DNA of 64,000 nt, taken from NCBI GenBank assembly GCA_013178285.1, contig JABLXD010000022.1:3802-67801 (forward strand), given 5' to 3'. Source of the stretch: Methanofastidiosum sp. GTDB taxonomy: Archaea; Methanobacteriota_B; Thermococci; Methanofastidiosales; Methanofastidiosaceae. The position numbers and the translations under genes are program-made. Shown one piece after another: positions 1 through 64,000 of this stretch. The notes under the pieces were generated by a model. The model was given only the letters and a program-made list of their open reading frames with translations. It was not told the DNA's origin and did no database searches. Within the stretch, counting starts at the first letter, position 1. Each line of letters begins with the position of its first letter.

Positions 1-2
1 CA

Positions 3-635
3 AAAGAGATACCCTCCGTCAAAGAAACACTTATTGATGAGCGTGACAGGTACCTGGCGTTAAAGATACTACAAAGCGATGCAAAGAAGTTCGTTGCTGT
101 TATTGGCAGAGGCCACATGGAAGGGGTAAAAAGAGCCTTGAATGAGCTAAACAAGAAGAGCGCTAAAAAAGACATAAAGGAACTTGAAGTAATCCCACAA
201 AAGAAAAGCTCATGGAAATACGTTGGATACCTAATCCCCATACTCTTCTTTGGGATTGTCATCTATGGATTTTTCACTAAAGGTTTTGAGTTTACATTAA
301 GAGTTTTTTTCATATGGATCGTCGTGAATGGGACATTATCTGCACTTGGCGCAGCACTTGCCTTTGCACACCCAGTGTCTATACTAGTTGCTTTTATAGC
401 AGCACCGATTACATCGCTTAACCCTACAATTGCGGCAGGCTGGTTTGCAGGGCTTTCTGAGGTTAAGTTTAGAAAACCTAAAATAAAGGATTTTGAAGGA
501 TTGAATAGTATTGAAGGATTTACTGACCTGTGGAAAAATGGAGTTACAAGGATAATCCTCGTTGTCGCTTTTTCCAATATAGGGAGTACTATAGGGACGA
601 TATATGCTATCCCCTATATAATTTCCCTCTTGTGA
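3..635 (+). CDS. TraB/PrgY family protein, 5'-truncated by window edge
   Basis: Frame is open from nt 3: ...LIDERDRYLA...FVAVIGRGHM (TraB ERD and VxGxGH motifs), followed by C-terminal TM helices. Confidence 0.8.
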   Translation, partial: KEIPSVKETLIDERDRYLALKILQSDAKKFVAVIGRGHMEGVKRALNELNKKSAKKDIKELEVIPQKKSSWKYVGYLIPILFFGIVIYGFFTKGFEFTLRVFFIWIVVNGTLSALGAALAFAHPVSILVAFIAAPITSLNPTIAAGWFAGLSEVKFRKPKIKDFEGLNSIEGFTDLWKNGVTRIILVVAFSNIGSTIGTIYAIPYIISLL

Positions 636-644
636 GGTGGATAA

Positions 645-1814
645 ATGAAAAATATATTACTGGCTTTATTTATTATATCTGGACTATTGCTCCAAGGAGT
701 ATATGCAGAAGAAGAGTATATCAATAAACTATGGACGCACAATATGGGGGGAAACGTCTGGGATATAATGCATGGCGATTTTACAGGAGACGGCATTGAT
801 GAAATCGTTGTCGCCTCAGGCTGCTGTGGCAATCCTGGATATGTTACCGTCTTTGATGTGTCTGGCACTATAGTCTGGCAGGCTAGGATGCCACAGGAAG
901 TAAGAACTCTTGATATAGGGGATATTGATGGCGATGGAAAGCTTGATGCCGTTTGCTCCTCTACCGATTCAAAGATCTACTTTATCTCTAACAGTGGAGA
1001 AATAGTAAAAGTTTATCCAGAATCTGGAGACGTCTTATCTATAAAGATAGTGGATATTGACGGAGACGGGAAGAATGAAGTTATTACTGGATCAAGTTTT
1101 ATTAGGATCTTTAAAAACTTAGAAGAAGTCGCAAACTATAGCACCTCAAACAGGATAATGGATCTAAACTTCTATGACTTAAATGGCGATAAAAAGCTTG
1201 AGATAATAACAGGCGGTTTAGGGAACTATGTTTATCTTCTAGACAGCAATCTTAATCTCTTGTGGAAGAATCAGAGTAACTCGGTCATATGGGGCACAAT
1301 GCCTTTTACGTATCTGGGAAACCCATCGATACTTGTTTTTACAAGGGGTTATTATGTACTGGACAAGGATGGGAACAAAGTTTTCCAGAAGAACATGGAC
1401 GAATACTTCATAACAGGCCATGACACTGGAAATATGATTGTACTGGCTGATGGGAAGGGAAATCTAAACAGCTACGATTATTCTCTAAATGAGCTATGGA
1501 CCTACAAGGTAGAAAAGGAGGTAAAGGACATCTATTCCTACAAGGAGGGAAATGAAATTATACTGCTCCTTGGGTCGATGGATGAAAACTTCTACATGTT
1601 AAAAGGAGATGGGAAGTTTATTGGCTCTGCAAAGGCAGGATCATATGTTTCTGCTGTTGACAGCTTTAGTATAAAGAACAAGAGATATGTAGTTTATGGC
1701 TCATTTGACGACAACGTTTACACATATTATAGGGAAACAAAAAATGTCCCATTCTATGGGTTTGGGACTGTTATAGCGGCCTTGATATATTTCCTCTACA
1801 GAAGGCGTCAGTAG
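645..1814 (+). CDS. Secreted FG-GAP/beta-propeller repeat protein with C-terminal membrane anchor
   Basis: Signal peptide; repeated DxDGDG motifs (DFTGDG, DIDGDG x2, DLNGDK); ends VPFYGF-TM-RRRQ. Confidence 0.75.
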   Translation: MKNILLALFIISGLLLQGVYAEEEYINKLWTHNMGGNVWDIMHGDFTGDGIDEIVVASGCCGNPGYVTVFDVSGTIVWQARMPQEVRTLDIGDIDGDGKLDAVCSSTDSKIYFISNSGEIVKVYPESGDVLSIKIVDIDGDGKNEVITGSSFIRIFKNLEEVANYSTSNRIMDLNFYDLNGDKKLEIITGGLGNYVYLLDSNLNLLWKNQSNSVIWGTMPFTYLGNPSILVFTRGYYVLDKDGNKVFQKNMDEYFITGHDTGNMIVLADGKGNLNSYDYSLNELWTYKVEKEVKDIYSYKEGNEIILLLGSMDENFYMLKGDGKFIGSAKAGSYVSAVDSFSIKNKRYVVYGSFDDNVYTYYRETKNVPFYGFGTVIAALIYFLYRRRQ

Positions 1815-3361
1815 CTACTGAATCTTTCAACTACGAAATCTTTTTCAAGGGCATTTATGAACGCAGCTGCTTTGGGGCCAGACTCCTTGCCAATCAAGAC
1901 TTGGTATATGGCTCCAAAGAGCATTTTTGGCTCTATTGGAATGTTTGTCGCGGTTTCATAGATCTTATTGTGGAGCTCAACGTCAGTTAGGTCTTCTCCC
2001 TGAATTAGATCAGAAATAATCTTCAGCCCCTCTCTCTGCTCTTTTGAAAGATCTACTTTTGGTGCTTCTGTCAATATTTCAAACTTTATCATGTCTGGAG
2101 CATAGAGTTTAACCCAGTTTGTAGCAAGGTTTACCCTTGTTTTGATTCTTTCAATATCTATTTCGGAGAGCTCTCCTTTTAGATGCCCCTCTTTTTTCAG
2201 GATTCTGATTATCCTATCTACATCGGAAGTAATCTGTACGAGCACTGACATGAATCTAAAGGATGGTTGTGCTGGGAGTTTTTTATAACCCCAGATGTTT
2301 GAAAATTCGTAGAGCTTATCATACTTCTCTCGTTTGTTAATCTCTTCATCACTGAAATAAGTAGTCTCTACTCTATCAAACTCGTCATAAACATTTAGGA
2401 AGTCAAGATCTAGGGCAATCTTTAGCTCCTTTGTAGGTTTTGTCTTGACAAATAGATACCTCAATACGTCAGGCTCCATGACTAAAAGAATGTCTGAAGG
2501 TAGAACTACATTGCCTTTGGAGGAAGACATCTTTCCACTTGCGCCTTTAAGAGATACGAACTCATATGTTGCACCTATAATTGGGGGTTTATTGAATACC
2601 TCCTGTATTATCCTCTGGCCTGTATCGGCACTTCCACCCTGTGTACCGTGGTCTTTACCATAAGGCTCATAGTCAACACCTAGCTCAGCCCATCTTGATG
2701 GCCAGTCGACTCTCCATTTTAGCTTGATGTAGTTTGCCTTTCTAATGTCAGCAGTCTCTTCAAATCCACACTTACAGGAGTAACTTAAACCGTATTCTCC
2801 ATCAAATGCTGTTATCTTTGTTATGTCCTTTCCGCATTTTGGGCAGTAGACAGAAACTGGATACCAGTCAGATGCAAGTTTCTCCCCACCCCTCTGGCTG
2901 TTCAATAACTCTATTAACTTCTCCTTCTTTTCGAGAGCTATCTTGATATTATCGCGGTATATGCCTTTTTTATACTGCTCAGAAGCCCTCAAGAAGTCAG
3001 GTTCCATCCCTGCCTCAGAGAGTGAAACTTCAAAAGGTTCCATAAAGTGATCAGCAAATGAGCTATGGCAGCCATCAGGATCTGGTACCTTATAGTCAGG
3101 CAATCCTATATACTCTGAATAACTGGCCGGAACATTTGAAGGAACCTTCCTAAACCGGTCATAATCGTCCCACATGTGTATGTGACGGGAATTGTGCCCC
3201 ATGTCCTTTAGCGCAAATGCTACAAGATTTGTTGTGATGGCCTCCCTAAAGTGGCCTATATGACAGTGCCCTGAGGGTGTAACCCCAGATTCACAAATAT
3301 ACTCTTTCTTCTCTCCTCTTTCTGCAATAATTCTCTCAGCAAACGTTGATGCCCAGTGCAT
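1808..3361 (-). CDS. lysS: Class I lysyl-tRNA synthetase
   Basis: MHWA start at 3361; SGxTPSGxxHIGH (HIGH), WRVDWP, KMSSSKG (KMSKS-like) motifs. Confidence 0.95.
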   Translation of the reverse strand: MHWASTFAERIIAERGEKKEYICESGVTPSGHCHIGHFREAITTNLVAFALKDMGHNSRHIHMWDDYDRFRKVPSNVPASYSEYIGLPDYKVPDPDGCHSSFADHFMEPFEVSLSEAGMEPDFLRASEQYKKGIYRDNIKIALEKKEKLIELLNSQRGGEKLASDWYPVSVYCPKCGKDITKITAFDGEYGLSYSCKCGFEETADIRKANYIKLKWRVDWPSRWAELGVDYEPYGKDHGTQGGSADTGQRIIQEVFNKPPIIGATYEFVSLKGASGKMSSSKGNVVLPSDILLVMEPDVLRYLFVKTKPTKELKIALDLDFLNVYDEFDRVETTYFSDEEINKREKYDKLYEFSNIWGYKKLPAQPSFRFMSVLVQITSDVDRIIRILKKEGHLKGELSEIDIERIKTRVNLATNWVKLYAPDMIKFEILTEAPKVDLSKEQREGLKIISDLIQGEDLTDVELHNKIYETATNIPIEPKMLFGAIYQVLIGKESGPKAAAFINALEKDFVVERFSSY

Positions 3362-3363
3362 TT

Positions 3364-4047
3364 CTAACCTCTCCGTCTGACATTTGAGTCTTTGTCGCAT
3401 ATCTCTTTTAAGACTTGCTCAAAAGAATCATCGTGCATTAAAACCCTATTGAGATAGACTCCGGTCCTGCCAATCTTATCCCTTCTTGTAAGTACTTGGG
3501 AGCGCTCCCTAACTATATCAATTGAGACATTAAGCAGTTTTGACACCTCTGCTTCCCTGCCAGTTATCTCCTCTTCAATGTGCCCATCTTCAGTTGGCCT
3601 AATCAATATCAATCTCTTATCAACACCAGGCACTCTCTTGTCTTTTTTAAGGTCCTCAAGCTCAATCGCTCCACCAAAATAGTAGAACTCAATCTCCCGT
3701 AACTTTGACTCAGTTATGGGAAATGTTATCGTTTCCCCTGTATAGAGGGTAATTGAGCCCTTGACAAGGTGCCATGGGGTTGCCTGTACTATGCTCCTTT
3801 CTTTAATCCCGATATCCTCTAAAGCCATCTCCAATAGGTATGTTTCAGGGATATGCTCTATGAAAAAGTCAATATCTGACCCCTTATGGACATCACCCCT
3901 CGCAACTGACCCATACAGAATAGGTTGAAAATCAGATATCTTTTCCATGACAATAAGAGCTTTTGACCTTATTGATGAAAGCATGCTCCAATTTTCATCG
4001 TTATAAGTTACTTTTCTCCTGTGAAATGCGACTGTTTTCTCTTTCAT
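3364..4047 (-). CDS. Archaeal predicted nucleotidyltransferase (COG2413-like)
   Basis: GSVARGDVHKGSDID polB-type NTase motif; PGVDKRL and GRTGVY C-terminal motifs. Confidence 0.75.
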   Translation of the reverse strand: MKEKTVAFHRRKVTYNDENWSMLSSIRSKALIVMEKISDFQPILYGSVARGDVHKGSDIDFFIEHIPETYLLEMALEDIGIKERSIVQATPWHLVKGSITLYTGETITFPITESKLREIEFYYFGGAIELEDLKKDKRVPGVDKRLILIRPTEDGHIEEEITGREAEVSKLLNVSIDIVRERSQVLTRRDKIGRTGVYLNRVLMHDDSFEQVLKEICDKDSNVRRRG

Positions 4048-4096
4048 TATAAAAAATTACAGTTAGAAATATAAATCATTATCTTAGCAATTTGGT

Positions 4097-5203
4097 ATGA
4101 ACCCGCTTTATGTAGTGCTTATAGGCATAATTTTGTTCTGGGTAGCGCTCTCAGAGGTTAACAAAAGGTATAATCTTTCAAAGTATGGTGTCGATTTCCA
4201 AGGGATAATCCTCTTATGGAGGACAAAAAGATTCAATGACTTTATTGACAACGTTTCAAAGAAGGGTAAGAAAGTATGGAACGTCTATAGCATAATTGGG
4301 ATAGGTGCTGCGGTAGTCGGCATGATCACAGTTTTTTACTTCCTATTCTCAAATGCTATCAAGGTGTTACTTTCACCAGAGCCTTCTCCCGGAGTCGGTT
4401 TTGTCATACCTGGAGTAACTGTTCCATTCTGGTACAGCATAATAGGCCTTATAGTTGTCTTAATGGTGCACGAAGGATCTCACGGGGTAATCGCTAGAGC
4501 AAACAACATAAAGCTCAAATCGACTGGGTTGGCCCTATTTGTTGCAATACCCGGGGCCTTTGTTGAGCCAGACGAAGAAGAGCTAAAAAAGACTTCAAGG
4601 CTCACAAGGATGAAGGTCTATGCAGCAGGATCTATGGCAAACTTTGTCACAGCTTTGATAGCTTTTGTACTGATAGTAGGGTTAGTAAACCCGCTACTGA
4701 CCCCTTCTGGTATCCAGATAGTTTCAATTGAAGATTCATCAAGTGCATTTGGGTTATTGTCCCAAGGAGACATAATTACAGAGATCAACGGGATAAAGAT
4801 TGAAACGCTTCAGAACTTCTATGACATCATGCAAGACACAAATCCAGGCGACCAACTAAATATTGTATCAAACAAGGGCACATTCAATATTACACTGAGT
4901 GACCATCCAAGGGAGCCAGGTAAAGGCTACATAGGTATTGTCACGTCACAATATTACAGCTCACCCATAAATATGAAGATTTTGACCCCTATAAGCGGCG
5001 TATTGTTCTGGGTTTTCCTCTTGAACTTCAATATAGGATTGATTAATCTCTTCCCCCTACCGTTCCTATTTGACGGAGGGAAGATATTCAAAGAGATAGT
5101 TGACACAAAGTTCAGCGAGGCCAACTCAAATACTATTCAAAAGGTATTTGCTATAATAGGCATAATGCTTTTTGCAATAAATATCCTGCCTTCGTTTTTA
5201 TGA
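4097..5203 (+). CDS. Site-2 protease (M50) with PDZ-like insert
   Basis: VHEGSHG (HExxH), GAFVEPD, NLFPLPFLFDGG; multiple TM helices. Confidence 0.9.
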   Translation: MNPLYVVLIGIILFWVALSEVNKRYNLSKYGVDFQGIILLWRTKRFNDFIDNVSKKGKKVWNVYSIIGIGAAVVGMITVFYFLFSNAIKVLLSPEPSPGVGFVIPGVTVPFWYSIIGLIVVLMVHEGSHGVIARANNIKLKSTGLALFVAIPGAFVEPDEEELKKTSRLTRMKVYAAGSMANFVTALIAFVLIVGLVNPLLTPSGIQIVSIEDSSSAFGLLSQGDIITEINGIKIETLQNFYDIMQDTNPGDQLNIVSNKGTFNITLSDHPREPGKGYIGIVTSQYYSSPINMKILTPISGVLFWVFLLNFNIGLINLFPLPFLFDGGKIFKEIVDTKFSEANSNTIQKVFAIIGIMLFAINILPSFL

Positions 5204-5207
5204 TGTT

Positions 5208-5402
5208 ATGATAAAGGTAGTTTTTTTACGGGACAAGAGAACTGTTGAAGTGGAAGCGAAGAATGTTTCCGAAGTATTCTCAAAGATAGCCATATTGAGA
5301 GAGCAGTATGTCGTGATAAAAAACGGAAAGATAGTCTGCGAGGATGAATCATTATCAGACGGAGATACTATCGAGCTATTCACAGTTGCTTCAGGTGGTT
5401 AA
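5208..5402 (+). CDS. MoaD/ThiS (SAMP-like) sulfur carrier
   Basis: 64 aa beta-grasp size, C-terminal SGG, directly upstream of the TtuA-family gene. Confidence 0.85.
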   Translation: MIKVVFLRDKRTVEVEAKNVSEVFSKIAILREQYVVIKNGKIVCEDESLSDGDTIELFTVASGG

Positions 5403-5403
5403 T

Positions 5404-6306
5404 TTGAAGTGTTCAAGATGCAAGAAGGATGCAATATACTTCCAGAGGCAGTCTGGCCAGTACTACTGTGGAGAGCACTTCAATAGCTATTTTGTGAAAA
5501 AGTTCATGCGGATTATTAGAGAAGACCAGCTAATAAAAAAGAATGAGAAGGTTGCAGTCGCTGTTAGCGGTGGGAAGGATAGCTTGACCTTAGCTTATCT
5601 CCTAAAGAAGCTCCAAGCCAGATACCCTTTTCAGATGGAGGCTATAATAGTTGATGAGGGGATATCCGGGTACAGGGCTCATACCCTAGATGCCGCAAAA
5701 TCACAGCTTGAAAAACTTGAGATAGAATATCACATCGAGTCTTTTAAGGATAATTTTGGGAAAACCCTTGACTCTTTTGTTGAAAACAACAAGGAAAATG
5801 CATGCTCCACATGTGGGATATTGAGAAGATATATCTTGAACAAAAAAGCAAGGGAGCTATCCTGCACAAAGCTTGCAACAGGCCATAACCTTGATGATGA
5901 GGATCAGTCTGTCATTATGAATCTCATGAGGGGCGATGTGATAAGGTTTTCAAGGGGACAGAACTACTACAAGAAGATAAGTGACAAGTTTGTTGAAAGA
6001 ATTAAACCCCTACGGTATTTCTTAGAGAAGGAGATAGTAATATTTGCACTTAATAATAAGCTAACATTTGACTCTTCAGAGTGCCCATATGCGGAGTACG
6101 CTATGAGGGGTGAAGTAGGGAAGTTCCTTGACAGGATGGAGGAGTTAAGGCCTACAACGAAATACTCCCTTTTGTCTGGGTATGATAAAGTCCTCCCGGC
6201 ATTAAATCAGTTTTTTATCCCGGACTCAATTGGAGTTTGTGAGGTATGTGGGGAGCCCACTATGGACGGCACATGCATGAGGTGCAAGATTTTGGAAAAG
6301 GAATAG
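5404..6306 (+). CDS. ttuA: tRNA 2-thiolation protein, TtuA/NcsA family
   Basis: TTG start at 5404 inferred (LKCSRC zinc finger); SGGKDS PP-loop, CSTCGILRR, GHNLDD, CPY, C-terminal CxxC pairs. Confidence 0.85.
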   Translation: MKCSRCKKDAIYFQRQSGQYYCGEHFNSYFVKKFMRIIREDQLIKKNEKVAVAVSGGKDSLTLAYLLKKLQARYPFQMEAIIVDEGISGYRAHTLDAAKSQLEKLEIEYHIESFKDNFGKTLDSFVENNKENACSTCGILRRYILNKKARELSCTKLATGHNLDDEDQSVIMNLMRGDVIRFSRGQNYYKKISDKFVERIKPLRYFLEKEIVIFALNNKLTFDSSECPYAEYAMRGEVGKFLDRMEELRPTTKYSLLSGYDKVLPALNQFFIPDSIGVCEVCGEPTMDGTCMRCKILEKE

Positions 6307-6327
6307 AGAAAATATTCAAAATATATT

Positions 6328-6669
6328 CTATGAAATTTCTTCTAAGATATCTTCTATATTTTGTTTTAATTCTGGTAAATCTCTCACAATTATTGTCCAT
6401 ACTAAATCTATATCAATGCCAAAATATTCATGAATTAATTTGTCCCTCAATCCAGATATCTTTTTCCAAGGAACTTGGGTATAATTATCTTTAAATTCTT
6501 GGGGAAGATTTTTTATCGCTTCGCCAATTATTTCAAGTCTTCGTATAGTCATGTCTTGAAGAGAAAGTGAATCTTTAAAATCTTCTTTTGATTTATTCTT
6601 CATATATTCTTCAATTAAAACTATGCTATCAAGAATATGTAGTAGGAAAATCCTAAGATCCTTCTTCAT
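6328..6669 (-). CDS. HEPN (DUF86/HepT) toxin
   Basis: RDKLIH (RxxxxH); EIIGEA motif; overlaps the MNT gene. Confidence 0.9.
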   Translation of the reverse strand: MKKDLRIFLLHILDSIVLIEEYMKNKSKEDFKDSLSLQDMTIRRLEIIGEAIKNLPQEFKDNYTQVPWKKISGLRDKLIHEYFGIDIDLVWTIIVRDLPELKQNIEDILEEIS

Positions 6670-6961
6670 AGAATACTTCCTGCTCCTTTAAAATATAATC
6701 CTTTAATAGAGGGTGAATTGATTTGTAAGTAATAACATCAACTTTCTTATTAAAAAATTCTTCAAGTTCTTGTTCTAAGCCTATTAAATCAAGTAAAGAT
6801 TTAGTTTCCACATCTGCAAATTCAACTAATATATCGATATCACTATCTTTAGTTTCTTCTCCTCGAACGTAGGATCCAAAAACAGCAGCTTTTTTTATTC
6901 CGTGTTTTTTTAAAATTGGAATCGACTTAGTCTTAATATCAGAGAGCCTAATCTTTTTCAT
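6653..6961 (-). CDS. Minimal nucleotidyltransferase (MntA) antitoxin
   Basis: FGSYVRGEETKDSDIDILV (GSx10DxD). Confidence 0.9.
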   Translation of the reverse strand: MKKIRLSDIKTKSIPILKKHGIKKAAVFGSYVRGEETKDSDIDILVEFADVETKSLLDLIGLEQELEEFFNKKVDVITYKSIHPLLKDYILKEQEVFYEEGS

Positions 6962-7067
6962 CTATTAAAGATAAAGATAATATATATTTAAGACTTACTT
7001 ATAAATTTAGATTAAACTGATTTCTATAGAAAAACCTTTTATAATAATATGAAAATCTAAAGCTTAT

Positions 7068-7139
7068 GCCCTGGTGGCTTAGTGGTATAGTGCCTGCTTG
7101 GTAAGCAGGAGGTCGCGGGTTCAATCCCCGCCCAGGGCT
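7068..7139 (+). tRNA. tRNA-Thr(GGU), no encoded CCA, no intron
   Basis: Acceptor stem GCCCTGG/CCAGGGC; anticodon stem CCTGC/GCAGG with loop TTGGTAA (GGT at 7100-7102); T-arm GCGGG-TTCAATC-CCCGC; discriminator T. Confidence 0.97.
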
Positions 7140-7331
7140 TATTTTTTTAGTTGTAAAGCCTTAGGCTATTTTAAAAAAAATAGTTTGTAGATTATTATCC
7201 AAATTAAATATACATGAAGTATAATCTAGTATTATTTGGATATTCAGTAATAAAGAGAAAAGAATAATTTTTGCTTAGTTTTAGAGAAAAAATAAAATGA
7301 AAAAGATAATTTTTCCATGTTTTCCATATAC

Positions 7332-7380
7332 TTTTCCCTATTTTCCCTATTTTTTTCCATATCTTTATATATATGGAAAC
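7332..7380 (+). repeat. Dispersed CCCTATTTT repeat module, copy A
   Basis: 45/49 identical to the reverse complement of the 16770-16818 region; ends in a TATA-like ATATATA. Confidence 0.8.
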
Positions 7381-7422
7381 TTTATTTTCATAGAAACTAG
7401 ATTATTTCAAAGTGGTGTATAT

Positions 7423-8748
7423 ATGAAAAAAATATCTATTTTAGTTTGTTTCATATTTTTAGTTTCTATTAGTTCAGTGTATGCAGCAGATGGAGATCTA
7501 AAGTGGCATACTGGACAAGTCGGGAAAGCGAATATAGGAGGTCGTATTCTAACATCTCCGGCAATAGGTAGTGATGGTACAATCTATGTTGGAACAGGTT
7601 CTGGTGATGGGCAACTTTACGCAGTAAATCAAGACGGGACATTAAAATGGAAAACTGACTTCATAGGAGACCTGATTTATTCATCTCCTGTAATCGGTAC
7701 TGATGGCACAATCTATGTTGGGACCTTCGTTGGTGATGGAGAGCTATATGCAATATATCCTACTGGAACATTGAAATGGCATACTGGACAAGTCGGAAAA
7801 GCGAATATTGGGAGCCTGATTTATTCATCGCCTGCAATTGGCGCTGATGGTACAATCTATGTTGGAACTCATTCAGGAGCACAAGAACTATACGCAATAA
7901 ATACCGACGGTACTCTAAAGTGGAAAACTGACTTCATAACTAATCCAATTTATGCCTCGCCAGCAATTGGTGCTGATGGCACAATTTATGTTGGAACTGA
8001 AGGAAGTTCTAGCTGTCGATTTTATGCAGTAAATCCCACGGATGGATCTAAGAAGTGGGAAACAACTACAGGATTTGGAATGTTTTCATCGCCCGCAATC
8101 GGTAGTGACGGCACAATCTACTTTGGAACATATTATAGTTCCAATAATCTTTACGCAATAAATCCTTTAGATGGATCTAGTAAATGGAATTACCCCACAT
8201 CAGGACAAGTTTGGTCGTCACCTGCAATAGGTAGTGACGGCACAATATACATTGGAACATATTCTGGAGATTCAGAGCTTTACGCAATAAATCCCAACAA
8301 TACTCTAAAGTGGAAAACAAACTTCATAGCAGGATTAGTTTACACATCCCCAGCAATTGGCGCTGATGGTACAATCTATGTTGGAACTTATTCTGGTGAC
8401 TACCAGCTTTACGCAGTAAATCCTAACGGTACTCTAAAGTGGAAAACAGACTCCATAGGGAAGGCTATTTTTGCCTCGCCTGCAATTGGCGCTGATGGTA
8501 CAATCTATGTTGGAACTGATATGGGTGGTGTTGGTGAACTTTATGCCATATACAGTAGCCCAGGATGGACGTATGCGACATACGAAAATTCAATGAGAAC
8601 ATACACAAACTCAAACTGGCCAAAGTTTGGTCAGAATAACTACAATCTTAGAAGAGTTGTACCGGCACCACAGGAAGTGGCAGGAAGACCTAAATCCCTT
8701 CCGATAACAAAGATACTAAAAATATTGGGATTACTTAAAGAAGAATAA
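7423..8748 (+). CDS. Secreted PQQ-like beta-propeller repeat protein
   Basis: Likely start MKKISIL at 7423 (signal peptide); nine SPAIGxDGTIYVGT...LYAIN-type repeats. Confidence 0.85.
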   Translation: MKKISILVCFIFLVSISSVYAADGDLKWHTGQVGKANIGGRILTSPAIGSDGTIYVGTGSGDGQLYAVNQDGTLKWKTDFIGDLIYSSPVIGTDGTIYVGTFVGDGELYAIYPTGTLKWHTGQVGKANIGSLIYSSPAIGADGTIYVGTHSGAQELYAINTDGTLKWKTDFITNPIYASPAIGADGTIYVGTEGSSSCRFYAVNPTDGSKKWETTTGFGMFSSPAIGSDGTIYFGTYYSSNNLYAINPLDGSSKWNYPTSGQVWSSPAIGSDGTIYIGTYSGDSELYAINPNNTLKWKTNFIAGLVYTSPAIGADGTIYVGTYSGDYQLYAVNPNGTLKWKTDSIGKAIFASPAIGADGTIYVGTDMGGVGELYAIYSSPGWTYATYENSMRTYTNSNWPKFGQNNYNLRRVVPAPQEVAGRPKSLPITKILKILGLLKEE

Positions 8749-8775
8749 TTTTTTTCTTTTTTTATATCATAATTC

Positions 8776-8864
8776 TTAATTCAGATATATCATGCCCCAA
8801 CAACATACAACTTGCCCTTGTAGATAACGCTCTTTACAAATGAAATCTTCTCTGAATCGATATT
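8776..8864 (-). pseudogene. Decayed copy of the last 30 codons of the Cache gene at 11693
   Basis: 89 bp matching 11693-11782 with 3 substitutions (one GGA>TGA) and a 1-nt deletion. Confidence 0.9.
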
Positions 8865-8912
8865 AAACTTCCAAGATAAGTTAGTTTTAAATAATAAAAA
8901 TCATAAAAAAGC

Positions 8913-11696
8913 ATGTTCAAAATGCCATCTAATGATTTTTATAGGAGATCCTCTGAAGAAATAATTTTGGAACTGTCGACTTCCCAAGAAAAAGGATTAA
9001 CATCTATAGAAGCCAAAAAACGTTTGGCCCTCTATGGAAACAATGAATTGGAATCAAAGATTAAAATCCCTTTATGGCTATTACTTTTATCCCAATTCAG
9101 GGAATTATTCGTAATAATATTAGTTATAGGCGCCCTAATCTCTATTTTGATTGGAAGTTATAGAAATGGGATAATCATCTTCGTTATAGTTATTGTAAAT
9201 GCAATAATAGGATTTGTCCAGGAATATCGGGCAAATAAAATTATAGAAAAATTGAAGAGCTTTGTTAAATCCCGTGCAAAAGTTATCCGAGATGGAGTTT
9301 TGGTGGAAGTTTCTCAAGTGGAACTTGTGCCAGGAGATATTATCAAATTAGAAGAAGGGGACAAAGTCCCAGCAGACATAAGAATTATCCAATGCTCTGA
9401 TTTTAGGACAAATGAATTTGCGCTGACAGGCGAATCTCTTCCTCAAACAAAGAATGAAGATCTTATTGTAGAGGAAGTAGGAATTGCAGATAGAAAAAAT
9501 ATGGCCTATGCAGGTACTACTGTAGCTTCAGGGAACTCAATAGGCGTTATCATTGCAACAGGGATGAAAACTGAAACGGGAAAAATAGCATATTTAACTG
9601 AAGAAACTAGTGATGTTCAAACTCCGTTACAGAAAGAACTTCGAATACTAGCACGAGAATTAACTATTATTGCCATTATCATATCTATTGGTCTTTTCAC
9701 TTTAGGGATATTACAGGAATTCTCCATATATATGAGCTTGGTATATGCGTTAGGTGTTGCAATGTCAGTTGTGCCGCAGGCCTTGCCTGCTCAAGTAACT
9801 GTAGCACTGTCAAATGGCAGCAACTACCTTGCAAACAGAAAAGCAGTAGTAAAATCTCTGCCTGCAGTAGAAACACTTGGTTCAACGACAGTTATCTGTA
9901 CCGATAAAACAGGTACTCTTACAAAAAATGAAATGACTGTAAGATCGATCTGGTTCAATGGCGAAGAATATAAAATGTCTGGCCTGGGTTATCGGCCAGA
10001 AGGGGAGATTTTAGACAATGAAGGTAAATCCCCTGCTAAAGAAGAGATAGAAGGGATAAAAAAAATCCTAAGAGCGGGATCTGTAGCATCTAATGCAGAG
10101 ATACATCCACCTGACAAAGAACACAATGAATGGTATCCCATTGGCGATCCAACTGAAGCGGCACTTATTACTGCAGCGACTAAAACGGGTATTGATTGTA
10201 AAGAGTATAATAAAGAATTCCCTGAAATACAAGAGTTTTCTTTTACTTCAGAAAGAAAGAGGATGGGATCAATAAGAAAAGAAGAATCAGGCCATGTACT
10301 GTACGTTAAAGGGTCGGTTGGCAGTATCCTCTCTATAAGTAAATACATCCACCTCAATGGTAAGGACATACCTTTGACGGAGGAGCACATTTCCAACATA
10401 AAAAAAGTAAATGAATTTTATGCTGAGAATTCAATGAGGGTGCTAGCCTTAGGTCACAAGTCATTAGAGTATAAAGGAGAATGTCTAGCCGAAGAAGCTG
10501 AAAAAGACGTTACTTTTCTGGGGCTTGTAGCAATGATGGATCCGCCAAAGGAAGGTGTGAGACAAGCTATATCCGATGCAAAAAAAGCCCATATAAAAAT
10601 CTTTATTTTAACAGGGGACCACGCACTTACTGCTGAGGCTATAGGAAAAGAGATAGGCATTTCTGAAGACGACGAAATTCCCATCATAACTGGAAAAGAA
10701 TTGAAAGAATTAAACGATGAAAAATTAATTGAATTTATTAAAGGTAAGTGGTCAATTATTTTTTCAAGGGTAGATCCAGAAGATAAAGTAAGAGTTGTCA
10801 AAATATTGGAAGGCCAGGGAGAAATTGTTGCCGTTACCGGGGATGGAGTAAATGATGCGCCAGCGCTAAAGAGGGCCCATATCGGGGTTGCGATGGGTCT
10901 TAAAGGTACTGAAGTCACTAAAGAGGCATCAGATGTTGTATTGCTAGATGATAACTTTGCCACATTAGTAGATGCAGTGAAAGGAGGCCGAACTATTTAC
11001 AATAACTTGAAAAAAACATTTTTTGCAACTATGACTACAAACGGTGGCCAATTGGCATTAGTTTTACTAGGTCTTTTAGCAGCGGCTCTTTGGGATTATC
11101 CGATACCAATACTTGCGGTGCAAATACTTGCAATAGATCTTCTTGGTGAGATAATGCCTCTGGCCTTCCTTACTTTTGACCCTCCTGATCCAGATATTAT
11201 GACTAAACCCCCTCGAAATCCTAATGAGCATATATTCCATAAAAGGTCCGGCATGGAAGTTATATTCTTGGGGATCTTGATAGGGGCCCTTGCTTTTATG
11301 AACTTCTTTTTATTTATGGGTAGAGAGGGAATAATACTAACAATGGAAAGTCTTGATAGTATTTTTTACTTCAAGGCGACGACAATAAGTTACTGCACAA
11401 TTGTTTATTGCCAGTTTGTTAACATATTAGAAAGAAGATATTGGCACACATCCATTTTTAGTTGGAATTTCTTTTCCAATAAGTTATTGTTAGGTTCTAT
11501 AGTTGCTTCAATGTGCTTAGTATTCACGGCTATATATGTCCCTTTAATTAGTAATCTATTATCATTTGGAGGCATAACTATAGTAGATTGGGGTTACATT
11601 ATCTCTTCAGCGGCGATATACCTAATTGTGTTTGAAGTGTTAAAGTTTATTAAAAGATTAGAATTTAAGAAAAAATTGGCTCCTGTAGTTAATTAA
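8913..11696 (+). CDS. P2-type cation-transporting ATPase
   Basis: TGES, DKTGTLT, DPPK, TGDH, TGDGVNDAPALK motifs; about 10 TM segments. Confidence 0.93.
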   Translation: MFKMPSNDFYRRSSEEIILELSTSQEKGLTSIEAKKRLALYGNNELESKIKIPLWLLLLSQFRELFVIILVIGALISILIGSYRNGIIIFVIVIVNAIIGFVQEYRANKIIEKLKSFVKSRAKVIRDGVLVEVSQVELVPGDIIKLEEGDKVPADIRIIQCSDFRTNEFALTGESLPQTKNEDLIVEEVGIADRKNMAYAGTTVASGNSIGVIIATGMKTETGKIAYLTEETSDVQTPLQKELRILARELTIIAIIISIGLFTLGILQEFSIYMSLVYALGVAMSVVPQALPAQVTVALSNGSNYLANRKAVVKSLPAVETLGSTTVICTDKTGTLTKNEMTVRSIWFNGEEYKMSGLGYRPEGEILDNEGKSPAKEEIEGIKKILRAGSVASNAEIHPPDKEHNEWYPIGDPTEAALITAATKTGIDCKEYNKEFPEIQEFSFTSERKRMGSIRKEESGHVLYVKGSVGSILSISKYIHLNGKDIPLTEEHISNIKKVNEFYAENSMRVLALGHKSLEYKGECLAEEAEKDVTFLGLVAMMDPPKEGVRQAISDAKKAHIKIFILTGDHALTAEAIGKEIGISEDDEIPIITGKELKELNDEKLIEFIKGKWSIIFSRVDPEDKVRVVKILEGQGEIVAVTGDGVNDAPALKRAHIGVAMGLKGTEVTKEASDVVLLDDNFATLVDAVKGGRTIYNNLKKTFFATMTTNGGQLALVLLGLLAAALWDYPIPILAVQILAIDLLGEIMPLAFLTFDPPDPDIMTKPPRNPNEHIFHKRSGMEVIFLGILIGALAFMNFFLFMGREGIILTMESLDSIFYFKATTISYCTIVYCQFVNILERRYWHTSIFSWNFFSNKLLLGSIVASMCLVFTAIYVPLISNLLSFGGITIVDWGYIISSAAIYLIVFEVLKFIKRLEFKKKLAPVVN

Positions 11697-12106
11697 TTCA
11701 GATAATATCCTGCCCCAACGACATACAACTTGCCCTTGTGGATAACGCTCTTTACAAATGAAATCTTCTCTGAATCGATATTTTCTCCAGGCCTCTTCCA
11801 TAGGTAAGGCTCTGACCAGCCTTCGCCTTTAGGACTATCTGCTATCTTCATTATCATCTCTGTTATGTTTGTATCCCTTGCGTCTGTCATGTCTGTGATT
11901 TCTATATCCTCCCCCATATTATCTGGAGGGAATACAAGCCTTGTAATCCTTTTGCCTTTCACTATCCAGACAAAAACATAAATATCGCCATATAGGAATC
12001 TTCCCTCTGTTCTAAACATAGGGAAGGCATCCTCGCCTTGGTTTTCAACAAAGAATGCGGCCTCTCTAACTAAGGATTCAATATCTTTAGCAATATCTTT
12101 TGGCAT
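11693..12106 (-). CDS. Stand-alone single-Cache domain protein
   Basis: FxxGDIYVFVW, GEGWxxxYxWxRP, KISFVK...VGAGYY pattern; paralog of 13697-14173. Confidence 0.75.
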   Translation of the reverse strand: MPKDIAKDIESLVREAAFFVENQGEDAFPMFRTEGRFLYGDIYVFVWIVKGKRITRLVFPPDNMGEDIEITDMTDARDTNITEMIMKIADSPKGEGWSEPYLWKRPGENIDSEKISFVKSVIHKGKLYVVGAGYYLN

Positions 12107-12168
12107 ATTATCACTAATTATAGAATGGTATTCTAAGTTAAATATCTTTTTAGTTAGTTTTTTAAGGG

Positions 12169-12480
12169 TTAGGATCGTGCATAAAGAACCTCTGAGCTTT
12201 CTATGGCTTGATCTCTAAAATATCTACTAATATCGTTTGGGGTTCTCAAATCAACTTTGCGCCCTTCAAGAAGAGAAGATATTTCTTCTTCCATTTTTAA
12301 TATTTTAAAAATACCTGGGGTCAGTCCTTCTTCAAATTCCACCAATAGATCGATGTCACTCTCAGAATTAAATCTATCAGTAAGGGCAGATCCAAAAAGA
12401 GACATTTTCTTGATATGATTCTCTTTACAAAATTTAGTGAGTTTTTTAGTAGGTATTAAATCATTAATTCTGGAGTTCAT
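12169..12480 (-). CDS. MntA-type nucleotidyltransferase, HEPN partner absent
   Basis: FGSALTDRFNSESDIDLLVEF; RKVDLRT. Confidence 0.85.
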   Translation of the reverse strand: MNSRINDLIPTKKLTKFCKENHIKKMSLFGSALTDRFNSESDIDLLVEFEEGLTPGIFKILKMEEEISSLLEGRKVDLRTPNDISRYFRDQAIESSEVLYARS

Positions 12481-12548
12481 AAAAAATATTATGAAACTCT
12501 AATATAAATCTTTTATTGATATTTATCCTGATGAGTGATATCTATTCT

Positions 12549-12815
12549 CTAATCAACATCGCAGTATGCCAAAAATGGGCATTGTGATGTATAACATCTG
12601 CTCTTTGCAACTCTCCTGAAGTTTGAAAGAAAACACCACAATGGCCTCTTTGTTTTTGGTATGTAATCCTTATTTTCTTCTATTATCTCTTCTTCAATTG
12701 TGGTCAAGTCATCCTTCATCCTGTAAAAAACATGCACTTTCTCAGATCTAAAGCTATACATACAATAGCCTTCCATCTTTTCTCCTTCAACTTCAATGTA
12801 GTCCAATTCCTCCAT
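12549..12815 (-). CDS. Small hypothetical protein with C-terminal Cys cluster
   Basis: GGAGAT SD then ATG (MEELDY); ends RCYTSQCPFLAYCDVD. Confidence 0.5.
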   Translation of the reverse strand: MEELDYIEVEGEKMEGYCMYSFRSEKVHVFYRMKDDLTTIEEEIIEENKDYIPKTKRPLWCFLSNFRRVAKSRCYTSQCPFLAYCDVD

Positions 12816-13060
12816 AACATCTCCTAGCAAGAATTATATGATTATATCGGTATTTATAGATTTGTCTAACTATTATTGATAAAAGAGTTTTTTATTTCTA
12901 ATAGTATGGTATTTAAGATATTTGAAGATTTAAAATTGGCATTTATGGCATATTGCAATATACTAATGCGCATATAAAGAATTTTTTAAGATTTAGATTT
13001 TACATAAGAGAGAAAAATCATTTAGTTAGTTTTTTAAATTATAATACTTATATCTTATTT

Positions 13061-13357
13061 ATGAAAACAAAAGGGCAGATCCTAAAAGTGTTAAAAGAAG
13101 AACTCCCATATTTAAAACAAAGATACGGAGCTTCTAATATCGGACTCTTTGGATCTTATTCTAGAGATGAGCAGACTGAACACAGTGATATTGACTTACT
13201 TGTCGATTTTGAGAAGCCCATTGATTATTTTAATCTTTTTGAGATGGAAGATTACTTAAAAGAAAAGTTCGGTATCGACGTTGAGATAGTAACAAGGCCT
13301 GCATTAAAAGAAAGAATAAAAAATAGAATCCTAAAGGAAGTATCTTATGTCTCTTAG
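13061..13357 (+). CDS. MntA antitoxin
   Basis: Start MKTKGQ at 13061; FGSYSRDEQTEHSDIDLLV. Confidence 0.9.
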   Translation: MKTKGQILKVLKEELPYLKQRYGASNIGLFGSYSRDEQTEHSDIDLLVDFEKPIDYFNLFEMEDYLKEKFGIDVEIVTRPALKERIKNRILKEVSYVS

Positions 13358-13688
13358 AGACGAAAAACTTTACATTGATGATATTCTAGAAGCAATCTAT
13401 AAAATTGAAGAGTATATACAAGATATTGATTTTGAAGATTTTAGTTCTGATAGGAAATCAGTTGACGCAGTAATCCGAAATCTAGAGATAATTGGGGAAG
13501 CGACTAAAAATATTTCGGAAGATTTCAAAAGAAGACATACCGAGGTAAATTGGAAAGACCCTACAAGGATGAGGGATAGACTCATTCATGCTTATTTTGG
13601 AGTGGATTTAGGAATTGTTTGGGAAACAATAAAGTTTAGAATCCCAGAATTAAAAGGGCAGATTGAAAAAATAAATGAAAATATTTAA
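13347..13688 (+). CDS. HEPN (DUF86/HepT) toxin
   Basis: RDRLIH (RxxxxH); RNLEIIGEA. Confidence 0.9.
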   Translation: MSLRDEKLYIDDILEAIYKIEEYIQDIDFEDFSSDRKSVDAVIRNLEIIGEATKNISEDFKRRHTEVNWKDPTRMRDRLIHAYFGVDLGIVWETIKFRIPELKGQIEKINENI

Positions 13689-13696
13689 GATAAAAA

Positions 13697-14173
13697 TTAA
13701 TTTAGGTAGTAGCCTCCACCTAGAATGTATGTTGTATCCCCATAGACAACTTTCTTTATGTATGTAACTTTCTTCTCAATCTTTTTGTCTGCTGGGTTTG
13801 TCCTGAGGTATTCTCCAGACCAGCCTTCGCCTTTTTCGCTGTTTGCTATAGTCACAAACATGTTCGTAATGGAAACATTGTTGTCGTCCTTATAGTCTGA
13901 GACATCAGTGCCTTCTTGAGACAAATCTGGTGGGAAAACTATTCTAGTGATCTTGTCCCCTTCAACCTTCCAGACAAATATATAGAAGTCATCTGTGTAA
14001 AACTTTCCTTTTTCTCTTATCTGTGGAAAAGCTTCTTCACCCTTCTCTTGGACTAGAATGGCAGCTTCTCTTACTAAATTTGAAACTTTCTCTGGCCTTT
14101 CATCTGCTCCCTGCCCGATACAGCCAGAAAGTAGAAATGTCAGAACTAATAAAATAGCTATATATTTCTTCAA
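13697..14173 (-). CDS. Cache-domain lipoprotein
   Basis: Lipobox LSGC; GEGWSGEY, GGGYYLN; paralog of 11693-12106. Confidence 0.75.
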   Translation of the reverse strand: MKKYIAILLVLTFLLSGCIGQGADERPEKVSNLVREAAILVQEKGEEAFPQIREKGKFYTDDFYIFVWKVEGDKITRIVFPPDLSQEGTDVSDYKDDNNVSITNMFVTIANSEKGEGWSGEYLRTNPADKKIEKKVTYIKKVVYGDTTYILGGGYYLN

Positions 14174-14240
14174 TTTATCACGTCCAATTAATGTTTTTAA
14201 TTGGATTTTAAAAAATTAACGATTAAATAAATAAGAAAAG

Positions 14241-14289
14241 AAGAAAAAGATTAAAAAATTAAAGATTCTTTTTCTTTATTTTGATTTAT
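14241..14289. repeat. R1: copy of the surface-gene 3' end plus terminator
   Basis: AAGAAAAAGATTAAAAAATTAAAGATTCTTTTTCTTTATTTTGAT, matching 35844-35888. Confidence 0.85.
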
Positions 14290-14384
14290 GTCACCTATGC
14301 GGATATTATTCATAAGAATGATAATTAATTTATCGTTGAGAATAGATTTATAAATTTAGTAATCAAAATAAATATGGTGAAAGA

Positions 14385-14648
14385 TTGGAAGTTGAAATCA
14401 TTGAAATGAAATCAAAGGGGCAAATATCTATTCCTTCTGAGTTTAGAGACGATATTAAAGAAGGAGATAAGCTTATTATTATAAAAAATGATGACCAATT
14501 AATTCTTAAAAAGGCAGATTTTATTAAAGGGCTTGAAGAAGATCTCATATTTGCTAAAAGAACTGAAGGAGCCTTCAAAAAATATCAAAAGGGTAAATTT
14601 GTAGAGATGGATTTTGACGAATTTATGGAAGAAGCTAGCAAATGGTAA
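14385..14648 (+). CDS. AbrB/MazE-family antitoxin
   Basis: SKGQISIPSEFR...IKEGDKL swapped-hairpin motif; TTG start. Confidence 0.85.
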   Translation: MEVEIIEMKSKGQISIPSEFRDDIKEGDKLIIIKNDDQLILKKADFIKGLEEDLIFAKRTEGAFKKYQKGKFVEMDFDEFMEEASKW

Positions 14649-14890
14649 AAGTAAAATTTCACCCTTCTTTTAAGAAAATATTTTCTAAAATAAAAGACAA
14701 ATCCCTCAAAGAAAGAATTCTAAAACAAATTATTAAAATAAAAGATAATCCAGAATTCGGGAAACCTATGAAATATGCAAGGAAGGGTACAAGAGAGATA
14801 TACGTTGCCCCATATAGATTATCATATATCTATGATGAAAATGAAGCTACAATAATTCTTTTGGATCTATATCACAAAGACGATCAGTAA
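14642..14890 (+). CDS. RelE/ParE-family toxin
   Basis: 82 aa basic protein, NPEFGKPM...YRLSY; overlaps the antitoxin stop. Confidence 0.8.
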   Translation: MVKVKFHPSFKKIFSKIKDKSLKERILKQIIKIKDNPEFGKPMKYARKGTREIYVAPYRLSYIYDENEATIILLDLYHKDDQ

Positions 14891-14910
14891 AAATGTAAAT
14901 TATAAGAAAG

Positions 14911-14987
14911 AAGAAAAAGATTAAAAATAAAATATTAAAGATTCTTTTTCTTTATTTTGATCGATGATGGTGGTAGTCCACCTTTGT
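14911..14987. repeat. R2: longest copy of the surface-gene 3' end (encodes KGGLPPSSIKIKKKNL*)
   Basis: 14935-14987 matches 35862-35914 at 48/53 nt. Confidence 0.9.
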
Positions 14988-15017
14988 CATAACATTATAA
15001 AAGATATCGATTTTTTA

Positions 15018-15280
15018 TTATTTATTATAGGCCTTTTTTCTTGGGCGAATATAAAGAATAGTTATTTCTTTATTATGGAAATCAACATAAAAAATATTCT
15101 ATAATTACTAATTCTAGCACGATAAGTATTTGCCCGTCCCTTCAACTTAGATATATCGTACATGTTTGGGTAATAGGTAATTTCTAGGGTATCTATAAAC
15201 TCTACAATCTTTATTTTTACATTATTCTGAATTTTTTCTAACTGACTTTCTGCCCTTGGTAAAACTTTGACTTTAAACAT
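15018..15280 (-). pseudogene. RelE-family toxin frameshifted in a T6 run
   Basis: MFKVKV...YRARISNYRIF, then a shifted frame gives YVDFHNKEITILYIRPRKKAYNK* (stop 15018-15020). Confidence 0.8.
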
Positions 15281-15489
15281 TAGTACCCTAGACCTTTTTT
15301 TACATCGGCCCAATTTTTTGCTTTTCCAGAAACCATTTCTTTGTAGGACTTGTCAAGTTCCTCAATCTCATCTTCATCTGGCTCTTCTTCTTTCACTAGA
15401 GCATATTTGATTTCATCTAGTTCTTCTTTTATTAGAACTATCTCATTGTATATTTTTTCCAGTAATTCTGACCCTTCAGTAGTTACCAT
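15280..15489 (-). CDS. Antitoxin partner of RelE
   Basis: Acidic 69 aa protein ending ...GKAKNWADVKKGLGY; TAATG overlap with the toxin. Confidence 0.7.
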   Translation of the reverse strand: MVTTEGSELLEKIYNEIVLIKEELDEIKYALVKEEEPDEDEIEELDKSYKEMVSGKAKNWADVKKGLGY

Positions 15490-15557
15490 ATACTTCCTCT
15501 CAAATTATAGAACACCTTATACTATTTAATTATAACTATCAAATAATAGAAAAGAAG

Positions 15558-15611
15558 AGAAAAAGATTAAAAATAAAATATTAAAGATTCTTTTTCTTTA
15601 TCTTGATTTAT
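15558..15611. repeat. R3: copy of the surface-gene 3' end plus terminator
   Basis: AGAAAAAGATTAAAAATAAAATATTAAAGATTCTTTTTCTTTATCTTGAT; shares a 6-nt loop insertion with R2. Confidence 0.85.
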
Positions 15612-15625
15612 TGCATCTATAAAGA

Positions 15626-16402
15626 CTAAAGCTTCCAGTTTCTTAAATCTAGAATTCTCTGGTAATCTGGCTTATTTGGGGTTGTTTTTTCTTGTAAAAT
15701 TCCAATATTGTAGTAAAGGTGGCTCAACAGATTTAATAGGCTACCAGAAAGTTTGTATGGTGAGTTAAACTCAAAATCAGTGTCGACTGTTACAAGACCT
15801 TCATACTTTGTAGGGTGCAAAAACCACCCATGGTAGGCCTCTTCCCTGGTGAGGCTTAGCGCCATCTTCCCAAATATCTCCCTCATCTTTAAAGCCGCCA
15901 TTGAAGCTATCGGGTGTTTATTTAATGATGCTATGAATATTATGGCACTATAGTTTAGCTCATTTAATAGAAGTTTGTCTTCAAAGGGCGGATTTAATTT
16001 AACTCTATCAAGGAGGTATATCATGCCCGCGTATGTCGTGACGTTGTAAAAAGGCGGCTCCTTTTCTGCAGGTAAAGTTATGCATTTCGAAGAGTATTCT
16101 TTAGATGGGGCGTTGGGGTTGCAGGTTAAAAGAACTGCATCAGTAAAGTGTTTTGTAACCTCAATAGAGTCCTTGCCACCAGAGGCAGAGATAACACAGA
16201 CCTTTTGGTCTTTTGGTAGCCTCTTTATCTCTTCAGCCCTAAATACAGTTCCATTGAAACGCATGGCGTAAAGCCTTGCTATATGAAATGCATTTCCATT
16301 ACCTATAAATGCCCTGCCGGTAAGATCAGGGAGTTCTATCCCCTCATTATCTATCTTTTCGATTATTTCAGGTATTTTTGCAACATATCTGTTTAGGGTC
16401 AT
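15626..16402 (-). CDS. SIS-domain sugar isomerase (PGI/PMI-like)
   Basis: GNGNA, VISASGG (SIS phosphate-binding loop), EEAYHG; adjacent to a PMM remnant. Confidence 0.6.
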   Translation of the reverse strand: MTLNRYVAKIPEIIEKIDNEGIELPDLTGRAFIGNGNAFHIARLYAMRFNGTVFRAEEIKRLPKDQKVCVISASGGKDSIEVTKHFTDAVLLTCNPNAPSKEYSSKCITLPAEKEPPFYNVTTYAGMIYLLDRVKLNPPFEDKLLLNELNYSAIIFIASLNKHPIASMAALKMREIFGKMALSLTREEAYHGWFLHPTKYEGLVTVDTDFEFNSPYKLSGSLLNLLSHLYYNIGILQEKTTPNKPDYQRILDLRNWKL

Positions 16403-16750
16403 CTATTCCTCACCAATAATTCTTTTTACATCTTTCAAAATATAATCAAGAGTTTCTTCATCAGAGGCTTCTGCAGTGATCCGTAAAAGGGGTTCAGTGT
16501 TTGATGGCCTGACATTTACCCACCAATTATTATCTGAAATAGTAATTCCGTCTATTTCTTCTACATTTTTACCTTTAAATAATTTTTTGAGTTCTTTTAT
16601 CTTCTCTGAGCCTATTCTGCTATCTATCCCAACTGCTATTTCGTTATATGACTTACCTAAGGCCCTTCCAAGGCTATATGCAAACTCTTCATATATCTGA
16701 TCTGGATAAATACCTCTAATATCGTAAGCTTTGAACGGCATCTTTACCAA
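16403..16750 (-). pseudogene. Phosphomannomutase/phosphoglucomutase with a large in-frame internal deletion
   Basis: N-terminal FKAYDIRG...GIDSR joined directly to C-terminal IDG...WWVNVRPSNTEPLLR; catalytic Ser and DxDxD motifs missing. Confidence 0.85.
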
Positions 16751-16769
16751 CTAACTTCTCTAGTTAGGT

Positions 16770-16825
16770 GTTTCCCTATATATAAGAATATGGAAAAAGA
16801 TAGGGAAAATAGGGAAAAAATTTAA
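16770..16825 (-). repeat. Dispersed CCCTATTTT repeat module, copy B
   Basis: Reverse complement reads TTTTCCCTATTTTCCCTATCTTTTTCCATATTCTTATATATAGGGAAAC, upstream of the PMM start. Confidence 0.8.
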
Positions 16826-16918
16826 TCTAGATAGCCAAGATTATAATAATTTATACATATACAAATATATTTAAGTTTCAATTAGATTATTATGTAAAAT
16901 CTTTAGGACATGGACTAG

Positions 16919-18154
16919 ATGCAGCTAAAATTTGATGAATCTGGATTACTAAAGCATGGGATTATAATGTTTGTTTCCCTCATTGTTGCAAGATTTTTTG
17001 GTTATCTATTCCAGATCTATGTTGCAAGATCACTGGGACCCGAAGAATATGGAGTCTTTGGTAGTTTATTTTCATTGTTTTTGATTTTGACAGTTCCGAC
17101 TGGAACAATACAAACTGTTATTTCAAGATTCACATCCGAGTATAAAGTGAAACATGACCCTGAACTCATAAATAGTTTATTATCTATTAGCTCTAAAAAA
17201 ATGAGTTTTTTTGGAATAATGGCTTGTGGCATAATGATTATATTTAGCATGCCTCTATCCAGATTTTTACATATTGGCTCTTTGTGGCCAGTTATAATAA
17301 TAGGAATTTCTGTTTTTTGGTCTTTTATATTACCAATACCACAAGGAATACTTCAGGGATTACAAAAATTCAATTGGTTTGGTACTTTTGTGATCTTGCA
17401 AACTTTGTCTAGATTTATTATGGCTATAATTTTTTTTTCATTTGGATTTGGACTAAACGGAATTTTAGCTTCTTTTAGTATTTCGCCTTTATTTCTTTTA
17501 CCAATATACTTCATACCTCTCCAAAGGATTATTAAATACAAAGCAAAAAAAATTAATTTGAATAAAAAACAGATTTACAATTATTCTTATTCGATTTTAA
17601 TATTCACTTCAATTAGCTTACTGTTTCAACAAGTAAATATTTTATTTGTGAAACATTTTTTCTCATCAGAGCAAACTGGGATTTATTTAGTGGCTTTACA
17701 GATAGGAATGATAATTCTATACCTAACGCCCGCCATTACAACCTCAATGTTTCCCAAAGTTTCAGACTTGGATGAATCAAAAGAGAGATCTAAACATATA
17801 GTTTATCAATCATTATTATATGTTGGTCTTTTTGCATTGATATTTGTAACTTTTTGTTTCTTATTCGATGGGGAGATAACTTTGTTATTGTTTGGCCAAG
17901 ACTATTTTGAATCATCTAAATTATTACCTTTATTATCTTTAGCAATGAGTTTTCTTTCACTCGGTCTTGTAATGTTTAGTTATTTGGTGGCTGTAAAAAA
18001 GTTTAATTTTTTAAAAATAATATCTATAGTTCTAGTTTTCCATGTTTGTTTGTTAATTTTATTCAATTCGACAATATTTCAAACAATAAATATTTTGTTA
18101 TTTACTAATTTATTTTTGTTTTTGATAGGATTGATTTACATATATAGATCTTAA
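16919..18154 (+). CDS. Oligosaccharide flippase (Wzx/MOP family)
   Basis: About 12 TM segments, ARSLGPEEYG motif, FPKVS; glycosylation-cluster context. Confidence 0.85.
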   Translation: MQLKFDESGLLKHGIIMFVSLIVARFFGYLFQIYVARSLGPEEYGVFGSLFSLFLILTVPTGTIQTVISRFTSEYKVKHDPELINSLLSISSKKMSFFGIMACGIMIIFSMPLSRFLHIGSLWPVIIIGISVFWSFILPIPQGILQGLQKFNWFGTFVILQTLSRFIMAIIFFSFGFGLNGILASFSISPLFLLPIYFIPLQRIIKYKAKKINLNKKQIYNYSYSILIFTSISLLFQQVNILFVKHFFSSEQTGIYLVALQIGMIILYLTPAITTSMFPKVSDLDESKERSKHIVYQSLLYVGLFALIFVTFCFLFDGEITLLLFGQDYFESSKLLPLLSLAMSFLSLGLVMFSYLVAVKKFNFLKIISIVLVFHVCLLILFNSTIFQTINILLFTNLFLFLIGLIYIYRS

Positions 18155-18286
18155 TTTTTTATTAGTTCTATAGATTGATTTTTTCATTATTTATTTGGCC
18201 ATTAATATCAAATGAAATGAGATTCTTATAAACTATTAATAAAAATATTCTTTAATTAATTTAGCATTCTATCAGTATATTGGTTA

Positions 18287-19132
18287 TTAATTTTTCTCCT
18301 TTCTACAATAAAAAATGAAATCTTTTGGATTTGATCTATCGTCATTAAGTTTTAATTTTTCTTTCATATAAAATCTATTTATAAGGGGATTACTAATTTT
18401 TCGGGTAAGTTTAGATATAGCTGGCAGTATGGTAAGATAATCTAATATCACTTCTATAGAATAATAATTTCCAACATTAAAAATATTTTCGATATTAAAA
18501 CCTGTTTTTTTTAGTTCATTTATAACATTATATTTATTTTCATTGTCATCATATACTTTTGAATTTATACTATTTTTCTTTATAATTAAGTTATAGAGAA
18601 GTAACATGTTGAAAAATATTTTTTCTATGATTTTACCAATAAATGGCCTATTTGGATTTGGCATATCAAATAATATAATTCCATCTTTCTTTAATATTCT
18701 ATTAAACTCAGATAGAATTTGAATTCTATCAACATTAGTTAAATGCCTTAATAATCTAAAGGTCACTATTAAACTAACTGAATTATCTGCAAACGGAATT
18801 TTAAATCCATTAGCCTGAACGAAATGCCAATTTTCAGAAAAGGATTTTGATTTAGCAAATCTTAACATTTCGAAACTAGTATCAATTGCAATGCCTAAGT
18901 ATGGAACTTGTATGCCTCTTGTTAGTCTACCTGTTCCAGTAGCAACTTCTAGTATTACATCTTTTTCACTAGTATTTTTTAGAATGGTAAAAAATATTTC
19001 TCTTTCCAATAGATTAGAAAGTATTCCATAAAAAGAAAAAAATCTATATTCCTCATATTTCTCAACTATTTCTTTTGGCCTATATAAATCTATTAATTCC
19101 TTTTTATCGGATACTTCTCTAATTTTTAGCAT
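18287..19132 (-). CDS. Class I SAM-dependent methyltransferase
   Basis: ILEVATGTG, IDTSFEML, IPFADNS, RILKKDG. Confidence 0.85.
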   Translation of the reverse strand: MLKIREVSDKKELIDLYRPKEIVEKYEEYRFFSFYGILSNLLEREIFFTILKNTSEKDVILEVATGTGRLTRGIQVPYLGIAIDTSFEMLRFAKSKSFSENWHFVQANGFKIPFADNSVSLIVTFRLLRHLTNVDRIQILSEFNRILKKDGIILFDMPNPNRPFIGKIIEKIFFNMLLLYNLIIKKNSINSKVYDDNENKYNVINELKKTGFNIENIFNVGNYYSIEVILDYLTILPAISKLTRKISNPLINRFYMKEKLKLNDDRSNPKDFIFYCRKEKN

Positions 19133-19145
19133 TTAATTCACTTTA

Positions 19146-20534
19146 TTACATATTACTTTTTTTAAATTTATTATATTTTGATTCGTAATAATAAGGCTCA
19201 ACGTATTTTGGCTTTTTTTGAGCCAATTCTGAATCTTCTTCAAATATTTCAGTTAGCACTCTTCCATCCATGTCTGAAGGTATTGGAATGTCAAGTATAT
19301 GTAAAATTGTTGGAGTGATATCATATATTTTGACATCTTCTATCATTTGATTATTTTTTATTTCTGGACCAGATGAAAGAAATATTCCTTTAACGTCATG
19401 AGTATATGAAATAAATTTTTCTCTCTCATTTTTCTTAAATAAAGAGGTAGATATTAACTTATTAGATTCTATTATGATATCTGGTTTAAGTCCAAAAGCC
19501 TTTTTATTAGGTGTTATTGTATAAATATTTTTAATATTATTTGAGTTCTTTAATTTATTTATTATGTCTTTCTTATATTTTTTGTCAATAATATAAATTG
19601 GTGCATAATTAGTCTCAAAAAAAGAATAAGAAAATGCTTTGGTGTTATTTATGTCCATAAGATCCAAATTAAATTGTGTTCCATTATTTCTTTTACTTTT
19701 TTGCCTGGATGCGCTGCTAAAAAAATTATAATATTTAACAAGTCTGTCTTTATTGATTAATTTAATGATGAAATTTGAGATAATTAATTTGAATTTGGAT
19801 TTTAACAGTATTTTTAAGAATCCATTGTCTTTTAAAAAAATATTTATATAAAATACTTCACTTTCTTTTTTAATCCCGTGATCACTAACAATAAATAAGT
19901 TTGTTGGATTAATTTTATCAATAAGTAATTTTATTGTTTTATCCATTAAAATTTGACATTTTTCCATTTCTCCATCGTCTAATGTAAGATGTGAGATATT
20001 ATCAGGTATGCCAAATCTAATGAAATATGCATCATGACAATATTTTTCATGAAAATTAGATACAGTTTCTAAAATTTTTTCTAATTCTTTATATACCTCT
20101 TTTGTAGATTTCTCCATATTTAATGGGGCAAAATCCAATCCAATTAAATGGCCATTTATTGGATAATGCGTATAAGTTCCGGGTATGTTTATTATAAATG
20201 ACTTATAATTTTCTTTAGAAATTATGTCCCAAATGAAATTACCTTTCCATTTATCACTTAAGGCAAGTTTTGTCTCTATTTTATTATTTTCACTATTAAA
20301 TTCTAAAATTTTAAAATCATAAACTCCAAATTTTTCTTGTTTCTTTCCAGTGAACATACTTGGCCAGGCGCGAATTGATATTGGTGGCATAGTACTTTCT
20401 AAATTGGCACAAGTACCATTATCTATAAGCGATTTAAAAGTACGTAATTTATTTTCTTTGACTAAAGGCATTATTAAGTCCCAAGTTGCTCCGTCAAGTC
20501 CAATAACAAGAATTTTTGGAGAGTTATTTTTCAT
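19146..20534 (-). CDS. Alkaline phosphatase superfamily / type I phosphodiesterase
   Basis: IGLDGA, STMPPIS..AW.SMFTG, SDHG, THDVKGIF, DITPTIL. Confidence 0.85.
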   Translation of the reverse strand: MKNNSPKILVIGLDGATWDLIMPLVKENKLRTFKSLIDNGTCANLESTMPPISIRAWPSMFTGKKQEKFGVYDFKILEFNSENNKIETKLALSDKWKGNFIWDIISKENYKSFIINIPGTYTHYPINGHLIGLDFAPLNMEKSTKEVYKELEKILETVSNFHEKYCHDAYFIRFGIPDNISHLTLDDGEMEKCQILMDKTIKLLIDKINPTNLFIVSDHGIKKESEVFYINIFLKDNGFLKILLKSKFKLIISNFIIKLINKDRLVKYYNFFSSASRQKSKRNNGTQFNLDLMDINNTKAFSYSFFETNYAPIYIIDKKYKKDIINKLKNSNNIKNIYTITPNKKAFGLKPDIIIESNKLISTSLFKKNEREKFISYTHDVKGIFLSSGPEIKNNQMIEDVKIYDITPTILHILDIPIPSDMDGRVLTEIFEEDSELAQKKPKYVEPYYYESKYNKFKKSNM

Positions 20535-20882
20535 TTAACTCCTCTCTGTCTTCATGATAGTCTTGATTTTATTACTCTTTTTTAAAACTTGGTTACAACC
20601 TAAATAACTCGATATGAATTTCAAGAATAATAAAAAGATAATAATCAAAATAGAAACATATAAATTATTTAAAAATGTAATTTTTATTTTAAGTAATTTA
20701 TTGATAATATAAATTGTAACGAATGAAAAAGATAAGGATAGTAAGAATGAAATTAGACATATTTCTATCGCTTTCATATATTTATTTAAATCTAAAGTAT
20801 AAATTAGAATAAATCCAGGTAAGAAAAATATAATTATACTCATGACAATTATTCTTATTATATTTAACATACTAATTATCAC
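20535..20882 (-). CDS. Small membrane protein (DUF1616-like)
   Basis: FFLPGF motif, 3 TM segments. Confidence 0.55.
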   Translation of the reverse strand: MIISMLNIIRIIVMSIIIFFLPGFILIYTLDLNKYMKAIEICLISFLLSLSFSFVTIYIINKLLKIKITFLNNLYVSILIIIFLLFLKFISSYLGCNQVLKKSNKIKTIMKTERS

Positions 20883-22551
20883 TCCTTGTGAAAATCATTA
20901 TGTTAGTATTTTGAAAAACAAGTTGATAATTACTTGATGTAATAAACTTGTTAATTATCTGTTCATTGTTTATTGGAATATAAATATACTTAATATTATA
21001 TTCATTTAAAATCAATTTTGAGTCTGCAGAGTCGGGGTATTTGAATATATTGGATATATTGTCTTTATTTTTCCATTCGTTATACACAATTGTGTATTTA
21101 GATCGAAATATCTCCTCTGATAAAAAAGGGGATAAAACTTTCAAGAGAATAGTATCTTTATTTGAATAGTATATTCTATCTGATAATTGATCAAATTTAG
21201 TATCAATTAGCCAACCAAAAATTATTTTTCTGCTTGTGAAATAAGGCATCCATTTTAAATAAAAATTTGATGAATCATAATATGTTACTATCACATCGTC
21301 TTCTAAAGTATTTGACTTTATCCAAACAAAGGAATTCATATGCTCTTTTAATGGAAAAACATTTTCTTTTGTATATATATTAAGATTAATATTTTGATAG
21401 GATAATACATTTGATATTGAGACAATTAATATAAGGACTAACACTACTGGAAAAATATTTTTTAATTTTTTTAGTAAATGATTTTCTATAATTTCATTTA
21501 GGCCAAAGGTACCAAAAAATATTATAGGTATTGATCCATATAGCAATATCCTGTTATTAATAAAATAAAAACCTAAAAAGTACGAATAACCAAGAGCTAG
21601 TATGACTACAAGAAAAGAAAGCATTAATAATTTTATTGGATCTAAAAATCGTGATTTCGTAAAATATACAATGGAACAACCTGCTAAGAAAGTTGGAATA
21701 TATCCCCAAGCAAATAAAAGATCTTGGATAGGATAACTGATTCTCATTTCTTGAGAGGCATCTGCTTGTATATAAAGAAACTTTAATATAAAAGTTTCAA
21801 AATTTATTTTTGCTCCTGCTATGGTAATGAATTCTTTTGCCCCTAGAAATATTGCTAAAAAAATCAGTAATAGAACTAAAATATACTTAAATTTTTTTCC
21901 AACTACTATATATTCTATAAAAATGAAAAGCATGAAACCTAATCCTAATAAAAAAAAAGACAATAAATGTATAAAAATTAATGAAAAAAAACAAAATACG
22001 AATAAAAAAAGCCATTTGAGATTTGTTGTGTTATAGTATTTATTTAAAAATAATATGGATAATAAAATATAAACTAAGGCTAAAATTGTATGATTTGTAG
22101 ACCAAATCATATCTCTAGATAATGTAGGAGATATTAAAACTAGTAAAATGCTATATAATTTCAGATTTTTTTCTTTTTCGTCTTTAAAAAGGGTATAAAA
22201 TAAAAGTGGTATGCATAATAATAATAGGTAATTAAAAATGCCATGAAAGATATGTGTACTTAAACTAAAAATTTCACTAATATTTAATAAAATAATTTGA
22301 GTTATAGGATAATAAATAAGAGCGCCAGGTTTATATTTTTCTATTGAGTATCCTGTATTGTGGACAAACGAAGGATTGAATATCCCTTTCTCAATTAAAA
22401 TGCGTGTACCAACCATTTCTGCTATAGCATCTTCATCTTGAGGTATTCCTTCATAAAATTGAGAAGAGTTGACTGTAAAAGGAATATAATTAGTAATGCA
22501 AAATAGTAAAAATACTAGTAAGAATATATATTTGCTATTTTCACTTTTCAT
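20872..22551 (-). CDS. Multi-pass membrane protein, GT-C-like glycosyltransferase or ligase
   Basis: Start MKSENSK at 22551; 11-12 TM segments, WIKSNTxxDDVI, C-terminal YNIKYIY soluble tail. Confidence 0.55.
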   Translation of the reverse strand: MKSENSKYIFLLVFLLFCITNYIPFTVNSSQFYEGIPQDEDAIAEMVGTRILIEKGIFNPSFVHNTGYSIEKYKPGALIYYPITQIILLNISEIFSLSTHIFHGIFNYLLLLCIPLLFYTLFKDEKEKNLKLYSILLVLISPTLSRDMIWSTNHTILALVYILLSILFLNKYYNTTNLKWLFLFVFCFFSLIFIHLLSFFLLGLGFMLFIFIEYIVVGKKFKYILVLLLIFLAIFLGAKEFITIAGAKINFETFILKFLYIQADASQEMRISYPIQDLLFAWGYIPTFLAGCSIVYFTKSRFLDPIKLLMLSFLVVILALGYSYFLGFYFINNRILLYGSIPIIFFGTFGLNEIIENHLLKKLKNIFPVVLVLILIVSISNVLSYQNINLNIYTKENVFPLKEHMNSFVWIKSNTLEDDVIVTYYDSSNFYLKWMPYFTSRKIIFGWLIDTKFDQLSDRIYYSNKDTILLKVLSPFLSEEIFRSKYTIVYNEWKNKDNISNIFKYPDSADSKLILNEYNIKYIYIPINNEQIINKFITSSNYQLVFQNTNIMIFTRSDN

Positions 22552-23725
22552 AGAGATCCTCTGTTTTTTTGATATAATTATCGATTGAATAATATTTTGA
22601 GGTATTATAAGTTCCTTTTTCAATTTTTTTAATTTCTTTTGTATCATTGATTAATCTTTCAATTATTTCTTTAAGTTGGATTAAATTACCTGGCTCAAAT
22701 AAATAACCATTTACTCCATCTTCGATTAATTCAGGTATCCCCCCTATGTCACTAGCAACTACTGGAGTTCCATATTTAAAGCTCTCATATATTACCATAG
22801 GTGAGTTATCATACCAAATTGAAGGAACAACGCAAATATTAGCCTTTTTATAAAATCTAACTAGTTCTTTATCAGATACAAAACCATGAAAAATAATTCT
22901 TGTATCTTCTTTAGAAAACTCTTTAAGTTCGTTCTCATCTTCTCCCTTTCCAACTATATTGAGAACGAGATTATCTTTTTTTATTCTTTTAAAAGTTTCA
23001 ATTAATATGTGGGGGCCTTTATGTTTACTTAAGTTTCCAACAAAGAGAATATTTATTGATGAATAATTTTTTTTTGTTAATTTATTATTTAATTCAAGAC
23101 CTAAAGGGATTTTAACTGATTTTGTTTTAATTAAAAATTTATTTTCTTTTAATTTATCAATAACAAATTGTGAAGGTGAAGTAAATATATAAGGAGAATT
23201 TTTGTCAAAAACGTATTTTTGTAAAGCTATATACAGCTTACATAGAATTGATTTTTTATTACAGATTTTTCCATGTCTATTTAATAAATTTGCTCTAGGG
23301 CATATTAATGAATAATCATGTGCAGTAAATATGAAAGGGATACCTAAAGACTTAGCAGCACTAAAAGCGGATAAGGACAATCCTTTATAATTGTTAATAT
23401 GCACAATATCGGGCAATTCTTCTTTAAGAATATTCTTTATTTTAAAATACATAAATGGATTCCACAAATCAATGACGTGCCAAATAGGTTTTATTATATT
23501 TGGATATTTTTGAGCTTTATATGCAGGATATAAATTAAAAGGATTAATTCGATATACTCTTATCCCATTAGACTCTTCATGAAAATATTTCCTTTCTGAA
23601 TTCGTCGCTATTATAAATATTTCGTATCCATTTTTTTTTAGACCTTCAGCTAATTTTTGTACAATTACCTCTGCACCGCCTATAATATCTGGAGGATAAA
23701 GAGTATTTATTAAGCAGATTTTCAT
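22541..23725 (-). CDS. GT4 glycosyltransferase
   Basis: GGAE, PSIWYDNSPMVIYES, SDIGGIPE. Confidence 0.9.
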   Translation of the reverse strand: MKICLINTLYPPDIIGGAEVIVQKLAEGLKKNGYEIFIIATNSERKYFHEESNGIRVYRINPFNLYPAYKAQKYPNIIKPIWHVIDLWNPFMYFKIKNILKEELPDIVHINNYKGLSLSAFSAAKSLGIPFIFTAHDYSLICPRANLLNRHGKICNKKSILCKLYIALQKYVFDKNSPYIFTSPSQFVIDKLKENKFLIKTKSVKIPLGLELNNKLTKKNYSSINILFVGNLSKHKGPHILIETFKRIKKDNLVLNIVGKGEDENELKEFSKEDTRIIFHGFVSDKELVRFYKKANICVVPSIWYDNSPMVIYESFKYGTPVVASDIGGIPELIEDGVNGYLFEPGNLIQLKEIIERLINDTKEIKKIEKGTYNTSKYYSIDNYIKKTEDLYEK

Positions 23726-24888
23726 AAGAATTCCTTAAATATTTTTATCGTTGATTTACTAGATTTTTCCCAGGTATATTTTTCTTCAATTAATTTGCGT
23801 CCATTAATTCCCATTTTTTTTGCCATTTCTTCATCTTTGAGTAGCATAATTATAGATTTAGCAAGTTCATCAGATTTTTTTGGGGTTACCAATATCCCTG
23901 TTTCACCATCTTTAATAACATATTTTATTCCACCTACATTTGAACCAATAACTGGTTTTCCACAAGCATTGCCCTCAATTAAAGTCATCCCAAATCCTTC
24001 AGAGATGTTGGTAGAAGGAAGTGTTACTATATCTGAACTTTTATAATATTCAATTAGTTTAGATTCTTCTACGTAACCAGTAAAAATAATATTATCGTGA
24101 ATTCCAAGATTCATCGATAAATTTTTATATTCTGGTATCATGTCACTACTACCTACAATTACAAGATACACATTTTTTACTTCATTTAATACCGTCTTGA
24201 AAGATTCTATTAAAATATCTACACCTTTGTGTGTGTGTGATCTATTTAATTGGCCTACAAATAATATTATTTTAGATGAATAATTTAGATTATAATCTTC
24301 ATGCAATTCATTTGATTCATCTAGATTATATTTCTTAATATCTACTCCTGGTGGAATCCACTTTAACTTTTCTTTATAGTTACTTAGAATTTTTGATTCA
24401 TTAAAACAATAAGGAGAAGGTGTAATGATTGAAGATGAATTCTTTAGAGTATTCTTGCATAGAGTATTATTGTAAATATTACTAATTAAATTCATGAAAG
24501 AATCATCTTTCACAAGATCATTGTGATATGTTAGTATAAATGGAATACTATTCTTTTTACTTATTACAGATGCGATATCTGCATAGTATGGAACTGGCAT
24601 ATAAGAAGTAATTAAAGTATATTTTTCATTTTTTACTAATCTTTTTAATATAGTATGGAGAGATATTTTCACTGGCGTGTTTGAAATAACAAAATCCGGT
24701 AAGTGTCGGATAACATTAATACCATCAATATAATTTTTTTCTTTGGATAGAATAGAACTACATACCCTAGTTACATTGAAATTTTTTTTGACCAATTCTT
24801 TCTCTATATTATGTGTATAATTCTCGGCACCCCCTTTTTCTGGAAATGAATATGGAGTAACTGATAAAATATTTACTTCTTCAGGCAT
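23722..24888 (-). CDS. GT4 glycosyltransferase
   Basis: GGAE, EGFGMTLIEGNACGKPVIGS. Confidence 0.9.
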   Translation of the reverse strand: MPEEVNILSVTPYSFPEKGGAENYTHNIEKELVKKNFNVTRVCSSILSKEKNYIDGINVIRHLPDFVISNTPVKISLHTILKRLVKNEKYTLITSYMPVPYYADIASVISKKNSIPFILTYHNDLVKDDSFMNLISNIYNNTLCKNTLKNSSSIITPSPYCFNESKILSNYKEKLKWIPPGVDIKKYNLDESNELHEDYNLNYSSKIILFVGQLNRSHTHKGVDILIESFKTVLNEVKNVYLVIVGSSDMIPEYKNLSMNLGIHDNIIFTGYVEESKLIEYYKSSDIVTLPSTNISEGFGMTLIEGNACGKPVIGSNVGGIKYVIKDGETGILVTPKKSDELAKSIIMLLKDEEMAKKMGINGRKLIEEKYTWEKSSKSTIKIFKEFL

Positions 24889-26008
24889 GATTAACCTCTC
24901 TATAATAATTTATGATTTTATTTGTTATGATACTCCAATCGTATTTCTTAGCAAATTCGATACATCTCTTTTTATTTTCTTCTTTTAAATGGATTATTTC
25001 TAATATATTTTTAGAAAAATCATTTTCAGAGATTTTACTAACTCGTCCATTATAATCGTATATCAAATATTTTGCGGCATTCATTTCATGATTACTAGTT
25101 ACTACAGGCAATCCACAAGCATTTGCTTCTAGAACAACTATTCCAAATCCTTCTCTTGAGGACGGCAGAACGAAAACTTTTGAAGATTTCATAAGGGAAA
25201 TTAAATCTGTGTGCTCACCTATAAATGCTAAAAAAGAAACGTTATTATTCAAGTTTAAGTTATTTGCTAATATTATTAGTTTTTCTTTTTCAGGACCATC
25301 TCCAACAATATTACATTTTATATTGGGAATTTCTTTTTTTAATAGATAGATAGATCTTAATAATAAATATAGATTTTTATGTTCGATTAGCCTTCCAACA
25401 AAAATTATATCTGATTTATTTTCTGATGGGTTAACTCTTGATATAAAATCATATTCAATGCCAACCGGTATTATTTGTATAGATCCTTTGCATCCAATCT
25501 TTTCTAGATTTAACTTTGTTAACTCAGAAACAGCAATGTTGTAATTTGTAATTTTTGAGACAAATTTTTCTATTATCTTTCCAAAAACTCCCTTTTTACC
25601 TAAATACTCATACCAATAATTATCCCAAACTTCATGCCAAGTTATTATCAATTTTTTTCTTTTTAATAGAGATACTAATTTAGCCGTAAGACATGAAAAA
25701 TACGGAAAATTCTGACAATCGATTATTTCATAATCTCCTTTTAATAATGGGAAGAATAGTCTAATTGAGAAATATAAGGCCTCTTTTATAGATCTTTTAT
25801 CATTTTTATATAATTCTAAACTCTTACAAACACCATGCAGGTATACTCCTTGATTTATAATTACATTTTCTCCGTCCCAATATTTCATGCAATAGATGTG
25901 TATTTCATGTCCTTCTGATGCCAATCTATTTGTGATATCCCATAAACGTTTCTCCATTCCTCCTTTACTATAGGGATAAATTACATCAATAACTATAGCA
26001 ATCTTCAA
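24881..26008 (-). CDS. GT4 glycosyltransferase
   Basis: GGMEKR, PSSREGFGIVVLEANACGLPVV. Confidence 0.9.
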   Translation of the reverse strand: MKIAIVIDVIYPYSKGGMEKRLWDITNRLASEGHEIHIYCMKYWDGENVIINQGVYLHGVCKSLELYKNDKRSIKEALYFSIRLFFPLLKGDYEIIDCQNFPYFSCLTAKLVSLLKRKKLIITWHEVWDNYWYEYLGKKGVFGKIIEKFVSKITNYNIAVSELTKLNLEKIGCKGSIQIIPVGIEYDFISRVNPSENKSDIIFVGRLIEHKNLYLLLRSIYLLKKEIPNIKCNIVGDGPEKEKLIILANNLNLNNNVSFLAFIGEHTDLISLMKSSKVFVLPSSREGFGIVVLEANACGLPVVTSNHEMNAAKYLIYDYNGRVSKISENDFSKNILEIIHLKEENKKRCIEFAKKYDWSIITNKIINYYREVNHA

Positions 26009-26042
26009 GCAATCACGATTTTATATTTTAGATTATCTCCAT

Positions 26043-26948
26043 TTATTTGTTCAACAAGTAAGTAATCCCTTGCTTCAATCCAATTTTGGCCTCAAATCCA
26101 AGTTCTTTTTTGCTCTTTGACGTATCTGCCAAGGTATCTTTGACATATCCTTTTATTGGATTATCCAAATAGCTTGGAATAATAGAAGTATTTAGACTAT
26201 CGTTTATTAGCTCTACAACTTCATTCAAACTATAGGAAACTCCAGTTCCGATATTGTAAATTCCAAACTTGAGTTTAGAATTAAAAGTTTTCAAAATACC
26301 ATTGGTTACATCATCTACATAGATGAAATCCCTTCGTTGCTCTCCATCTCCATATATGATTGGAGATTTTCCATTTTTCATATCCCATAAGAATTGAGAT
26401 ACTAAATTTGCATATCTTCCTTTTGATCTTTCATTTGGGCCATAAACTGAGAAGAATCTAAGCCCAATTGACATAGTTTCATGCCAATCATGATGTAAAC
26501 TAGCCAATCTTTCCATTGCGTATCTAGTTTCTGTGTAGTAATCCTTAACAAATATATCCATATCTTCTCTCCAAGGTGTAGGATTTCCATTGTAGATTGA
26601 AGAAGTAGAGGCCCAGACAATTTTAACATTTAAGCTCTGGCTAAGCTTTAACATATTAATAAAGTCGTTTATGGCAATTCCTAGTAAAGAAGGATTTTCT
26701 TTATACATCGGAGAGGAAGAATAGATTCCTAAATGAAATATTCCATCTATGTCCTTAACATCTTGTTGGGAAATATCTCCTATATTTTTATTGATAAAAT
26801 CAATATCTTTGTTATATTTTGCAATATTATCTAAAGAGCCAGTATGTAGATTATCTGCAACTATCGTTTCATTTCCTTTTTTTATTAATTCGTCAACTAG
26901 ATGACTTCCTATGAAACCTGCGCCACCAGTAACTAAGTATTTTGACAT
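26043..26948 (-). CDS. NAD-dependent sugar epimerase/dehydratase
   Basis: TGGAGFIGS; YTETR replaces YxxxK; RFFSVYGP; RDFIYVDD. Confidence 0.85.
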   Translation of the reverse strand: MSKYLVTGGAGFIGSHLVDELIKKGNETIVADNLHTGSLDNIAKYNKDIDFINKNIGDISQQDVKDIDGIFHLGIYSSSPMYKENPSLLGIAINDFINMLKLSQSLNVKIVWASTSSIYNGNPTPWREDMDIFVKDYYTETRYAMERLASLHHDWHETMSIGLRFFSVYGPNERSKGRYANLVSQFLWDMKNGKSPIIYGDGEQRRDFIYVDDVTNGILKTFNSKLKFGIYNIGTGVSYSLNEVVELINDSLNTSIIPSYLDNPIKGYVKDTLADTSKSKKELGFEAKIGLKQGITYLLNK

Positions 26949-28105
26949 TAAGATCCCCTCGTTGAATATATATGTTTGATATTAAAAATACTCATGACAA
27001 ATGATGTAAACATTATCTCTATTCCTATAATAAAGATTGTGAGTGCTAGTATGGCAAGTCTCAATGATGAAACGGGGAGCGCACCCATACCATTAGAGGT
27101 CCAAGCCAAAAGTATCCATAAATTGAAAATAAATCCAAGTATAGATATTATCCCTCCAATTTTTAATCCGCTTTCCAAACTGAAGTGTGAATGATAAAAA
27201 CTAACAGTCCTACTCTCCGGTATAAGCCCTTCAGTAACACCGTACTCCTTCACAATTAGGGAGTAGAGAATTATCTGGAATCCAAATAATGTAAGTAAAC
27301 TACCTAATACCATCGGGTGTATATCAAGTTTGATCACACCCACCCTCAATGGTCCAAATAACAATAAAGTCATAAGTATTAGTCCACAACCAAATAACAA
27401 TAATCCTGGGATCATGAAGAGGTAGTTTGGTGCAAGAAGCATCATAAATCTTAAGTGTCTCCACCCATCGGCGAATGAACTTATCTTTGCTTCACTACCG
27501 TTTCTTGGATAGAGTTTTATCGGAACTTCCTTTATAACTAATTTCTTCTGAATTGCCTTTATAATCATCTCTGAGGCAAACTCCATCCCACCTGTCTTAA
27601 GATCAAGTTTCTTCCAGGCATCTCTTGTAAATCCCCTCATTCCACAATGGGTATCAGAAACTTTTCCATGAAAGAATAAGTTCAATACTCTAGTCAATAG
27701 AGGATTTCCGATATATCGATGTAAGAATGGCATTGCGCCTTTTTCAATACCACCACCAAATCTATTTCCAATAACAAAGTCAGCTTCTTTGTTTTGAAGT
27801 GGCCCTAAAAACTTCGGTAGTTCCAGAAAATCGTAGGTGTCATCAGCATCCCCAATTATAATGTATTTTCCTTTAGAAGCGTTTATTCCATCAAGGTAAG
27901 CGTTGCCATATCCCTTTTCCTTAGGATGTATAACTCTTGCACCCTTTGATCTTGCAATTTCAGGAGTTGAATCTGTTGAACTATCTGAAACTACTATTTC
28001 GCCGTTTATTTTGTATTCATTGAAGATTTTATTTATCTTATCGATGCAAATACCGATGGTCTTCTCCTCGTTTAGTGTCGGTATAACGACTGAAACTTCA
28101 ATCAT
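26948..28105 (-). CDS. GT2 glycosyltransferase (Dol-P-sugar synthase-like) with C-terminal TM helices
   Basis: VIPTLNEE, GYGNA, GDADDTY, HCGMRGF, MEFASEM. Confidence 0.85.
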   Translation of the reverse strand: MIEVSVVIPTLNEEKTIGICIDKINKIFNEYKINGEIVVSDSSTDSTPEIARSKGARVIHPKEKGYGNAYLDGINASKGKYIIIGDADDTYDFLELPKFLGPLQNKEADFVIGNRFGGGIEKGAMPFLHRYIGNPLLTRVLNLFFHGKVSDTHCGMRGFTRDAWKKLDLKTGGMEFASEMIIKAIQKKLVIKEVPIKLYPRNGSEAKISSFADGWRHLRFMMLLAPNYLFMIPGLLLFGCGLILMTLLLFGPLRVGVIKLDIHPMVLGSLLTLFGFQIILYSLIVKEYGVTEGLIPESRTVSFYHSHFSLESGLKIGGIISILGFIFNLWILLAWTSNGMGALPVSSLRLAILALTIFIIGIEIMFTSFVMSIFNIKHIYSTRGS

Positions 28106-29015
28106 GCAATAGCTCCCTTACAGTTTTTTTTACTGAATCAAAAGAATTGTATTTAGGGGCATACCCTAGGCTAATCAACTTGTCAATGCCCAATAGCATT
28201 CTTGGAATATCCCCCTTCCAGCCTATCTCCCCACCGGTAAACTTAAACTTTGGATTCAATCTCATTTTATTGGAAACAAGCTCCGCTATCTTTTCTACAG
28301 AAATGTGGTCTAGAGATCCTATATTGAAAATATTAACCTTATCATTGCTATTATTATATGCAAAAAGTATCTGGTCTATACATTCTCCAATATAGAGGTA
28401 AGATTTCAATTGTTTTCCGTCTCCAAGTATCTCAAGCTCTGTAGGATTCTTTTTCAGCTTCTCTATAAAATCCGGTATAATCCCGTGATTTGACCTTTCG
28501 CCGATTATGTTGGCAAATCTAAATATCCACGACTTAAAACCGAATGTATGGCAGTAAGAAGAAATCAACCCCTCACATGCAAGTTTAGACGCTCCGTAAA
28601 TAGATTCAGGTATCAAAGGCCCATAATGTTCTGGTGTCGGCATTGGAGCTCTTCCATATACAGTTGAAGAGGAAGTGAAGACAATCTTTCCTACATCCTT
28701 TTTTCTCATGGCCTCCAACACATTGTAAGTTGCAACGATATTTTGGTCGAAATGAATTTTTGTGTCAACTGCACTTAGCTTGACATCAGGATTAGCAGCT
28801 ATATGAAAAACTGTATCAATACCTTCAAAATCACTTAAAATACTTTCTAAATCTAGAAGGTCTTTATTTACAAAGGATGCCTTTGGATTAATATAATCTT
28901 TCTTGCCAGAGCTTAGATTATCAATTACAGTGACATTATTGTCATTGATAAGCCTATCAACAAGATGACTCCCTATGAAACCCGCTCCACCAGTAACTAA
29001 ATAATTAGCCATCAA
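28098..29015 (-). CDS. UDP-glucose 4-epimerase-like NAD-dependent epimerase
   Basis: TGGAGFIGS, SSSTVYG, YGASK, GDGKQ. Confidence 0.9.
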   Translation of the reverse strand: MMANYLVTGGAGFIGSHLVDRLINDNNVTVIDNLSSGKKDYINPKASFVNKDLLDLESILSDFEGIDTVFHIAANPDVKLSAVDTKIHFDQNIVATYNVLEAMRKKDVGKIVFTSSSTVYGRAPMPTPEHYGPLIPESIYGASKLACEGLISSYCHTFGFKSWIFRFANIIGERSNHGIIPDFIEKLKKNPTELEILGDGKQLKSYLYIGECIDQILFAYNNSNDKVNIFNIGSLDHISVEKIAELVSNKMRLNPKFKFTGGEIGWKGDIPRMLLGIDKLISLGYAPKYNSFDSVKKTVRELLHD

Positions 29016-29968
29016 TTTACCTCACAGATTTTATCTTTTATAGTTTTACTAAAAATCTTAGAATTTGCCCCTATAACTGCGTTTATTATAGTTGATGAGC
29101 TAACTATAGAGTTTGGTAGGATAACGGCATTATCGATATGGGAACTAGTGATATTACAATCCTTTCCAATTACAACGTTATTGCCTATCTCACATTTTTC
29201 ATCTATTTTTGAATTTTCACCGATAAAGGATTTGCCTTTAAGCAGTAAGGAATTTGCCTCTAGGTAAGAGTCTCGATCCCCTATATCAATCCACTTGCCA
29301 CCCATGACTTTCCCGTAAATAGGGTGTCCCATTCTTACTGCAAACTCAATAAACTTACCAGGGCTATCAACATAGCCGCTATCAACGGCTTTCCTAAGCA
29401 AAGAAATAGAACTCTTCGGATAAATATAAAGTGCTGTTGATACAAGTGATGATTTTGGGTCTTTTGGCTTCTCTTCAAAATGTTTTATGTAATTATTTTC
29501 AAGTGTTATCTCTGAATAAAGTTTTACCTTCTCCATATCTTTCAGATCATGCAATCCAACAGTTAGTGAATTTGACTTTTTATAAGTATCAACTAGTTCT
29601 TTAATTGAAAAGTCAAAGTAGTTATCCCCTGCACAAATCAATAGGTCATCACTTATCCCCTTACTATCAATTAGGTACAATATTGCTCTTAAAGCTCCTA
29701 GTTTTTCTGCCTCAGATTTCGCAGGCTCAATAAAAAGTTGAAATTTTTCACCTAGCTCTGATGAATCCACCCATTTTCTATAATCTTCTTCAAATAATTT
29801 TGATGTTGTTATGTAAATCTTATCTAAGTTTTTTATCTCAGATAATTTATCGCAGACATGCTCTAAGCAGGATTTATTGCCTAGCGGTAGCAAAGGCTTA
29901 CTACAGGTAAGCGGTTTCATTCGTGTAGCAAAGCCGCCTGCAAGAACTATTCCAATCATTTCGCTCAA
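29012..29968 (-). CDS. NDP-sugar synthase (sugar-1-phosphate nucleotidyltransferase)
   Basis: LAGGFATRMKPLT..KPLLP, FEEKP, WIDIG; hexapeptide-like tail. Confidence 0.88.
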   Translation of the reverse strand: MSEMIGIVLAGGFATRMKPLTCSKPLLPLGNKSCLEHVCDKLSEIKNLDKIYITTSKLFEEDYRKWVDSSELGEKFQLFIEPAKSEAEKLGALRAILYLIDSKGISDDLLICAGDNYFDFSIKELVDTYKKSNSLTVGLHDLKDMEKVKLYSEITLENNYIKHFEEKPKDPKSSLVSTALYIYPKSSISLLRKAVDSGYVDSPGKFIEFAVRMGHPIYGKVMGGKWIDIGDRDSYLEANSLLLKGKSFIGENSKIDEKCEIGNNVVIGKDCNITSSHIDNAVILPNSIVSSSTIINAVIGANSKIFSKTIKDKICEVN

Positions 29969-30369
29969 CTGTATGTTCTTTCCCAGTAGTAGCCTTTCTT
30001 ACCTGTGCTTTTGTCTACTTCTGCATACATAATGTAATGTGCAATCTTATCTGCATCTGTTATTGCACTTCCCTTTTGCAATGTCTCAAGGTCATCCCAT
30101 ACCTCTAACCAGATCTTTGTTTCTTTGATATCTTTTACTAGAAAGTCTACAAGGTCCTTAACTTGCGTTTTAGTTGCAGATGAGCTTACAATGATTACCA
30201 TGGTCCTTCTACCATCTTGCTCAATTCTGTCAATATACGTCCTATATGCAATTAGCTCTTTGTATTGTTCTGCTGGTTCCTCAGGTGTGACCGTAGTCTT
30301 TTTCTCTGAACAACCTGAAAATAATATTCCTCCTAAAATCAATAAAACTATTACTAATCTATACTTCAT
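29965..30369 (-). CDS. Hypothetical lipoprotein
   Basis: Lipobox FSGC; coupled to flanking genes. Confidence 0.6.
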   Translation of the reverse strand: MKYRLVIVLLILGGILFSGCSEKKTTVTPEEPAEQYKELIAYRTYIDRIEQDGRRTMVIIVSSSATKTQVKDLVDFLVKDIKETKIWLEVWDDLETLQKGSAITDADKIAHYIMYAEVDKSTGKKGYYWERTYS

Positions 30370-30889
30370 TTAAGACCTCCTTTTGAATTGGGTAGATCAT
30401 TTCAATCAAATAGTAAGCTATCCCCAATACCATAATTGATATTACTAAATTATAAATATTCTCAAAACTTAAAATGGTAAGACTTATCCAAAAAATAGCA
30501 GCGAGAGGTATTTCAGTCAGGATTTTCCTAGTAGAAATATCTTGTCTATTTTTGTAAAATAGAAACATGGTGAAAATAAAAGGCAAGGCCAACTGTTTTC
30601 CCATCTCAAGGAAAAAAGTTGTAGAATATAATGCCAAAGATATGGCCCAAATAAGGCATGTTAAAGTTAAAGCAAATACTATTCCATTATAGGATCTATT
30701 TTTAAATAAATCAAATCCAACATAAATATAAGAAACTAGCGCAAAAGCGCTTGCTATATTTTGTCCTATTAAAATGGTGCTACCATACAACAATTGACCA
30801 ATTTCATGAAAACCTATTAGAACATACCCAAAAATTAGTAAATTTAAAATTATAAAAGCTAACGAAAAAATATCTTTCATATGATTCAA
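30359..30889 (-). CDS. Hypothetical 6-TM membrane protein
   Basis: Hydrophobic ORF in operon, overlapping the downstream start. Confidence 0.55.
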   Translation of the reverse strand: MNHMKDIFSLAFIILNLLIFGYVLIGFHEIGQLLYGSTILIGQNIASAFALVSYIYVGFDLFKNRSYNGIVFALTLTCLIWAISLALYSTTFFLEMGKQLALPFIFTMFLFYKNRQDISTRKILTEIPLAAIFWISLTILSFENIYNLVISIMVLGIAYYLIEMIYPIQKEVLNEV

Positions 30890-30890
30890 C

Positions 30891-31229
30891 TTACAGTTTG
30901 TGTGGACTGCTCTCGAATGTTACTCCAAATCTTGTTGTAATTCGGTAGATATAGGTCTGACCTGGTTTGGCTGGGAATACTCCTCTCCAAGCCCCATTTT
31001 CATATGTTAGATCGTATGCGATTCCATCAATTATAACTTGGACTGAATCGAAGGTTCCTAAAGGCACATCTACTACAAAGGAATAGTTGTTACCGATTTG
31101 TTGAGGGCCTGGTGGAAATGGGCTAGAGCTGACTCCCCCAGTAACTACTGAAGGGTACTGAGCAGAAACGCTTGCCATTGCCATTACCATCATTAATATA
31201 GCAAGTCCTACTATCAACTTTGCTTTCAT
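30891..31229 (-). CDS. Small secreted beta-rich (Ig/CBM-like) protein, paralog 1
   Basis: Signal peptide ending SAQYPSVV; paralog of 34356-34706. Confidence 0.65.
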   Translation of the reverse strand: MKAKLIVGLAILMMVMAMASVSAQYPSVVTGGVSSSPFPPGPQQIGNNYSFVVDVPLGTFDSVQVIIDGIAYDLTYENGAWRGVFPAKPGQTYIYRITTRFGVTFESSPHKL

Positions 31230-31297
31230 TTAATCACCGATAATTGATTTTTTTTCTAATATATAAATCTTTCTAAAAAAATTTAAGATATTCGCAA

Positions 31298-31349
31298 AAA
31301 ATAGGGAAAATTTAAATTTTTCCCTATTTTCCCTATTTTTTTCCATATT
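31298..31349. repeat. Dispersed CCCTATTTT repeat module, copy C, forming a 13-bp inverted repeat
   Basis: AAAATAGGGAAAA-TTTAAAT-TTTTCCCTATTTT followed by CCCTATTTTTTTCCATATT. Confidence 0.8.
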
Positions 31350-31350
31350 T

Positions 31351-32856
31351 TTATTTGTTTTCAACTTCATAAATTGTAAGGGAAGGGTATGCAATGTCCG
31401 ATAGATATATCATTTCTCTAGAAATATAATAATTTTTAAGGAAAAATGAATCTTCTATAATGGCCTTGTAATTTATTGTATTTTTTCCACCGGAAACAAA
31501 TACATCTGGCCACCCTTCAACATACCACACCTTTTTCCCATTGAAAATTGCTGTATCAATCCTTTCTTTAACTTCTGTATCCTCCAAGGAATAAAAATCA
31601 ATTATCTCAGAGTTAAGATGCCCAGATAAATAATAAAATTTAAAGACCCTTCCATAAGGGGAAGCAATAGCATCCACGCCTTCAATTTCTACCATTTCAG
31701 TAACGCCATCAAAAAGAGAAAGTGGCGTTGCAACATGATTTTCTGCAAGGGATTTATCAGAAGCCCAGTTGTCCACCGTAATAACAGATGATCCCAACGA
31801 AGCAAAAATGCAGACACCGATAACTACAAACGAAATTAAATTGTTTTTCTCCCTCATCTTTATTATGCCGTATGAAACAAAAATTAGCATTAAAACTAGT
31901 GGCACTGAAAGGTACCTATGCGACCAGCCACTATAATTAATATAGAAGAGGGATATAACTAGAACTACTGAAACATAGAATAATTCGTCTATTTTCCTAA
32001 TATCTTTAAAATAAAAGATAAAGGGTATGATAGAGATAATCCCAAGAGAAAAAAAGATGCCAATCCCCATGTCAAATGAAAAGGCCATACTTGTTTGTGG
32101 TGAGGCTACTGGAGAGAGTAGTAACTTTAGGGTTGCAATGGTCAATGAAATGTAATCCTCTTTTATAAAAAAATTTGGCCCCCCTCCTCTTGTAAAAAAA
32201 TTTAAAGCATTCGGGAAGGAATAGAAGAATATTCCAAGTAAAGCCCCGTACACCGCTCCAGAAATAAGAAGATCTTTACTTTTGGGAATAGAAAATTTCC
32301 TAAAATAAAATAGGAAAAGATAGAACACAATAGCAAATAGGACGTTCGGCAGTTTAAATGAAAATAAGAGGAATAGAGAAATCCCAAGTAATATCCCTTT
32401 TACCGTGCTGGGCTTCTCCTTTAAAGACAAAAAAATAATCCCCGATATTAAAAAGAAAAAAACGACAAAGATGTCCCAAATCAAGACTTTTGACAGGGCC
32501 ACCAATGTAGGATTGATAGATACAAATAGTGCTGCCAAAGCAGCTATCCTTTCATCCTTTGTCATCTTTAAGACAAAGTAATAGGATAAGGGTATGCAGA
32601 GTATCCCGGCTAAACAGACTGCTAGAACAACAGGATACAAATCTTTTGATATGGAAAAGCACAGTAGGCCAAGTCCAGTTACACCTATCATGCCAGAATC
32701 GTATTTTACAGGTACACCTTGCAATATCTCCAAAGCAGGAGTCAATCTAAAAAAGGTATCATTGAACCATACGTAATTGGTGTTAAGCTTGTACAATCTT
32801 AAGAAACTTCCAAGTATAATGGAAAGTGCCAATATCTTAACTGCTGGGCTTTTCAT
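31351..32856 (-). CDS. GT-C (PMT/ArnT-like) membrane glycosyltransferase
   Basis: FLRLYKL...WFND N-terminal loop; about 11 TM segments; SHRYLS; soluble C-terminal tail. Confidence 0.65.
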   Translation of the reverse strand: MKSPAVKILALSIILGSFLRLYKLNTNYVWFNDTFFRLTPALEILQGVPVKYDSGMIGVTGLGLLCFSISKDLYPVVLAVCLAGILCIPLSYYFVLKMTKDERIAALAALFVSINPTLVALSKVLIWDIFVVFFFLISGIIFLSLKEKPSTVKGILLGISLFLLFSFKLPNVLFAIVFYLFLFYFRKFSIPKSKDLLISGAVYGALLGIFFYSFPNALNFFTRGGGPNFFIKEDYISLTIATLKLLLSPVASPQTSMAFSFDMGIGIFFSLGIISIIPFIFYFKDIRKIDELFYVSVVLVISLFYINYSGWSHRYLSVPLVLMLIFVSYGIIKMREKNNLISFVVIGVCIFASLGSSVITVDNWASDKSLAENHVATPLSLFDGVTEMVEIEGVDAIASPYGRVFKFYYLSGHLNSEIIDFYSLEDTEVKERIDTAIFNGKKVWYVEGWPDVFVSGGKNTINYKAIIEDSFFLKNYYISREMIYLSDIAYPSLTIYEVENK

Positions 32857-33370
32857 CTTCCTCCTCCAGAAGTAAAGATAATGATATAATCAAGACAGAA
32901 GTCATTATCCCAAGCAGTATGGAAATATAAGAAAGGTCCCAGAACCTATAAGTAATAAGGCCGCCACCCAGTATCCCAAGTATTACTATACCTAGGTAAT
33001 ATCTCACGGATTTATCTTTAGCATTAAATAGCAGTATTAAAGAGGCCAGTATGCATGCCAAGACAAGAAATCCTAAGACCGGCATTGAATAGAGCTTAAA
33101 GGAATAGAAGACGTATATCAAAAGGGTAACTATGATTAGAACAAAAACAACTGGCCCAATATTCTTTTCAGTTATTTTAAAGTTAAAATAGTTCAGAGCA
33201 GCAAAAAATATCAATAACAACTCAAGAAAAATAATAATACGTAGTGCATCGTTATTTTCTGGGAGCACCCCACTCAATTTAGAGAATAAGAGAACAAGAG
33301 ATGTGAAGAGTATAATTAAAGTCACAGGCAAAAGTTTTCTCATAGTAATTCTTTCCTCTTGGCTACTCAT
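32837..33370 (-). CDS. Hypothetical 6-TM membrane protein
   Basis: Hydrophobic ORF overlapping both neighbours. Confidence 0.55.
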   Translation of the reverse strand: MSSQEERITMRKLLPVTLIILFTSLVLLFSKLSGVLPENNDALRIIIFLELLLIFFAALNYFNFKITEKNIGPVVFVLIIVTLLIYVFYSFKLYSMPVLGFLVLACILASLILLFNAKDKSVRYYLGIVILGILGGGLITYRFWDLSYISILLGIMTSVLIISLSLLLEEEDEKPSS

Positions 33371-34268
33371 AAGATTTTAGTACGGATTTAACGCTCCCTT
33401 CTATTTGGCTTTGGAGGGAAAACTCCCCCTTTGGATCAAGGTAGTAGATGAAGCCTACAATATTTGAACTCTTAAACGATATTGCCCTCACTGGATATCT
33501 GTTACTGTTTTCAGTTAGGGCATAATCGTATTGTATGGAAGAAAGTTCTGTAGAAACGCCGTCCCCTCCTCTTGTATAGCCCCTCCTTAAGCTGTCAAAA
33601 CTTCCAACATAAGTTGAAATCTCCCTGAAGAACTTGTTGTGTTTGCCGTATTCAACGAGAAACAGTGTTATATAGACTTCAGCACCACCCGTAGTTTTGG
33701 AGGGGTAAATAACATATCCTTCCTTTACAACTGAGAGGTCTACCACACCTTCCGCCCCGTCAAGAGAGAAGTTGTCTATAGTCATACTCCGCATCAAGGA
33801 AAATGGCAAGGTAGCTAGAATCTTAGCTGGAACAGTGCTAGCTTCTCCTTGTGTGAATATGTGCCTTGACTTGTCGTCAATTATCGCCTTATCAATAGGC
33901 TCGATAGTAGTAGCAGGATCATTTTCAATTATGGCCTTAGGTATGGAAATAATCTTTTCAAATATAGTCTCCTCTTCACTAGCAGTTGTATCTAGCGGAG
34001 CGACGTACAGTACATTTGTAACAATCGCGTATGTGGATAAGGATAAAATCAGTAGGATCAAAAGTAAAAGTAAGCCTTTATTGCCCCTAGATAGCTTATT
34101 TGGAGTTTTCTTTCGGGATTCAATATCTTTTTGATAGGCTCTTTTCAAGTGGCGGGAAACTATCTCTTTCTTTAAAGATTCAAACTCGTCCTTTGATACC
34201 TCGCCTCTGACATATCTTCTCGTTGCTTCCCTAATCTCTCTATCGAACTCATCGTTTGTGGCCATCAA
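33363..34268 (-). CDS. SHOCT-like N-terminus, TM helix and extracellular domain, paralog 2
   Basis: YVRGEVSKDEFESLKKEI; the extracellular part aligns with 34747-35811. Confidence 0.6.
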   Translation of the reverse strand: MMATNDEFDREIREATRRYVRGEVSKDEFESLKKEIVSRHLKRAYQKDIESRKKTPNKLSRGNKGLLLLLILLILSLSTYAIVTNVLYVAPLDTTASEEETIFEKIISIPKAIIENDPATTIEPIDKAIIDDKSRHIFTQGEASTVPAKILATLPFSLMRSMTIDNFSLDGAEGVVDLSVVKEGYVIYPSKTTGGAEVYITLFLVEYGKHNKFFREISTYVGSFDSLRRGYTRGGDGVSTELSSIQYDYALTENSNRYPVRAISFKSSNIVGFIYYLDPKGEFSLQSQIEGSVKSVLKSYE

Positions 34269-34355
34269 CTGTAAAATAATCTAATATTTTTTTAACTTTT
34301 TCTGTTTAATTAGTTTAAGAAATAAATAAAAGAAAAATTTAATTTGATCTAATCT

Positions 34356-34706
34356 CTAAAGCTTTTGGTTTGCGCCCTGGAATACTACCCCTGCGGAAGT
34401 TACAATTTGATAGTAATAAATTGTACCTGATGAAAGCCCCGGTATTGTAACAATCCATCTAGTGTTACTGTATTCCATAGGGTAAGTCTTGCCGTTAATT
34501 ACAACGGAGACTGACGAGAATACTCCGCTTGGAGATTCTACAATGAAGGTGTATGACCCGTCTGGATTTACCTGGGGACCTACGCCTGCTGATGAAGATG
34601 AGTTGTCAACTACTGAAGGGTACTGGGCAGAAACTAAAGATAAGCTAAAGATTAGGATAGTTGCTATTGCAAATAAAGATAACTTAGACTTCATATATAT
34701 CCTCAT
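34356..34706 (-). CDS. Small secreted beta-rich (Ig/CBM-like) protein, paralog 2
   Basis: Signal peptide ending SAQYPSVV; YTFIV...YYYQI pattern shared with 30891-31229. Confidence 0.65.
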   Translation of the reverse strand: MRIYMKSKLSLFAIATILIFSLSLVSAQYPSVVDNSSSSAGVGPQVNPDGSYTFIVESPSGVFSSVSVVINGKTYPMEYSNTRWIVTIPGLSSGTIYYYQIVTSAGVVFQGANQKL

Positions 34707-34746
34707 TATAGTTAGTTAAATTTCTTTTATAAGTTTTTCCTTAAGG

Positions 34747-35811
34747 TTATTTGTAAGAATTTAATATTGAAATGATCTTTTTCTCATTGTCTATCTGGGA
34801 GGAAAAGAGCCCAAGGTTGTCAAGATGGTATATATAGACGATAAGATTAGATTTTTTAATCGCTGTAAGCCTTACATTTGACTGGAAAGATTTGTCACCT
34901 GCCGGATAAAACTTGAACTGGTATTGGATTGAGGGTGAAGATGTGAGTTTAGGGCCGTCCACCTTCTCATATAATGTAGAATTTATGTTGTATGCAGATT
35001 CAAACGATGACATGTATCGGTCAAGCTCTTTGAAGAATGTATCTTCCTTGCCGGGCTCAATGACAAATATCGTTATCATCGTGTTACTGTCTTTGGGTGG
35101 CCTGTCAGAGAAGAGGTAGTACCCGCCCCTCACAACTGAAGTGTTTATTATACCTTCACCACCGTATATTGAAGGTGTGCCAAAGCTCATTGATCTCGGT
35201 ACATTGATCTTCAATTCCGATTGAACCTTGTAGATAATTGAATTTGCCTCTGGGACTGTAAAGGTGTGTGTGGCTTTATCTTGGGAAATATAATCATCGA
35301 TTATAGTGTTTGTTTGTGTAATTGTTGATGTAGGTGTTTCTATGGTAGATGTGGATGAAACAGGTGGCGGGACTGAAATCTGAGGGATATTTGGAGGGGA
35401 GTATGGCTCAGAATTTTGATTGCCTGCCTGGCTATTATCCTGGCTCAATGAAGGGATTATCTCCTTTGGGACAGATTTCTCAATTGTGCTGACTATTACA
35501 GAGCCCTTTTGCCCAAGCTCTGGAATTATCTTAAAAGAAAGACCTATCAAGAGCAATCCAATCAAAATAAATGGGAATGCATTTTTTATAAAACTAGAAT
35601 CTTTTGCGGGTTTTTGGATTTTTTGTTTTCTAATCTTCTGTTTTTTTATGCGATGTGTATCTGTGTGTCCTTGAGGGATACCGCTTGCCCTAGCTAGAAT
35701 TTCCCTTTTTCTTATCTCATAATCCTTTTCCGGAATAGATCCGTTTTCATATTCCCTCTCAAGCCTGAAAAGCTGTCTTTCGGCTGAGGGAGGCATTTGA
35801 TTATTTTTCAT
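34747..35811 (-). CDS. SHOCT-like N-terminus, TM helix, S/T/P linker and extracellular domain, paralog 1
   Basis: YENGSIPEKDYEIRKREIL; RSM...GGEGIINTSVVRGGY shared with paralog 2. Confidence 0.6.
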   Translation of the reverse strand: MKNNQMPPSAERQLFRLEREYENGSIPEKDYEIRKREILARASGIPQGHTDTHRIKKQKIRKQKIQKPAKDSSFIKNAFPFILIGLLLIGLSFKIIPELGQKGSVIVSTIEKSVPKEIIPSLSQDNSQAGNQNSEPYSPPNIPQISVPPPVSSTSTIETPTSTITQTNTIIDDYISQDKATHTFTVPEANSIIYKVQSELKINVPRSMSFGTPSIYGGEGIINTSVVRGGYYLFSDRPPKDSNTMITIFVIEPGKEDTFFKELDRYMSSFESAYNINSTLYEKVDGPKLTSSPSIQYQFKFYPAGDKSFQSNVRLTAIKKSNLIVYIYHLDNLGLFSSQIDNEKKIISILNSYK

Positions 35812-35843
35812 GGCTATTTAGTATAGTATTAAAAATAATTTAA

Positions 35844-35914
35844 AAGAAAAAGATTAAAAAATTAAAGATTCTTTTTCTTTATCTTAATTGAGGATGGTGG
35901 TAGTCCGCCTTTGT
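35844..35914. terminator. R4: native 3' end of the giant surface gene with hairpin and U-rich tract
   Basis: Minus strand AAGAAAAAGA...TAA...TCTTTTTCTT, a 10-bp stem spanning the stop codon. Confidence 0.55.
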
Positions 35915-38900
35915 GTCTGTGAGGTCTAAGCTTTGGTGCGCCTGGTCTTCCTGGTAGGGCTGGTCCCTTTGGCATTGGTGGTCTCTTTGGACCTCCTTTA
36001 TTTGCAAATTTAAGGAAGTATATTGCACCAGCAAGTATTAGTAATCCAAGACCTATACCAAGGTATAGTATTAAGTTGTTCTTTGGAAGTGCAGTGTCAA
36101 CAATTGCTGTTGCCTCGCCTGCTGTTATCTGCTCCTCTACTGCAGTGTATCCGCCTTTCGATACTTTGACTGTGTGTGTTCCGAGTTTGAGCCCTGTAAC
36201 AAGAAGCTCTCCCTGGTCATCTGTTATTCCAGAAAGTGTGCCGTCGATATAGACACTTGCTCCAGTAAGTGGTGCGCCGCTTGCATCTGTTGCAACTACC
36301 CTAATTGAGCCTGTTGCAGGGGCTAAAGTTATAGATAGTGATGAAGTCTGGTTTGATGTGATGTTAGTTGTCTGCTGAAGGCTTTCTGCAAATCCACTAG
36401 ATACTGCTGATACCCTGTATGCGCCTGGTGCAAGCTGAGTTGAGCCTGTACCTCCAGATGTTGTAATTGACCTAACTACAGCTCCAGTGCTTGATCTTAT
36501 TGTTACTGTAGCGGTGTTTATTGTTGCACCTTTGTCATCTTTAACTGATACTGTTAGTGTACCTCTTATTGAGTTAAGCACTATGTTTCCAAGAACAGAT
36601 TGCAAGTTTACTGTCTGCTTTGACTGGACACTGAATGATGAGGATGTGTATGCATCGTATCCTGCCTTTGATATTGTCACGATGTATGTTCCAGGTAGTG
36701 CATCGAAGGAGAACTGGCCTATTGAGTTAGTTGTCTTTGTATCGACAAACTCCTCACCAGGGTACTTCTTCAATACAACAGTTGCAGATGAAACTATCTG
36801 GCCGGTGTCATCCTGGACTATTCCTGTGACTGTTCCCTTTGTTTCAAGGATTACAATCTTTTCTCCAGTTGTGAGTGATGTAGGCTGTAAGTCTCTTAAT
36901 TCCTTTTCGTATGCCGGGATCTTTATGTAGTATGTGCCTGTTGAGGGGAGTGGTGATGACTGGAACTTTCCTTCACTGTTTGTAAGACGGCTATCTACCT
37001 TTACATCTGTAGACTGATTGTATATGTCTATCAAGACATTTGGTGCAGCAGTTCCTATTGCATCAAAGTATACTGATCCCCAGACATAACCCTCTGTACC
37101 TGGTGTTGTTAGAGTTATAGTCTGTGTTGTGTTTCCATTAACTAGGACTGTAGCTGTTCCATAGTCGACATATCCTGAGGCAGTTATGTTGTTTATTGTG
37201 TGGTTACCTCCGGAAAGGCTTGAGAATGTTACCTGCCCTGCAGCATCAGTTGTCTGGGCTGTGCCGTCAACTGTGACTGTAGCACCGGATATTGCAGTTC
37301 CTCCAGAGTTTTGTACTGTGATTGTCAAGTTTCCTGCAGAGTATGTTATTGGAACACACACACCAGATTGACAGGTCTGACCTGAGGGACATGGAACTGT
37401 TGAAGAACACTCTGGTGTTGATGGCTGCTCGTTGTCAGGGACATTCACTGTAAAACTCCATGGGGCTGTGAACTGAGTTCTATTTCCTGCAGTATCTACT
37501 GCACATACTCTCCAGAAGTATGTTCCATTGTAGAGTGGTGTCTGAATGGTGTACCCCATGTTTAGTAATAGGTTATTGTCTGGATTAACTCCCAATACCT
37601 GGAAAACCCCAGCGATATCTGTTGTTTTATCAGAGGGGAAAGTAATATCTTTGGAGTATTGTATTATATAGCTTGATATCTCCCTTACTACACAATCACA
37701 CCTTGAATGTCTCCATTCTAAAGAGGGATTTCTTGTGTTAGTAGTGAATCCATTTGATGGTGATCTAAGTCCTAATGCTAAATTGTCTCTTGGAGCAACT
37801 AAGCATTCATCTGGCCAGTTGTTGTTACAAGTAGTTACCCCTGAAGGTATTTCGCCCCAAACTAGAGGAGGGGATGTGCTTACCCTAAAGTTTCTTGTAG
37901 GCGAATTTGTTCCACGATTTCCAGCAGAATCAACTGCATATACTCTCCAATAGTAAGCATCGCCTGGGTTAGTTAATAGAGTTTCTGGGAAATCCTTTGT
38001 AGGCACAAAAACTTGTAGTAGTTAATGGACCTCTTTGATAAGTCACGTCTTTCCATGGCGTAAATTGGCTAGTATTCCATTTTGAATCAGGAGAAGTTCC
38101 ACTAAATGAAGAATTTGCAGGTCCTGGTGCGTCGGGGAAACTTGCATTTCCAGATATTTGGATATAGTATCTTACTGGATTAGATAAATCATTCGTATCC
38201 GATACAGACGCCCAAGTAAATGTTGGCCTCTTGTTCTGGCTTACCTGTCCATCTGTCAACGTAATTAGTTGTGGTCCTGGAGGGCCTGTTGTATCAACAG
38301 TAAATCTCCAAGTCCCAGAGTAAGCCTGTGAATCTAAGTTTGATGAAACCGCCCAGTACCAGACCCCGTCTTCAAGCCTGCCTATGGCTGGTGTTGGCGG
38401 AGTTGATACTGAAACATTATAGTCCATTATACTAGTTGTTAAAGGGTCCCAATCATTTGAAAATCCGTTGACTGCGATCTTATCAGGGTATAATGTATAG
38501 TTAATAAAGACATTGTCCCCTCTAGAGAGTCTTATGTTATAAGATGTAGCACTTGGAACTTTTCCCCATCTTAAAACTGGGTCATTATAATTCAAGAGAG
38601 AGAGATCAGTTGGTGAATTAAGTCCAGGTCTTACAGTTGAAACTGAGAACTGCCTTGTTTCAGAATATGGGCTCTGATTACCTAGTTTATCTGTCGCCCA
38701 TACTCTCCAGTACCATGATCCATTTGAAAGTGCTTGAGATTTGTGGCCCCTACTATTTACAACTGATGTTCCTATTGACCAGTTATTGTAATTTGCAGCT
38801 GAGCCAGTATCACAAAAAACAGGAGAATTTATAGATTCATTTACATCAACACTTTGTGTAATAACATTTGATGAGAAATCAGCTGTTGTTGAGTATTGGA

Positions 38901-40671
38901 TATGGTATGTAATACAGTTGTTTTGTCCAAGATCTGCTGGTCTTTCAGCTGAAATGTCAGTAATTTTACTGAAATTGAAATCAACTACGTTTTGATGATT
39001 TGGAACTGAGTACCCATTATTTGGAAACCTTAATGCAGGCGCATCTGTTGCAGTGTCCACATAGAAGAATGCACCGTCTGAATCAGTTTCTTTTGACAAG
39101 TAAGGTGGAGTGGTGCTTCTAAGGGGATCCCATGCAGAAGCATTAATAGTTGTTCCTACATTTCCAGAGATGTCTTCCCCAGATACAGTAATTTGAGCAA
39201 ATCCATTATATGTGTTTGAAGTTGGAATATTGTAGGTAGCGGTGAAAATAGATGCAGGCGCAGATTCAGTGACAGTGAGTGTAGTCCATGTAGTTTGATT
39301 GTGTAGTTTTACTTGAACTGTTGGTTTTGATTTTAGAGTTTCAGATGCATGGATCCTAACTTGCATTGACCCTCCGCCTACTACATCCGGTGTTGTATTA
39401 TAATCAATTTTAGGTGTTTTTAGATAACGAATTCTGAAATTAGGAGGAGTTGTATCATCTGAAGTAACAGTAAGGCTTCTTGATGAAGAGTAAGCACTTT
39501 CATTATTTAATGTGTCTGCAGCCTTTACTCTCCAGTAGTATGTACCAGGTATAATACTAGTTGTATATGCCCTAGTTGAGGCTGAAGGAACAGTCCATGC
39601 AGCCCCAGATAATGGGGTGCCTGCATCATCATCAAAAACTCCGGCTACGGTTACGACATTAGAGCCAAATGTGGAAGAGGTAGAATATTGTAATGTGTAA
39701 GTTACATTTTTATTTGAAATATCGGGAATCTTTTCCCATATGAATACAACTGTAGGAGATGCTTGAGAAGCACCGTTAGAGGGGCTAGAAAGTACTGGAA
39801 CAGGACACTGTGAATCTACTATAAATGAAGGCCCATCGTATGTTGCCCAATTGATAGTAGTTCCTATATTTCCGGCCATGTCTTTTGCAGAAACAGTTAC
39901 TGTTGCTAACCCATCACTTGCCCCGCTGGTACTTGTTATTGAATAAGAACCAGTAAAGATGCTATCAGGATATGACGATGATTGTGAGGTCATTGTAACT
40001 GACGTTTCAGTTTTATTAATCTGTTTGACTTTTACTGTGGGTCTATCGCTAGTTGATGAAGTCGGAGCCACTGGTTCATCTGCAAAAAGTTGAAGAGTAA
40101 CAGTACCTAATCCCAAGATATCGTTAATCCCTATCGCATTCTCAACTTTTGGAGATTTAATGTATCTCATTTCAAATTCAGGAGGGGTATTATCTACAAA
40201 TGTATTTGGGAGTAGATTTCCTAATGTACCACCACCAGTTGCCGCTATTGTCCAAGTGTCACCTAAAGTATCTACCAAAGGTGCGGCTGTAATCTTAACA
40301 GGAAATGTAATAGTAGCACTTCCAGAAGCCCCGGTATGATTATAACTTATTGTTCCTGCAGGGCTAGTATAATCTATTGACCACCCTGATGGGGCAGATG
40401 GCTGACTACCAAGATTAGCTAAGGTATATGTTGCTGGTGGTGTGATAGTAATCTTAGTTAGTGGAGTTCCTGATGGAACACTACTATAAGTAATTTTAAC
40501 ATTGAAATTCATCGGCATGCTTCCGCTATTGAAATAAGCCGTTCCAGAAGTTGCACTAGTTAAGGCAACTCCCCATGTTTCTGCAGCACTAACCTCCCCA
40601 AACTCAATTGCTCCAAATAAACTAAATACTAACAATGATCCAAATATAAAACTTAAAATCTTCTTATTCAA
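35862..40671 (-). CDS. Giant (~1600 aa) cell-surface protein split by a +1 frameshift at 38007-38011
   Basis: TTG start with GGAGG SD; signal peptide; five YYWRV-type FN3/Ig units; Cys-rich knot; carboxypeptidase-regulatory-like and PEGA-like units; TM helix; Pro/Lys tail. The two ORFs join as ...TTTSF-VPTKDF if one T is removed. Confidence 0.8.
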
Positions 40672-40804
40672 ACAAATCTACCTCCTTTTTTGAAACGATT
40701 AGTTTTTTTATCATAAGATTTCGATTCTTAACAGTATCATCCATATAATCAATTCTCTTAATTGTGTCATAATTTAAACCAATTTTTGGTTCATAATATC
40801 TCAA
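40664..40804 (-). CDS. Unannotated 46-aa RHH/CopG-like mini-protein
   Basis: GGAGGT SD, TTG start, MRYYEPKIGLNYDTIKRIDYMDDTVKNRNLMIKKLIVSKKEVDLFE*; stop overlaps the surface-gene start. Confidence 0.55.
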   Translation of the reverse strand: MRYYEPKIGLNYDTIKRIDYMDDTVKNRNLMIKKLIVSKKEVDLFE

Positions 40805-40822
40805 GCTAATACCTCCCTAATG

Positions 40823-40855
40823 TGAAACGATATAAAAACATTATCATGAAACGAT
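40823..40855. promoter_or_regulatory. Tandem TGAAACGAT direct repeats, candidate operator
   Basis: GAAACGAT at 40824 and 40848 (and 40692), between the two mini-ORFs. Confidence 0.4.
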
Positions 40856-40889
40856 TTTACCATAATTTCAGAAAATGAAACACTCAATT

Positions 40890-41021
40890 TTAGCTCTCCT
40901 CCAACATCTTTACCATCTTTTCCAAAAAATCTTCCCAGTTCTCAGCCTTCATCTTGCCCTTCCACTCGATGAGCTTGAAGTAGAGATCGTCTGGGATGCC
41001 CTTAATCGTTATACTTTTCAT
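40890..41021 (-). CDS. Unannotated 43-aa ribbon-helix-helix protein
   Basis: GAGGT SD, ATG, MKSITIKGIPDDLYFKLIEWKGKMKAENWEDFLEKMVKMLEES*; FitA/Arc-like alternating N-terminal strand. Confidence 0.75.
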   Translation of the reverse strand: MKSITIKGIPDDLYFKLIEWKGKMKAENWEDFLEKMVKMLEES

Positions 41022-41156
41022 CAATTAACCTCTATGATTAACAATTATCAGTTTTCGGCATATATATGTATAAACTGTTATCTACTATCATTATCATTTA
41101 TCGCTAATAGTATTTAAAGCTTTCGCATTTATTGCTTATCAATGCAAATACTTCTT

Positions 41157-41193
41157 AAGAAATCTTTGGAGTTTTTACTGTTAACACTGGCTA
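41157..41193. repeat. Direct repeat, left copy, flanking the right-hand TA patch
   Basis: AAGAAATCTTTGGAGTTTT-TACTG-TTAACACTGGCTA; partner at 42418-42453. Confidence 0.8.
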
Positions 41194-41259
41194 AAATAGT
41201 GATAAATATGTATTAGAAAAGTTTATATCCGTAGTAACATATATGGAATAGGCGATACT

Positions 41260-41529
41260 CTGGAAAAACTGCATCTTCCAATTATTATTATTGAGATGGA
41301 TGAAGATGGCGTATATATAGTAAGTTGCCCACAACTCAAAGGTTGCCACTCTTATGGAGAAACTATAGAAGAAGCAATGGAAAACATCAAAGAAGCTATA
41401 GAGCTTTGCTTAGAAGATCAAAATCCAAACGATTTAAATAAATTAAAGAGCTTTACAATTCTAAGAAATAATACCTTAATTGAACTAAGATGTATGGACT
41501 ATTTTAGAAGATATCTAGAAGATCCTTAG
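41260..41529 (+). pseudogene. HicB-family antitoxin, non-ATG start, aberrant C-terminus, no HicA
   Basis: EMDEDGVYIVSCPQLKGCHSYGETIEEAMENIKEAIELCLE; frame extends to CTG at 41260. Confidence 0.7.
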
Positions 41530-41911
41530 TTGAGTATATATTTACAATATTTTGATTTTTCAAATCCTTATCATTTGACCATATCCCACATTTTAATTTT
41601 AAGGCTAAAGCAAAATACGCGCAATCATCGGGATCAGGCGATATTATTTCTGCCTTTTGTAAAAAGCTAGAAAAATAATTTTTAGAAATTATATTAATAT
41701 TTGATTCAAAAAACAATCTAGAAACATATTTTTTTAATTCAGAATTAGATAATCCTGTTTTATTTTGTAGGTAATCAATGTGTTTATTTATTTCAAATTG
41801 TAAATATTCAGGAGCGTATAGTACATATTTATTACTAATTAAAATTTCTCTAGTTTTACTATCTTTAATAAATGCAGCAAATATAATGTTGGCATCTACT
41901 ACAAGTTCCAA
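41504..41911 (-). CDS. PIN-domain (VapC-like) toxin
   Basis: LVVDANIIF, DPDDCAYFALA, IWSNDKDL. Confidence 0.9.
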   Translation of the reverse strand: MELVVDANIIFAAFIKDSKTREILISNKYVLYAPEYLQFEINKHIDYLQNKTGLSNSELKKYVSRLFFESNINIISKNYFSSFLQKAEIISPDPDDCAYFALALKLKCGIWSNDKDLKNQNIVNIYSTKDLLDIF

Positions 41912-41915
41912 TATA

Positions 41916-42137
41916 TCAATCCTTATAGTGTTTTCTCAAAGATTTATTTACTTTTTTACCAAGAATAATTGTATCTTCAATAGTAAGGGCACTTCTATCC
42001 AAATTTTTTTCCATCTCTTCTAAAAAGGAGATTTTTTCTATTATCGCATTTTTAACTATTTCAGACCAATTAATGTCAGAAAATTTCTCCATTTCTAGTT
42101 TAATATCTTCGGGAATTGAAATAATATCGGATTTCAT
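41916..42137 (-). CDS. RHH-type antitoxin of the PIN toxin
   Basis: MKSDIISIPEDIK...INWSEIVKNAI; start at 42137. Confidence 0.7.
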   Translation of the reverse strand: MKSDIISIPEDIKLEMEKFSDINWSEIVKNAIIEKISFLEEMEKNLDRSALTIEDTIILGKKVNKSLRKHYKD

Positions 42138-42177
42138 CTGATTAAATATTATAAAAGTAATATATAAAATTTGGCTT

Positions 42178-42372
42178 TTACAAATCTGCCCAAGCATTAT
42201 CCTCCTCTACAGTTAGCCAATCTTTTTTTAGAGAGGATTCACTCATTAGAGAAATTTCAAGAATATCCATTTTCTTTGTTTTTAAATAAATCATGAAATC
42301 TAATACTTCTTCTAAAATAGGTTCAGGAGTTTTTTCAATTTCTTTGATGATTATTTCTTTAACTTTCATCAT
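42178..42372 (-). CDS. DUF2281-like antitoxin, toxin partner absent
   Basis: EVLDFMIYLK...SESSLKKDWLTVEEDNAWADL. Confidence 0.75.
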   Translation of the reverse strand: MMKVKEIIIKEIEKTPEPILEEVLDFMIYLKTKKMDILEISLMSESSLKKDWLTVEEDNAWADL

Positions 42373-42417
42373 ATATTTTGAAGTATGAGATTATTTAAGT
42401 CTTTTCTAAATGAATGA

Positions 42418-42453
42418 AAGAAATCTTTGGAGTTTTGCTTTTAACACTGGCTA
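42418..42453. repeat. Direct repeat, right copy
   Basis: AAGAAATCTTTGGAGTTTT-GCTT-TTAACACTGGCTA. Confidence 0.8.
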
Positions 42454-42544
42454 GATACGTTAGCCACCTCTTAAAACTTCTAGTTACAATGTTCCAAGAC
42501 AATGTTAGAAAATCCCTATATTAATTATAAGTATCGCCCTATTT

Positions 42545-43288
42545 ATGGAGCCAATAAGGAAGTTCAACAGATTTGAATTAAAGTATCTCCTCTCGATAGA
42601 ACAGGTAGAGGAGTTAAAGAAGGATCTGGAAAAATACCTCCTATTGGACGACCATGGAAACTCTGGAACTTACGCTATAACAAGCCTCTACTACGACACT
42701 GAAGACTATCGCTTCTACTGGGAGAAGATCGAAGGAATAAAGTTCAGGAGAAAACTAAGGATAAGATTCTACGAAACAATTGATAAATTAACTGAAGATT
42801 CAATTGTCTTTGTCGAGATAAAGCAGAGGACTAACAAAACTGTGCAGAAGAGGAGGGTTGCACTAAAATACAAAGATGCCCTTCTTCTTTGCAATGAAAG
42901 AAAGATCCCACCTCACGATCCAAGAGATTCTCTTGTGATAGAGGAAATTCTTTCAATGCTAATTAATTACAACTTAAAGCCCACACTAATTACAAGTTAT
43001 TTTAGGAAGGCTTATGTCGGCTCTGACTACGATATCGGCCTTAGGATAACTTTTGACACAAACATAAGGTATAGGGTAAATAATCTTGTCTTGGATTCCA
43101 AAGAGATAGGAAATTTCCTTATCTCTCCTGACAGATCAATTCTAGAAATTAAGGCAAATGAAAGGATACCCTACTGGGTGACTGAAGTCATAGGGCACAG
43201 GAACTATAGGCTTATTAGAATTAGTAAATACTGCACAGGATTAGAGGCGGCGCAAAAGGTTCCAAATTACGCTTATGAGGTGTTTTAA
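42545..43288 (+). CDS. VTC/polyphosphate-polymerase-domain (TTM/CYTH fold) protein
   Basis: RFELKY, SLYYDT, RRKLRIRFY, VEIKQR, RITFD, ILEIK, ISKY. Confidence 0.88.
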   Translation: MEPIRKFNRFELKYLLSIEQVEELKKDLEKYLLLDDHGNSGTYAITSLYYDTEDYRFYWEKIEGIKFRRKLRIRFYETIDKLTEDSIVFVEIKQRTNKTVQKRRVALKYKDALLLCNERKIPPHDPRDSLVIEEILSMLINYNLKPTLITSYFRKAYVGSDYDIGLRITFDTNIRYRVNNLVLDSKEIGNFLISPDRSILEIKANERIPYWVTEVIGHRNYRLIRISKYCTGLEAAQKVPNYAYEVF

Positions 43289-43983
43289 TGGCAAATTTAT
43301 TGGATGAAATTTTTAATTTTCAGGATTTGAGCGGTACTTTTTCCACAACAGATGTAGTGCTAGGACTAACACTTTCTTTTGTGTTGGTCTCATTTATCGG
43401 GTGGATATACCAGAAGACTCACAAGGGTGCGTCCTATACCCAGAGTTATGTCCAGACACTAGTGCTTATGGCGCTTGTCGTTGACATAATAATGCTTGTT
43501 GTGGGATCAAACATAGCTAGGGCATTCTCCCTTGTAGGGGCGCTATCTATAATAAGATTTAGAAATGCTATGAAGGAGACAAGGGATGTTGGATTCATAT
43601 TCTTTGCAATGGCGATAGGGATGTCAACAGGAACAAAGTTCTACTTCCTTTCGATAGTTGCTACAATAATAATAGGTATGATCATCTACATCATGTATAG
43701 ATTTGACTGGTATTCAAGGCCACTTACAAGCCAGATACTAAAGATACAGGTCAATAACGAAGTAGACTTCCAGAAGTTATTTGACGATACATTTGTCAAG
43801 TACACTGAATCATCTGACCTGATAAGTGTCGACTCTGTTAGGTCTGGTATGCTCACTGAACTTGTATATAGTGTTAAACTAAAGAAAAACTCTGACAAAC
43901 ACAAGTTTTTGAGTTCGATAAAGACACTAAACGGCAACTTAAAGGTCACGCTGATCACTGGATACAACACAACTGACCTTTGA
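43288..43983 (+). CDS. DUF4956 membrane protein
   Basis: NIARAFSLVGALSIIRFRNAMKETRD, AIGMSTG; C-terminal ACT-like domain. Confidence 0.88.
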   Translation: MANLLDEIFNFQDLSGTFSTTDVVLGLTLSFVLVSFIGWIYQKTHKGASYTQSYVQTLVLMALVVDIIMLVVGSNIARAFSLVGALSIIRFRNAMKETRDVGFIFFAMAIGMSTGTKFYFLSIVATIIIGMIIYIMYRFDWYSRPLTSQILKIQVNNEVDFQKLFDDTFVKYTESSDLISVDSVRSGMLTELVYSVKLKKNSDKHKFLSSIKTLNGNLKVTLITGYNTTDL

Positions 43984-43993
43984 GGGGGAGACC

Positions 43994-45448
43994 ATGGATA
44001 TCAAACTAAAGAGGCATTACAAAGTTATTCTCCTTTTTATTTTTACCATTTTATTTTTTGGTGTAATTATTGGGAATACCATGATTGTGCCTTATAGCTC
44101 TTCTAACAATCTTAATGTTAATGCAAATACCGATACTATTGAAAATGACGTATACATCTTTGATGACTCTCTAGTTCATGAAATCCAAATTGAGATGACG
44201 GAAGAAAACTATAATTTGATGATCACAACTTTCAGTGAAACTGGTGAAAAAGACTATTTCCCTGCAGATATTACTATAGATGGCGTCACGATCAAAAACG
44301 TTGGATTGAGATTAAAAGGAAACTCTTCCCTAAATGGTCTATTTAAGAAAAATACTATTAGTCAAGATGTTCAAGCGCCTTATTTAATAAAATTAGATGA
44401 GTATGTGGATGGCCAGAGTTACCAAGGTTACAAAGAAATTGCAGTACGTACAGGTAGCTTCAATAGCGGTAGCGCTCTTCTAGAAGAGCCACTCTCACTT
44501 TTCATCTATCAAGAAAATGGCCAGATAGTTCCAGAGTACTCCTATGCAAGTGTAAAGATTGGGGATAACAAAGCTTACTATTATGTAATATGTGAAAATA
44601 TCGATGGTAACTATATAGAAAAGCACTTTGACCAAACTAACGGCATCCTATACAAAAAAGGAAACTCTCCAGAGTTTGCATACAAGGGAGAAGATCAGAC
44701 TAAATATGTAAGTGAGTACGAACAGAAGACAAACAAGAAGAATGAGGACTATTCAAAACTAATTGAGTTCATGAAATTTGTTTCTGAATCAAGTGATGAA
44801 GAGTTTGAAAAAGAACTACCAAACTGGCTAGAACTGGATTCTTTTATGACGATGATTGCAATAAATGAGTTGATAGACAATCAAGATTCATTTTACAATC
44901 AGGGGCGAAATTTTTACCTTTACTATAATCCTGAGACTGAGCAGTTCACAATGCTTGCCTGGGACTTTAATCTTGCCTTTGGTGGGTTTGGAGGGGGGAA
45001 CAGAAACATGCAAAATAGGGATGGCAATATGACCTTCCAACAGCCTGGCGGTATGCATCAAATGGATTTCAATATGAGTGCTCAAATGCCTCAAAACAGA
45101 GATCTAAACATGACTTTTGTAAGACCTGAAGGAATGCCACAAAGGGATTTCAATATGACTGCCCAAAGGCCGGAAGGTATGATGCAAGGTGGTATGCAGG
45201 GAACAAATGAACTCAAAGAAAGATTCTTTGCAAATGAGAAGTTTAGCCTGATGTACCAAGAAAAATATGATGAAATATCAAAGAAAATTTATTGTGATGA
45301 TGCACTAATAGAAGAAATAGAATATATCGCCAAAGTATTTACTGAGTATAATAAAGAACATAATATTTTAGATCAGAGCACCTATGATGCTGAAGTCCAA
45401 AAGATGATAGAGTATGTAAATCAAAAAAGAGAAGGTATTTGTAAATAG
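43994..45448 (+). CDS. CotH-family secreted kinase
   Basis: N-terminal TM anchor; VGLRLKGNSS, ENIDGNY, LYKK, NFYLY, AWDFNLAFG. Confidence 0.88.
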   Translation: MDIKLKRHYKVILLFIFTILFFGVIIGNTMIVPYSSSNNLNVNANTDTIENDVYIFDDSLVHEIQIEMTEENYNLMITTFSETGEKDYFPADITIDGVTIKNVGLRLKGNSSLNGLFKKNTISQDVQAPYLIKLDEYVDGQSYQGYKEIAVRTGSFNSGSALLEEPLSLFIYQENGQIVPEYSYASVKIGDNKAYYYVICENIDGNYIEKHFDQTNGILYKKGNSPEFAYKGEDQTKYVSEYEQKTNKKNEDYSKLIEFMKFVSESSDEEFEKELPNWLELDSFMTMIAINELIDNQDSFYNQGRNFYLYYNPETEQFTMLAWDFNLAFGGFGGGNRNMQNRDGNMTFQQPGGMHQMDFNMSAQMPQNRDLNMTFVRPEGMPQRDFNMTAQRPEGMMQGGMQGTNELKERFFANEKFSLMYQEKYDEISKKIYCDDALIEEIEYIAKVFTEYNKEHNILDQSTYDAEVQKMIEYVNQKREGICK

Positions 45449-45456
45449 AAAAAAAT

Positions 45457-46497
45457 CTAGCAAGAATTATCAAATAATTCCTTGATGCTCTTCTCATAAG
45501 GGGGCTTTAATACGCCTCTTTCAGTTATTATGCCTGATATATATTTTGCAGGTGTAACATCAAAAGCAGGATTAAAAACATCTATCCCTTCTGTTGCTAT
45601 CCTCTTGCCGCCAAGATGGGTCACTTCTTCCTTGTCTCTCTCTTCTATAGGTATATCTTCGCCTGTTTTTGCTTTTGGGTCAAATGTAGAAATGGGCGCT
45701 GCAATGTAAAACGGAATGTTATTTTCTTTAGCTAAAACTGCTACTTGGTAGGTTCCAATCTTATTCGCGGCGTCCCCGTTCATGGCGATTCTATCTGCCC
45801 CAACTATTACCTTCTGAATCAATCCTCTTCTCATGGAAATCCCGGCCATGTTATCACATATCAAAGTTACAGGTATTCCGTCCTCTTTTAACTCCCATGT
45901 AGTTAGCCTTGCACCTTGTAAAAGCGGCCTTGTTTCATCTGAGTAGACTCTAATCTTCTTTCCAGCTTCAACGGCGGCCCTGATCACCCCAAGTGCGGTC
46001 CCGTACTCAGAAGTTGCAAGTGCTCCAGCATTACAATGAGTAAGTACTCCATCTCCAGTGGAAATAAGGGGGTGCCCATACTGCCCCATTTGTCTATTAA
46101 TCTCTGCATCTTCCTTCCTTATCCTTTCGGCCTCTAGAACGAGCTCTTTTTTAATTTCTTCAATTGAGTTATTTTTTATAGAGGCAAAATGACGCATCAT
46201 CCGCTCAACTGCCCACATGAGATTTACTGCAGTGGGCCTAGCATTTTTTATATTTTCAGAATCTTTAATTATTTTGAAAAAATCATCCTTATTATTTCCG
46301 TTGTAGCTTAAAGCCCCTAGGACTATGCCATATGCCCCTGCAACGCCGATTGCAGGTGCGCCTCTGATAGCTAGGGTCTTTATGGCAACTTCCAGTTTCT
46401 TAACATCTGTACAAGATACAACTTTATACTCATTTGGCAAAAGCGTCTGGTCTATATATTTGACCATATTATCTTCAAAATAAATAGTTTTAATCAT
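45457..46497 (-). CDS. mtnA: Methylthioribose-1-phosphate isomerase (eIF2B-alpha-like family)
   Basis: IDQTLLP, IRGAPAIG, RPTAVNL, THCNAGALAT, ETRPLLQGARLT, ANKIGT, NPAFDVTP; start MIKTI at 46497. Confidence 0.88.
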   Translation of the reverse strand: MIKTIYFEDNMVKYIDQTLLPNEYKVVSCTDVKKLEVAIKTLAIRGAPAIGVAGAYGIVLGALSYNGNNKDDFFKIIKDSENIKNARPTAVNLMWAVERMMRHFASIKNNSIEEIKKELVLEAERIRKEDAEINRQMGQYGHPLISTGDGVLTHCNAGALATSEYGTALGVIRAAVEAGKKIRVYSDETRPLLQGARLTTWELKEDGIPVTLICDNMAGISMRRGLIQKVIVGADRIAMNGDAANKIGTYQVAVLAKENNIPFYIAAPISTFDPKAKTGEDIPIEERDKEEVTHLGGKRIATEGIDVFNPAFDVTPAKYISGIITERGVLKPPYEKSIKELFDNSC

Positions 46498-46564
46498 AAT
46501 GGCCTCCCTAAAAAGGTTTAAATACTCCACTCTCATTGGCTATAAAAAACTAACGAGACCCAAT

Positions 46565-47080
46565 ATGATCGAAATAACGCCTCTTTTGATATTCAATATT
46601 ATCTGGTTTATACTGCCACCTTACATTGCTAATATGGCACCGGCCGTTTGGGGAGGAGGCCCCCCACTTGATGGCGGTAGGGTTCTTTCTGATGGTAGAA
46701 GGTTGTTTGGTAAAGGAAAGACAATAAAAGGAACTTTTGTAGGAATCCTGGCAGGTATAATAATAAGCCTTTTGCAGCATATAGCACTGCCATTCCCCTC
46801 TTTAGGTTATGCCATCCTAAGGGGATTTCTGATGGGTGCTGGTGCAATTGGTGGGGACATATTTGGAAGTTTCATAAAAAGGAGAGTAAATATAGAAAGT
46901 GGTAATGCAGCGCCTTTACTAGATCAGCTTGATTTCATGTTAGGTGCAATAATACTAGTTGCGCCCCTAGGGCTTCCCTCTTTTGAAGTTGTCCTCATAT
47001 CTATTATAATAACTCCGTTTGTCCACTTTGTTTCAAATGTTGTATGGTATCTTGCCGGTAAAAAAGAAGTCTGGTGGTAA
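46565..47080 (+). CDS. carS: CDP-archaeol synthase
   Basis: PPYIAN, DGRRLFGKGKT, GDIFGSFIKRR, LLDQLDF; start MIEI at 46565. Confidence 0.85.
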   Translation: MIEITPLLIFNIIWFILPPYIANMAPAVWGGGPPLDGGRVLSDGRRLFGKGKTIKGTFVGILAGIIISLLQHIALPFPSLGYAILRGFLMGAGAIGGDIFGSFIKRRVNIESGNAAPLLDQLDFMLGAIILVAPLGLPSFEVVLISIIITPFVHFVSNVVWYLAGKKEVWW

Positions 47081-47081
47081 A

Positions 47082-47831
47082 TTAAGCTTTTCGTGCAAAT
47101 GACATGTACCCGGTATGCCCCAGCATTCTAGTCTTTGGCCTTGTTCCTTTTTCTTTGACCTCATACTCTCTGATTATGGTCTCAATTGTTCTTACTTCGG
47201 AATAATCATACTTAGATATTTCTCTTCTAAAATCAATGACCTGCTCAATGCATGGAGAAAATGAGAATATGAATCCACCTGCTCTCAAAGCTTCATATGC
47301 ATGACCAACGACCCTATATGGTTCAGGTAGGTCTAGAGAAATAAGGTCAACATCTCTCTCGTCTATCCCTTCATAGATATCCTTTAGCTTAAATTCGACG
47401 TTTCCTTTGCCATATATATCAATATTCTCTTTAGCAACTTTTAGGAATCTTTCATTAATATCGTAAGAATAGACCTTTCCAGGGAATACTGTATAAGATA
47501 ATATCAACGTCATGGCACCTGACCCCGCGCCTGCCTCGACAACAGTATCCCCAGAAGAGATACCAGTATTTGCAATAACCTGGCATGCGTCGTCAGGGTT
47601 AATTGTCTGTGGCATCTTTTTCATCATGTAGATATAATCAATCAGATTTGGTTTTAGAATCGAAAAGCTCTTTCCCATGTGGGATTTAAGTTTATCTCCA
47701 TAAGACTTCCCTACAAGCTCAGAAAGATCAAGCTTGCCTAGATTTGTATGGAATATTTTGCTTGTAACTGTAATAAGGTATTTTTTTCCTCTTGGATCCA
47801 ACAGTAAGACCCTATCATTTTCTGCTATCGT
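47082..47831 (-). CDS. trmI: tRNA (adenine-N1)-methyltransferase, probable ACG start
   Basis: VEAGAGSGA, LDLPEP, FSPCIEQV, HTGY; the frame extends to ACG-IAENDRVLLLDPRGKKY. Confidence 0.88.
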   Translation of the reverse strand, partial: TIAENDRVLLLDPRGKKYLITVTSKIFHTNLGKLDLSELVGKSYGDKLKSHMGKSFSILKPNLIDYIYMMKKMPQTINPDDACQVIANTGISSGDTVVEAGAGSGAMTLILSYTVFPGKVYSYDINERFLKVAKENIDIYGKGNVEFKLKDIYEGIDERDVDLISLDLPEPYRVVGHAYEALRAGGFIFSFSPCIEQVIDFRREISKYDYSEVRTIETIIREYEVKEKGTRPKTRMLGHTGYMSFARKA

Positions 47832-48079
47832 ATTATATCCCCCCTTGAAATTAAGTAATAAACGACCATAAGAATAACTGCACCTGCTATGGATATAAAT
47901 ATAAGAGGTCTAGAGTTCCCAAAGAGTATAGGAATTGGGCCAATAAATATTACCCCTCCCGTTTCAATGTGACTCTCTGAATACCCCTTAAATGAAGACA
48001 AAAAAGTTCCCGCCACGATAATTAAGATCCCTATTAAAATAAAAATAAATCCTAAGGGAATAAGTCTCTCAAAATACAT
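47825..48079 (-). CDS. DUF131 (TIGR00304) membrane protein
   Basis: GGVIFIGPIPILFG motif. Confidence 0.85.
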   Translation of the reverse strand: MYFERLIPLGFIFILIGILIIVAGTFLSSFKGYSESHIETGGVIFIGPIPILFGNSRPLIFISIAGAVILMVVYYLISRGDIIR

Positions 48080-48133
48080 GATACAAAGTTATTTAAATAG
48101 TTCTTAAGAGTTTTCCTTTGGGGGAGGGTTATT

Positions 48134-49003
48134 ATGGCGACCTTTGAAAAAATATTTGATAAAATTGATGTAACAAATTATAATTATAAAAAACTAGTAA
48201 TATTCCCATTAATTTTAGTTTTAATGTCTGTAGTATTCATAGCTACTTTTGGCATTAACTTAGGTGTTGATTTAAGAGGTGGGACACTTGCAACAGTTCA
48301 GGGAGTTGAATACACTCCTGAAATTCAAAATTATCTTATTACAAACTTAGGGGATTCTACAATTAAAGTTAGATCAATTTTCAGCCCACTTACAGAAGGG
48401 TTTATTGTGGAAACTGGGCCTGATGTTGATTCTGCAAAGTTAATCAGCTTGATCAATCAGAGGTATCCTGATGTTGCTATAAGCGTACAGAATATAGGCC
48501 CCTCCCTAGGAGCTTCATTTTTAGAACAGGGTACTCAAGCTGTATTGTTTGCATTTCTATTTATGGCAATTGTTGTCTTTTTGGCCTTCAGAATACCCAT
48601 ACCCTCTGCAGCAGTTGTCTTCTCAGCATTTTCAGATATGCTTATTGCTCTTGGATTTATGTCCATTACAGGAATTGAGCTTTCAAGATACACTATAGCT
48701 GCAGTCTTGATGTTAATCGGTTACTCTGTCGATACGGATATTCTTCTTACGGCAAGAGTGATTAAAGAGAAAGGGGAAAATGTAAATGAAAAGGTAAGGA
48801 CCGCTATGAAAACAGGGCTTACCATGACTTTTACTACTCTTGCTGCATTGAGTGCCCTTTACATATTCTCCACTTCTGATGTCCTTGATGACATTGCAAT
48901 TGTTCTAATATTCGGTCTAATTGGGGATCTTATGATGACATGGCTATTCAATGCCGGAGTTTTGAAATGGTATGCACTAAGAAGGCAGAAAGGAGGCGAA
49001 TAA
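48134..49003 (+). CDS. secF: Protein translocase subunit SecF
   Basis: LGVDLRGGT, IGPSLG, IGYSVDTDILL. Confidence 0.92.
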   Translation: MATFEKIFDKIDVTNYNYKKLVIFPLILVLMSVVFIATFGINLGVDLRGGTLATVQGVEYTPEIQNYLITNLGDSTIKVRSIFSPLTEGFIVETGPDVDSAKLISLINQRYPDVAISVQNIGPSLGASFLEQGTQAVLFAFLFMAIVVFLAFRIPIPSAAVVFSAFSDMLIALGFMSITGIELSRYTIAAVLMLIGYSVDTDILLTARVIKEKGENVNEKVRTAMKTGLTMTFTTLAALSALYIFSTSDVLDDIAIVLIFGLIGDLMMTWLFNAGVLKWYALRRQKGGE

Positions 49004-50578
49004 ATGAGCAAGATTCTAAAAAATGGTAGGGTTCTCATATTAATACTTGCAGTCATATTTTCAGTTACTGCAATTTATTTTAACGGCATATCCACAGGTC
49101 TTGACCTTGAAGGTGGAACATTAGTTACACTAGAACTTGAAAGGGCTGTTACAACTGATGTAATGGAGGATACAGTTACAAGGCTTGAGTTGAGATTAAA
49201 CAGGCTTGGTATCTCTGATGTAAATGTTAGACCTTGGGGAGAATCAAATATAATGGTAGAAGTTTCAGGGACTTCTGCAGAAAAAGAAGCGAGTGTAATC
49301 AAAATTCTTCAAGAACAAGGGGTATACGAGGCTAGAATTGACGGAGTTGTTGCTGTAAAAGGTTCAGACATTATAAGGGTAGATGCTCCCGAAATAGTTC
49401 AATCAAGATATCAAGCTGTTACTGAATGGAAAGTGCCGTTTACTATTACAAAAGAAGCAGGTCAGAACTTTGCAAATGTTGCTAAAGGTAAAGGGGGATA
49501 CCCAGTTGATATGTTTCTTGATAGACCAGCTAACTCAGTTATTGTCATGAACAAGAACATTTACAATTCACTTACCGCTTCCACACTAGATTTAAATATT
49601 TCAGGACTTGATGCAAATGTTTCAATTCCTCAGATACAGGATCCTTTCCCCATTGAAAAGAGGATTGGAGACGACATAAAATTACTTACATTCAACAACA
49701 GTTCTGAAATCCCGACACTTTTGAAAACTTATGTGGGAGATAAGGAAAGAGTAATTGTCCTTGCAACAGAAGAAGAAGTTGGAAGGGACACTCTAAATCA
49801 GATAGGAGACATGGGATTCAAAACAGACAGGGAAACTAGAGCAGAAAATGAAAGCGATTATACTTACTTTACTAGGGTAGTTGGGCTTATGAGCTCACCA
49901 AGGCTCTCTGATGATCTCGCTACAGGGGAAGCTTCTGCCACACCGGCATATGTTATTACTGGAACTTCAGCAACTCCTGCTGAAGCTGCAAAAGAAACTT
50001 CATCACTTAAAATTATACTTCAGTCAGGTGCACTGCCAGTCGCAACAAACATTGCTGGAAAAAGTTTTATTTCTCCAACTCTAGGTTCAGAATTCATTAG
50101 ACAAGTTTTAATCGCAGGCCTTGCAGCTCTCATTGCAGTAGCGGCAATTGTCTTCATAAGATATAGAAAAATTTTCATTTCATTGCCAATAATAATGATA
50201 TCGTTCTCTGAGATCATTATTATACTTGGGGTTGCATCAGTTATTCACTGGACAATAGACCTTGCAGCAATGGCAGGTATAATTGCGGCAATCGGTACCG
50301 GAGTAGACCACCAGATAGTTATTACAGATGAATCTATAATGGAAAAGGGTGGAGAGAAGAGGAAAAGAAAGAGCATCAAGAAAAGAGTAGAACATGCCTT
50401 CTTTATTATATTCACCTCAGCCTTTACAACAATAGGTGCAATGGCACCTCTTGCATACCTAAGTTTGGGAATGCTTAGAGGATTTGCAGTGACTACAATA
50501 ATAGGTCTTTTGATCGGTATAACAATCACAAGACCTGCATATGGAAATATAGCAAAAATATTATTAAAAAATCAATAA
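49004..50578 (+). CDS. secD: Protein translocase subunit SecD
   Basis: GLDLEGG, LQSGALP, ISPTLG, GTGVDHQIVI, LRGFA. Confidence 0.92.
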   Translation: MSKILKNGRVLILILAVIFSVTAIYFNGISTGLDLEGGTLVTLELERAVTTDVMEDTVTRLELRLNRLGISDVNVRPWGESNIMVEVSGTSAEKEASVIKILQEQGVYEARIDGVVAVKGSDIIRVDAPEIVQSRYQAVTEWKVPFTITKEAGQNFANVAKGKGGYPVDMFLDRPANSVIVMNKNIYNSLTASTLDLNISGLDANVSIPQIQDPFPIEKRIGDDIKLLTFNNSSEIPTLLKTYVGDKERVIVLATEEEVGRDTLNQIGDMGFKTDRETRAENESDYTYFTRVVGLMSSPRLSDDLATGEASATPAYVITGTSATPAEAAKETSSLKIILQSGALPVATNIAGKSFISPTLGSEFIRQVLIAGLAALIAVAAIVFIRYRKIFISLPIIMISFSEIIIILGVASVIHWTIDLAAMAGIIAAIGTGVDHQIVITDESIMEKGGEKRKRKSIKKRVEHAFFIIFTSAFTTIGAMAPLAYLSLGMLRGFAVTTIIGLLIGITITRPAYGNIAKILLKNQ

Positions 50579-50880
50579 TCTAAATGGCCATATTTAGATT
50601 TTACTTTTATTAAATCTATTTTTTCCACAAAGACGCCAATCAAGAATCCAACGGCAAAGAAGAACAATAGGAGTACCAAGCTTAGTTCTATTTTAGAAGT
50701 CAGAAAGAGATTAATTGTATACATTTCAATTCCAGTAAAGCATCCTAGTGCAAATACAATGAAAGATCTGGCTAATACTGCCTCTTTCATTTCCGATTTT
50801 TGAGGTATCTGGTGTCTTGTTTCTTCGATAAGTTTGATTAGTTCCTTTCTCAAATCTTCCTCATTTATACTGCTGCTCAT
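50572..50880 (-). CDS. Hypothetical 2-TM protein
   Basis: ORF with own ATG and TATA-like upstream region; no family recognised. Confidence 0.5.
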   Translation of the reverse strand: MSSSINEEDLRKELIKLIEETRHQIPQKSEMKEAVLARSFIVFALGCFTGIEMYTINLFLTSKIELSLVLLLFFFAVGFLIGVFVEKIDLIKVKSKYGHLDY

Positions 50881-50942
50881 AGAAATCTTATTAAAGTTGA
50901 AGTGAAAAGCTTAAAAAGATTTGGCTAAAAAATGCGATTTTC

Positions 50943-52286
50943 TCAATTTTTTAACTTAAGGACTTCAAGCTCTTTTTCTAACTGTGCTATTTCTTTTGGA
51001 GTGACGGCAGCTTTATTTAAGGGGATAATCAATCTTGAATTTTCAACTATAACTAGATCTCTTAAGGCTTGGATAAATTTCAAGACTATGTCAAAATTAT
51101 TTTGAGATACAAGATATTCAAGCCCCTCAATTATAACAACAGAATCTTTTCCTTTATTGATAAAATCAGTTATTAGATTCATGATACTATTAAGGTAGAT
51201 TGGAGAAATAGTATTTGGGCCTTCTATTTTTGATAACCAAATAAAAGGCGTTTTTTCAATGTCATAATTTTTCTTTAAAGACTCTGGAGGGGTTCTTGTT
51301 ATTGCGAGGCCAGAGATATTGTGTGTTATAAGATCTTTAAAAATTTCAAAGCTCTTTTCATATTTATCCTCGTATACTATAAATGACCTCCCTTGAGGGA
51401 TTTGATGTTTAATTGGGAAAGGAGCCTCTTCTTCTCCGTTTGTAACAATGTTATACTTAAACCTCAAAAGAAATGAAGTGGCTTCTCCGGAGATTAATGT
51501 AATTAGATTTTCATCTTCTTGCTCTAGAGAAGAATTTAATTTCTCTACATACAATGCTCCAATTATATCTTTTTCAAAAAATATAGGTGAAATAAAACTA
51601 GTTTTTGAAGGAAGATTTTGTTTTTTGTTGACATGATTATCGTAAATTTCAAGTAGTTTTTTTGATTCCTTTGAATTAAATCCAATTCTATTTAAAATTC
51701 TTGGAGTTCCGCCCCCATTGACTGAATAAAAACAAACCTTATCAAATCCGACTGCATCGTGAATTGTGTCAACGATAAGCTTTGCCCCTTTATCTAAGGA
51801 ATCAATTTCCCTTAGCTTTTCTGATAAAGTTATTACTGAGATTAGTTCTTTATTTCTTTTTACATATCTCTGTTTTAGCTCAGTATTATAGTGCTTGACT
51901 AGGGCGGATAGTTTCCAATGATCATATGCTTTGAAAATAAGACGCTTTATTTCGTTCACGCTGACAGGTTTTTTAAGGTAATCATATGCCCCGTATTTAA
52001 TAGCTTCAAGTGAAGAGTCAAGAGTTGCGTATCCCGTCAAAATTATAACCATTACTTCAGGATTAATATCCTTAATTTGCTTTAATGTTTCTTCTCCGGA
52101 TATTCCCTTCATTTTCAAGTCAAGGAGAACTAAATCTATTTTTTTACTCTGTAATTGATTAACCGCTTCTTCGCCACTTTCAGCATCAAATACATTGTAG
52201 CCTTCTGTTTCTAAAATTAGCTTTAGGCTTTCCCTTATATTTATCTCATCGTCTACTATTAAGATATTGAAATCATCCTTTTCCAT
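50943..52286 (-). CDS. Response regulator: REC + GAF-like + DUF835
   Basis: ILIVDD, LLDLKM, TG, YLKKP; C-terminal GLAITR..P, IWLS, IIEGLEYL (DUF835); start MEKDD at 52286. Confidence 0.85.
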   Translation of the reverse strand: MEKDDFNILIVDDEINIRESLKLILETEGYNVFDAESGEEAVNQLQSKKIDLVLLDLKMKGISGEETLKQIKDINPEVMVIILTGYATLDSSLEAIKYGAYDYLKKPVSVNEIKRLIFKAYDHWKLSALVKHYNTELKQRYVKRNKELISVITLSEKLREIDSLDKGAKLIVDTIHDAVGFDKVCFYSVNGGGTPRILNRIGFNSKESKKLLEIYDNHVNKKQNLPSKTSFISPIFFEKDIIGALYVEKLNSSLEQEDENLITLISGEATSFLLRFKYNIVTNGEEEAPFPIKHQIPQGRSFIVYEDKYEKSFEIFKDLITHNISGLAITRTPPESLKKNYDIEKTPFIWLSKIEGPNTISPIYLNSIMNLITDFINKGKDSVVIIEGLEYLVSQNNFDIVLKFIQALRDLVIVENSRLIIPLNKAAVTPKEIAQLEKELEVLKLKN

Positions 52287-53376
52287 TAATTTGCCCCCTT
52301 GGGAGAACAATTCTAACAGTAGTTCCATTGTTCAAGGCACTATCAACATAGATTTTGCCACCATGAGATTCTATTATACGATGAGTCATTGGAAGACCAA
52401 TTCCCCTATTATTTGTAAAAGATTTTGTTGTGTAGAATGGATCAAAGATTCTTTCAAGATTTTCTGGAGGTATCCCTATACCATTATCTGAAACTTTAAT
52501 TTCGATGTAGTCCTCATGTTTTATAGTATCTATTATTATAGTTGCATTGTGATTAATATTAAGAACGGCGTCTTTGGCATTTAATAGCAGATTAGTAATA
52601 GCTCTTTGAAGCTGACCTTCGGTGAATGGTACTATGCACTCGCCAGATTCTTTGTAAGAGATTAGTATATTTTTTGATCTAAAATCATTTTCAACTAATT
52701 CAATTGCTCTTTTGACCTCGTTTCCAATATCTATTGCGGAAATTTCTCCATGCATATAGGATGAAAAATCTAAAAGCCAGTTTAAGATGCCAGCTATTCT
52801 TTCAACTTCATAGTTTACTGTCTTAATATATTTTTTTCTTTTATCTTCATCTTTGGTATTTTCAATTATGTACATGTAATTAACAATCACATTTAAAGGA
52901 TTATTAATCTCATGAGAAAGGCTAGCTGAAAGTCTTTTTATTGAATCAAGTTTCTCAGAAATTAACGGGGAGAGATTGATGCCCTTAGTTTTATCAATTT
53001 CTTTAAATGATGCTAATACCGTTTTCTTGCCATCTCTATCTAAAAAATCTAATTTTATTTCACAAGGGATATTTTCTCCATTCTTCCTAAGTAGAGAGCT
53101 ATTTGTAGTATATGAAAAAATACTTTCTTTATTCTTTGAATTCAAAATAGCCAATATGTTATCTTTTTCATTACGACATAATAAATCTGAAAAGGAGATA
53201 TTTTTCATCTCCTCTTTTGAAAATCCCGTCATATCTATTAAAGCCTCGTTAAAGTAAATTAATTTATCATCTGCTATTTCGGCCATTGGCATGGCAAAAT
53301 TTTTTGAGATACATACATTAAATGTACTATTTGATGGAGAAAATTCGCTACTATGTGCCATTTGATTCTTACTCAA
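52273..53376 (-). CDS. PAS-domain sensor histidine kinase (soluble)
   Basis: SHEINNPL (H box), NLLLNAKDA (N), DNGIGI (G1), FDPFYTTK (F), GIGL (G2). Confidence 0.92.
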   Translation of the reverse strand: MSKNQMAHSSEFSPSNSTFNVCISKNFAMPMAEIADDKLIYFNEALIDMTGFSKEEMKNISFSDLLCRNEKDNILAILNSKNKESIFSYTTNSSLLRKNGENIPCEIKLDFLDRDGKKTVLASFKEIDKTKGINLSPLISEKLDSIKRLSASLSHEINNPLNVIVNYMYIIENTKDEDKRKKYIKTVNYEVERIAGILNWLLDFSSYMHGEISAIDIGNEVKRAIELVENDFRSKNILISYKESGECIVPFTEGQLQRAITNLLLNAKDAVLNINHNATIIIDTIKHEDYIEIKVSDNGIGIPPENLERIFDPFYTTKSFTNNRGIGLPMTHRIIESHGGKIYVDSALNNGTTVRIVLPRGQINGKG

Positions 53377-53435
53377 TTTTACTATTTTTGAGAACTCTTT
53401 TTATATATTTGCTTTAGAATTGCGAAAATCTTATA

Positions 53436-53454
53436 TGGAATTAAGTAAATTCCA
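53436..53454. promoter_or_regulatory. Inverted repeat abutting the TATA box of the AOR operon
   Basis: TGGAATT-AAGTA-AATTCCA directly after CGAAAATCTTATA (BRE/TATA-like). Confidence 0.45.
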
Positions 53455-53512
53455 AAGAAATAAAAAGAAAACTTCTTAAACAGAGTTATTTTAGTTTGGA
53501 AAGGAGATTTAC

Positions 53513-55231
53513 TTGCCTCACATAGAAAAACTTCTTGAGATAGATCTAGATACTGAAAAAATAGAAACTAAAAAACTTGAAAAAAAAACTGTTTCTAAGT
53601 TCATTGGTGGGAGGGGCATTGGTGTAAAATTGTTATATGATATGCTCCCACCAAATACTGAGCCATTTTCGTCAGAGAACATCCTAATTTTTACTACTGG
53701 ACCCATCACAGGTACTGTAGTTCCCCTTTCAGGTAGGCACGTTGTTATTTCCAAATCTCCGCTCACAGGCACTATTTTTGATTCAAGTGCCGGCGGTTTT
53801 TTTGGTAGAGAGCTCAGAATGGCCGGATATGATGTAGTTGTAATCAAAGGAGCTTCAGAAAAACCAGTCTTTATAGAAATTGATAATGGTGAAGTTAATA
53901 TAAAGAATGCATCAGGAATTTGGGGCAAAAATGTCAAGGAAACTACATCAATATTATCAAATGATGGTTATAGAGTATCTTGTATAGGAAAAGCCGGTGA
54001 AAAATTAATACCCATTTCTTCTATTATGAGCGAATATACACATGCTTGTGGTAGAGGCGGACTCGGGGCAGTAATGGGCTCAAAGAGATTAAAGGCATTT
54101 GTTGTTAAGGGAAAAAAAGAAATTAAGGTATCTGATAGCGAAAAAATGAAAAAATACATAGCAGAGTCAATGAGACTCTTAAATGCTTCCCCTGTTGCAT
54201 CAAAAGGATTGGCATACTATGGCACCCCTTCACTTGTAAATCTAATTAATACTATGAGGATAATGCCAACAGATAATTTTAGAAAGGTTCATTTTGAAAA
54301 TGCCTACAAAGTATCCGGAGAATATATCTCAGAAAACTATGATGTCAAAAAGAAAACATGTTATAACTGTTTTATAGCATGCAAACGTGAGGATAGAAAA
54401 ACAAACATGGAGATACCGGAATATGAAACTATAGCAATGTTTGGCCCTAACTCTATGAACGATGATATTGACAAAATAATAAAGGCAAATTATATCTGTA
54501 ATGATTATGGTGTTGATACCATTTCTGCAGGGAATGCTGTAAGCTGTTATATAGAACTAGAAGGTAAAAAGGATATTGAGAAACCACTAAAGGAGATAGT
54601 TGAAGGTGGACCTTTGAGCCAAGGCTCTTTTAGATATTCAAAGAGTAAAGGGAAAGAAGGATCGTCGATGTCTGTAAAAGGGCTAGAAATACCCGGTTAC
54701 GATCCAAGAGGCGTTCTGGGTCTTGCACTAAGTTATGCTACTTCCAATAGAGGTGCATGCCACTTAAGGGCTTATATGGTTGGGCCAGAGATATTGGGTA
54801 AACCTAAGTTAATCGATAGATTATCATTTTCTGGTAAAAGTGGCCTCATACAGATATTTCAAAATATTTCTGCAAGTGTTCACTCTTTGGTAATGTGTCA
54901 ATTTTCTTCTTTTGCATTGTCTGAAGAAGAGTATGCAAATTTATTATCTGCAGCAGTTGGAGAGGTTTATACCTCTGAAGAATTTATAAAAACTGGAGAG
55001 AGGATTTATAATCTTGAAAGATTGTTCAATCTTAGGGAAGACATGACCTATGCCGAAGATACGCTACCGGAAAGGTTTTTTGGTAAAGATGGAATATCAA
55101 AAGAAGAATTTAATTCAGTACTTGGGGAATATTACACTTACAGAGGGTGGGTCAAAGGAATCCCAACAATGGAAAGATTGGAGTCGCTTGATTTGAAAAA
55201 TGAAGGGAAATTTTTATGTGGAAAGAAATAG
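53513..55231 (+). CDS. Aldehyde:ferredoxin oxidoreductase family
   Basis: IGGRG, SPLTG, GRGGLGAVMGSKRLKA, CxxCxxxC, PEYET, DTIS, YDPR, RGACH. Confidence 0.9.
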   Translation: MPHIEKLLEIDLDTEKIETKKLEKKTVSKFIGGRGIGVKLLYDMLPPNTEPFSSENILIFTTGPITGTVVPLSGRHVVISKSPLTGTIFDSSAGGFFGRELRMAGYDVVVIKGASEKPVFIEIDNGEVNIKNASGIWGKNVKETTSILSNDGYRVSCIGKAGEKLIPISSIMSEYTHACGRGGLGAVMGSKRLKAFVVKGKKEIKVSDSEKMKKYIAESMRLLNASPVASKGLAYYGTPSLVNLINTMRIMPTDNFRKVHFENAYKVSGEYISENYDVKKKTCYNCFIACKREDRKTNMEIPEYETIAMFGPNSMNDDIDKIIKANYICNDYGVDTISAGNAVSCYIELEGKKDIEKPLKEIVEGGPLSQGSFRYSKSKGKEGSSMSVKGLEIPGYDPRGVLGLALSYATSNRGACHLRAYMVGPEILGKPKLIDRLSFSGKSGLIQIFQNISASVHSLVMCQFSSFALSEEEYANLLSAAVGEVYTSEEFIKTGERIYNLERLFNLREDMTYAEDTLPERFFGKDGISKEEFNSVLGEYYTYRGWVKGIPTMERLESLDLKNEGKFLCGKK

Positions 55232-55767
55232 CTAAATTTGGTAAAAAACTTGTCGATGGAGGATATTTAAGCTCTCATTTTGGCAATATTAGTGTTAGAG
55301 TGGGAGATAGTATTACAGTTACAAGAAGCGGATGTATGCTTGATGAGATAACTGAAGCATCTGTTGTCACAGTTGACCTTAATAAACCCTCATCTCTAGA
55401 CCTAATAGCTTCAAGTGAAACTATTGTCCATAGAGAAATATACAAAAAGACTTCTGCACTTGCCATTATTCATGCACATTGTCCATTTGCAGTTATAGAG
55501 TCTATTTTAAATGAAAACTCGATTGAACCATACGACTCTGAGGGAAAATTCTTTTTCCATGAGATACCTATAGTAACTGGTCATATAGGAACAAAGGAAC
55601 TAGCAGAGAATGCGGCAAAGGCTCTTGAAAAGCATAAAGGTTGTATTGTTAAAGCTCATGGAACGTTTGCTGTAGGAAAGATCCTAGAAGAAGCATATGT
55701 GCATACAACTATGATGGAACACAGTTCCAAGATAAAATATTTCTGCGATTTAAGTAAAAATAAATAA
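55216..55767 (+). CDS. Class II aldolase/adducin family (FucA/Ald2-like)
   Basis: GNISVR, ASSETIVH, IHAH, AHG metal ligands. Confidence 0.85.
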   Translation: MWKEIAKFGKKLVDGGYLSSHFGNISVRVGDSITVTRSGCMLDEITEASVVTVDLNKPSSLDLIASSETIVHREIYKKTSALAIIHAHCPFAVIESILNENSIEPYDSEGKFFFHEIPIVTGHIGTKELAENAAKALEKHKGCIVKAHGTFAVGKILEEAYVHTTMMEHSSKIKYFCDLSKNK

Positions 55768-55770
55768 TAT

Positions 55771-56250
55771 TTATTTAACAATTAAAACAGGAATTTTACT
55801 ATTTTTAACTACAATTGATGCGACTTTTCCTAAAGATGCTTTATTTGATTTTGAGAATCCATATTGTCCCATGACAATAAGTTCATAGTTTTCCTCTTCG
55901 GCTTCTCTAAGGATTTCATCTGCTGGGTTTCCCGATCTTGCTTTAGTTTTTGCATCAAATCCAAACTTCATCATAAGCTTATATGCACCTTCTAATATTC
56001 GAACGCTGACATCGACAGGTTTCAAGTTTTTTAATTCTTCAACAGTCTCTACATTTTTAAGTTCGACTTCTTTTAATTTTCTTACTTCTTCTTCAAACTT
56101 TCTTTCATAAAACTTGAACTCTTCGTGAACTTTAGGCATAACGTATAGTATAGTTACTTCATGTTCCTTTAAATTACAAAATAATTGAGCGCCATACGCT
56201 AGAGCACTATCCGAATAAAATGATCCATCGGTACACATCAATATTTTCAT
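55771..56250 (-). CDS. Universal stress protein
   Basis: ILMCTDGS, GNPADEI, LIVMG, LGKVASIVV. Confidence 0.88.
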   Translation of the reverse strand: MKILMCTDGSFYSDSALAYGAQLFCNLKEHEVTILYVMPKVHEEFKFYERKFEEEVRKLKEVELKNVETVEELKNLKPVDVSVRILEGAYKLMMKFGFDAKTKARSGNPADEILREAEEENYELIVMGQYGFSKSNKASLGKVASIVVKNSKIPVLIVK

Positions 56251-56254
56251 ATAA

Positions 56255-57688
56255 TCACCTTGGCATATATGGTATCAGGAATACCAAGACTATGTTAGCT
56301 ATTAAAGTTGATATTCCGCCTACGACGAGCCCAATCCAGAACCACTTAAGGAAACTCATACTGTATCTCTTACGTTTTTCTAGTATTCCTAAGGCTACTA
56401 TGTTGGCAGTACTTCCAACCATTGTTATGTTACCACCATAACAGCCACCGAATAGTAGAGCCCACCATAATGGATAGGTATACACGCCAAGATTATTAAA
56501 ACTTTCTACGACAGGGATTAGAGCAGCTACCAATACCACATTATCAAGGATACTAGATCCGATAGAAGAAATCCATAGTATCATAGTTGCTAGTACTGGG
56601 GTTCCGCTTGCAAGGCCTGAAACAGCCTTTGCTATTATGTCTGTAGTTCCTGTAAATTTTAATGTTCCACCTATTGCAAATAACATCATGAAAAAGACTA
56701 GTGACCACCAGTCAACATCTTTTTCTATATATTCTCTGGCTTTTGTTCTCTTCCAGAACATGACCATACTAGAACCTATAAGTGAAGAAAATAACAACAA
56801 TGTGTTGTGTGGTAAATCGAACAAAGTTTCAAGCCTTCTATGCATTGCAATCAAAACTATAGTTCCTACAAATATAGCAAGACCAATTTTGAATTCAGTC
56901 CTGTCCGGAACAAACTCCCATTCGTCCTGAAATGCTAGTTTCTCTGTTGACCTCATTTTTAATCTAATTTTTGATCTAAATAAGGCAATATCATTTTTAT
57001 ACCATATGAAAATAACAAGTATTGTCATGACTAAAGACATCATTGCTACCGGGAAGGACCACACAATAAATTCCTCAAAGGACAAGCCCCCTCTCATTGC
57101 AATCAAAATTCCAATTGGATTGCCCAAAACTGTACCAGAACTACCAATATTCGTTGCCATGACACATGCAATTACATAGGGTACAGGATTTACATCGAAA
57201 TAATCAGTAATCTCAAGTAAAACTGCTGTTACAAAAATAATTGAAGTGACCTCATCGATAGCCATTGCAAGAAAAGCTGATAAAATACAGAAAACAAAGA
57301 TTAACTTCCCAGCTTCAAAATTAGTTATCTTTACAATTTTAATCATTAACCATCTGAAAAATCCTACATCCTTAAGCATTCCAACAATAATCATCATTCC
57401 AACTAAGAAAAGAATTACATCCAAAGAAGCAAACTCAATAAAATGAGGTATATCCATCGTTTTCGTGATCAAAAGTGTTCCAATTCCCATAAATGCTATT
57501 GCGACTCTAAAACTCCAGAAAAGTAAAGTCCCAATCACAGCTGCTGCCAGTATTGAAGTTGCAATAACTTGAGAAGTGTTAAAACCTATCCTATCAAGAA
57601 ATATTGCTAAGACTGTAATTACAAATATAAGGATAAACATATCTCTTCTAAAATTCATTTTTCCGCTGCCTTGATATTCTTCAGACAT
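56255..57688 (-). CDS. ArsB/NhaD/SLC13-family ion transporter
   Basis: NIGSSGTVLGNP, SSILDNV, GGNITMVGSTAN; about 12 TM segments. Confidence 0.85.
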   Translation of the reverse strand: MSEEYQGSGKMNFRRDMFILIFVITVLAIFLDRIGFNTSQVIATSILAAAVIGTLLFWSFRVAIAFMGIGTLLITKTMDIPHFIEFASLDVILFLVGMMIIVGMLKDVGFFRWLMIKIVKITNFEAGKLIFVFCILSAFLAMAIDEVTSIIFVTAVLLEITDYFDVNPVPYVIACVMATNIGSSGTVLGNPIGILIAMRGGLSFEEFIVWSFPVAMMSLVMTILVIFIWYKNDIALFRSKIRLKMRSTEKLAFQDEWEFVPDRTEFKIGLAIFVGTIVLIAMHRRLETLFDLPHNTLLLFSSLIGSSMVMFWKRTKAREYIEKDVDWWSLVFFMMLFAIGGTLKFTGTTDIIAKAVSGLASGTPVLATMILWISSIGSSILDNVVLVAALIPVVESFNNLGVYTYPLWWALLFGGCYGGNITMVGSTANIVALGILEKRKRYSMSFLKWFWIGLVVGGISTLIANIVLVFLIPYMPR

Positions 57689-57797
57689 AGTGTCACCAAA
57701 CTGATAGGCCAGATTATAATAATTTGAATTTAAATCTATCTGATAAAATTTCCAACAAAATTTATAAACTTATAGTTGTTATCTATTATGTGGTCTG

Positions 57798-58208
57798 ATG
57801 CGAGAAGAGATCCTTATTAAACATTTGAAGAACCTTACCCGAGAAAATAATAAAATAAAAGATGCTTTTATAATGGGTACAGACGGCCTTTTAATAGCTG
57901 TTAAAGAAAAAAAGGATGAAACTCAGAGGATAGCAGCGAGGATGGCAGGGGTAATTGATGCTGCAAGAAGGATAGAAAACATTATACCTGAAGCTCTATC
58001 AGTAACAAACAAAAATGAAAAAATAATAACAGTTCCGTTATCGGAAACTTTTTTGATAGTTGTCATAGGTAGTAAGGACCTTACCTCAAATGAAGCAATA
58101 AGACTTATTGAAAAGAGTAAACAATACATTCTTGGCATGATTGAAAAAACTGAATTTAGTGACCTATTCTCATTTAGGCCAACTGAAGTGGAAGGTCTAG
58201 ACATTTAA
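57798..58208 (+). CDS. Roadblock/LC7 domain protein
   Basis: IMGTDGLLIA motif; 136 aa. Confidence 0.65.
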   Translation: MREEILIKHLKNLTRENNKIKDAFIMGTDGLLIAVKEKKDETQRIAARMAGVIDAARRIENIIPEALSVTNKNEKIITVPLSETFLIVVIGSKDLTSNEAIRLIEKSKQYILGMIEKTEFSDLFSFRPTEVEGLDI

Positions 58209-58464
58209 TAGATCTTAACTTTTCTTATTTTAATAATTAAATGACAATTTAAGTAAAGAAATAAGTCTAGATGGTTATATAATACTATTATATCTGGACA
58301 AATATAAATTTTAAGACAAAATATATCATAATATTGCCTTATTGGGCCTAATATGACCATAATAATAGCAATAGTTATAAATACTGGAGGTTAATTCTCT
58401 ATTTTATCATTATATTAAACATATGTTTAGTATATAAAAAAATAAATGGAGGATTAATAATAAG

Positions 58465-59706
58465 GTGATTAATATGTCGATGGAAATAAGTCTATTAGAT
58501 ACAATGTGGGTGTTAATTGCCAGCTTTCTGGTATTTATTATGCACCTTGGGTTTACTACAATAGAGGCAGGATTAACAAGGTCAAAAAATACTATTAGTA
58601 TTATTACTAAGAATGTATTCACTATAGTAATGGGGAGCATCGTGTTCATGGTGATAGGCTTCACTTTGGCCTTTTCTGGCTCTGGGAGCTTCATAGGGGA
58701 CCTTGGATACTTCTTCATAAATGGAATTGGTGAAGGCCCATGGCCCGGTCTTCTGATACCTGCTCTGGCATTCTTTCTATTTCAAGCAATGTTTGCGGCA
58801 ACTTCCGCTACCATTGTAAGTGGTGCAGTTGCTGAAAGGATGAAGTTTAGTGCATACATAGTATTATCAGTGGTCCTTGTTGGATTGATATACCCAATAA
58901 TTACACACTGGGTGTGGGGTGGAGGATGGTTGTCCTCTCTAGGATTCCACGACTTTGCAGGATCAACAGTTGTACACAGCGTTGGAGCGTGGACAGCTTT
59001 GGCTACAGTGATAGTATTGGGACCTCGCTTTGGAAAGTTTGATGAAAAAGGAAATCCACGGGCTATGCCAGGACATAACATAGGGCTAGCCGCGATAGGA
59101 TGCCTTTTGCTCTGGTTTGGCTGGTTTGGATTTAACCCTGGCAGTGAACTTGCATTTGACAGCGCTGTTCCACTAATTGCAATTACAACAAACATCGCTG
59201 CTGCTGGAGGGGGGCTCGCCGCCCTTACAGTTTCCTGGCTTAAAACCAAAAAGCCTGATGCAGGTATGTTCTTAAACGGTATTCTCGCAGGTCTTGTAGC
59301 AATAACTGCGCCATGTGCAGTAGTATCTCCACAGTGGGCTTTGGTGATAGGATTAATAGCAGGTTCCATAGTAGTCTATGCGGTAGAGTTTATAGAATCA
59401 AAGCTAAAGATTGATGACCCTGTTGGAGCCATATCAGTTCACGGTGTATGTGGTGTCTTTGGAACATTGGCAGTAGGGTTGTTTGCAAGCGAAAATGGAT
59501 TGATTACAACAGGCTCTGCTTCACAACTTATAGTTCAAGCGATAGGAGTAGTCTCTACATTTGGCCTTGTCTTTTTTTCTGCACTGGTAATGGCGAAGAT
59601 AATCGATAAATTATTAGGGCTAAGAGTTTCTCCAGAGGTAGAAATAAATGGTCTTGATATTACAGAGTTTGGTGGAGATTCGTATCCAGACTTTTTAAAG
59701 ATGTGA
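58465..59706 (+). CDS. amtB: Ammonium transporter
   Basis: FQAMFA, SGAVAER, HDFAGSTVVH, LWFGWFGFN, DDPVGAISVHG. Confidence 0.96.
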   Translation: MINMSMEISLLDTMWVLIASFLVFIMHLGFTTIEAGLTRSKNTISIITKNVFTIVMGSIVFMVIGFTLAFSGSGSFIGDLGYFFINGIGEGPWPGLLIPALAFFLFQAMFAATSATIVSGAVAERMKFSAYIVLSVVLVGLIYPIITHWVWGGGWLSSLGFHDFAGSTVVHSVGAWTALATVIVLGPRFGKFDEKGNPRAMPGHNIGLAAIGCLLLWFGWFGFNPGSELAFDSAVPLIAITTNIAAAGGGLAALTVSWLKTKKPDAGMFLNGILAGLVAITAPCAVVSPQWALVIGLIAGSIVVYAVEFIESKLKIDDPVGAISVHGVCGVFGTLAVGLFASENGLITTGSASQLIVQAIGVVSTFGLVFFSALVMAKIIDKLLGLRVSPEVEINGLDITEFGGDSYPDFLKM

Positions 59707-59717
59707 GGTGGTAAAAG

Positions 59718-60056
59718 ATGAAAAAAATTGAAGCTATTATTAGGCCAGAAAAACTTGACGACATAAAGGCTGCATTGGACAAACTTGGATGTGTTGGAAT
59801 GACTATAACAGAGGTAAAAGGCAGAGGAAAAGGGGGCGGTGTGACAAAGCAGTGGCGAGGAAGGCAGTATCACGTAGACTTCATACCAAAGATAAAGATT
59901 GAGCTGGTAATCAAAGCAAAGTATCTCGATAAAGTAGTTGGTATCTTACTAGAGAGCGCACGAACAGGCAAAGAAGGTGACGGTAAGATATTCATTTCCA
60001 ACGTAGAAAAGGTTTACAGGGTAAGAACTGGTGAGGAAGACCAAAAAGCAATATAA
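59718..60056 (+). CDS. glnK: P-II nitrogen regulator
   Basis: MKKIEAIIRP, EVKGRG, T-loop, PKIKIE, TGKEGDGKIF; downstream of amtB. Confidence 0.93.
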   Translation: MKKIEAIIRPEKLDDIKAALDKLGCVGMTITEVKGRGKGGGVTKQWRGRQYHVDFIPKIKIELVIKAKYLDKVVGILLESARTGKEGDGKIFISNVEKVYRVRTGEEDQKAI

Positions 60057-60120
60057 TAATTTATTTTATTTTATTTTTAAAAATAGTAATCTTTAAATTA
60101 ATGTATTCAGTTAGTTTTTC

Positions 60121-60864
60121 ATGAGAGATATAAAATGGCAACTTAAATGGGCAATTATTCTAATTTTCTTATCGGCCTCGGTGTATATTTTCCATTATTT
60201 TATTTTTAGGGATGTCCACCACATATTTCTTTATTTGATAGGTGATATTGCTTTTGTATTTATTGAGGTGCTGATGGTTACCCTTGTAATCCATGAATTA
60301 CTGACTATAAGAGACAAGAAGGCAATGTTAGAAAAGATGAATATGGTTGTGGGAACTTTTTTTGTTGAAATGGGCAGGACCCTACTAGATCGTCTTAACG
60401 ATTTTGATAAAAATTTTGATGAGGTAAAAGAGAATTTTATAGATATCGGTAAATGGTCAAAGAAAGACTTCATAGATAAGCTTGAAATCGCGAAGAGTAT
60501 CCACTATGAAATAGATATGGAAAAAGCGGATTTAGAGATACTTAAGAAATTTTTACTTGAAAAAAGAGAGTTTATGTTAAGGCTTCTAGAAAATCCAAAT
60601 CTGTTAGAGCATGACTCATTCACAGAACTCTTGTGGGCAGTAACACATCTAACTGAAGAATTGTCGCTTAGGGATGATCTAAAAAAGTGTACTGGAACAG
60701 ATTTAAATCATTTGCAGGGAGATATGAAAAGAGCTTATGTAATTTTAATCTATGAGTGGATTGAATATATGGGTCATTTAAAAAACAAATATCCTTACCT
60801 ATTCTCACTTGCCGTCAGGATGAATCCATTTAATCCAGAAGCTTCAATAGAAATAAAAGAATAA
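60121..60864 (+). CDS. Conserved hypothetical protein with 2 N-terminal TM helices
   Basis: LLENPNLLEHDSFTELLWAVTHLTEEL and YPYLFSLAVRMNPF look conserved; function unknown. Confidence 0.6.
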   Translation: MRDIKWQLKWAIILIFLSASVYIFHYFIFRDVHHIFLYLIGDIAFVFIEVLMVTLVIHELLTIRDKKAMLEKMNMVVGTFFVEMGRTLLDRLNDFDKNFDEVKENFIDIGKWSKKDFIDKLEIAKSIHYEIDMEKADLEILKKFLLEKREFMLRLLENPNLLEHDSFTELLWAVTHLTEELSLRDDLKKCTGTDLNHLQGDMKRAYVILIYEWIEYMGHLKNKYPYLFSLAVRMNPFNPEASIEIKE

Positions 60865-60869
60865 AAAAA

Positions 60870-62057
60870 TTATTTTTTATCTTTTTTGATAATCATAGAG
60901 ATACAGTTTTGTGGACAGACCATCTTACAGAGTGCACAGCCTACGCATTTTTCAGTATCTACATCATTAAGTTTTGGATTTTTCATTGCATCTGTGGCTC
61001 CATCTCTACAAGCTGTGACACATCTTCTGCAGTCTATGCATCTTTCTGTGTCAACATCAGAGTAGACCTCATCAACGTAGTCCAATTTTTCAAGCTCAGT
61101 GATCTTTGGTAATGTAATTCCTTTCAAGTCGGCAAGTGAGTCGTATCCGTGCTCTTTCATAAATGTAAGTATGTTTTCATTCCAGCCTTTTACTATGTCA
61201 AATCCATACCACATTGCAGCTGTTGCAAGTTGGACTGTGCCGGCTCCCATCATCATATACTCAATTACATTTTCCCATGTATCAATTCCACCGATACCTG
61301 AAACATTAATACCTTCTCTTGCAATTTCTCCGACCATTCTAAGTCCTATTGGTCTAACGGCTGGCCCAGAGTATCCTCCAAAGCCTCCTTTGCCCCAAAC
61401 ATCGGGCAATGGATTTCCGGTATTGATATCAACACCAGATAAAACCAAAACAGTATTAATCGCAGATACCCCTTTGGCACCGCCTTTTATTGCTTCTTTT
61501 GCAATTGAGGCAATATCAGTTACATTTGGGGTTAGTTTTGTCATGATTGGTATGCTAACAGCTTCTGCTGCTGCCTTTGAAACTTCACTAGTCAATGGAC
61601 AATCTTGACCTATATATGCTCCCATTGCACTATCTGACATGTGAGGACATGAAACATTAAGTTCTATTATATCTGCACCTTCTGCTTCTACATCTTTTGC
61701 AAGCTTTGCCCATTCATCGAGGTCTGTACTTGCCATTATGCTTGCAACAATTGGGGTACCGTGGGTTTTCTTTAATTCTCTTAGTACTTTAAACTCTTTT
61801 TTCCACCAGTCAAAGACATAGGTAGAAATATGCTCTATGTTCTGCATTCCAAATAATCTGTTTCTAACTTTTACTCCCTGAAATCTTGGTTTTGGATCGT
61901 GGAATTGTCTGTAAGAAATAGTCTTAGTAACTCCACCACCAAATCCAGCTTCTACAGCCCTTTTTATATGATCTGCATCCAAAGTTGGGGGGGCTGAAGA
62001 GAGAAGAATCGGACTTTTAAACTCAACACCTAAAAATTCAACACCTAAATCGACCAT
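60870..62057 (-). CDS. preA: Dihydropyrimidine dehydrogenase PreA-like subunit (FMN barrel plus 2x[4Fe-4S])
   Basis: ELNVSCPH..AMG..IGQD, KLTPN, AINT, GGYSGPAVRP, GIGGI; CIDCRRC / CVGCALC ferredoxin motifs. Confidence 0.8.
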   Translation of the reverse strand: MVDLGVEFLGVEFKSPILLSSAPPTLDADHIKRAVEAGFGGGVTKTISYRQFHDPKPRFQGVKVRNRLFGMQNIEHISTYVFDWWKKEFKVLRELKKTHGTPIVASIMASTDLDEWAKLAKDVEAEGADIIELNVSCPHMSDSAMGAYIGQDCPLTSEVSKAAAEAVSIPIMTKLTPNVTDIASIAKEAIKGGAKGVSAINTVLVLSGVDINTGNPLPDVWGKGGFGGYSGPAVRPIGLRMVGEIAREGINVSGIGGIDTWENVIEYMMMGAGTVQLATAAMWYGFDIVKGWNENILTFMKEHGYDSLADLKGITLPKITELEKLDYVDEVYSDVDTERCIDCRRCVTACRDGATDAMKNPKLNDVDTEKCVGCALCKMVCPQNCISMIIKKDKK

Positions 62058-62061
62058 TAGA

Positions 62062-63210
62062 TCACCTTCCATACTTTAATCCATATACTTGTGGGATAAT
62101 AGAATATTTTGAACCTGCGGCCCTTTTCAGGAATGAAGGATCGTTTGTAATAAACGGATATGCCCTCCACTTTGAATCAGCCCTAGCAACGATGGCTTTG
62201 GAGAATACGTCATTCTTAAGGCCATATGTTATTAAGGCTGTTATAACTCCACCATCTTGACTATGTGGTGATGGATTTTTGGCCCTTGCCGCAACAATCT
62301 CAGGTTCTTCCTGATTCTTCAAGAGGATATTCTTGAAAGAATGTGTTCTTGGACAGGACATGTAGCAACATCCACAATCAGGCAAACAACTCCTAATACT
62401 GTAGGGCCTCCCATCCTCCAGTATTTCTATATTATAACATGGACATGCAAGGGCGCATGTTCCACATGCTACACAAAGCCCTGGTTGCAAAATTTCTTTT
62501 TCTAGGTCCATAAACTTCTTTTTATGTCCTTTCTCAATAAATCCTTCTAAATTATCATCTTTTTCCAAATCTACAAAAGGAAGTTTGAATCCCTTATCTT
62601 GAGCAAGTTTGATAGATTTTTTAGCCTGTTTGTTATTTAGATCTATAACCTTATTTAGTGCTTCCATTTGGACGTTTGGCGAGACTTCAATTAAGTCTTG
62701 GTCAATAAGTTTCTTGAACAAATCCTTTGCTTCTTTAGTTCTCAAAATTATAGTTGACCATCCTGCCTCTGTCCCCACACTCCCTATAGATATATCTGCA
62801 AAATCACCAGTAAAATCCGTACACTGTCTGCAGTTTCCTCTAGCATACTTTGATACTTCTGCTATCTTTCTTGACCTAACTTCTTTGTCTGTATATGCAT
62901 AGAAAATTCCACTCGAGATATTCATCTTATTGACTTCTTCTAATGGTAAGCCCATATTTTTTTCAACAAAAGATGGTATTGTTTTTGGAGAAAAATTTTC
63001 CTTGCAAAATACGGCTATAGTGAATACTCTTTTTGGCCAGTGGGGGTAGTCTGAATCTCTATCTTTATAGAATTCTTTGAATTCATTTGTAAGCGCCATT
63101 ATCTTCTTTACACCGTTTATCTCACATGGATTTCCTACTATGACTACTTGTGCTCTGGGGTCTTTAGTTGTCTCGGAGAAACTAACCTCCTTGATAATAG
63201 CTTCACTCGT
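62062..63210 (-). CDS. Circularly permuted FrhB/FdhB-family flavoprotein, probable ACG start
   Basis: VGNPC, FCKENF, CRQC, ADISIGSVG first; then 2x[4Fe-4S]; then QDGGVIT...AGSKY. Confidence 0.85.
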   Translation of the reverse strand, partial: TSEAIIKEVSFSETTKDPRAQVVIVGNPCEINGVKKIMALTNEFKEFYKDRDSDYPHWPKRVFTIAVFCKENFSPKTIPSFVEKNMGLPLEEVNKMNISSGIFYAYTDKEVRSRKIAEVSKYARGNCRQCTDFTGDFADISIGSVGTEAGWSTIILRTKEAKDLFKKLIDQDLIEVSPNVQMEALNKVIDLNNKQAKKSIKLAQDKGFKLPFVDLEKDDNLEGFIEKGHKKKFMDLEKEILQPGLCVACGTCALACPCYNIEILEDGRPYSIRSCLPDCGCCYMSCPRTHSFKNILLKNQEEPEIVAARAKNPSPHSQDGGVITALITYGLKNDVFSKAIVARADSKWRAYPFITNDPSFLKRAAGSKYSIIPQVYGLKYGR

Positions 63211-63351
63211 TTATATCCCTCCTATCTTTAAATTTTCAAAAACCAAAATAGATAAAAACATGATTTCTTTATGTTTTTTTTATTTAAATAGTTTTCGTCG
63301 TATATTCATTTAAATAAATAAATAGTAAAATATATGCGGATTAGACCTGAA

Positions 63352-63999
63352 TTAACGAATAATATCCGCTTTTCTCTTTAGGGCCCGTTTTTTTCTTAGA
63401 TAATACATGAAAGGATTATTAATTCTTCTTGCAGTAACAGTTTTATTTTTTACAAATGCTAAAAGTTGTTTTTTTACTTCTTCTTCTGGCAATCCAGTTT
63501 TTTGGATTATTTCATTTAGCGGACGCATTCTATCCTTTAAAACAAGTAAAATTTTTTCTCCGATTGTGTTGCCCTTAAGATTTTCAAGAACTTCTTTTTT
63601 TGTGACTTCATAAAAGTACATCTTGCAGAAACTGTCCGGCTCACAAAGTGTTGGGGCGTTTTCTTTCACCTTTGCACACCCAGGAGGGATATACCATTTG
63701 CTTCTGCCAAAGTTATCTAAGGTGGGGTAAGCTAAGCCAAATCCAAGATGGTAGTAGATGTTCAATTCTTCTTGAGGTTGATCTTCAAGAAATGGAGGGT
63801 TACATTTGTTAGCAGCTGATAAAATCAAAGGTATGACTTCATTTATTAAAATATTAATTTGAGTTTCGTTTAGTGAAGGCTTTTCATCTTTCGAGAAAAT
63901 TTTAGTCGAAGGTAATAATCTTGAATAGGATAAAAAAGAAGATAGGAATAAGGTAATGGCATAATTTCTGTCACCAGCGCCAACACCAGAAAGGGCTTT
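63352..63999 (-). CDS. priL: DNA primase large subunit, 3' part (5' end lies beyond the window)
   Basis: Frame is open to the window end: GDRNYAITLFLSSFLSY, KCNPPF, YHLGFG, WYIPPGC, LCEPDSFC, NPFMYY. Confidence 0.8.
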   Translation of the reverse strand, partial: KALSGVGAGDRNYAITLFLSSFLSYSRLLPSTKIFSKDEKPSLNETQINILINEVIPLILSAANKCNPPFLEDQPQEELNIYYHLGFGLAYPTLDNFGRSKWYIPPGCAKVKENAPTLCEPDSFCKMYFYEVTKKEVLENLKGNTIGEKILLVLKDRMRPLNEIIQKTGLPEEEVKKQLLAFVKNKTVTARRINNPFMYYLRKKRALKRKADIIR

Positions 64000-64000
64000 T

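Follow-up and report, generated by a model that had tools for sequence, protein, structure and literature searches.

Sedentary chromosomal integrons typically carry repeat copies that resemble one another within one genome. Cargo devoid of an integrase has also been described for tycheposon islands, and pdif modules are bounded by inverted XerC/D-D/C pairs. The dif site has two inverted arms of 11 nt and a 6-nt spacer (PMC2958812, PMC8371274), and tandem integration at the 3′ ends of genes is known in archaea (PMC8371274). Here we describe a 64,000-nucleotide stretch of DNA (the window) from Methanofastidiosum sp., an uncultured methanogenic archaeon (Candidatus Methanofastidiosum), in which a hypervariable cassette array has its fixed anchor at the end of a surface-protein gene, an arrangement found in the Methanofastidiosum subclade having the gene. 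The array resembles an integron in its behaviour, yet lacks both integron sites and a linked integrase. The interpretation given in a first-pass annotation, integron-like accretion at a reusable gene end, is partly supported.

Four copies of a unit of 50-95 nt, R1 to R4, lie in one orientation at 14.24, 14.91, 15.56 and 35.84 kb (Table 1). The pattern AGAAAAAGATTAAAAA-N(0-8)-ATTAAAGATTCTTTTTCT has four exact matches in the window, all on the + strand (starts 14242, 14912, 15558 and 35845), where 100 dinucleotide-preserving shuffles lead one to expect none. In a scan of the whole 2.12-Mb assembly with up to 2 mismatches, the right arm and the full core occur only at these positions; the core is therefore not a generic terminator of the Methanofastidiosum genome. 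The repeats are copies of the surface-gene end; a full copy comprises ~15 terminal codons, a hairpin with a coding right arm (KKKN), and a T-rich archaeal terminator. Pattern matching and alignment thus bear out the four copies of the surface gene's 3′ end and terminator proposed earlier, with the reservation that the coding tail (GATGGTGGTAGTCCNCCTTTGT) is present only in R2 and R4; R1 and R3 retain the hairpin and ~10-15 nt. The stem is AAGAAAAAGA/TCTTTTTCTT, and the extra 6 nt noticed before in the palindrome's loop in R2 and R3 read TAAAAT. Within the R2 tail is a small GGTGG-TAGT-CCACC hairpin; this tail differs from R4 at ~6 positions, and from the live gene tail of genome G014 (L026_2719) at only 2.

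The surface protein carries five CarboxypepD_reg domains, PEGA and Big_13, and ends in a hydrophobic stretch followed by a basic tail. Its gene is a single ORF of 1,400-1,643 aa in relatives. At R4 the tail encodes ...HKGGLPPSSIKIKKKNL and a stop codon, which falls inside the hairpin loop, so that the right arm encodes the final residues (...KKKNL). Read along the mRNA strand, AAGAAAAAGA is followed by the loop, UCUUUUUCUU and a U-rich sequence; the predicted fold has -12.5 kcal/mol (z = -2.6), and the + strand reads T5 and T4 past the stem. Such a hairpin with T-tracts corresponds to an archaeal oligo-T terminator, as which it is predicted. An Rfam search of 14100-15750 gave no match. Elsewhere in the window, a second gene-end duplication of the same geometry, without any hairpin, brackets a P-type ATPase.

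Table 1 Features of the array and its surroundings in the window.
Feature	Position	Strand	Remarks
Second gene-end duplication	8787-8864, 11705-11782		Brackets P-type ATPase
Cache-domain gene	13697-14173	-	158 aa; Pfam dCache_2/sCache_2; conserved distal border of array
R1	14230-14290	+	Purine-rich left flank (AAATAAGAAAAGAAG), then short-loop hairpin, arms 14241-14250/14267-14276; gene-tail part lost
Cassette 1 (R1-R2) antitoxin	14385-14648	+	MazE/AbrB-type; Pfam PF04014, E = 3.9e-9
Cassette 1 (R1-R2) toxin	14642-14890	+	ParE/RelE; Pfam PF05016, E = 2e-8
R2	14900-14987	+	Hairpin arms 14911-14920/14943-14952, loop +6 nt; 35 nt of surface-gene tail
Cassette 2 (R2-R3) toxin	15062-15313	-	ParE/RelE-like, weak; PF05016, E = 3.9e-4, below curated cut-off
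Cassette 2 (R2-R3) antitoxin	15280-15489	-	Putative, 69 aa; toxin partner
R3	15546-15612	+	Hairpin arms 15557-15566/15589-15598, loop +6 nt; glycan-block left junction in place of tail
Glycan and accessory block	15626-35811	-	20 kb between R3 and R4; flippase gene on + strand; Pfam
R4	35832-35914	+	Live gene end; hairpin arms 35844-35853/35870-35879; stop codon 35862-35864 in loop
Surface-protein gene	35862-40671	-	Array anchor; split into ORFs of 900 aa (37969-40671) and 714 aa (35862-38006)

The single AbrB-RelE pair formerly placed between R1 and R2 is corroborated by both Pfam matches. For the antitoxin-RelE pair placed between R2 and R3, two minus-strand genes are indeed found there; the RelE match is weak and the antitoxin putative. 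Counterparts of the first cassette in G004, G012 and G014 are 90.7-91.3% identical, against a housekeeping baseline of 79-83% in these genomes; for the second cassette, identity is 88.3% with G004 and 90.4% with G008. At the distal border, the Cache gene and its 40-nt flank (TTAATTGGATTTTAAAAAATTAAC...) adjoin the first repeat in L023 and the sole repeat in the empty-site contigs L086/L062.

The repeat unit is shared by at least 11 further Methanofastidiosum species genomes and by several contigs from metagenomes. It lies at the 3′ end of the ~1,600-aa orthologue of the surface gene, and a locus has 1-5 copies in the same orientation. Arrays ending at this gene occur in G001, G004, G005, G008, G010, G011, G012, G014 and G016, while in G009, G013 and G015 copies lie at contig ends. 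The outgroup genera have the surface gene with a similar T-rich terminator; arrays are confined to the Methanofastidiosum subclade. From zero to at least four self-contained modules, with one gene-end copy between successive ones, separate the Cache gene from the surface gene, and the segments between copies vary across genomes in number, order and content. Cassette content is therefore not fixed across strains, and the motif is specific to this locus. The earlier notion of swappable units bounded by a reusable gene end agrees with this variation and with the existence of empty sites.

Almost all segments are type II toxin-antitoxin (TA) pairs, with copies spaced 630-2,593 bp apart; Pfam matches thereby substantiate the supposed predominance of TA cargo. 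They consist of adjacent small genes of toxin and antitoxin families, as such modules are defined: RelE/ParE with AbrB (PF04014+PF05016), MNT with HEPN (PF01909+PF05168), VapBC (PF01954+PF01850), DUF2281 with PIN (PF10047, its partner PIN by label only), HicB-type (PF15919) and MazEF (PF02452) pairs. Two items fall outside this class, a single BCCT transporter and the glycan cluster. Each cassette is a two-gene operon, apparently driven by a promoter of its own; both orientations occur, and a given cassette is found at differing positions with differing neighbours. R2 and most relatives' copies retain 20-45 nt of gene tail, cut at points specific to the cassette family.

Some order is shared: in the window as in G004, the AbrB cassette is the more distal and the antitox69 cassette the more proximal of the two. 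This would suit a static array, in which an ancestral tandem duplication of the terminator was followed only by lineage-specific losses, with no continuing exchange. We consider that scenario very improbable. Cassettes shared between species have 88-95% nucleotide identity, compared with 76-83% for a 4-kb housekeeping stretch, which points to conflict between cassette and species trees; orders and neighbours differ between arrays; content differs between strains whose flanks are 97-99.5% identical; gene-tail fragments match the alleles of other species; and a 258-aa protein of the glycan block is 97% identical between G000 and G001.

The ~20 kb between R3 and R4 were rightly described before as glycosylation and accessory genes: Pfam confirms the assignment, and the block occurs as one unit in 3 of 17 genomes, each time at the array. 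It contains the 258-aa gene (function not assigned), a truncated PGM, a flippase, a methyltransferase, a phosphodiesterase, three GT1 and one GT2 genes, two epimerases, a nucleotidyl-transferase, a PMT-like gene and SHOCT-like proteins; a Pfam profile search found no recombinase in it. The PMT-like gene is present only in G000, G001 and G016. In G000 and G016 it is directly linked to the array; in G001, where it lies on a separate contig, the link is presumed. The R3 junction ...GATTTATTGCATCTATAAAGACTAAAGCTTCCAG also precedes the 258-aa gene of L104, and L025/G001 has a deleted version of it. The block is missing from the array site in G004, G005, G011 and G012. Altogether, it behaves as one giant repeat-bounded cassette.

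Close relatives differ in what the repeats enclose. G005 has two modules; in contigs L086/L062, whose flank matches it at 99.5% identity, Cache gene, repeat and surface gene follow one another with nothing between. At the position of the gene in G005, L104 (97.5% identical to G005) carries the glycan block. L141 has additional cassettes relative to G014, to which it is 97-99% identical, and in L118 (97.3% identical to G012, with flanks alike) a patch of the repeat core is replaced. Divergence sets in left of the left arm between the window and G004 at R4, in the loop for both L086 against G005 and L141 against G014, between the two hairpins for L118 against L023, and where the tail fragment ends in L108. 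Within the handful of pairs analysed, such scattered breakpoints, at four or more places, suggest homology-driven rather than site-specific recombination at a fixed point. There is also evidence of gene conversion among the copies of one genome: both repeats of G005 share a derived GGTTC variant absent from sister strains, and polymorphic columns beside the hairpin are linked to neither adjacent cassette and are somewhat more alike within than between genomes.

On balance we favour homologous recombination between gene-tail copies, not a dedicated fixed-point integrase, as the process that builds and shuffles the array, with addictive TA modules resisting deletion; mechanism, addiction filter and terminator role are all inferred. 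Modules would be gained, lost and reordered by recombination between the 50-95 nt copies: through Campbell-type single-crossover insertion of DNA circles bearing a gene-end copy, pop-out deletion between direct copies, unequal crossing-over, and gene conversion from copy to copy or strain to strain. The gene end is 98% identical between R4 and G004, while the gene bodies are 82.7% identical; being the first well-conserved stretch past a very divergent gene, the tail would be where crossovers tend to fall. Inserts flanked by direct repeats delete easily, hence the predominance of TA pairs, and persistence would be restricted to addictive modules or selected cargo such as the glycan cluster. Each repeat copy should in addition act as a bidirectional terminator insulating the adjacent cassettes. 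The extent of the copies ranges from a half repeat with the left arm only, through the hairpin alone, to hairpin plus tail cut at family-specific points; such differences are expected on the homology reading because any shared stretch can recombine. Against it counts that copies of 50-95 nt, about 70-95% alike between species, are a poor substrate for a RecA/RadA-type enzyme. Pure homology does not explain why arrays are restricted to one subclade when outgroups have a similar gene and terminator, nor does it give a detailed source for new cassettes already bearing a gene-end copy.

Several of these properties would also suit an integron analogue, in which the repeat is an attC-like site, perhaps as a folded single strand, served by a recombinase encoded elsewhere, with the surface-gene end as attI. 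The cassettes are compact and have a fixed orientation relative to the repeat, and the anchor is common across the genus. The arms are conserved, and the loop between them, of 5 to 23 nt, recalls attC with its variable centre. Even internal non-coding copies keep the right arm (ANAGATTCTTTTTCT) at 92% identity or more, which could equally reflect a protein-recognition site, and every boundary keeps at least the left arm, which may indicate a minimal site of ~30 nt. The similarity of copies within a genome is likewise typical of sedentary chromosomal integrons. The enzyme might then be XerA, which is found in every genome, a 269-aa XerA paralogue (several genomes have XerA-like paralogues), or a 360-420-aa integrase. 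Nevertheless we regard both this reading and its enzyme candidates as rather unlikely. The R″/R′ boxes (RYYYAAC...GTTRRRY) occur in 0 of 53 repeat copies on either strand, and no dif-like 11-6-11 dyad is visible in the copies, whose arms are 10 nt with a gap of 5-23 nt. Main-stem variants show no compensatory changes and look like decay, truncated half copies still bound cassettes, and the breakpoints are scattered.

Nor does a recombinase accompany the arrays. None is encoded on any array contig (~20 arrays). In the complete genome G005, no recombinase lies within 20 kb of the array, and the nearest PF00589 match is ~290 kb away; across the 17 genus genomes, PF00589 is absent from repeat-bearing contigs. 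Array genomes have no HUH transposase and no consistently present serine recombinase, and among genus genomes no recombinase class tracks the presence of the repeat. In G000, the recombinases are XerA (299 bits) or score below every curated cut-off, the best TIGR02249 integron-integrase score being at most 157 bits against a cut-off of 265. The IntI/Xer-like recombinase that the first-pass annotation thought might be encoded elsewhere is matched by XerA, and by nothing linked to an array or, in G000, passing the TIGR02249 cut-off. The integron-like recombination site it proposed lacks support in that form, given the missing boxes, the missing linked IntI, the scattered breakpoints and the gene conversion. 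An integron identity was rejected on account of the absent attC R boxes, the absent linked integrase and the two-gene cassettes in both orientations.

The geometry of a partial distal 3′ copy and an intact proximal gene end is that of tandem integration. Accordingly, the cassettes could be decayed plasmid or virus elements inserted in tandem at the surface-gene 3′ end by their own integrase, since lost, each insertion having restored the gene end and left a partial copy. Several integrases of 360-450 aa do occur elsewhere in the genomes, and loss of an integrase after integration is documented. We find this origin distinctly unlikely: the arrays of at least 12 genomes and several metagenome contigs contain no element-encoded integrase or fragment of one, the units (0.63-2.6 kb) are clean TA operons without other element genes, and a single small unit moves alone between arrays.

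Compared with sedentary chromosomal integrons and CALINs (the Vibrio super-integron with its VCR attC; archaeal integrons, Ghaly et al. 2022, PMC9668308), the locus shares a single chromosomal array with a fixed anchor, cassettes of 0.6-2.6 kb, many of them TA, between imperfectly palindromic repeats whose centre varies, strain-variable content and repeats rather uniform within a lineage. As in such arrays, which have at least two sites less than 4 kb apart and content that varies between genomes, most pairs of copies lie close together. Integrons have an IntI-type tyrosine recombinase beside the array, and CALINs, which lack one, have complete integrons as relatives. Here no IntI adjoins any array and there are no R″/R′ or L boxes; the array is anchored at the coding end of a surface gene instead of attI, and the repeat holds a fragment of that gene; the cassettes are two-gene operons in either orientation with apparently their own promoters; and crossovers seem scattered rather than placed at one G|TT position, a suggestive difference drawn from few pairs.

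With tandem accretion at gene 3′ ends (tRNA-anchored islands; Prochlorococcus tycheposons, bioRxiv 10.1101/2020.12.28.424599; archaea, PMC8371274), the array has in common the 3′-end target, the regenerated gene end with a partial copy at the far side, and the stacking of inserts. Here, however, the inserts target a protein-coding gene and its terminator, each unit is just one TA operon, much too short to be an element, and no family member in the genomes examined bears an integrase. Acinetobacter pdif/Xer modules and IMEX elements are likewise small, often TA, bounded by short sites and would be moved by a housekeeping recombinase encoded elsewhere, but our repeat lacks their 11-6-11 dif architecture and all copies are direct. 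We know of no description in which Campbell-type insertion serves a whole genus as a permanent cassette platform, with one fixed anchor and cargo consisting mostly of TA modules. Campbell-type insertion and pop-out nonetheless share with this locus the direct duplicated homology flanking the insert, variable crossover points and gene conversion, and the second gene-end duplication, 3 kb away and derived from another gene, offers a further example.

The core of the repeat matches exactly at four sites of the window, all on the + strand, with none expected from shuffled sequences. The first-pass annotation had described four same-orientation copies of the surface gene's 3' end, here R1 to R4 (R4 being the live gene end), and the scan recovers each of them. 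The stretch from AGAAAAAGATTAAAAA through ATTAAAGATTCTTTTTCTTTAT is invariant in their alignment, which also confirms the longer loop of R2 and R3 as a 6-nt insert. R2 and R4 additionally have in common GATGGTGGTAGTCC(A/G)CCTTTGT, the coding tail of the minus-strand surface ORF, whose stop codon falls within the hairpin loop; the final residues (...KKKNL*) are thus encoded by the right arm. A whole-genome scan of the 2.12-Mb assembly (34.5% G+C), with two mismatches allowed, places the core at this locus only. The alternative of a generic terminator found at many unrelated loci, raised by the same annotation, is therefore ruled out.

The full unit spans about 90 nt and comprises a purine-rich flank AAATAAGAAAAGAAG, a main hairpin with a loop of 5-23 nt across copies, a spacer TTAYYYTRATTGAKGA, a small hairpin and TTTGTG(CCTGTG). 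T-runs follow the stem on both strands, and the copies would thus terminate transcription in both directions. No Rfam family matches the repeat. By a covariation check, the main stem varies by decay only. The small hairpin, GGNGG-NNNN-CCNCC, encodes GGLPP; it falls on synonymous positions of these Gly-Gly-Leu-Pro-Pro codons and is represented by few alleles. Since GGLP is kept in outgroup tails whose DNA forms no such structure, this hairpin is treated here as a likely by-product of coding. The GGLP motif itself is found in the cytoplasmic tail, at the C-terminus of orthologous surface proteins throughout the order (loci L169-L177), which suggests a functional tail signal.

Coordinates of the features discussed, in the window unless another genome (G) or fetched locus (L) is named.
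Feature	Position	Strand	Description
Motif TTTTCCCTATTTTCCCTATTTTTTTCCATAT..., first site	7327-7380		overlaps start of beta-propeller gene
78-nt duplication, first copy	8787-8864
P-type ATPase gene	8913-11696
Cache gene	11693-12106		3' end duplicated
78-nt duplication, second copy	11705-11782		96% identical to first copy
MNT gene	12169-12480
MNT-HepT pair	12953-13688
R1 core	14242	+
R1-R2 cassette		+	MazE/AbrB-type antitoxin, ParE/RelE toxin
R2 core	14912	+
R2-R3 cassette		-	weak ParE/RelE match, 69-aa partner
R3 core	15558	+
R3-R4 glycan-synthesis block	15626-35811		flippase, three GT1, one GT2, two epimerases, nucleotidyl-transferase, PMT-like and SHOCT-like proteins
Phosphoglucomutase gene	16403-16750		115 aa, domain I fused to domain IV
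Motif TTTTCCCTATTTTCCCTATTTTTTTCCATAT..., second site	16770-16826	inverted	divergent intergenic region beside flippase
Motif TTTTCCCTATTTTCCCTATTTTTTTCCATAT..., third site	31310-31354		inside glycan block
R4 core	35845	+
Surface ORF with coding tail	35862-38006	-
GGLP tail motif	35880-35915
Split of surface gene	37969-38006		overlapping ORFs of 900 aa and 714 aa, different frames
PIN_2 gene with small partner	41504-42197
Tandem surface-gene paralogues, G005	L022 (G005:C1:700000-719999), oriented 4681-16955		three paralogues
Inverted repeat copy, G011	L029 (G011:C11), oriented 575-1857
Cargo protein F10 (284-287 aa)	L023 3016-3870; L025 6017-6871; L033 5899-6753; L021 3439-4302; L034 6656-7519; L141		six loci

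As previously annotated, R1 and R2 enclose one AbrB-RelE pair, and the roughly 20 kb between R3 and R4 are indeed a glycosylation block, as its glycan-synthesis genes attest; no recombinase was found in it. In the R2-R3 segment, to which an antitoxin-RelE pair had been assigned, the toxin match is weak and the partner has 69 aa. Further pairs of toxin-antitoxin (TA) type flank the island outside the repeats, on either side. The phosphoglucomutase of the glycan block is the result of an internal deletion: orthologues at the same place in the related genomes G001 and G016 and in locus L104 have 429-434 aa. The 45-49-nt motif TTTTCCCTATTTTCCCTATTTTTTTCCATAT..., whose three occurrences are 91-93% identical, may serve as a common promoter or operator.

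The protein encoded by the anchor gene is rich in CarboxypepD_reg and PEGA domains and ends with a hydrophobic stretch followed by a basic tail. In the window this gene is split, by a frameshift, as a pseudogene or through an assembly error; it is a single ORF in all relatives examined.

A DNA search of 60 relatives returns clustered repeat copies in most genomes of the genus and nothing convincing beyond it. Scanned with a profile built from the repeat copies, the relatives' loci contain arrays of one to five same-orientation copies in G001, G004, G005, G008, G010, G011, G012, G014 and G016, and copies at contig ends in G009, G013 and G015. G005 is a complete genome; most of the others compared are MAGs, and several arrays end at contig ends, at the repeat. 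Wherever the contig extends far enough, the last copy enters an intact surface gene of 1,400-1,643 aa. Metagenomes add 11 true repeat loci, identified by nhmmer among 120 matches to a loose and unspecific hairpin pattern, most of which are unrelated low-complexity hairpins, many from gut. One more locus comes from a 6.3-kb contig in a Flavobacteriales MAG (JAIXKU010000201.1): on it are a single repeat and the surface gene of Methanofastidiosum (83% identity); the contig is 98% identical to the metagenome contig L165 and is probably mis-binned.

Within the genus, the genomes in which the surface gene has a close orthologue are the ones that carry the repeat; G002, G003, G006 and G007 lack both. 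An orthologous gene of 1,300-1,540 aa is also present in other genera of the order, with a tail ...GGLP(R/K)KPK* and a terminator rich in T, but no duplicated tails were found downstream of it; the array is thus an innovation of this subclade. Tail and right arm are the same at the end of all three tandem surface-gene paralogues of G005, two of which, the second and third, are fragmented and devoid of the left hairpin arm. In G011, about 4.8 kb from the main array, an inverted repeat copy is adjoined by inverted VapBC and unk67-PIN cassettes, 90-96% identical to direct-orientation cassettes of other genomes, an arrangement due to either an inversion or a second array.

The segments between copies measure 0.63-2.6 kb. 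Their cargo consists of RelE/ParE with AbrB, MNT with HEPN, VapBC (AF2212 with PIN), DUF2281 with PIN, HicB-type and MazEF pairs, besides one BCCT transporter and a recurrent 284-aa protein without a family match, F10. Each cassette family has one constant orientation relative to the repeat, and the gene-tail fragment to its left is cut at a point characteristic of the family. Content between copies does vary among relatives, as had been anticipated: one and the same family occupies different positions, with different neighbours, in different genomes. Cassettes of one family are 88-95% identical between genomes at the nucleotide level, against 76-83% for a 4-kb housekeeping stretch of the window compared with the same genomes.

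The glycan block behaves as a very large cassette. The gene for its PMT-like protein occurs in only 3 of the 17 genomes of the genus, at the array in the window's genome (G000) and G016 and on a separate contig in G001; the first gene of the block, of 258 aa, is 97% identical at the protein level between G000 and G001. At the gene end, the window's closest relative is G004 (98%), whose array has four TA segments and lacks the glycan block.

Content is not fixed across near-identical strains. Loci L086 and L062 match G005 at 99.5% identity across 2.9 kb of left flank; there, the Cache gene, a single repeat and the surface gene follow in direct succession, an empty site where G005 has two modules. 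L104, 97.5% identical to G005, carries a glycan block in place of the latter's surface gene, and L141, 97-99% identical to G014, has extra cassettes beside the surface gene. Between L118 and G012, the sequence flanking one repeat on both sides is 97.3% identical, yet in L118 the core of this repeat is replaced. Finally, L106 and G011 are 97% identical in their right flanks, but L106 has another surface allele (85%) and, in addition, the end of a glycan block. Array and surface gene therefore make up one hypervariable island. These differences and the cassette identities make a static array, shaped by differential loss, highly improbable.

Integron R boxes are absent from all 53 repeat copies, so canonical attC sites are rejected; with no linked recombinase either, the array, initially described as integron-like, is not an integron. 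The attC sites of published archaeal integrons are canonical, and this lineage goes unmentioned in the main text of that study (PMC9668308). As for an IntI/Xer-like recombinase elsewhere in the genome, every genome has tyrosine recombinases, which comprise XerA, XerA-like paralogues and integrases of 360-450 aa; repeat-bearing contigs carry none of them, and none of these classes tracks the repeat. HUH/Y1 transposases and serine recombinases are rejected as mobilisers, being absent from most repeat-bearing genomes (serine recombinases are sporadic). The unit lacks the 11-6-11 architecture of dif. F10, checked as a hidden recombinase, gives no Pfam match (E <= 0.01) and no PDB sequence match. 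Searched by tblastn against plasmids for the pTN3-like, homology-dependent type, the 416-aa integrases give generic tyrosine-recombinase matches only. That the cassettes descend from decayed integrative elements is quite unlikely, because the units are clean and sub-kilobase and integrase remnants are wholly absent.

A recombinase could nonetheless act in trans by recognising the hairpin. In its fuller form, this proposal has a tyrosine recombinase encoded in trans, either XerA (the housekeeping enzyme) or one of its paralogues, acting on a folded site that derives from the terminator and measures about 30-50 nt, with the surface gene's coding end as the insertion point; TA and defence operons and whole glycan clusters would be exchanged between strains in an IntI-independent gene capture. 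Conservation of the right arm is 92% or more in non-coding copies too, the left arm is kept at every boundary, the loop varies in length as in attC, and weak binding of XerA to unrelated stem-loops is reported. We regard this explanation, in either form, as rather doubtful.

The places where related copies cease to match are scattered across the repeat. Divergence begins left of the left arm between R4 and G004 (an unusual AAATAATTTAAAAG flank is common to both, and their left neighbours differ), in the loop for L086 against G005 and L141 against G014, and between the two hairpins for L118 against L023. In L108 it begins at the end of the tail fragment, and the internal copy has that genome's own tail variants. 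Both G005 repeats share a derived GGTTC that the sister strains lack. Polymorphic columns beside the hairpin show no linkage to the cassette on either side and somewhat greater similarity within genomes than between them; these columns are interpretable in the right half of the repeat only, the A-rich left half being poorly aligned. The extent of the unit kept differs greatly among copies, down to left-arm-only half copies before a HEPN-MNT (200 aa) module. In the window, 3 kb away, a 78-nt direct duplication of another gene end, without a hairpin, brackets a P-type ATPase gene: an insert between gene-end copies, the same geometry as the array at a different gene.

Scattered breakpoints, shared GGTTC, unlinked columns, varied extents and this second gene-end duplication favour homology-driven events, which on few informative pairs probably fit better than fixed-point site-specific recombination, a judgement held with no great confidence. 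Such events would include Campbell-type insertion, pop-out, unequal crossover and gene conversion. If direct repeats make inserts of every kind easy to lose, only addictive modules or cargo under selection would persist, which would explain why TA pairs predominate.

The genus harbours a standing cassette array, in an uncultured methanogen from sludge and anaerobic-reactor metagenomes, that does the work of a chromosomal integron: it stockpiles and reshuffles TA and defence modules and swaps the surface-glycan cluster, without any defining integron part. If plain homologous recombination and selection for addictive inserts account for it, integron-like architecture arises without dedicated machinery, which bears on the interpretation of integrase-less cassette arrays and CALINs; if a trans-acting recombinase is involved, it is a new archaeal gene-capture system. 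Either way, a virus-facing trio is gathered in one hypervariable island: the main surface protein, its glycan genes and abortive-infection-type modules. Our literature search found no published description of such an array. It is similar to a sedentary chromosomal integron in function, to tandem accretion at gene 3' ends in geometry, and to repeat-mediated homologous recombination in its probable mechanism.

Follow-up and report, generated by a model that had tools for sequence, protein, structure and literature searches.

A circularly permuted FrhB-family flavoprotein paired with a PreA-type protein in Methanofastidiosum: a candidate F420H2-linked dihydropyrimidine dehydrogenase

We analysed a 64,000-nucleotide stretch of a Methanofastidiosum genome (the window), in which two adjacent genes on the minus strand encode a FrhB-family flavoprotein of permuted domain order, called here FrhB*, and a PreA-type protein. 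The features of the locus, in the direction of the minus strand, are the following.

63281-63297, minus strand: BRE/TATA-like element (CGAAAAC TATTTAAATA), conserved
63211-63261, minus strand: conserved 16-codon uORF (MFLSILVFENLKIGGI) with its TAA, in frame with frhB* and abutting its ACG
63218-63222, minus strand: GGAGG Shine-Dalgarno sequence, 7 nt upstream of ACG 63210
62062-63210, minus strand: frhB*, which encodes the circularly permuted flavoprotein of the FrhB family in 382 codons (ACG 63210 to TGA 62064-62062)
62677-63150, minus strand: FrhB_FdhB_C half (Pfam), residues 21-178, carrying C29, C69, C127, C130 and the GSVG loop (S144-V145)
62341-62493, minus strand: ferredoxin domain inside the protein, with C246/249/252/256 and C275/279/282/286 as its two CxxCxxCxxxC-type motifs
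62089-62295, minus strand: FrhB_FdhB_N half, residues 306-374; it contains the QDGG start of a helix (318-321) and a loop with K368-Y369
60870-62057, minus strand: preA-type gene, 395 aa from ATG 62057, FMN TIM barrel (DHO_dh) followed by a C-terminal 2x[4Fe-4S] domain

The gene upstream of frhB* encodes the primase large subunit and the one downstream of preA, on the opposite strand, an MJ1433-like protein; no PreT/GltD gene is found among these local genes. The ATG 62057 of preA is preceded by an AGGTGA Shine-Dalgarno sequence and starts 4 nt past the TGA of frhB*, and an alternative ATG at 62072 overlaps frhB*. The gene adjoining preA is frhB* and not the gene of PreT (GltD-like, NADH/FAD), and a search of the whole 97%-complete genome for PreT/GltD (PF14691) gave no match over the cut-off. 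The initial annotation had placed a PreA-like gene 4 nt downstream of the FrhB-family gene in an operon devoid of PreT, which agrees with these data, and had considered that a PreT elsewhere might be the true partner, for which the genome search offers no candidate.

Along the frhB* product, the domains are ordered FrhB_C, 2x[4Fe-4S], FrhB_N, as had been proposed from the motifs VGNPC, FCKENF, CRQC, ADISIGSVG, GWS..RT, QDGGVIT and AGSKY, all of which were found. In the stop-to-stop frame 62062-63210, Pfam places PF04432 (FrhB_FdhB_C, residues 21-178, 123 bits for a cut-off of 23.3) before PF04422 (FrhB_FdhB_N, residues 306-374, 58.7 bits for a cut-off of 22), and NCBIfam assigns residues 227-290 to a FrhG-like 2x[4Fe-4S] segment. 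Ahead of this ferredoxin domain the protein still has the tail helix (…KGFKLPF) that formed the C-terminus of its ancestor. The four cysteine ligands of the FAD-proximal [4Fe-4S] cluster, C29, C69, C127 and C130, are all kept when permuted members are aligned; their spacing is PC-X39-C-X57-C-X2-C, compared to PC-X40-C-X54-C-X2-C for Fsr and to the set Cys104/134/192/195 of FrhB. The FAD-binding elements Q318-D-G-G321 and K368-Y369 are both present, and the S144-V145 loop, which in FrhB lies next to the deazaflavin ring of F420, is conserved; the roles of the FAD-site residues in the FrhB family are taken from Mills 2013 (PMC3591093). The AlphaFold model of FrhB* (pLDDT 83.6, pTM 0.85) has FrhB chains as its top PDB matches.

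The permutation is seen directly in the alignments. Against the solved Fer4-N-C chain 8rja_E, residues 235-374 of FrhB* align to residues 7-162 and residues 16-206 to residues 174-347. Normal-order homologues give two non-colinear HSPs, while tandem duplicates of the same homologues give a single colinear HSP over residues 19-375 (E 7e-57). The permuted FrhB* is encoded in independent assemblies of 14 of the 17 Methanofastidiosum species genomes, the window's own included, and of at least three other lineages; the order is kept in all orthologues, and it occurs elsewhere in more than 570 protein clusters, commonly in Methanobacteriaceae. The FrhB* proteins of FrhB*-PreA pairs form one clade (SH-aLRT 91). 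In a quick unconstrained tree the permuted proteins fell into four groups, and the tree constrained to a single clade scored better by 39 lnL (p-AU 0.71); several independent origins thus lack support, and a single origin of the permuted proteins as a whole is not rejected. The permuted architecture is neither unique nor new, since it had already been noted for the FrhB-like subunit of a putative F420-dependent glutamate synthase (Mills 2013, PMC3591093, Fig. 9 legend). The initial annotation had spoken of an undescribed enzyme with a permuted adaptor; the architecture of this adaptor was already known.

The start of frhB* is unusual. VVIVGNPC has no canonical start codon (ATG, GTG or TTG) ahead of it: the first codon of the frame is ACG 63210, right after a TAA, and the earliest canonical ATG, at 63099 (residue 38), lies downstream of the codon of the ligand C29. 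The lack of such a start ahead of the first cysteine ligand could point to a decaying pseudogene, and the domain order could in principle be an assembly artefact, as the initial annotation had envisaged with a misassembly. Both ideas are effectively refuted. Fourteen Methanofastidiosum species genomes keep a stop-free frame of 381-383 codons; the synonymous:non-synonymous counts of codons 1-37 (13:12, 16:8, 13:5) resemble those downstream (31:22, 27:10, 28:11); the TAA-ACG junction and the Shine-Dalgarno sequence are invariant, the latter being GGAGG or GGGGG in 16/16 distinct orthologous sequences; and the permuted order recurs in the many protein clusters found elsewhere, the gene pair being syntenic across independent assemblies.

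The ATG and TAA of the uORF, like the ACG of frhB*, do not vary among orthologous sequences, and the Leu at position -14 of the uORF is written with 5 different synonymous codons. The TATA-like element ends 19 nt ahead of the uORF ATG, a spacing that would fit a transcript starting at or near this ATG. A stricter version of a scan for ACG after GGAGG returned 5 candidates and an 8-fold enrichment. The N-terminus of FrhB* could also arise by readthrough of the TAA from the uORF ATG. We rank this below re-initiation at the ACG, because 23-26 residues precede the VG.PC motif in the orthologues of other lineages, and the ACG product resembles them in this.

The downstream gene is assigned to PreA by the NCBIfam model NF006183 (418.5 bits, cut-off 335), on which the orthologues of lineages L030 and L033 score 378-440 bits. 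Its product aligns to residues 530-834 and 919-1006 of pig dihydropyrimidine dehydrogenase (DPD), with the NxSC and NT motifs conserved: N78, N139, S141, C142, N205 and T206 occupy the positions of N609, N668, S670, C671, N736 and T737, which we take to be the catalytic Cys and the pyrimidine-binding Asn/Thr set of the pig enzyme. The C-terminal domain holds two CxxCxxCxxxC motifs (C345-C355 and C376-C386) and is the only ferredoxin domain that Pfam detects on the protein. As PreA belongs to the PyrD superfamily (Pfam DHO_dh, 133 bits), the complex might instead work oxidatively, as an F420-reducing dihydroorotate or dihydropyrimidine dehydrogenase, or reduce a different alpha,beta-unsaturated ring; E. 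coli PreAT has no established pathway role, and in Methanofastidiosum the pair lies away from the other Pyd genes, with no clustering. We consider this improbable. The protein reaches only 197 bits on PyrD models, well below their cut-offs, and scores 206 bits against pig DPD for 105 bits against DHOD B. The genome, moreover, encodes a separate canonical PyrD together with PyrE/PyrF, so pyrimidine biosynthesis is already served.

The gene neighbourhoods and the gene distribution bear on the same point. Many independent assemblies show synteny of the FrhB*-PreA pair, which is kept in four lineages. Within Methanofastidiosum, 14 genomes have both genes and 3 have neither, a pattern of joint gain and loss. 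In the three other lineages (L030, L033, L035), the pair sits among genes for an N-carbamoyl amidase, an omega-aminotransferase and an NCS1 nucleobase transporter, a Pyd-type cluster that further includes an amidohydrolase, a carbamate kinase and an AsnC regulator. The own genome has two NCS1 transporters and a dihydropyrimidinase (PydB, C1:108332-109711, 628 bits on TIGR02033 for a cut-off of 393), which adjoins an aminotransferase orthologous to those of the clusters (50-61% identical). These pyrimidine-catabolic clusters, together with the own dihydropyrimidinase and aminotransferase and the joint gain and loss of the two genes, support the reading as a pyrimidine reductase, in line with the pyrimidine oxidoreductase first suggested. 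The initial annotation had also proposed a check for hydantoinase and ureidopropionase: besides the dihydropyrimidinase, the genome yielded no clear beta-ureidopropionase (PydC) orthologue, its sole CN_hydrolase (C71) being of nitrilase type and 28-33% identical to the cluster amidases. Candidates for this third step are an isochorismatase-like hydrolase beside the aminotransferase, an M20 hydrolase, and a carbamoyltransferase paired with a carbamate kinase. We count the lack of a clear orthologue, like the missing canonical start, against the main reading given below.

We then considered the electron donor, for which the sequences give mixed evidence. CofD or CofE scores over the cut-off in every FrhB*-bearing genome examined; the own genome has CofD/CofE, a FrhA-FrhD-FrhG::FrhB hydrogenase and McrA. 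CofH, the FO synthase, is absent from both Methanofastidiosum genomes tested, so F420 would need salvaged FO as precursor, and this counts against F420H2 as the donor. The same may be said of the basic turn 163-IGKGK of FrhB, whose two lysines have been proposed to bind the F420 phosphate (Mills 2013, PMC3591093): it reads I98-S-S-G-I102 in Methanofastidiosum FrhB*, both Lys being replaced, by Ser and Ile, while the proteins P0012, P0013 and P0014 retain one basic residue. Lastly, FrhB* is missing from the otherwise identical CN_hydrolase-PreA-AsnC-MFS cluster of the relative G034, and G005 has PreA with no FrhB-family gene; PreA can thus evidently be served by another donor, which again speaks against F420H2. 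For an anti-correlation between F420 genes and FrhB*-less PreA the result is mixed, as G005, which has no CofE, fits and G034, in which CofE is present, does not.

These three observations would suit a ferredoxin-dependent DPD, in which FrhB* would be only an Fe-S/flavin relay or docking module, F420 would play no part, and reduced ferredoxin would come for instance from Eha/Ehb or 2-oxoacid oxidoreductases. Ferredoxin-dependent HCAR belongs to the FrhB family, and Clostridia have a ferredoxin-dependent DPD (PMC7332683). A ferredoxin-fed enzyme, however, would have no need of the two-/one-electron switch of FAD, whereas strict conservation is seen in the FAD motifs and in the S-V loop close to the ring. 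The fold model of FrhB* is also far nearer to the F420-using members FrhB, Fsr and the zeta subunit of F420-reducing CODH/Fwd (E 1e-10 to 1e-7, Foldseek, only the C half being aligned) than to ferredoxin-type HCAR (E 0.04), and F420 maturation genes are kept wherever FrhB* was checked. We hold ferredoxin to be a real but minor possibility. The loss of the phosphate-binding lysines could alternatively signal an altered cofactor tail, that is, a flavin site re-tuned to nicotinamide cofactors in an NAD(P)H-dependent enzyme. Pfam, however, detects no Rossmann or Pyr_redox domain in FrhB*, and we know of no FrhB-family member using NAD(P)H; this explanation appears very unlikely.

Considering these data together, FrhB* is very probably the electron module of PreA, and the enzyme is probably a DPD. 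Our main reading, a DPD with electron input by a permuted FrhB and with F420H2 as donor, is given a probability of about 0.58. The two genes, apparently translationally coupled, would encode a heteromeric enzyme acting in the reductive direction, in which PreA, the presumed catalytic subunit with FMN in its TIM barrel and two C-terminal [4Fe-4S] clusters, makes the 5,6-dihydro derivative of uracil or thymine. FrhB* would stand in for PreT (NADH, FAD, two clusters) and is predicted to retain FAD, the FAD-proximal [4Fe-4S] cluster and the 2x[4Fe-4S] ferredoxin domain. Electrons would then pass from F420H2 to FAD, to the [4Fe-4S] and 2[4Fe-4S] clusters of FrhB*, to the 2[4Fe-4S] of PreA, to FMN and to the pyrimidine, i.e. 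across five clusters between two flavins, as many as Fsr has from FAD to its siroheme centre. F420H2 could be regenerated from H2 by the own FrhA-FrhG::FrhB hydrogenase, and the dihydro product could be taken by the own dihydropyrimidinase and omega-aminotransferase to NH3 and beta-alanine or malonate semialdehyde. This reading has precedents: FrhB modules serve Fsr, CODH and Fwd, and putatively GOGAT, as adaptors to F420.

The proposed enzyme shares with E. coli PreT-PreA and mammalian DPD (1GT8/1H7W) the FMN barrel, the positions of the catalytic Cys and of the Asn/Thr residues, the C-terminal 2x[4Fe-4S] domain and the logic of two flavins joined by an Fe-S wire. It differs from them in having no PreT/GltD-type FAD/NAD(P)H subunit, an input module of unrelated fold (FrhB) and one extra cluster. 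PydAc of Clostridium chromiireducens, which belongs to a Pyd cluster for nitrogen acquisition, is a ferredoxin-dependent DPD, a single polypeptide that has an Fdx domain on either side of the FMN domain and no flavin input (PMC7332683). It is likewise a DPD of an anaerobe without NAD(P)H/FAD domains, and since it has dropped these domains the donor of DPD is evolutionarily exchangeable. Unlike PydAc, PreA of Methanofastidiosum has a C-terminal ferredoxin domain only and is coupled to a separate FAD-type protein, and is not of the PydAc type.

A close architectural parallel comes from Methanobacteriales, in the FrhB-like subunit of their putative F420-dependent glutamate synthase. This subunit is named 'GS' ADL58239 (Mills 2013) or 'subunit 4' (Kaster 2011) and probably identical to FGltS(II)-alpha of Susanti & Mukhopadhyay 2012. 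It has the same C-Fer4-N order, is colinear with FrhB* at about 30-32% identity, and occupies the place of bacterial GltD, the homologue of PreT, in analogy to the role of FrhB*. Instead of PreA, its partner is the FMN/Fe-S subunit of glutamate synthase, accompanied by GATase genes; it falls in a clade separate from FrhB* and retains one Lys of the IGKGK turn. The top PDB sequence matches of FrhB*, namely the N-terminal half of Fsr, FpoF/FqoF and the zeta subunit of F420-reducing CODH/Fwd (7NP8, 8RIU, 8RJA), combine the FrhB core with 2x[4Fe-4S] as a plug-in F420 adaptor, in the order Fer4-N-C compared with C-Fer4-N in FrhB*.

NADPH, NADH and ferredoxin are the known donors of DPD, and an F420H2-linked enzyme, if real, would make a fourth class by donor; it would tie nucleobase catabolism to the cofactor pool of methanogens, a link not proposed before. 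Our literature searches for FrhB with dihydropyrimidine dehydrogenase, for FrhB with circular permutation, or for DPD with F420 and archaea, returned nothing relevant. The permuted FrhB would be a reusable adaptor and not a peculiarity of glutamate synthase, replacing the homologous GltD and PreT in two systems whose FMN subunits are mutually unrelated. Methanofastidiosum is uncultured and nutritionally dependent, and pyrimidines as a probable supply of nitrogen and carbon could help to bring it into culture. With just two genes, the enzyme is small and amenable to heterologous expression.

A wider and, taken as a whole, rather doubtful picture joins these threads. One ancient circular permutation would have created a portable FrhB* cassette, which archaea would plug into several Fe-S enzymes in place of the GltD/PreT-type NAD(P)H module or the free ferredoxin of bacteria, with glutamate synthase, DPD, 2-oxoacid:ferredoxin oxidoreductases and NapH/NosL-type clusters as partners. 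Uracil/thymine reduction in Methanofastidiosum would be driven by H2/F420, so that nucleobases may supply nitrogen and C3 units to a methyl-reducing methanogen unable to make FO; the route might include ATP-yielding phosphorolysis of ureidopropionate by the candidate carbamoyltransferase and carbamate kinase, and FrhB* itself would be made by an unusual leaderless-uORF/UAA/ACG re-initiation.

A PyrD-superfamily FMN subunit with a separate FAD/Fe-S electron-transfer subunit is likewise found in class 1B DHOD (PyrD-PyrK), but PyrK, unlike FrhB*, is a FNR-like [2Fe-2S] protein and uses NAD+. A Promethearchaeota match (L020), at first sight a distant permuted relative, actually carries FrhB in the normal Fer4-N-C order, with a PyrK-like domain fused to it.

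The permuted FrhB-family protein (cpFrhB) and PreA are encoded by adjacent genes in a 2.1 Mb, 97% complete genome, whose close relatives are titled Candidatus Methanofastidiosum; the window corresponds to C19:3802-67801 of this genome.

63261-63211, minus strand: 16-codon upstream ORF (uORF), MFLSILVFENLKIGGI (MFLSILFFxNLxxGGI), in frame with cpfrhB, its TAA abutting the ACG first codon
63210-62062, minus strand: cpfrhB, 382 codons open from the codon after TAA (63213-63211) to TGA (62064-62062)
cpFrhB residues 21-178: FrhB_FdhB_C (Pfam)
cpFrhB residues 227-290: FrhG-type 2x[4Fe-4S] segment (NCBIfam)
cpFrhB residues 306-374: FrhB_FdhB_N (Pfam)
62057-60870, minus strand: PreA gene, likely start ATG 62057, AGGTGA Shine-Dalgarno overlapping the cpfrhB stop

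PreA scores 418.5 bits on the equivalog NF006183 (cut-off 335) and carries a Fer4 dicluster domain at its C-terminus. The initial annotation had described this domain order and a 4-nt gap between the cpfrhB stop and the PreA gene, and the domain placements, the PreA score and the gap, with ATG 62057 as the likely start, bear it out in all particulars.

The circular permutation of cpFrhB is real. Against 8rja_E, a solved relative of Fer4-N-C order, cpFrhB residues 235-374 aligned with chain residues 7-162 and residues 16-206 with 174-347. Four normal-order homologues gave two non-colinear HSPs, and tandem duplicates of the same sequences a single colinear HSP across the junction (19-375, E 7e-57), the classic signature of what would be a duplication followed by trimming. 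Immediately before the ferredoxin domain, the ancestral C-terminal tail is kept (…KGFKLPF); its counterpart, …KYNLKVPF, ends the FrhG::FrhB of the same genome. An AlphaFold model built from 11 permuted sequences was confident (pLDDT 83.6, pTM 0.85), with disorder confined to residues 1-16. Its best PDB matches were FrhB chains, then Fsr and F420-reducing CODH/Fwd subunits, about 196 columns alone being aligned, as expected of a permutant; the ferredoxin-dependent HCAR reached only E 0.04. Misassembly as the source of the domain order is excluded, because the same frame recurs in 14 of the 17 species genomes of the genus (this one included) and in many metagenome contigs.

Further lineages share the permuted order, and it had been described before. 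In a full HMMER search, 13 more 50%-identity clusters aligned colinearly with cpFrhB, and the homologues gathered and classified comprised 18 permuted and 133 normal-order sequences. The neighbours of permuted proteins were:

P0012, P0013, P0014: PreA
P0016, P0024: archaeal glutamate synthase genes
P0036: pyruvate/2-oxoacid:ferredoxin oxidoreductase (OFOR) genes
P0049, P0019: NapD/Fer4_5/NosL clusters

The glutamate-synthase-linked type comprises more than 570 clusters from Methanobrevibacter, Methanosphaera and other Methanobacteriaceae, a cultured strain among them. This FrhB-like subunit of a putative F420-dependent glutamate synthase shares the permuted order of cpFrhB, already noted by Mills et al. 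2013 (PMC3591093), but has glutamate synthase genes and not PreA as partner; the enzyme is also discussed in Kaster 2011 and Susanti & Mukhopadhyay 2012. The novelty is hence narrower than first proposed: the adaptor itself is known, while its pairing with PreA in the place of PreT appears undescribed, and a literature search found no paper linking FrhB to dihydropyrimidine dehydrogenase (DPD). In a tree computed on N and C domains put back into one order, the PreA-linked proteins form a single clade (SH-aLRT 91), and the likelihood rose above that of the free search when all permuted FrhB were constrained to one clade (p-AU 0.71), which makes a single origin plausible. At L039 (6001-9976), a permuted FrhB gene lies directly upstream of OFOR gamma, delta, alpha and beta genes, which could form an F420-coupled OFOR. 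In a Promethearchaeota locus (L020 3295-7815), a 605-aa protein encoded straight after three OFOR subunit genes combines a Fer4-FrhB of normal order with a PyrK-like FAD/[2Fe-2S] domain in one fusion.

PreA aligned with pig DPD at 206 bits (residues 530-834 and 919-1006), against only 105 for DHOD B, and keeps the catalytic NxSC motif of the pig enzyme as well as its pyrimidine-binding Asn/Thr positions. A separate PyrD, with PyrE and PyrF, is encoded in the genome. No GltD/PreT was found in this 97%-complete genome, so that a PreT partner elsewhere, which would have spoken against the initial reading, did not appear. Within the class, PreA is above cut-off in 18 of 133 genomes and adjoins cpFrhB in all 16 that have cpFrhB; the three genus members lacking cpFrhB also lack PreA. 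In three other lineages the pair lies among genes for a CN_hydrolase-family N-carbamoyl amidase, omega-aminotransferase, AsnC regulator, carbamate kinase, NCS1 nucleobase permease, amidohydrolase and methylmalonyl-CoA metabolism. The remaining pathway genes of the window's genome are unlinked to the pair. Two NCS1 permeases are present there (about 66% identity), and a dihydropyrimidinase (TIGR02033, 628 bits, cut-off 393) adjoins an orthologue of the clusters' omega-aminotransferase (50-61% identity).

C1:106250-109711: dihydropyrimidinase, omega-aminotransferase and isochorismatase-family (weakly RutB-like) hydrolase

This cluster is likely the downstream section of the pyrimidine pathway. 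No clear beta-ureidopropionase was found in the genome. At C33:7086-9222 carbamate kinase has as its partner an unassigned carbamoyltransferase that stays below all NCBIfam cut-offs (nearest AOTCase, YgeW and PTCase); in another genome, G005 (L049 1-3048), such a pair comes immediately after PreA. The pair may stand in for the missing enzyme through a phosphorolytic, ATP-yielding cleavage of N-carbamoyl-beta-alanine. Comparative genomics supports the proposal of a pyrimidine oxidoreductase wired to methanogen electron carriers. A permuted FrhB replacing PreT beside PreA points to an F420-linked DPD, and with it to a reductive route of pyrimidine breakdown, as a probable and apparently undescribed trait of Methanofastidiosales and of archaea of the Theionarchaea type.

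We consider F420H2 the donor with a probability of about 60%, judging from conserved residues and gene content. All four ligands of the cluster (C29, C69, C127 and C130) are retained, in a PC-X39-C-X57-C-X2-C motif compared with PC-X40-C-X54-C-X2-C in Fsr and Cys104/134/192/195 in FrhB, as are the QDGG helix, the K-Y loop, and the S-V loop facing the deazaflavin ring. FrhA-FrhD-FrhG::FrhB, McrA, CofD and CofE are all encoded in the genome, and CofD or CofE in every cpFrhB-bearing genome checked. These features speak for F420H2; with ferredoxin as donor, the FAD two-electron/one-electron switch would be superfluous. Ferredoxin, which we regard as rather unlikely, nevertheless serves a DPD in Clostridia (PMC7332683). 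In cpFrhB, S100 and I102 stand where the IGKGK turn has its two lysines, for which binding of the F420 phosphate has been proposed (Mills et al. 2013, PMC3591093). Clouding F420H2 further, the two Methanofastidiosum genomes examined (G000, G002) both lack CofH (FO synthase), although CofD, CofE and Frh hydrogenase are present; F420 would therefore derive from salvaged FO, which fits the many dependencies of Methanofastidiosum. G005 has PreA without any FrhB-family gene or CofE. In G034 (L048 183-2883), a Theionarchaea-like CN_hydrolase, PreA, AsnC and MFS cluster lacks cpfrhB in the amidase-PreA interval, despite CofE and other FrhB-family genes; it is a natural 'minus-adaptor' variant, useful for comparison. 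The F420-reducing hydrogenase operon (C21:13117-16459, L021) consists of FrhA-FrhD followed by one 516-aa FrhG::FrhB fusion.

No ATG, GTG or TTG precedes VVIVGNPC in the cpfrhB frame, and therefore the product from ATG 63099 would be without Cys29. Met38 is missing altogether in four genomes, synonymous to non-synonymous ratios of codons 1-37 are similar to those of the remaining gene, and in other lineages the ATG start of the orthologues lies 23-26 residues ahead of VG.PC, which matches an ACG-started product. TAA-ACG, with GGAGG or GGGGG 7 nt upstream, is invariant in 16 of 16 distinct orthologous sequences, as is the uORF ATG (63261). The uORF is probably translated, since one of its Leu positions uses five synonymous codons, and a conserved BRE/TATA element ending 19 nt before its ATG suggests a leaderless uORF, then termination and re-initiation at ACG. 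Readthrough of the TAA into cpfrhB could be an alternative to this re-initiation. Genome-wide, long frames without a canonical start begin at SD+ACG in five cases, an 8-fold enrichment over other codons (next best 2.3-fold). The four further frames are:

C1:238128, plus strand
C27:4432, minus strand
C30:9669, plus strand
window about 12178 (C19:15979), minus strand

Their first 22-79 codons contain no canonical start in frame, and in three of them a family N-terminus is recognisable before the first ATG/GTG/TTG (RraA-like, adenine phosphoribosyltransferase, OppC-like permease).

Synteny of an MJ1433-family gene, glnB (P-II) and amt with cpfrhB-preA is conserved (window 58465-60056; L002/L003/L005), which hints at nitrogen-regulated expression of the pair. 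A P-II gene also closes the glutamate-synthase-linked permuted FrhB cluster of L040. Within the window, positions 18001-26000 have a very low G+C content (0.23-0.27, compared with about 0.35 in the remainder).

What the first reader, a model, noticed from the sequence alone, without database searches (positions are those of the whole stretch)
63097..63223. Second ACG start: an essential Cys motif lies upstream of the first ATG of the FrhB-like gene
Seen: AGGAGGG-ATATAA-ACG AGT GAA GCT... opens 37 in-frame codons, including VVIVGNPCEI, before ATG 63099. An in-frame TAA precedes the ACG, and no ATG/GTG/TTG lies in frame within the extension. Established: VGxPC supplies a [4Fe-4S] ligand in FrhB proteins. 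The context GGGATATAA(T)ACG is shared with the trmI case. Inference: two SD-positioned ACG starts in one window suggest real ACG initiation or C-to-U editing rather than error.
Basis: partly seen in the sequence, partly recalled or inferred. Interest (0 to 1): 0.62.

Follow-up and report, generated by a model that had tools for sequence, protein, structure and literature searches.

The report
Conserved ACG start codon, archaeal gene
In the uncultured methanogen Candidatus Methanofastidiosum, an iron-sulfur flavoprotein gene (and at least two other genes) begins translation at an ACG codon placed behind a ribosome-binding site; ACG is not an accepted prokaryotic start codon, so gene finders cut off an essential cysteine.

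Summary
On the minus strand, AGGAGGG (63223-63217), then ATATAA with an in-frame TAA, then ACG (63210-63208) opens 37 codons with no ATG/GTG/TTG before ATG 63099.

- The extension is coding. Pfam FrhB_FdhB_C matches from residue 21. Variation by codon position is 12/12/34 of 36. Cys29 aligns with the [4Fe-4S] ligand Cys104 of FrhB.
- It is not an error. SD-TAA-ACG is invariant in 15 distinct Methanofastidiosum sequences and 10 further contigs.
- No four-fold site carrying a C stayed C in all 15 sequences (0 of 36).
- The out-of-frame GTG and the ATG at codon 38 are not conserved.
- Distant orthologues start with ATG at the residue aligned to ACG.
- Two more genes show the same start column. 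trmI has ACG x11, ATG x3, ATA x1. An RraA-like gene has ACG x6, ATG x8, TTG x2.
- The initiator tRNA is standard and aIF1 is present.

Best reading: SD-directed near-cognate initiation at ACG, possibly helped by coupling to a 16-codon upstream mini-ORF. I found no published natural ACG start in archaea.

The parts
63208..63210 (-). ACG, proposed initiation codon of the FrhB-like gene
   Evidence: Invariant in 25 sequences. It lies 7 nt after the GGAGG core, the modal spacing of ATG genes. It aligns with Met1 of the ATG-initiated orthologue L015.
63217..63223 (-). Shine-Dalgarno sequence AGGAGGG
   Evidence: The GG(A/G)GG(G/A) core is conserved in all orthologues.
63211..63213 (-). In-frame TAA directly 5' of ACG; stop of the upstream mini-ORF
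   Evidence: Invariant in all sequences.
63211..63261 (-). 16-codon upstream mini-ORF (ATG 63261-63259 to TAA), MFLSILVFENLKIGGI*
   Evidence: The ATG is invariant and the length is constant. The frame has 0 stops in 15 sequences, against 32 and 13 in the other frames. There is no third-position periodicity (10/5/6 of 11), so translation is not shown.
63281..63297 (-). Candidate archaeal promoter: BRE-like cgaaaac plus TATA box TTTAAATA
   Evidence: Read from the sequence and conserved in several species. It ends 19 nt before the mini-ORF ATG. The transcription start is inferred, not mapped.
63100..63210 (-). 37-codon N-terminal extension lacking any ATG/GTG/TTG
   Evidence: Pfam FrhB_FdhB_C starts matching at residue 21. 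Variable columns by codon position are 12/12/34 of 36.
63124..63126 (-). Cys29 codon (VGNPC), predicted [4Fe-4S] ligand
   Evidence: Aligns with IVGTPCQI of 8RJA_E and falls at residue 104 of 9R51_B by alignment offset. FrhB Cys104 is a cluster ligand (PMC3591093).
63097..63099 (-). First ATG (codon 38), the start used by public gene calls
   Evidence: Not conserved: it is Leu in L002, L005, L013 and L030, and L002 has no canonical start in its first 50 codons. Public calls P0001 and P0002 lack Cys29.
62062..63210 (-). Full CDS of the circularly permuted FrhB-like protein (382 codons plus stop)
   Evidence: FrhB_C covers residues 21-178, Fer4 about 244-287 and FrhB_N 306-374. Solved relatives have the order Fer4, N, C.
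60870..62072 (-). Downstream overlapping gene: DHO_dh-like flavoprotein with a C-terminal 2x[4Fe-4S] domain
   Evidence: Pfam PF01180 plus Fer4_21. It is adjacent in all contigs.
47829..47831 (-). ACG start of trmI, the second case in the window
   Evidence: The start column across the genus is ACG x11, ATG x3, ATA x1, behind the same SD.

Best explanation
The FrhB-like gene starts at ACG 63210-63208. The Shine-Dalgarno sequence AGGAGGG places the small ribosomal subunit so that ACG sits in the P site. The ordinary initiator Met-tRNA (anticodon CAU) pairs with ACG through one mismatch at the middle base. The protein would therefore begin Met-Ser-Glu-Ala and include Cys29. ACG acts as a weak start codon that selection keeps in this gene, probably to set low or regulated output of the operon. 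The genus tolerates ACG at other genes too (trmI and an RraA-like gene).

Shown: the position of the N-terminus; that the extension is coding; conservation of SD-TAA-ACG; interchange of ACG with ATG, ATA and TTG in one column; a normal initiator tRNA.

Inferred: that Met-tRNAi decodes ACG directly, that the start is weak, and any role of the upstream mini-ORF.
For: 1. The extension is coding. The Pfam model matches from residue 21. Codon-position variation is 12/12/34 of 36. Cys29 aligns to ligand Cys104.
2. ACG is the only invariant start-like codon behind the SD. 12 of 15 sequences have no canonical codon before Cys29, and codon 38 is not conserved.
3. Spacers are 7-8 nt in the three ACG genes, against a mode of 6-8 nt in 74 of 93 SD-led ATG genes.
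4. Orthologues from another family of the order (40% identity) start with SD plus ATG at the residue aligned to ACG, or one residue before it.
5. At trmI and the RraA-like gene the same column holds ACG, ATG, ATA or TTG in different species, with at least 3 independent changes each.
6. The C is constrained: 0 of 36 four-fold sites with a C stayed all-C, and only 17% of four-fold sites are invariant.
7. The genome has one standard initiator tRNA (A1:U72, GGG/CCC stem, CAU), and tRNA-Thr(CGU) is an ordinary elongator.
8. At SD-aligned start columns, G000 and G005 swap canonical codons only with ACG, ATA, ATC or CTG. AAG appeared only where an ATG follows directly, and AGG never.
9. In E. coli, ACG initiates at 0.1-1% of AUG and yields N-terminal Met (10.1101/063800).
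Against: Measured ACG initiation in E. coli is very weak, and archaeal aIF1 rejects AUU in vitro (PMC4705826). aIF1 is present here. Genome-wide, ACG behind a strong SD is only slightly enriched (4 of 145, against about 1.2% background). Three of 15 species have a sporadic canonical codon before Cys29 that could serve as a back-up start. The invariant TAA and the always-open mini-ORF suggest something beyond simple SD-led initiation.
Confidence: 0.7

Rival explanations
1. Termination-reinitiation. The transcript starts at or near ATG 63261 and the 16-codon mini-ORF is translated, possibly by the leaderless route. The ribosome that terminates at UAA 63213-63211 reinitiates on the adjacent ACG, held in place by the SD. 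This is a variant of the best explanation: the start is still ACG, but it depends on upstream translation.
For: The mini-ORF ATG, its length and its TAA are invariant, and its frame has 0 stops in 15 sequences against 32 and 13 in the other frames. The frame is also open in the further contigs. A BRE/TATA-like element ends 19 nt before that ATG. The other ACG genes also lie close behind a translated ORF: trmI overlaps the upstream stop, and the RraA-like start lies 16 nt after an upstream TAA.
Against: The mini-ORF shows no coding periodicity (10/5/6). The transcription start is not mapped, and by the usual spacing it may fall just inside or after the ATG. The 15 sequences are related, so an open frame is weak evidence. 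Close spacing behind an upstream gene is common in compact archaeal operons.
Confidence: 0.15
2. C-to-U editing of the mRNA converts ACG to AUG, as in plant organelles. On this view the genomic ACG is only apparently non-canonical.
For: ACG would become AUG by the same single change, and the candidate CTG starts would become UUG.
Against: From my own knowledge, mRNA editing is unknown in archaea. The ACG sites share no sequence context beyond the SD. ATA and ATC also occur at start columns, and C-to-U editing cannot repair those. If editing only restored AUG, a genomic T would be at least as good, yet the C is held invariant.
Confidence: 0.08
3. Read-through of TAA 63213-63211 fuses the mini-ORF to the FrhB-like frame, so the protein starts at ATG 63261 with a 17-residue hydrophobic extension.
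For: The mini-ORF is in frame with the gene and always open.
Against: Distant orthologues begin at the residue aligned with ACG and have in-frame stops 2-5 codons upstream. The mini-ORF peptide is not under coding selection. An SD placed 7 nt before ACG would have no purpose. trmI and the RraA-like gene have no such arrangement.
Confidence: 0.03
4. Translation starts downstream, at ATG 63099 or an internal Ile codon, giving a truncated protein, and the extension is a conserved leader. Alternatively, translation enters by frameshift from GTG 63206, or the ACG is an assembly error.
For: Public gene callers chose the downstream starts.
Against: Codon 38 is Leu in four sequences, and G004 has no canonical codon in its first 50. 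The extension is under purifying selection in frame and carries a cluster ligand. The GTG is absent in three sequences and badly spaced. ACG appears in 25 sequences from many assemblies.
Confidence: 0.02

Closest known systems
Near-cognate (non-AUG) initiation at ACG in eukaryotes and their viruses (for example the AAV VP2 ACG start, and ACG-initiated uORFs in plants and polyamine genes)
   Same: A codon one base away from AUG is read by initiator Met-tRNA. It is used as a deliberately weak start and is conserved. Archaeal initiation factors (aIF1, aIF1A, aIF2) are homologues of the eukaryotic ones (PMC4705826).
   Different: Here the start site is set by a Shine-Dalgarno sequence on a prokaryotic-type, probably polycistronic mRNA. 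It is not set by scanning and Kozak context.
Conserved weak start codons in bacteria (infC AUU autoregulation; the rare AUA, AUC, AUU and CUG starts of NCBI table 11)
   Same: An SD-led gene carries a conserved sub-optimal start codon that selection maintains. The same genus also shows ATA, ATC and CTG candidates.
   Different: From my own knowledge, ACG is not in the start set of table 11. In E. coli it falls in the 0.1-1% class, below AUA, AUC, AUU and CUG (10.1101/063800). No regulatory loop is known for this gene.
Start-codon creation by C-to-U RNA editing in plant organelles (ACG in the DNA, AUG in the mRNA)
   Same: A genomic ACG sits exactly at the Met1 position of a conserved protein.
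   Different: No editing machinery or shared cis-element was identified, mRNA editing is unknown in archaea, and no RNA data were available. In plants such sites are often replaced by genomic T in relatives. That does happen at trmI and the RraA-like gene, but never at the FrhB-like gene.
FrhB/FdhB family of F420-reactive FAD/[4Fe-4S] proteins (FrhB, FpoF, the Fsr N-terminal half; PDB 3ZFS, 7NP8, 8RJA, 9TN7)
   Same: Both Pfam domains are present, with the four cluster cysteines and a ferredoxin-type 2x[4Fe-4S] insert.
   Different: The domain order is circularly permuted (C-domain, Fer4, N-domain). That puts the first cluster cysteine 29 residues from the N-terminus and makes the protein sensitive to start-codon miscalls.

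Membership tests
Near-cognate initiation codon (functional non-AUG start) | The codon differs from AUG at one position and lies at the ribosome-binding-site spacing used by normal genes | tested here: met
   ACG lies 7 nt after GGAGG. The modal spacer of SD-led ATG genes is 6-8 nt.
Near-cognate initiation codon (functional non-AUG start) | The codon occupies the position of Met1 in orthologues that use a canonical start | tested here: met
   L015 Met1 aligns to the ACG codon and L016 is one residue off. trmI and the RraA-like gene have ATG or TTG in the same column in other species.
Near-cognate initiation codon (functional non-AUG start) | The conserved, required protein sequence has no canonical start upstream of it | tested here: met
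   No ATG, GTG or TTG lies before Cys29 in 12 of 15 sequences. Cys29 aligns to the cluster ligand.
Near-cognate initiation codon (functional non-AUG start) | The protein product begins at that codon, with Met inserted by initiator tRNA | not testable with these tools
   This needs N-terminal proteomics or Ribo-seq. Only a standard initiator tRNA was found.
NCBI translation table 11 start-codon set | The codon is one of TTG, CTG, ATT, ATC, ATA, ATG, GTG | tested here: not met
   The codon is ACG. The table's start set is taken from my own knowledge.
Start codon created by C-to-U mRNA editing | DNA reads C while mRNA reads U at the second position of the start codon | not testable with these tools
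FrhB/FdhB family (PF04432 plus PF04422) | Both family domains score above the Pfam gathering thresholds | tested here: met
   FrhB_FdhB_C scores 123 bits (cut-off 23.3) and FrhB_FdhB_N 58.7 bits (cut-off 22).
FrhB/FdhB family (PF04432 plus PF04422) | Four conserved cysteines that ligate the [4Fe-4S] cluster (FrhB Cys104, 134, 192, 195) | tested here: met
   Cys29, Cys69, Cys127 and Cys130 are nearly invariant in the orthologue alignment. They align to the GTPC, FC and CxxC motifs of solved relatives.
FrhB/FdhB family (PF04432 plus PF04422) | Canonical domain order, N-domain before C-domain | tested here: not met
   The C-domain covers residues 21-178 and the N-domain 306-374. Solved relatives have the N-domain first. 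This is a circular permutant.
FrhB/FdhB family (PF04432 plus PF04422) | Equivalog-level identity with FrhB or FpoF (NCBIfam) | tested here: not met
   TIGR03289 scores 160.7 bits against a cut-off of 331.5, and FpoF 123 against 475. It is a family member but not an FrhB or FpoF orthologue.
FrhB/FdhB family (PF04432 plus PF04422) | Binds FAD and reacts with F420 | not testable with these tools
   The structure model failed (pLDDT 38.8). Biochemistry is needed.

The most novel reading that the evidence does not exclude
Selection positively maintains ACG as a regulatory start in this operon, and initiation on it depends on translation of the always-open 16-codon leader mini-ORF, whose UAA abuts the ACG. 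That would be a termination-coupled near-cognate start, a mode of archaeal translational control that has not been described. More radical, and not excluded: archaeal mRNA C-to-U editing creates AUG from ACG.
Probability: 0.2. Interest if true: 0.85.

Novelty: new variant of a known kind. Interest (0 to 1): 0.62.

Why it matters
The accepted start codons for archaea are AUG, GUG and UUG. ACG is not in the start set of translation table 11, and gene finders never try it. Here an ACG start is fixed across a whole genus and is under purifying selection. In two other genes it interchanges with ATG. This gives clean natural material for asking how strict archaeal start-codon selection is, given machinery (aIF1, aIF2) that is homologous to the eukaryotic one.

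It also has a practical consequence. Public protein records for this family lack the first [4Fe-4S] cysteine, and trmI and the RraA-like gene are also at risk of miscalling. Metabolic reconstructions of Methanofastidiosa therefore rest on truncated models. Earlier notes of this scan report similar ACG starts in Bathyarchaeia, Thermoplasmata, Micrarchaeota and other lineages. I did not check those notes. If they hold, ACG initiation may be a general but overlooked archaeal feature.

Tried and rejected
- **Frameshift from GTG 63206.** Rejected. The GTG is absent in G013, G006 and L030, its frame closes after 20 codons, and its spacer would be 11 nt.
- **Start at ATG 63099.** Rejected. The codon is not conserved and the product would lack Cys29.
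- **A special initiator tRNA that reads ACG.** Rejected. The genome has one standard tRNAi(CAU), and tRNA-Thr(CGU) is a normal elongator.
- **Loss of aIF1.** Rejected. It is present in 40 of 41 relatives.
- **GGGATATAA as a dedicated motif.** Rejected. It is not kept in other species' trmI.
- **Genome-wide enrichment of SD-ACG.** Only weak: 4 of 145.
- **First G000-G005 census** (alignment reaching upstream of the first canonical start). Unusable, because conserved UTRs also align. Replaced by the test requiring an SD in both genomes. The SD-independent census is noisy.
- **False leads:**
  - The aIF1 'CTG start' is a false lead; its real start is SD plus ATG.
  - The 'in-frame stop' in a FrhB paralogue was the alignment running past the terminal stop.
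  - The C16 ACG lies in a truncated gene fragment.
- **RNA element in the leader.** No Rfam match, and the consensus fold is weak with no compensatory pairs.
- **AlphaFold model.** Failed at mean pLDDT 38.8 because the alignment was shallow, so I ran no fold search.
- **The sigma-70 promoter scan.** Uninformative for an archaeon.
- **16S 3' end.** Not found in the assembly, so I make no anti-SD claim.
- **Literature searches.** They found no natural ACG start in archaea or bacteria. Haloferax Ribo-seq saw near-cognate sites but set them aside.

Full report
**What is there.** The gene lies on the minus strand. The sequence reads AGGAGGG (63223-63217), ATA, TAA (63213-63211), ACG (63210-63208), and then an open frame to the stop at 62062, 382 codons in all. 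The first ATG/GTG/TTG is ATG 63099-63097, at codon 38. The 37 codons before it encode TSEAIIKEVSFSETTKDPRAQVVIVGNPCEINGVKKI. GTG 63206 is out of frame and its frame closes after 20 codons. A start-free run of 37 codons is not unusual at 34.5% GC (I estimate about 0.17), so the case rests on homology and conservation.

**The extension is coding and needed.**
- Pfam FrhB_FdhB_C matches residues 21-178, from profile position 3 of 150.
- Across 15 distinct orthologous sequences, codons 2-37 vary at positions 1/2/3 in 12/12/34 of 36 columns, which is the signature of purifying selection in this frame.
- In alignments to solved relatives, IVGNPCEI matches IVGTPCQI of 8RJA_E, and Cys29 falls on residue 104 of 9R51_B.
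- Mills et al. (PMC3591093) report that FrhB Cys104, 134, 192 and 195, all fully conserved, surround the [4Fe-4S] cluster.
- Cys29, Cys69, Cys127 and Cys130 are nearly invariant among the orthologues.
- A protein started at codon 38 would lack one cluster ligand. Public gene calls P0001 and P0002 have exactly this truncation.

**Organism.** Record titles of near-identical loci name Candidatus Methanofastidiosum (WSA2/Arc I; class Thermococci in GTDB).

**Not an error, a frameshift or a downstream start.**
- Fourteen species-level genomes of the genus, one mis-binned contig and ten further contigs from at least 8 independent runs or samples all carry GG(A/G)GG(G/A)-AT(A/T)-TAA-ACG.
- Pairwise DNA identity of the gene is 80-85% for most pairs. 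Only 17% of four-fold sites are invariant, and 0 of 36 four-fold sites carrying a C stayed C in all 15 sequences.
- The C of ACG is therefore constrained, even though a C-to-T change would create a canonical ATG.
- The out-of-frame GTG is missing in G013, G006 and L030.
- Codon 38 is Leu in four sequences, and G004 has no canonical codon in its first 50.
- Twelve of 15 sequences have no canonical codon before Cys29. The three exceptions are sporadic and sit at different codons.

**ACG sits at the orthologous N-terminus.** Orthologues in another family of the same order (40% identity, same permuted architecture) start with SD plus ATG and have in-frame stops 2-5 codons upstream. In a global alignment, Met1 of L015 (MSEVL...) falls exactly on the ACG codon (TSEAI...), and Met1 of L016 lies one residue before it. 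This argues against an N-terminal fusion by read-through.

**The same behaviour in other genes.**
- The trmI case in this window (ACG 47831-47829) was checked in 15 genomes. The start column is ACG in 11, ATG in 3 (G001, G005, G007) and ATA in 1 (G009), always behind GGGGTGA or AGAGGTGA.
- A genome-wide scan and a comparison with the complete relative G005 turned up an RraA-like gene at C1:238129. I fetched G005 in pieces and paired it ORF by ORF with G000. The start column of the RraA-like gene is ACG x6, ATG x8, TTG x2.
- On a two-gene tree these states need at least three independent changes in trmI and about three in the RraA-like gene.
- At aligned columns with an SD in both genomes, canonical codons interchange only with ACG, ATA, ATC or CTG. 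AAG appears only where an ATG follows directly, and AGG never appears. This matches the known ranking of near-cognate codons.
- ACG behind a strong SD is only slightly enriched genome-wide (4 of 145). So this concerns a few genes, not a changed code. G005 shows no ACG start.

**Mechanism.**
- The three ACG genes have 7-8 nt between the GGRGG core and ACG. The mode for SD-led ATG genes is 6-8 nt, found in 74 of 93.
- The genome encodes one standard initiator tRNA (A1:U72, GGG/CCC anticodon stem, CAU), and its tRNA-Thr(CGU) is an ordinary elongator.
- aIF1 is present throughout the lineage.
- The best-supported reading is SD-directed initiation on ACG by Met-tRNAi with a mismatch at the middle base.
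- In E. coli, ACG gives 0.1-1% of AUG output with N-terminal Met (10.1101/063800).
- Haloferax Ribo-seq saw near-cognate sites but did not pursue them (PMC7261190).
- My searches found no natural ACG start reported for archaea or bacteria.
- Because ACG is held invariant here while it flips freely in the other two genes, I infer that a weak start is advantageous for this operon.

**An unexplained layer.**
- The TAA directly before ACG is invariant.
- It closes a 16-codon frame that opens at an invariant ATG (63261-63259). That frame has constant length and no stop in 15 sequences, against 32 and 13 stops in the other two frames.
- The peptide itself is not conserved.
- A BRE/TATA-like element (63297-63281) ends 19 nt before that ATG, so the transcript may begin at or near it. 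This is an inference.
- Termination-coupled reinitiation on the adjacent ACG is therefore a live variant, at about 15%.
- The two other ACG genes also lie immediately behind translated ORFs.
- Against editing: the sites share no context, ATA and ATC starts also occur, and the C is constrained.

**What the protein is.** It belongs to the FrhB/FdhB family but is not an FrhB or FpoF equivalog. It is a circular permutant with the order C-domain, 2x[4Fe-4S], N-domain. Solved relatives have the order Fer4, N, C. It overlaps a DHO_dh-like Fe-S flavoprotein gene (62072-60870), which suggests a two-subunit oxidoreductase. The permutation explains why a cluster ligand lies so close to the N-terminus.

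**Limits.**
- The AlphaFold model failed at pLDDT 38.8.
- No RNA family or supported structure was found in the leader.
- The 16S 3' end is not in the assembly.
- Earlier notes of this scan describe ACG starts in other archaeal lineages. I treat them as leads and not as evidence.

**Verdict.** This is a conserved, selected ACG initiation site in an archaeon: a new variant of a known kind (near-cognate initiation). I found no description of it for archaea in the literature I could search.

Noticed in passing
window 62062-63210 (-): The FrhB-like protein is a circular permutant (FrhB_C, then 2x[4Fe-4S], then FrhB_N) relative to all solved relatives (Fer4, N, C). The permuted order also occurs in another family of the order (L015, L016) and in a Promethearchaeota MAG (L032).
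   Followed up: partly
window 60870-62072 (-): A DHO_dh-like flavoprotein with a C-terminal 2x[4Fe-4S] domain overlaps the FrhB-like gene by 11 nt and is adjacent in every contig. It is probably the catalytic partner in a two-subunit oxidoreductase of unknown substrate.
   Followed up: no
window 47825-47831 (-): At trmI, the C/T at the start codon also changes the upstream membrane-protein gene's end. ACGATAG gives ...Arg-stop(TAG). ATGA gives a one-residue-shorter protein with the classic ATGA overlap (species G001, G005, G007).
   Followed up: partly
G000 C1:238129-238728 (+), outside the window: An RraA-like gene starts at ACG behind GGGGGT. Across the genus the start column is ACG x6, ATG x8, TTG x2.
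   Followed up: yes
G000 C30:+ ORF 9660-10512; C30:+ ORF 6319-7927; C31:+ ORF 7421-7748 (0-based ORF bounds): Further candidate near-cognate starts. An ATA start has ATG in G005 and its first canonical codon is at 82. An ATC start has ATG in G005. A CTG behind ataggagggattat is conserved in both genomes, with first canonical codons at 37 and 34. None was checked in further species.
   Followed up: no
L030 (JAKPTX010000181.1, labelled Bacteroidota MAG): This contig carries the Methanofastidiosum FrhB-like operon (88% amino-acid identity, same SD-TAA-ACG). It is almost certainly mis-binned archaeal DNA.
   Followed up: no
G000 C16:133937-133939 (-): An ACG aligned to an ATG of G005 heads a 57-codon fragment of a gene that is much longer in G005. 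This is probably a decaying pseudogene and not a functional ACG start.
   Followed up: partly
genomes G005 and G007: This subclade has ATG at both polymorphic genes (trmI and RraA-like) and lacks the FrhB-like operon. No ACG start was detected in G005, so ACG use may be confined to part of the genus.
   Followed up: partly
window 63352-63999 (-): The upstream gene is a PriL-like primase large subunit. Its C-terminus gives a weak winged-helix (HTH_9) match.
   Followed up: no
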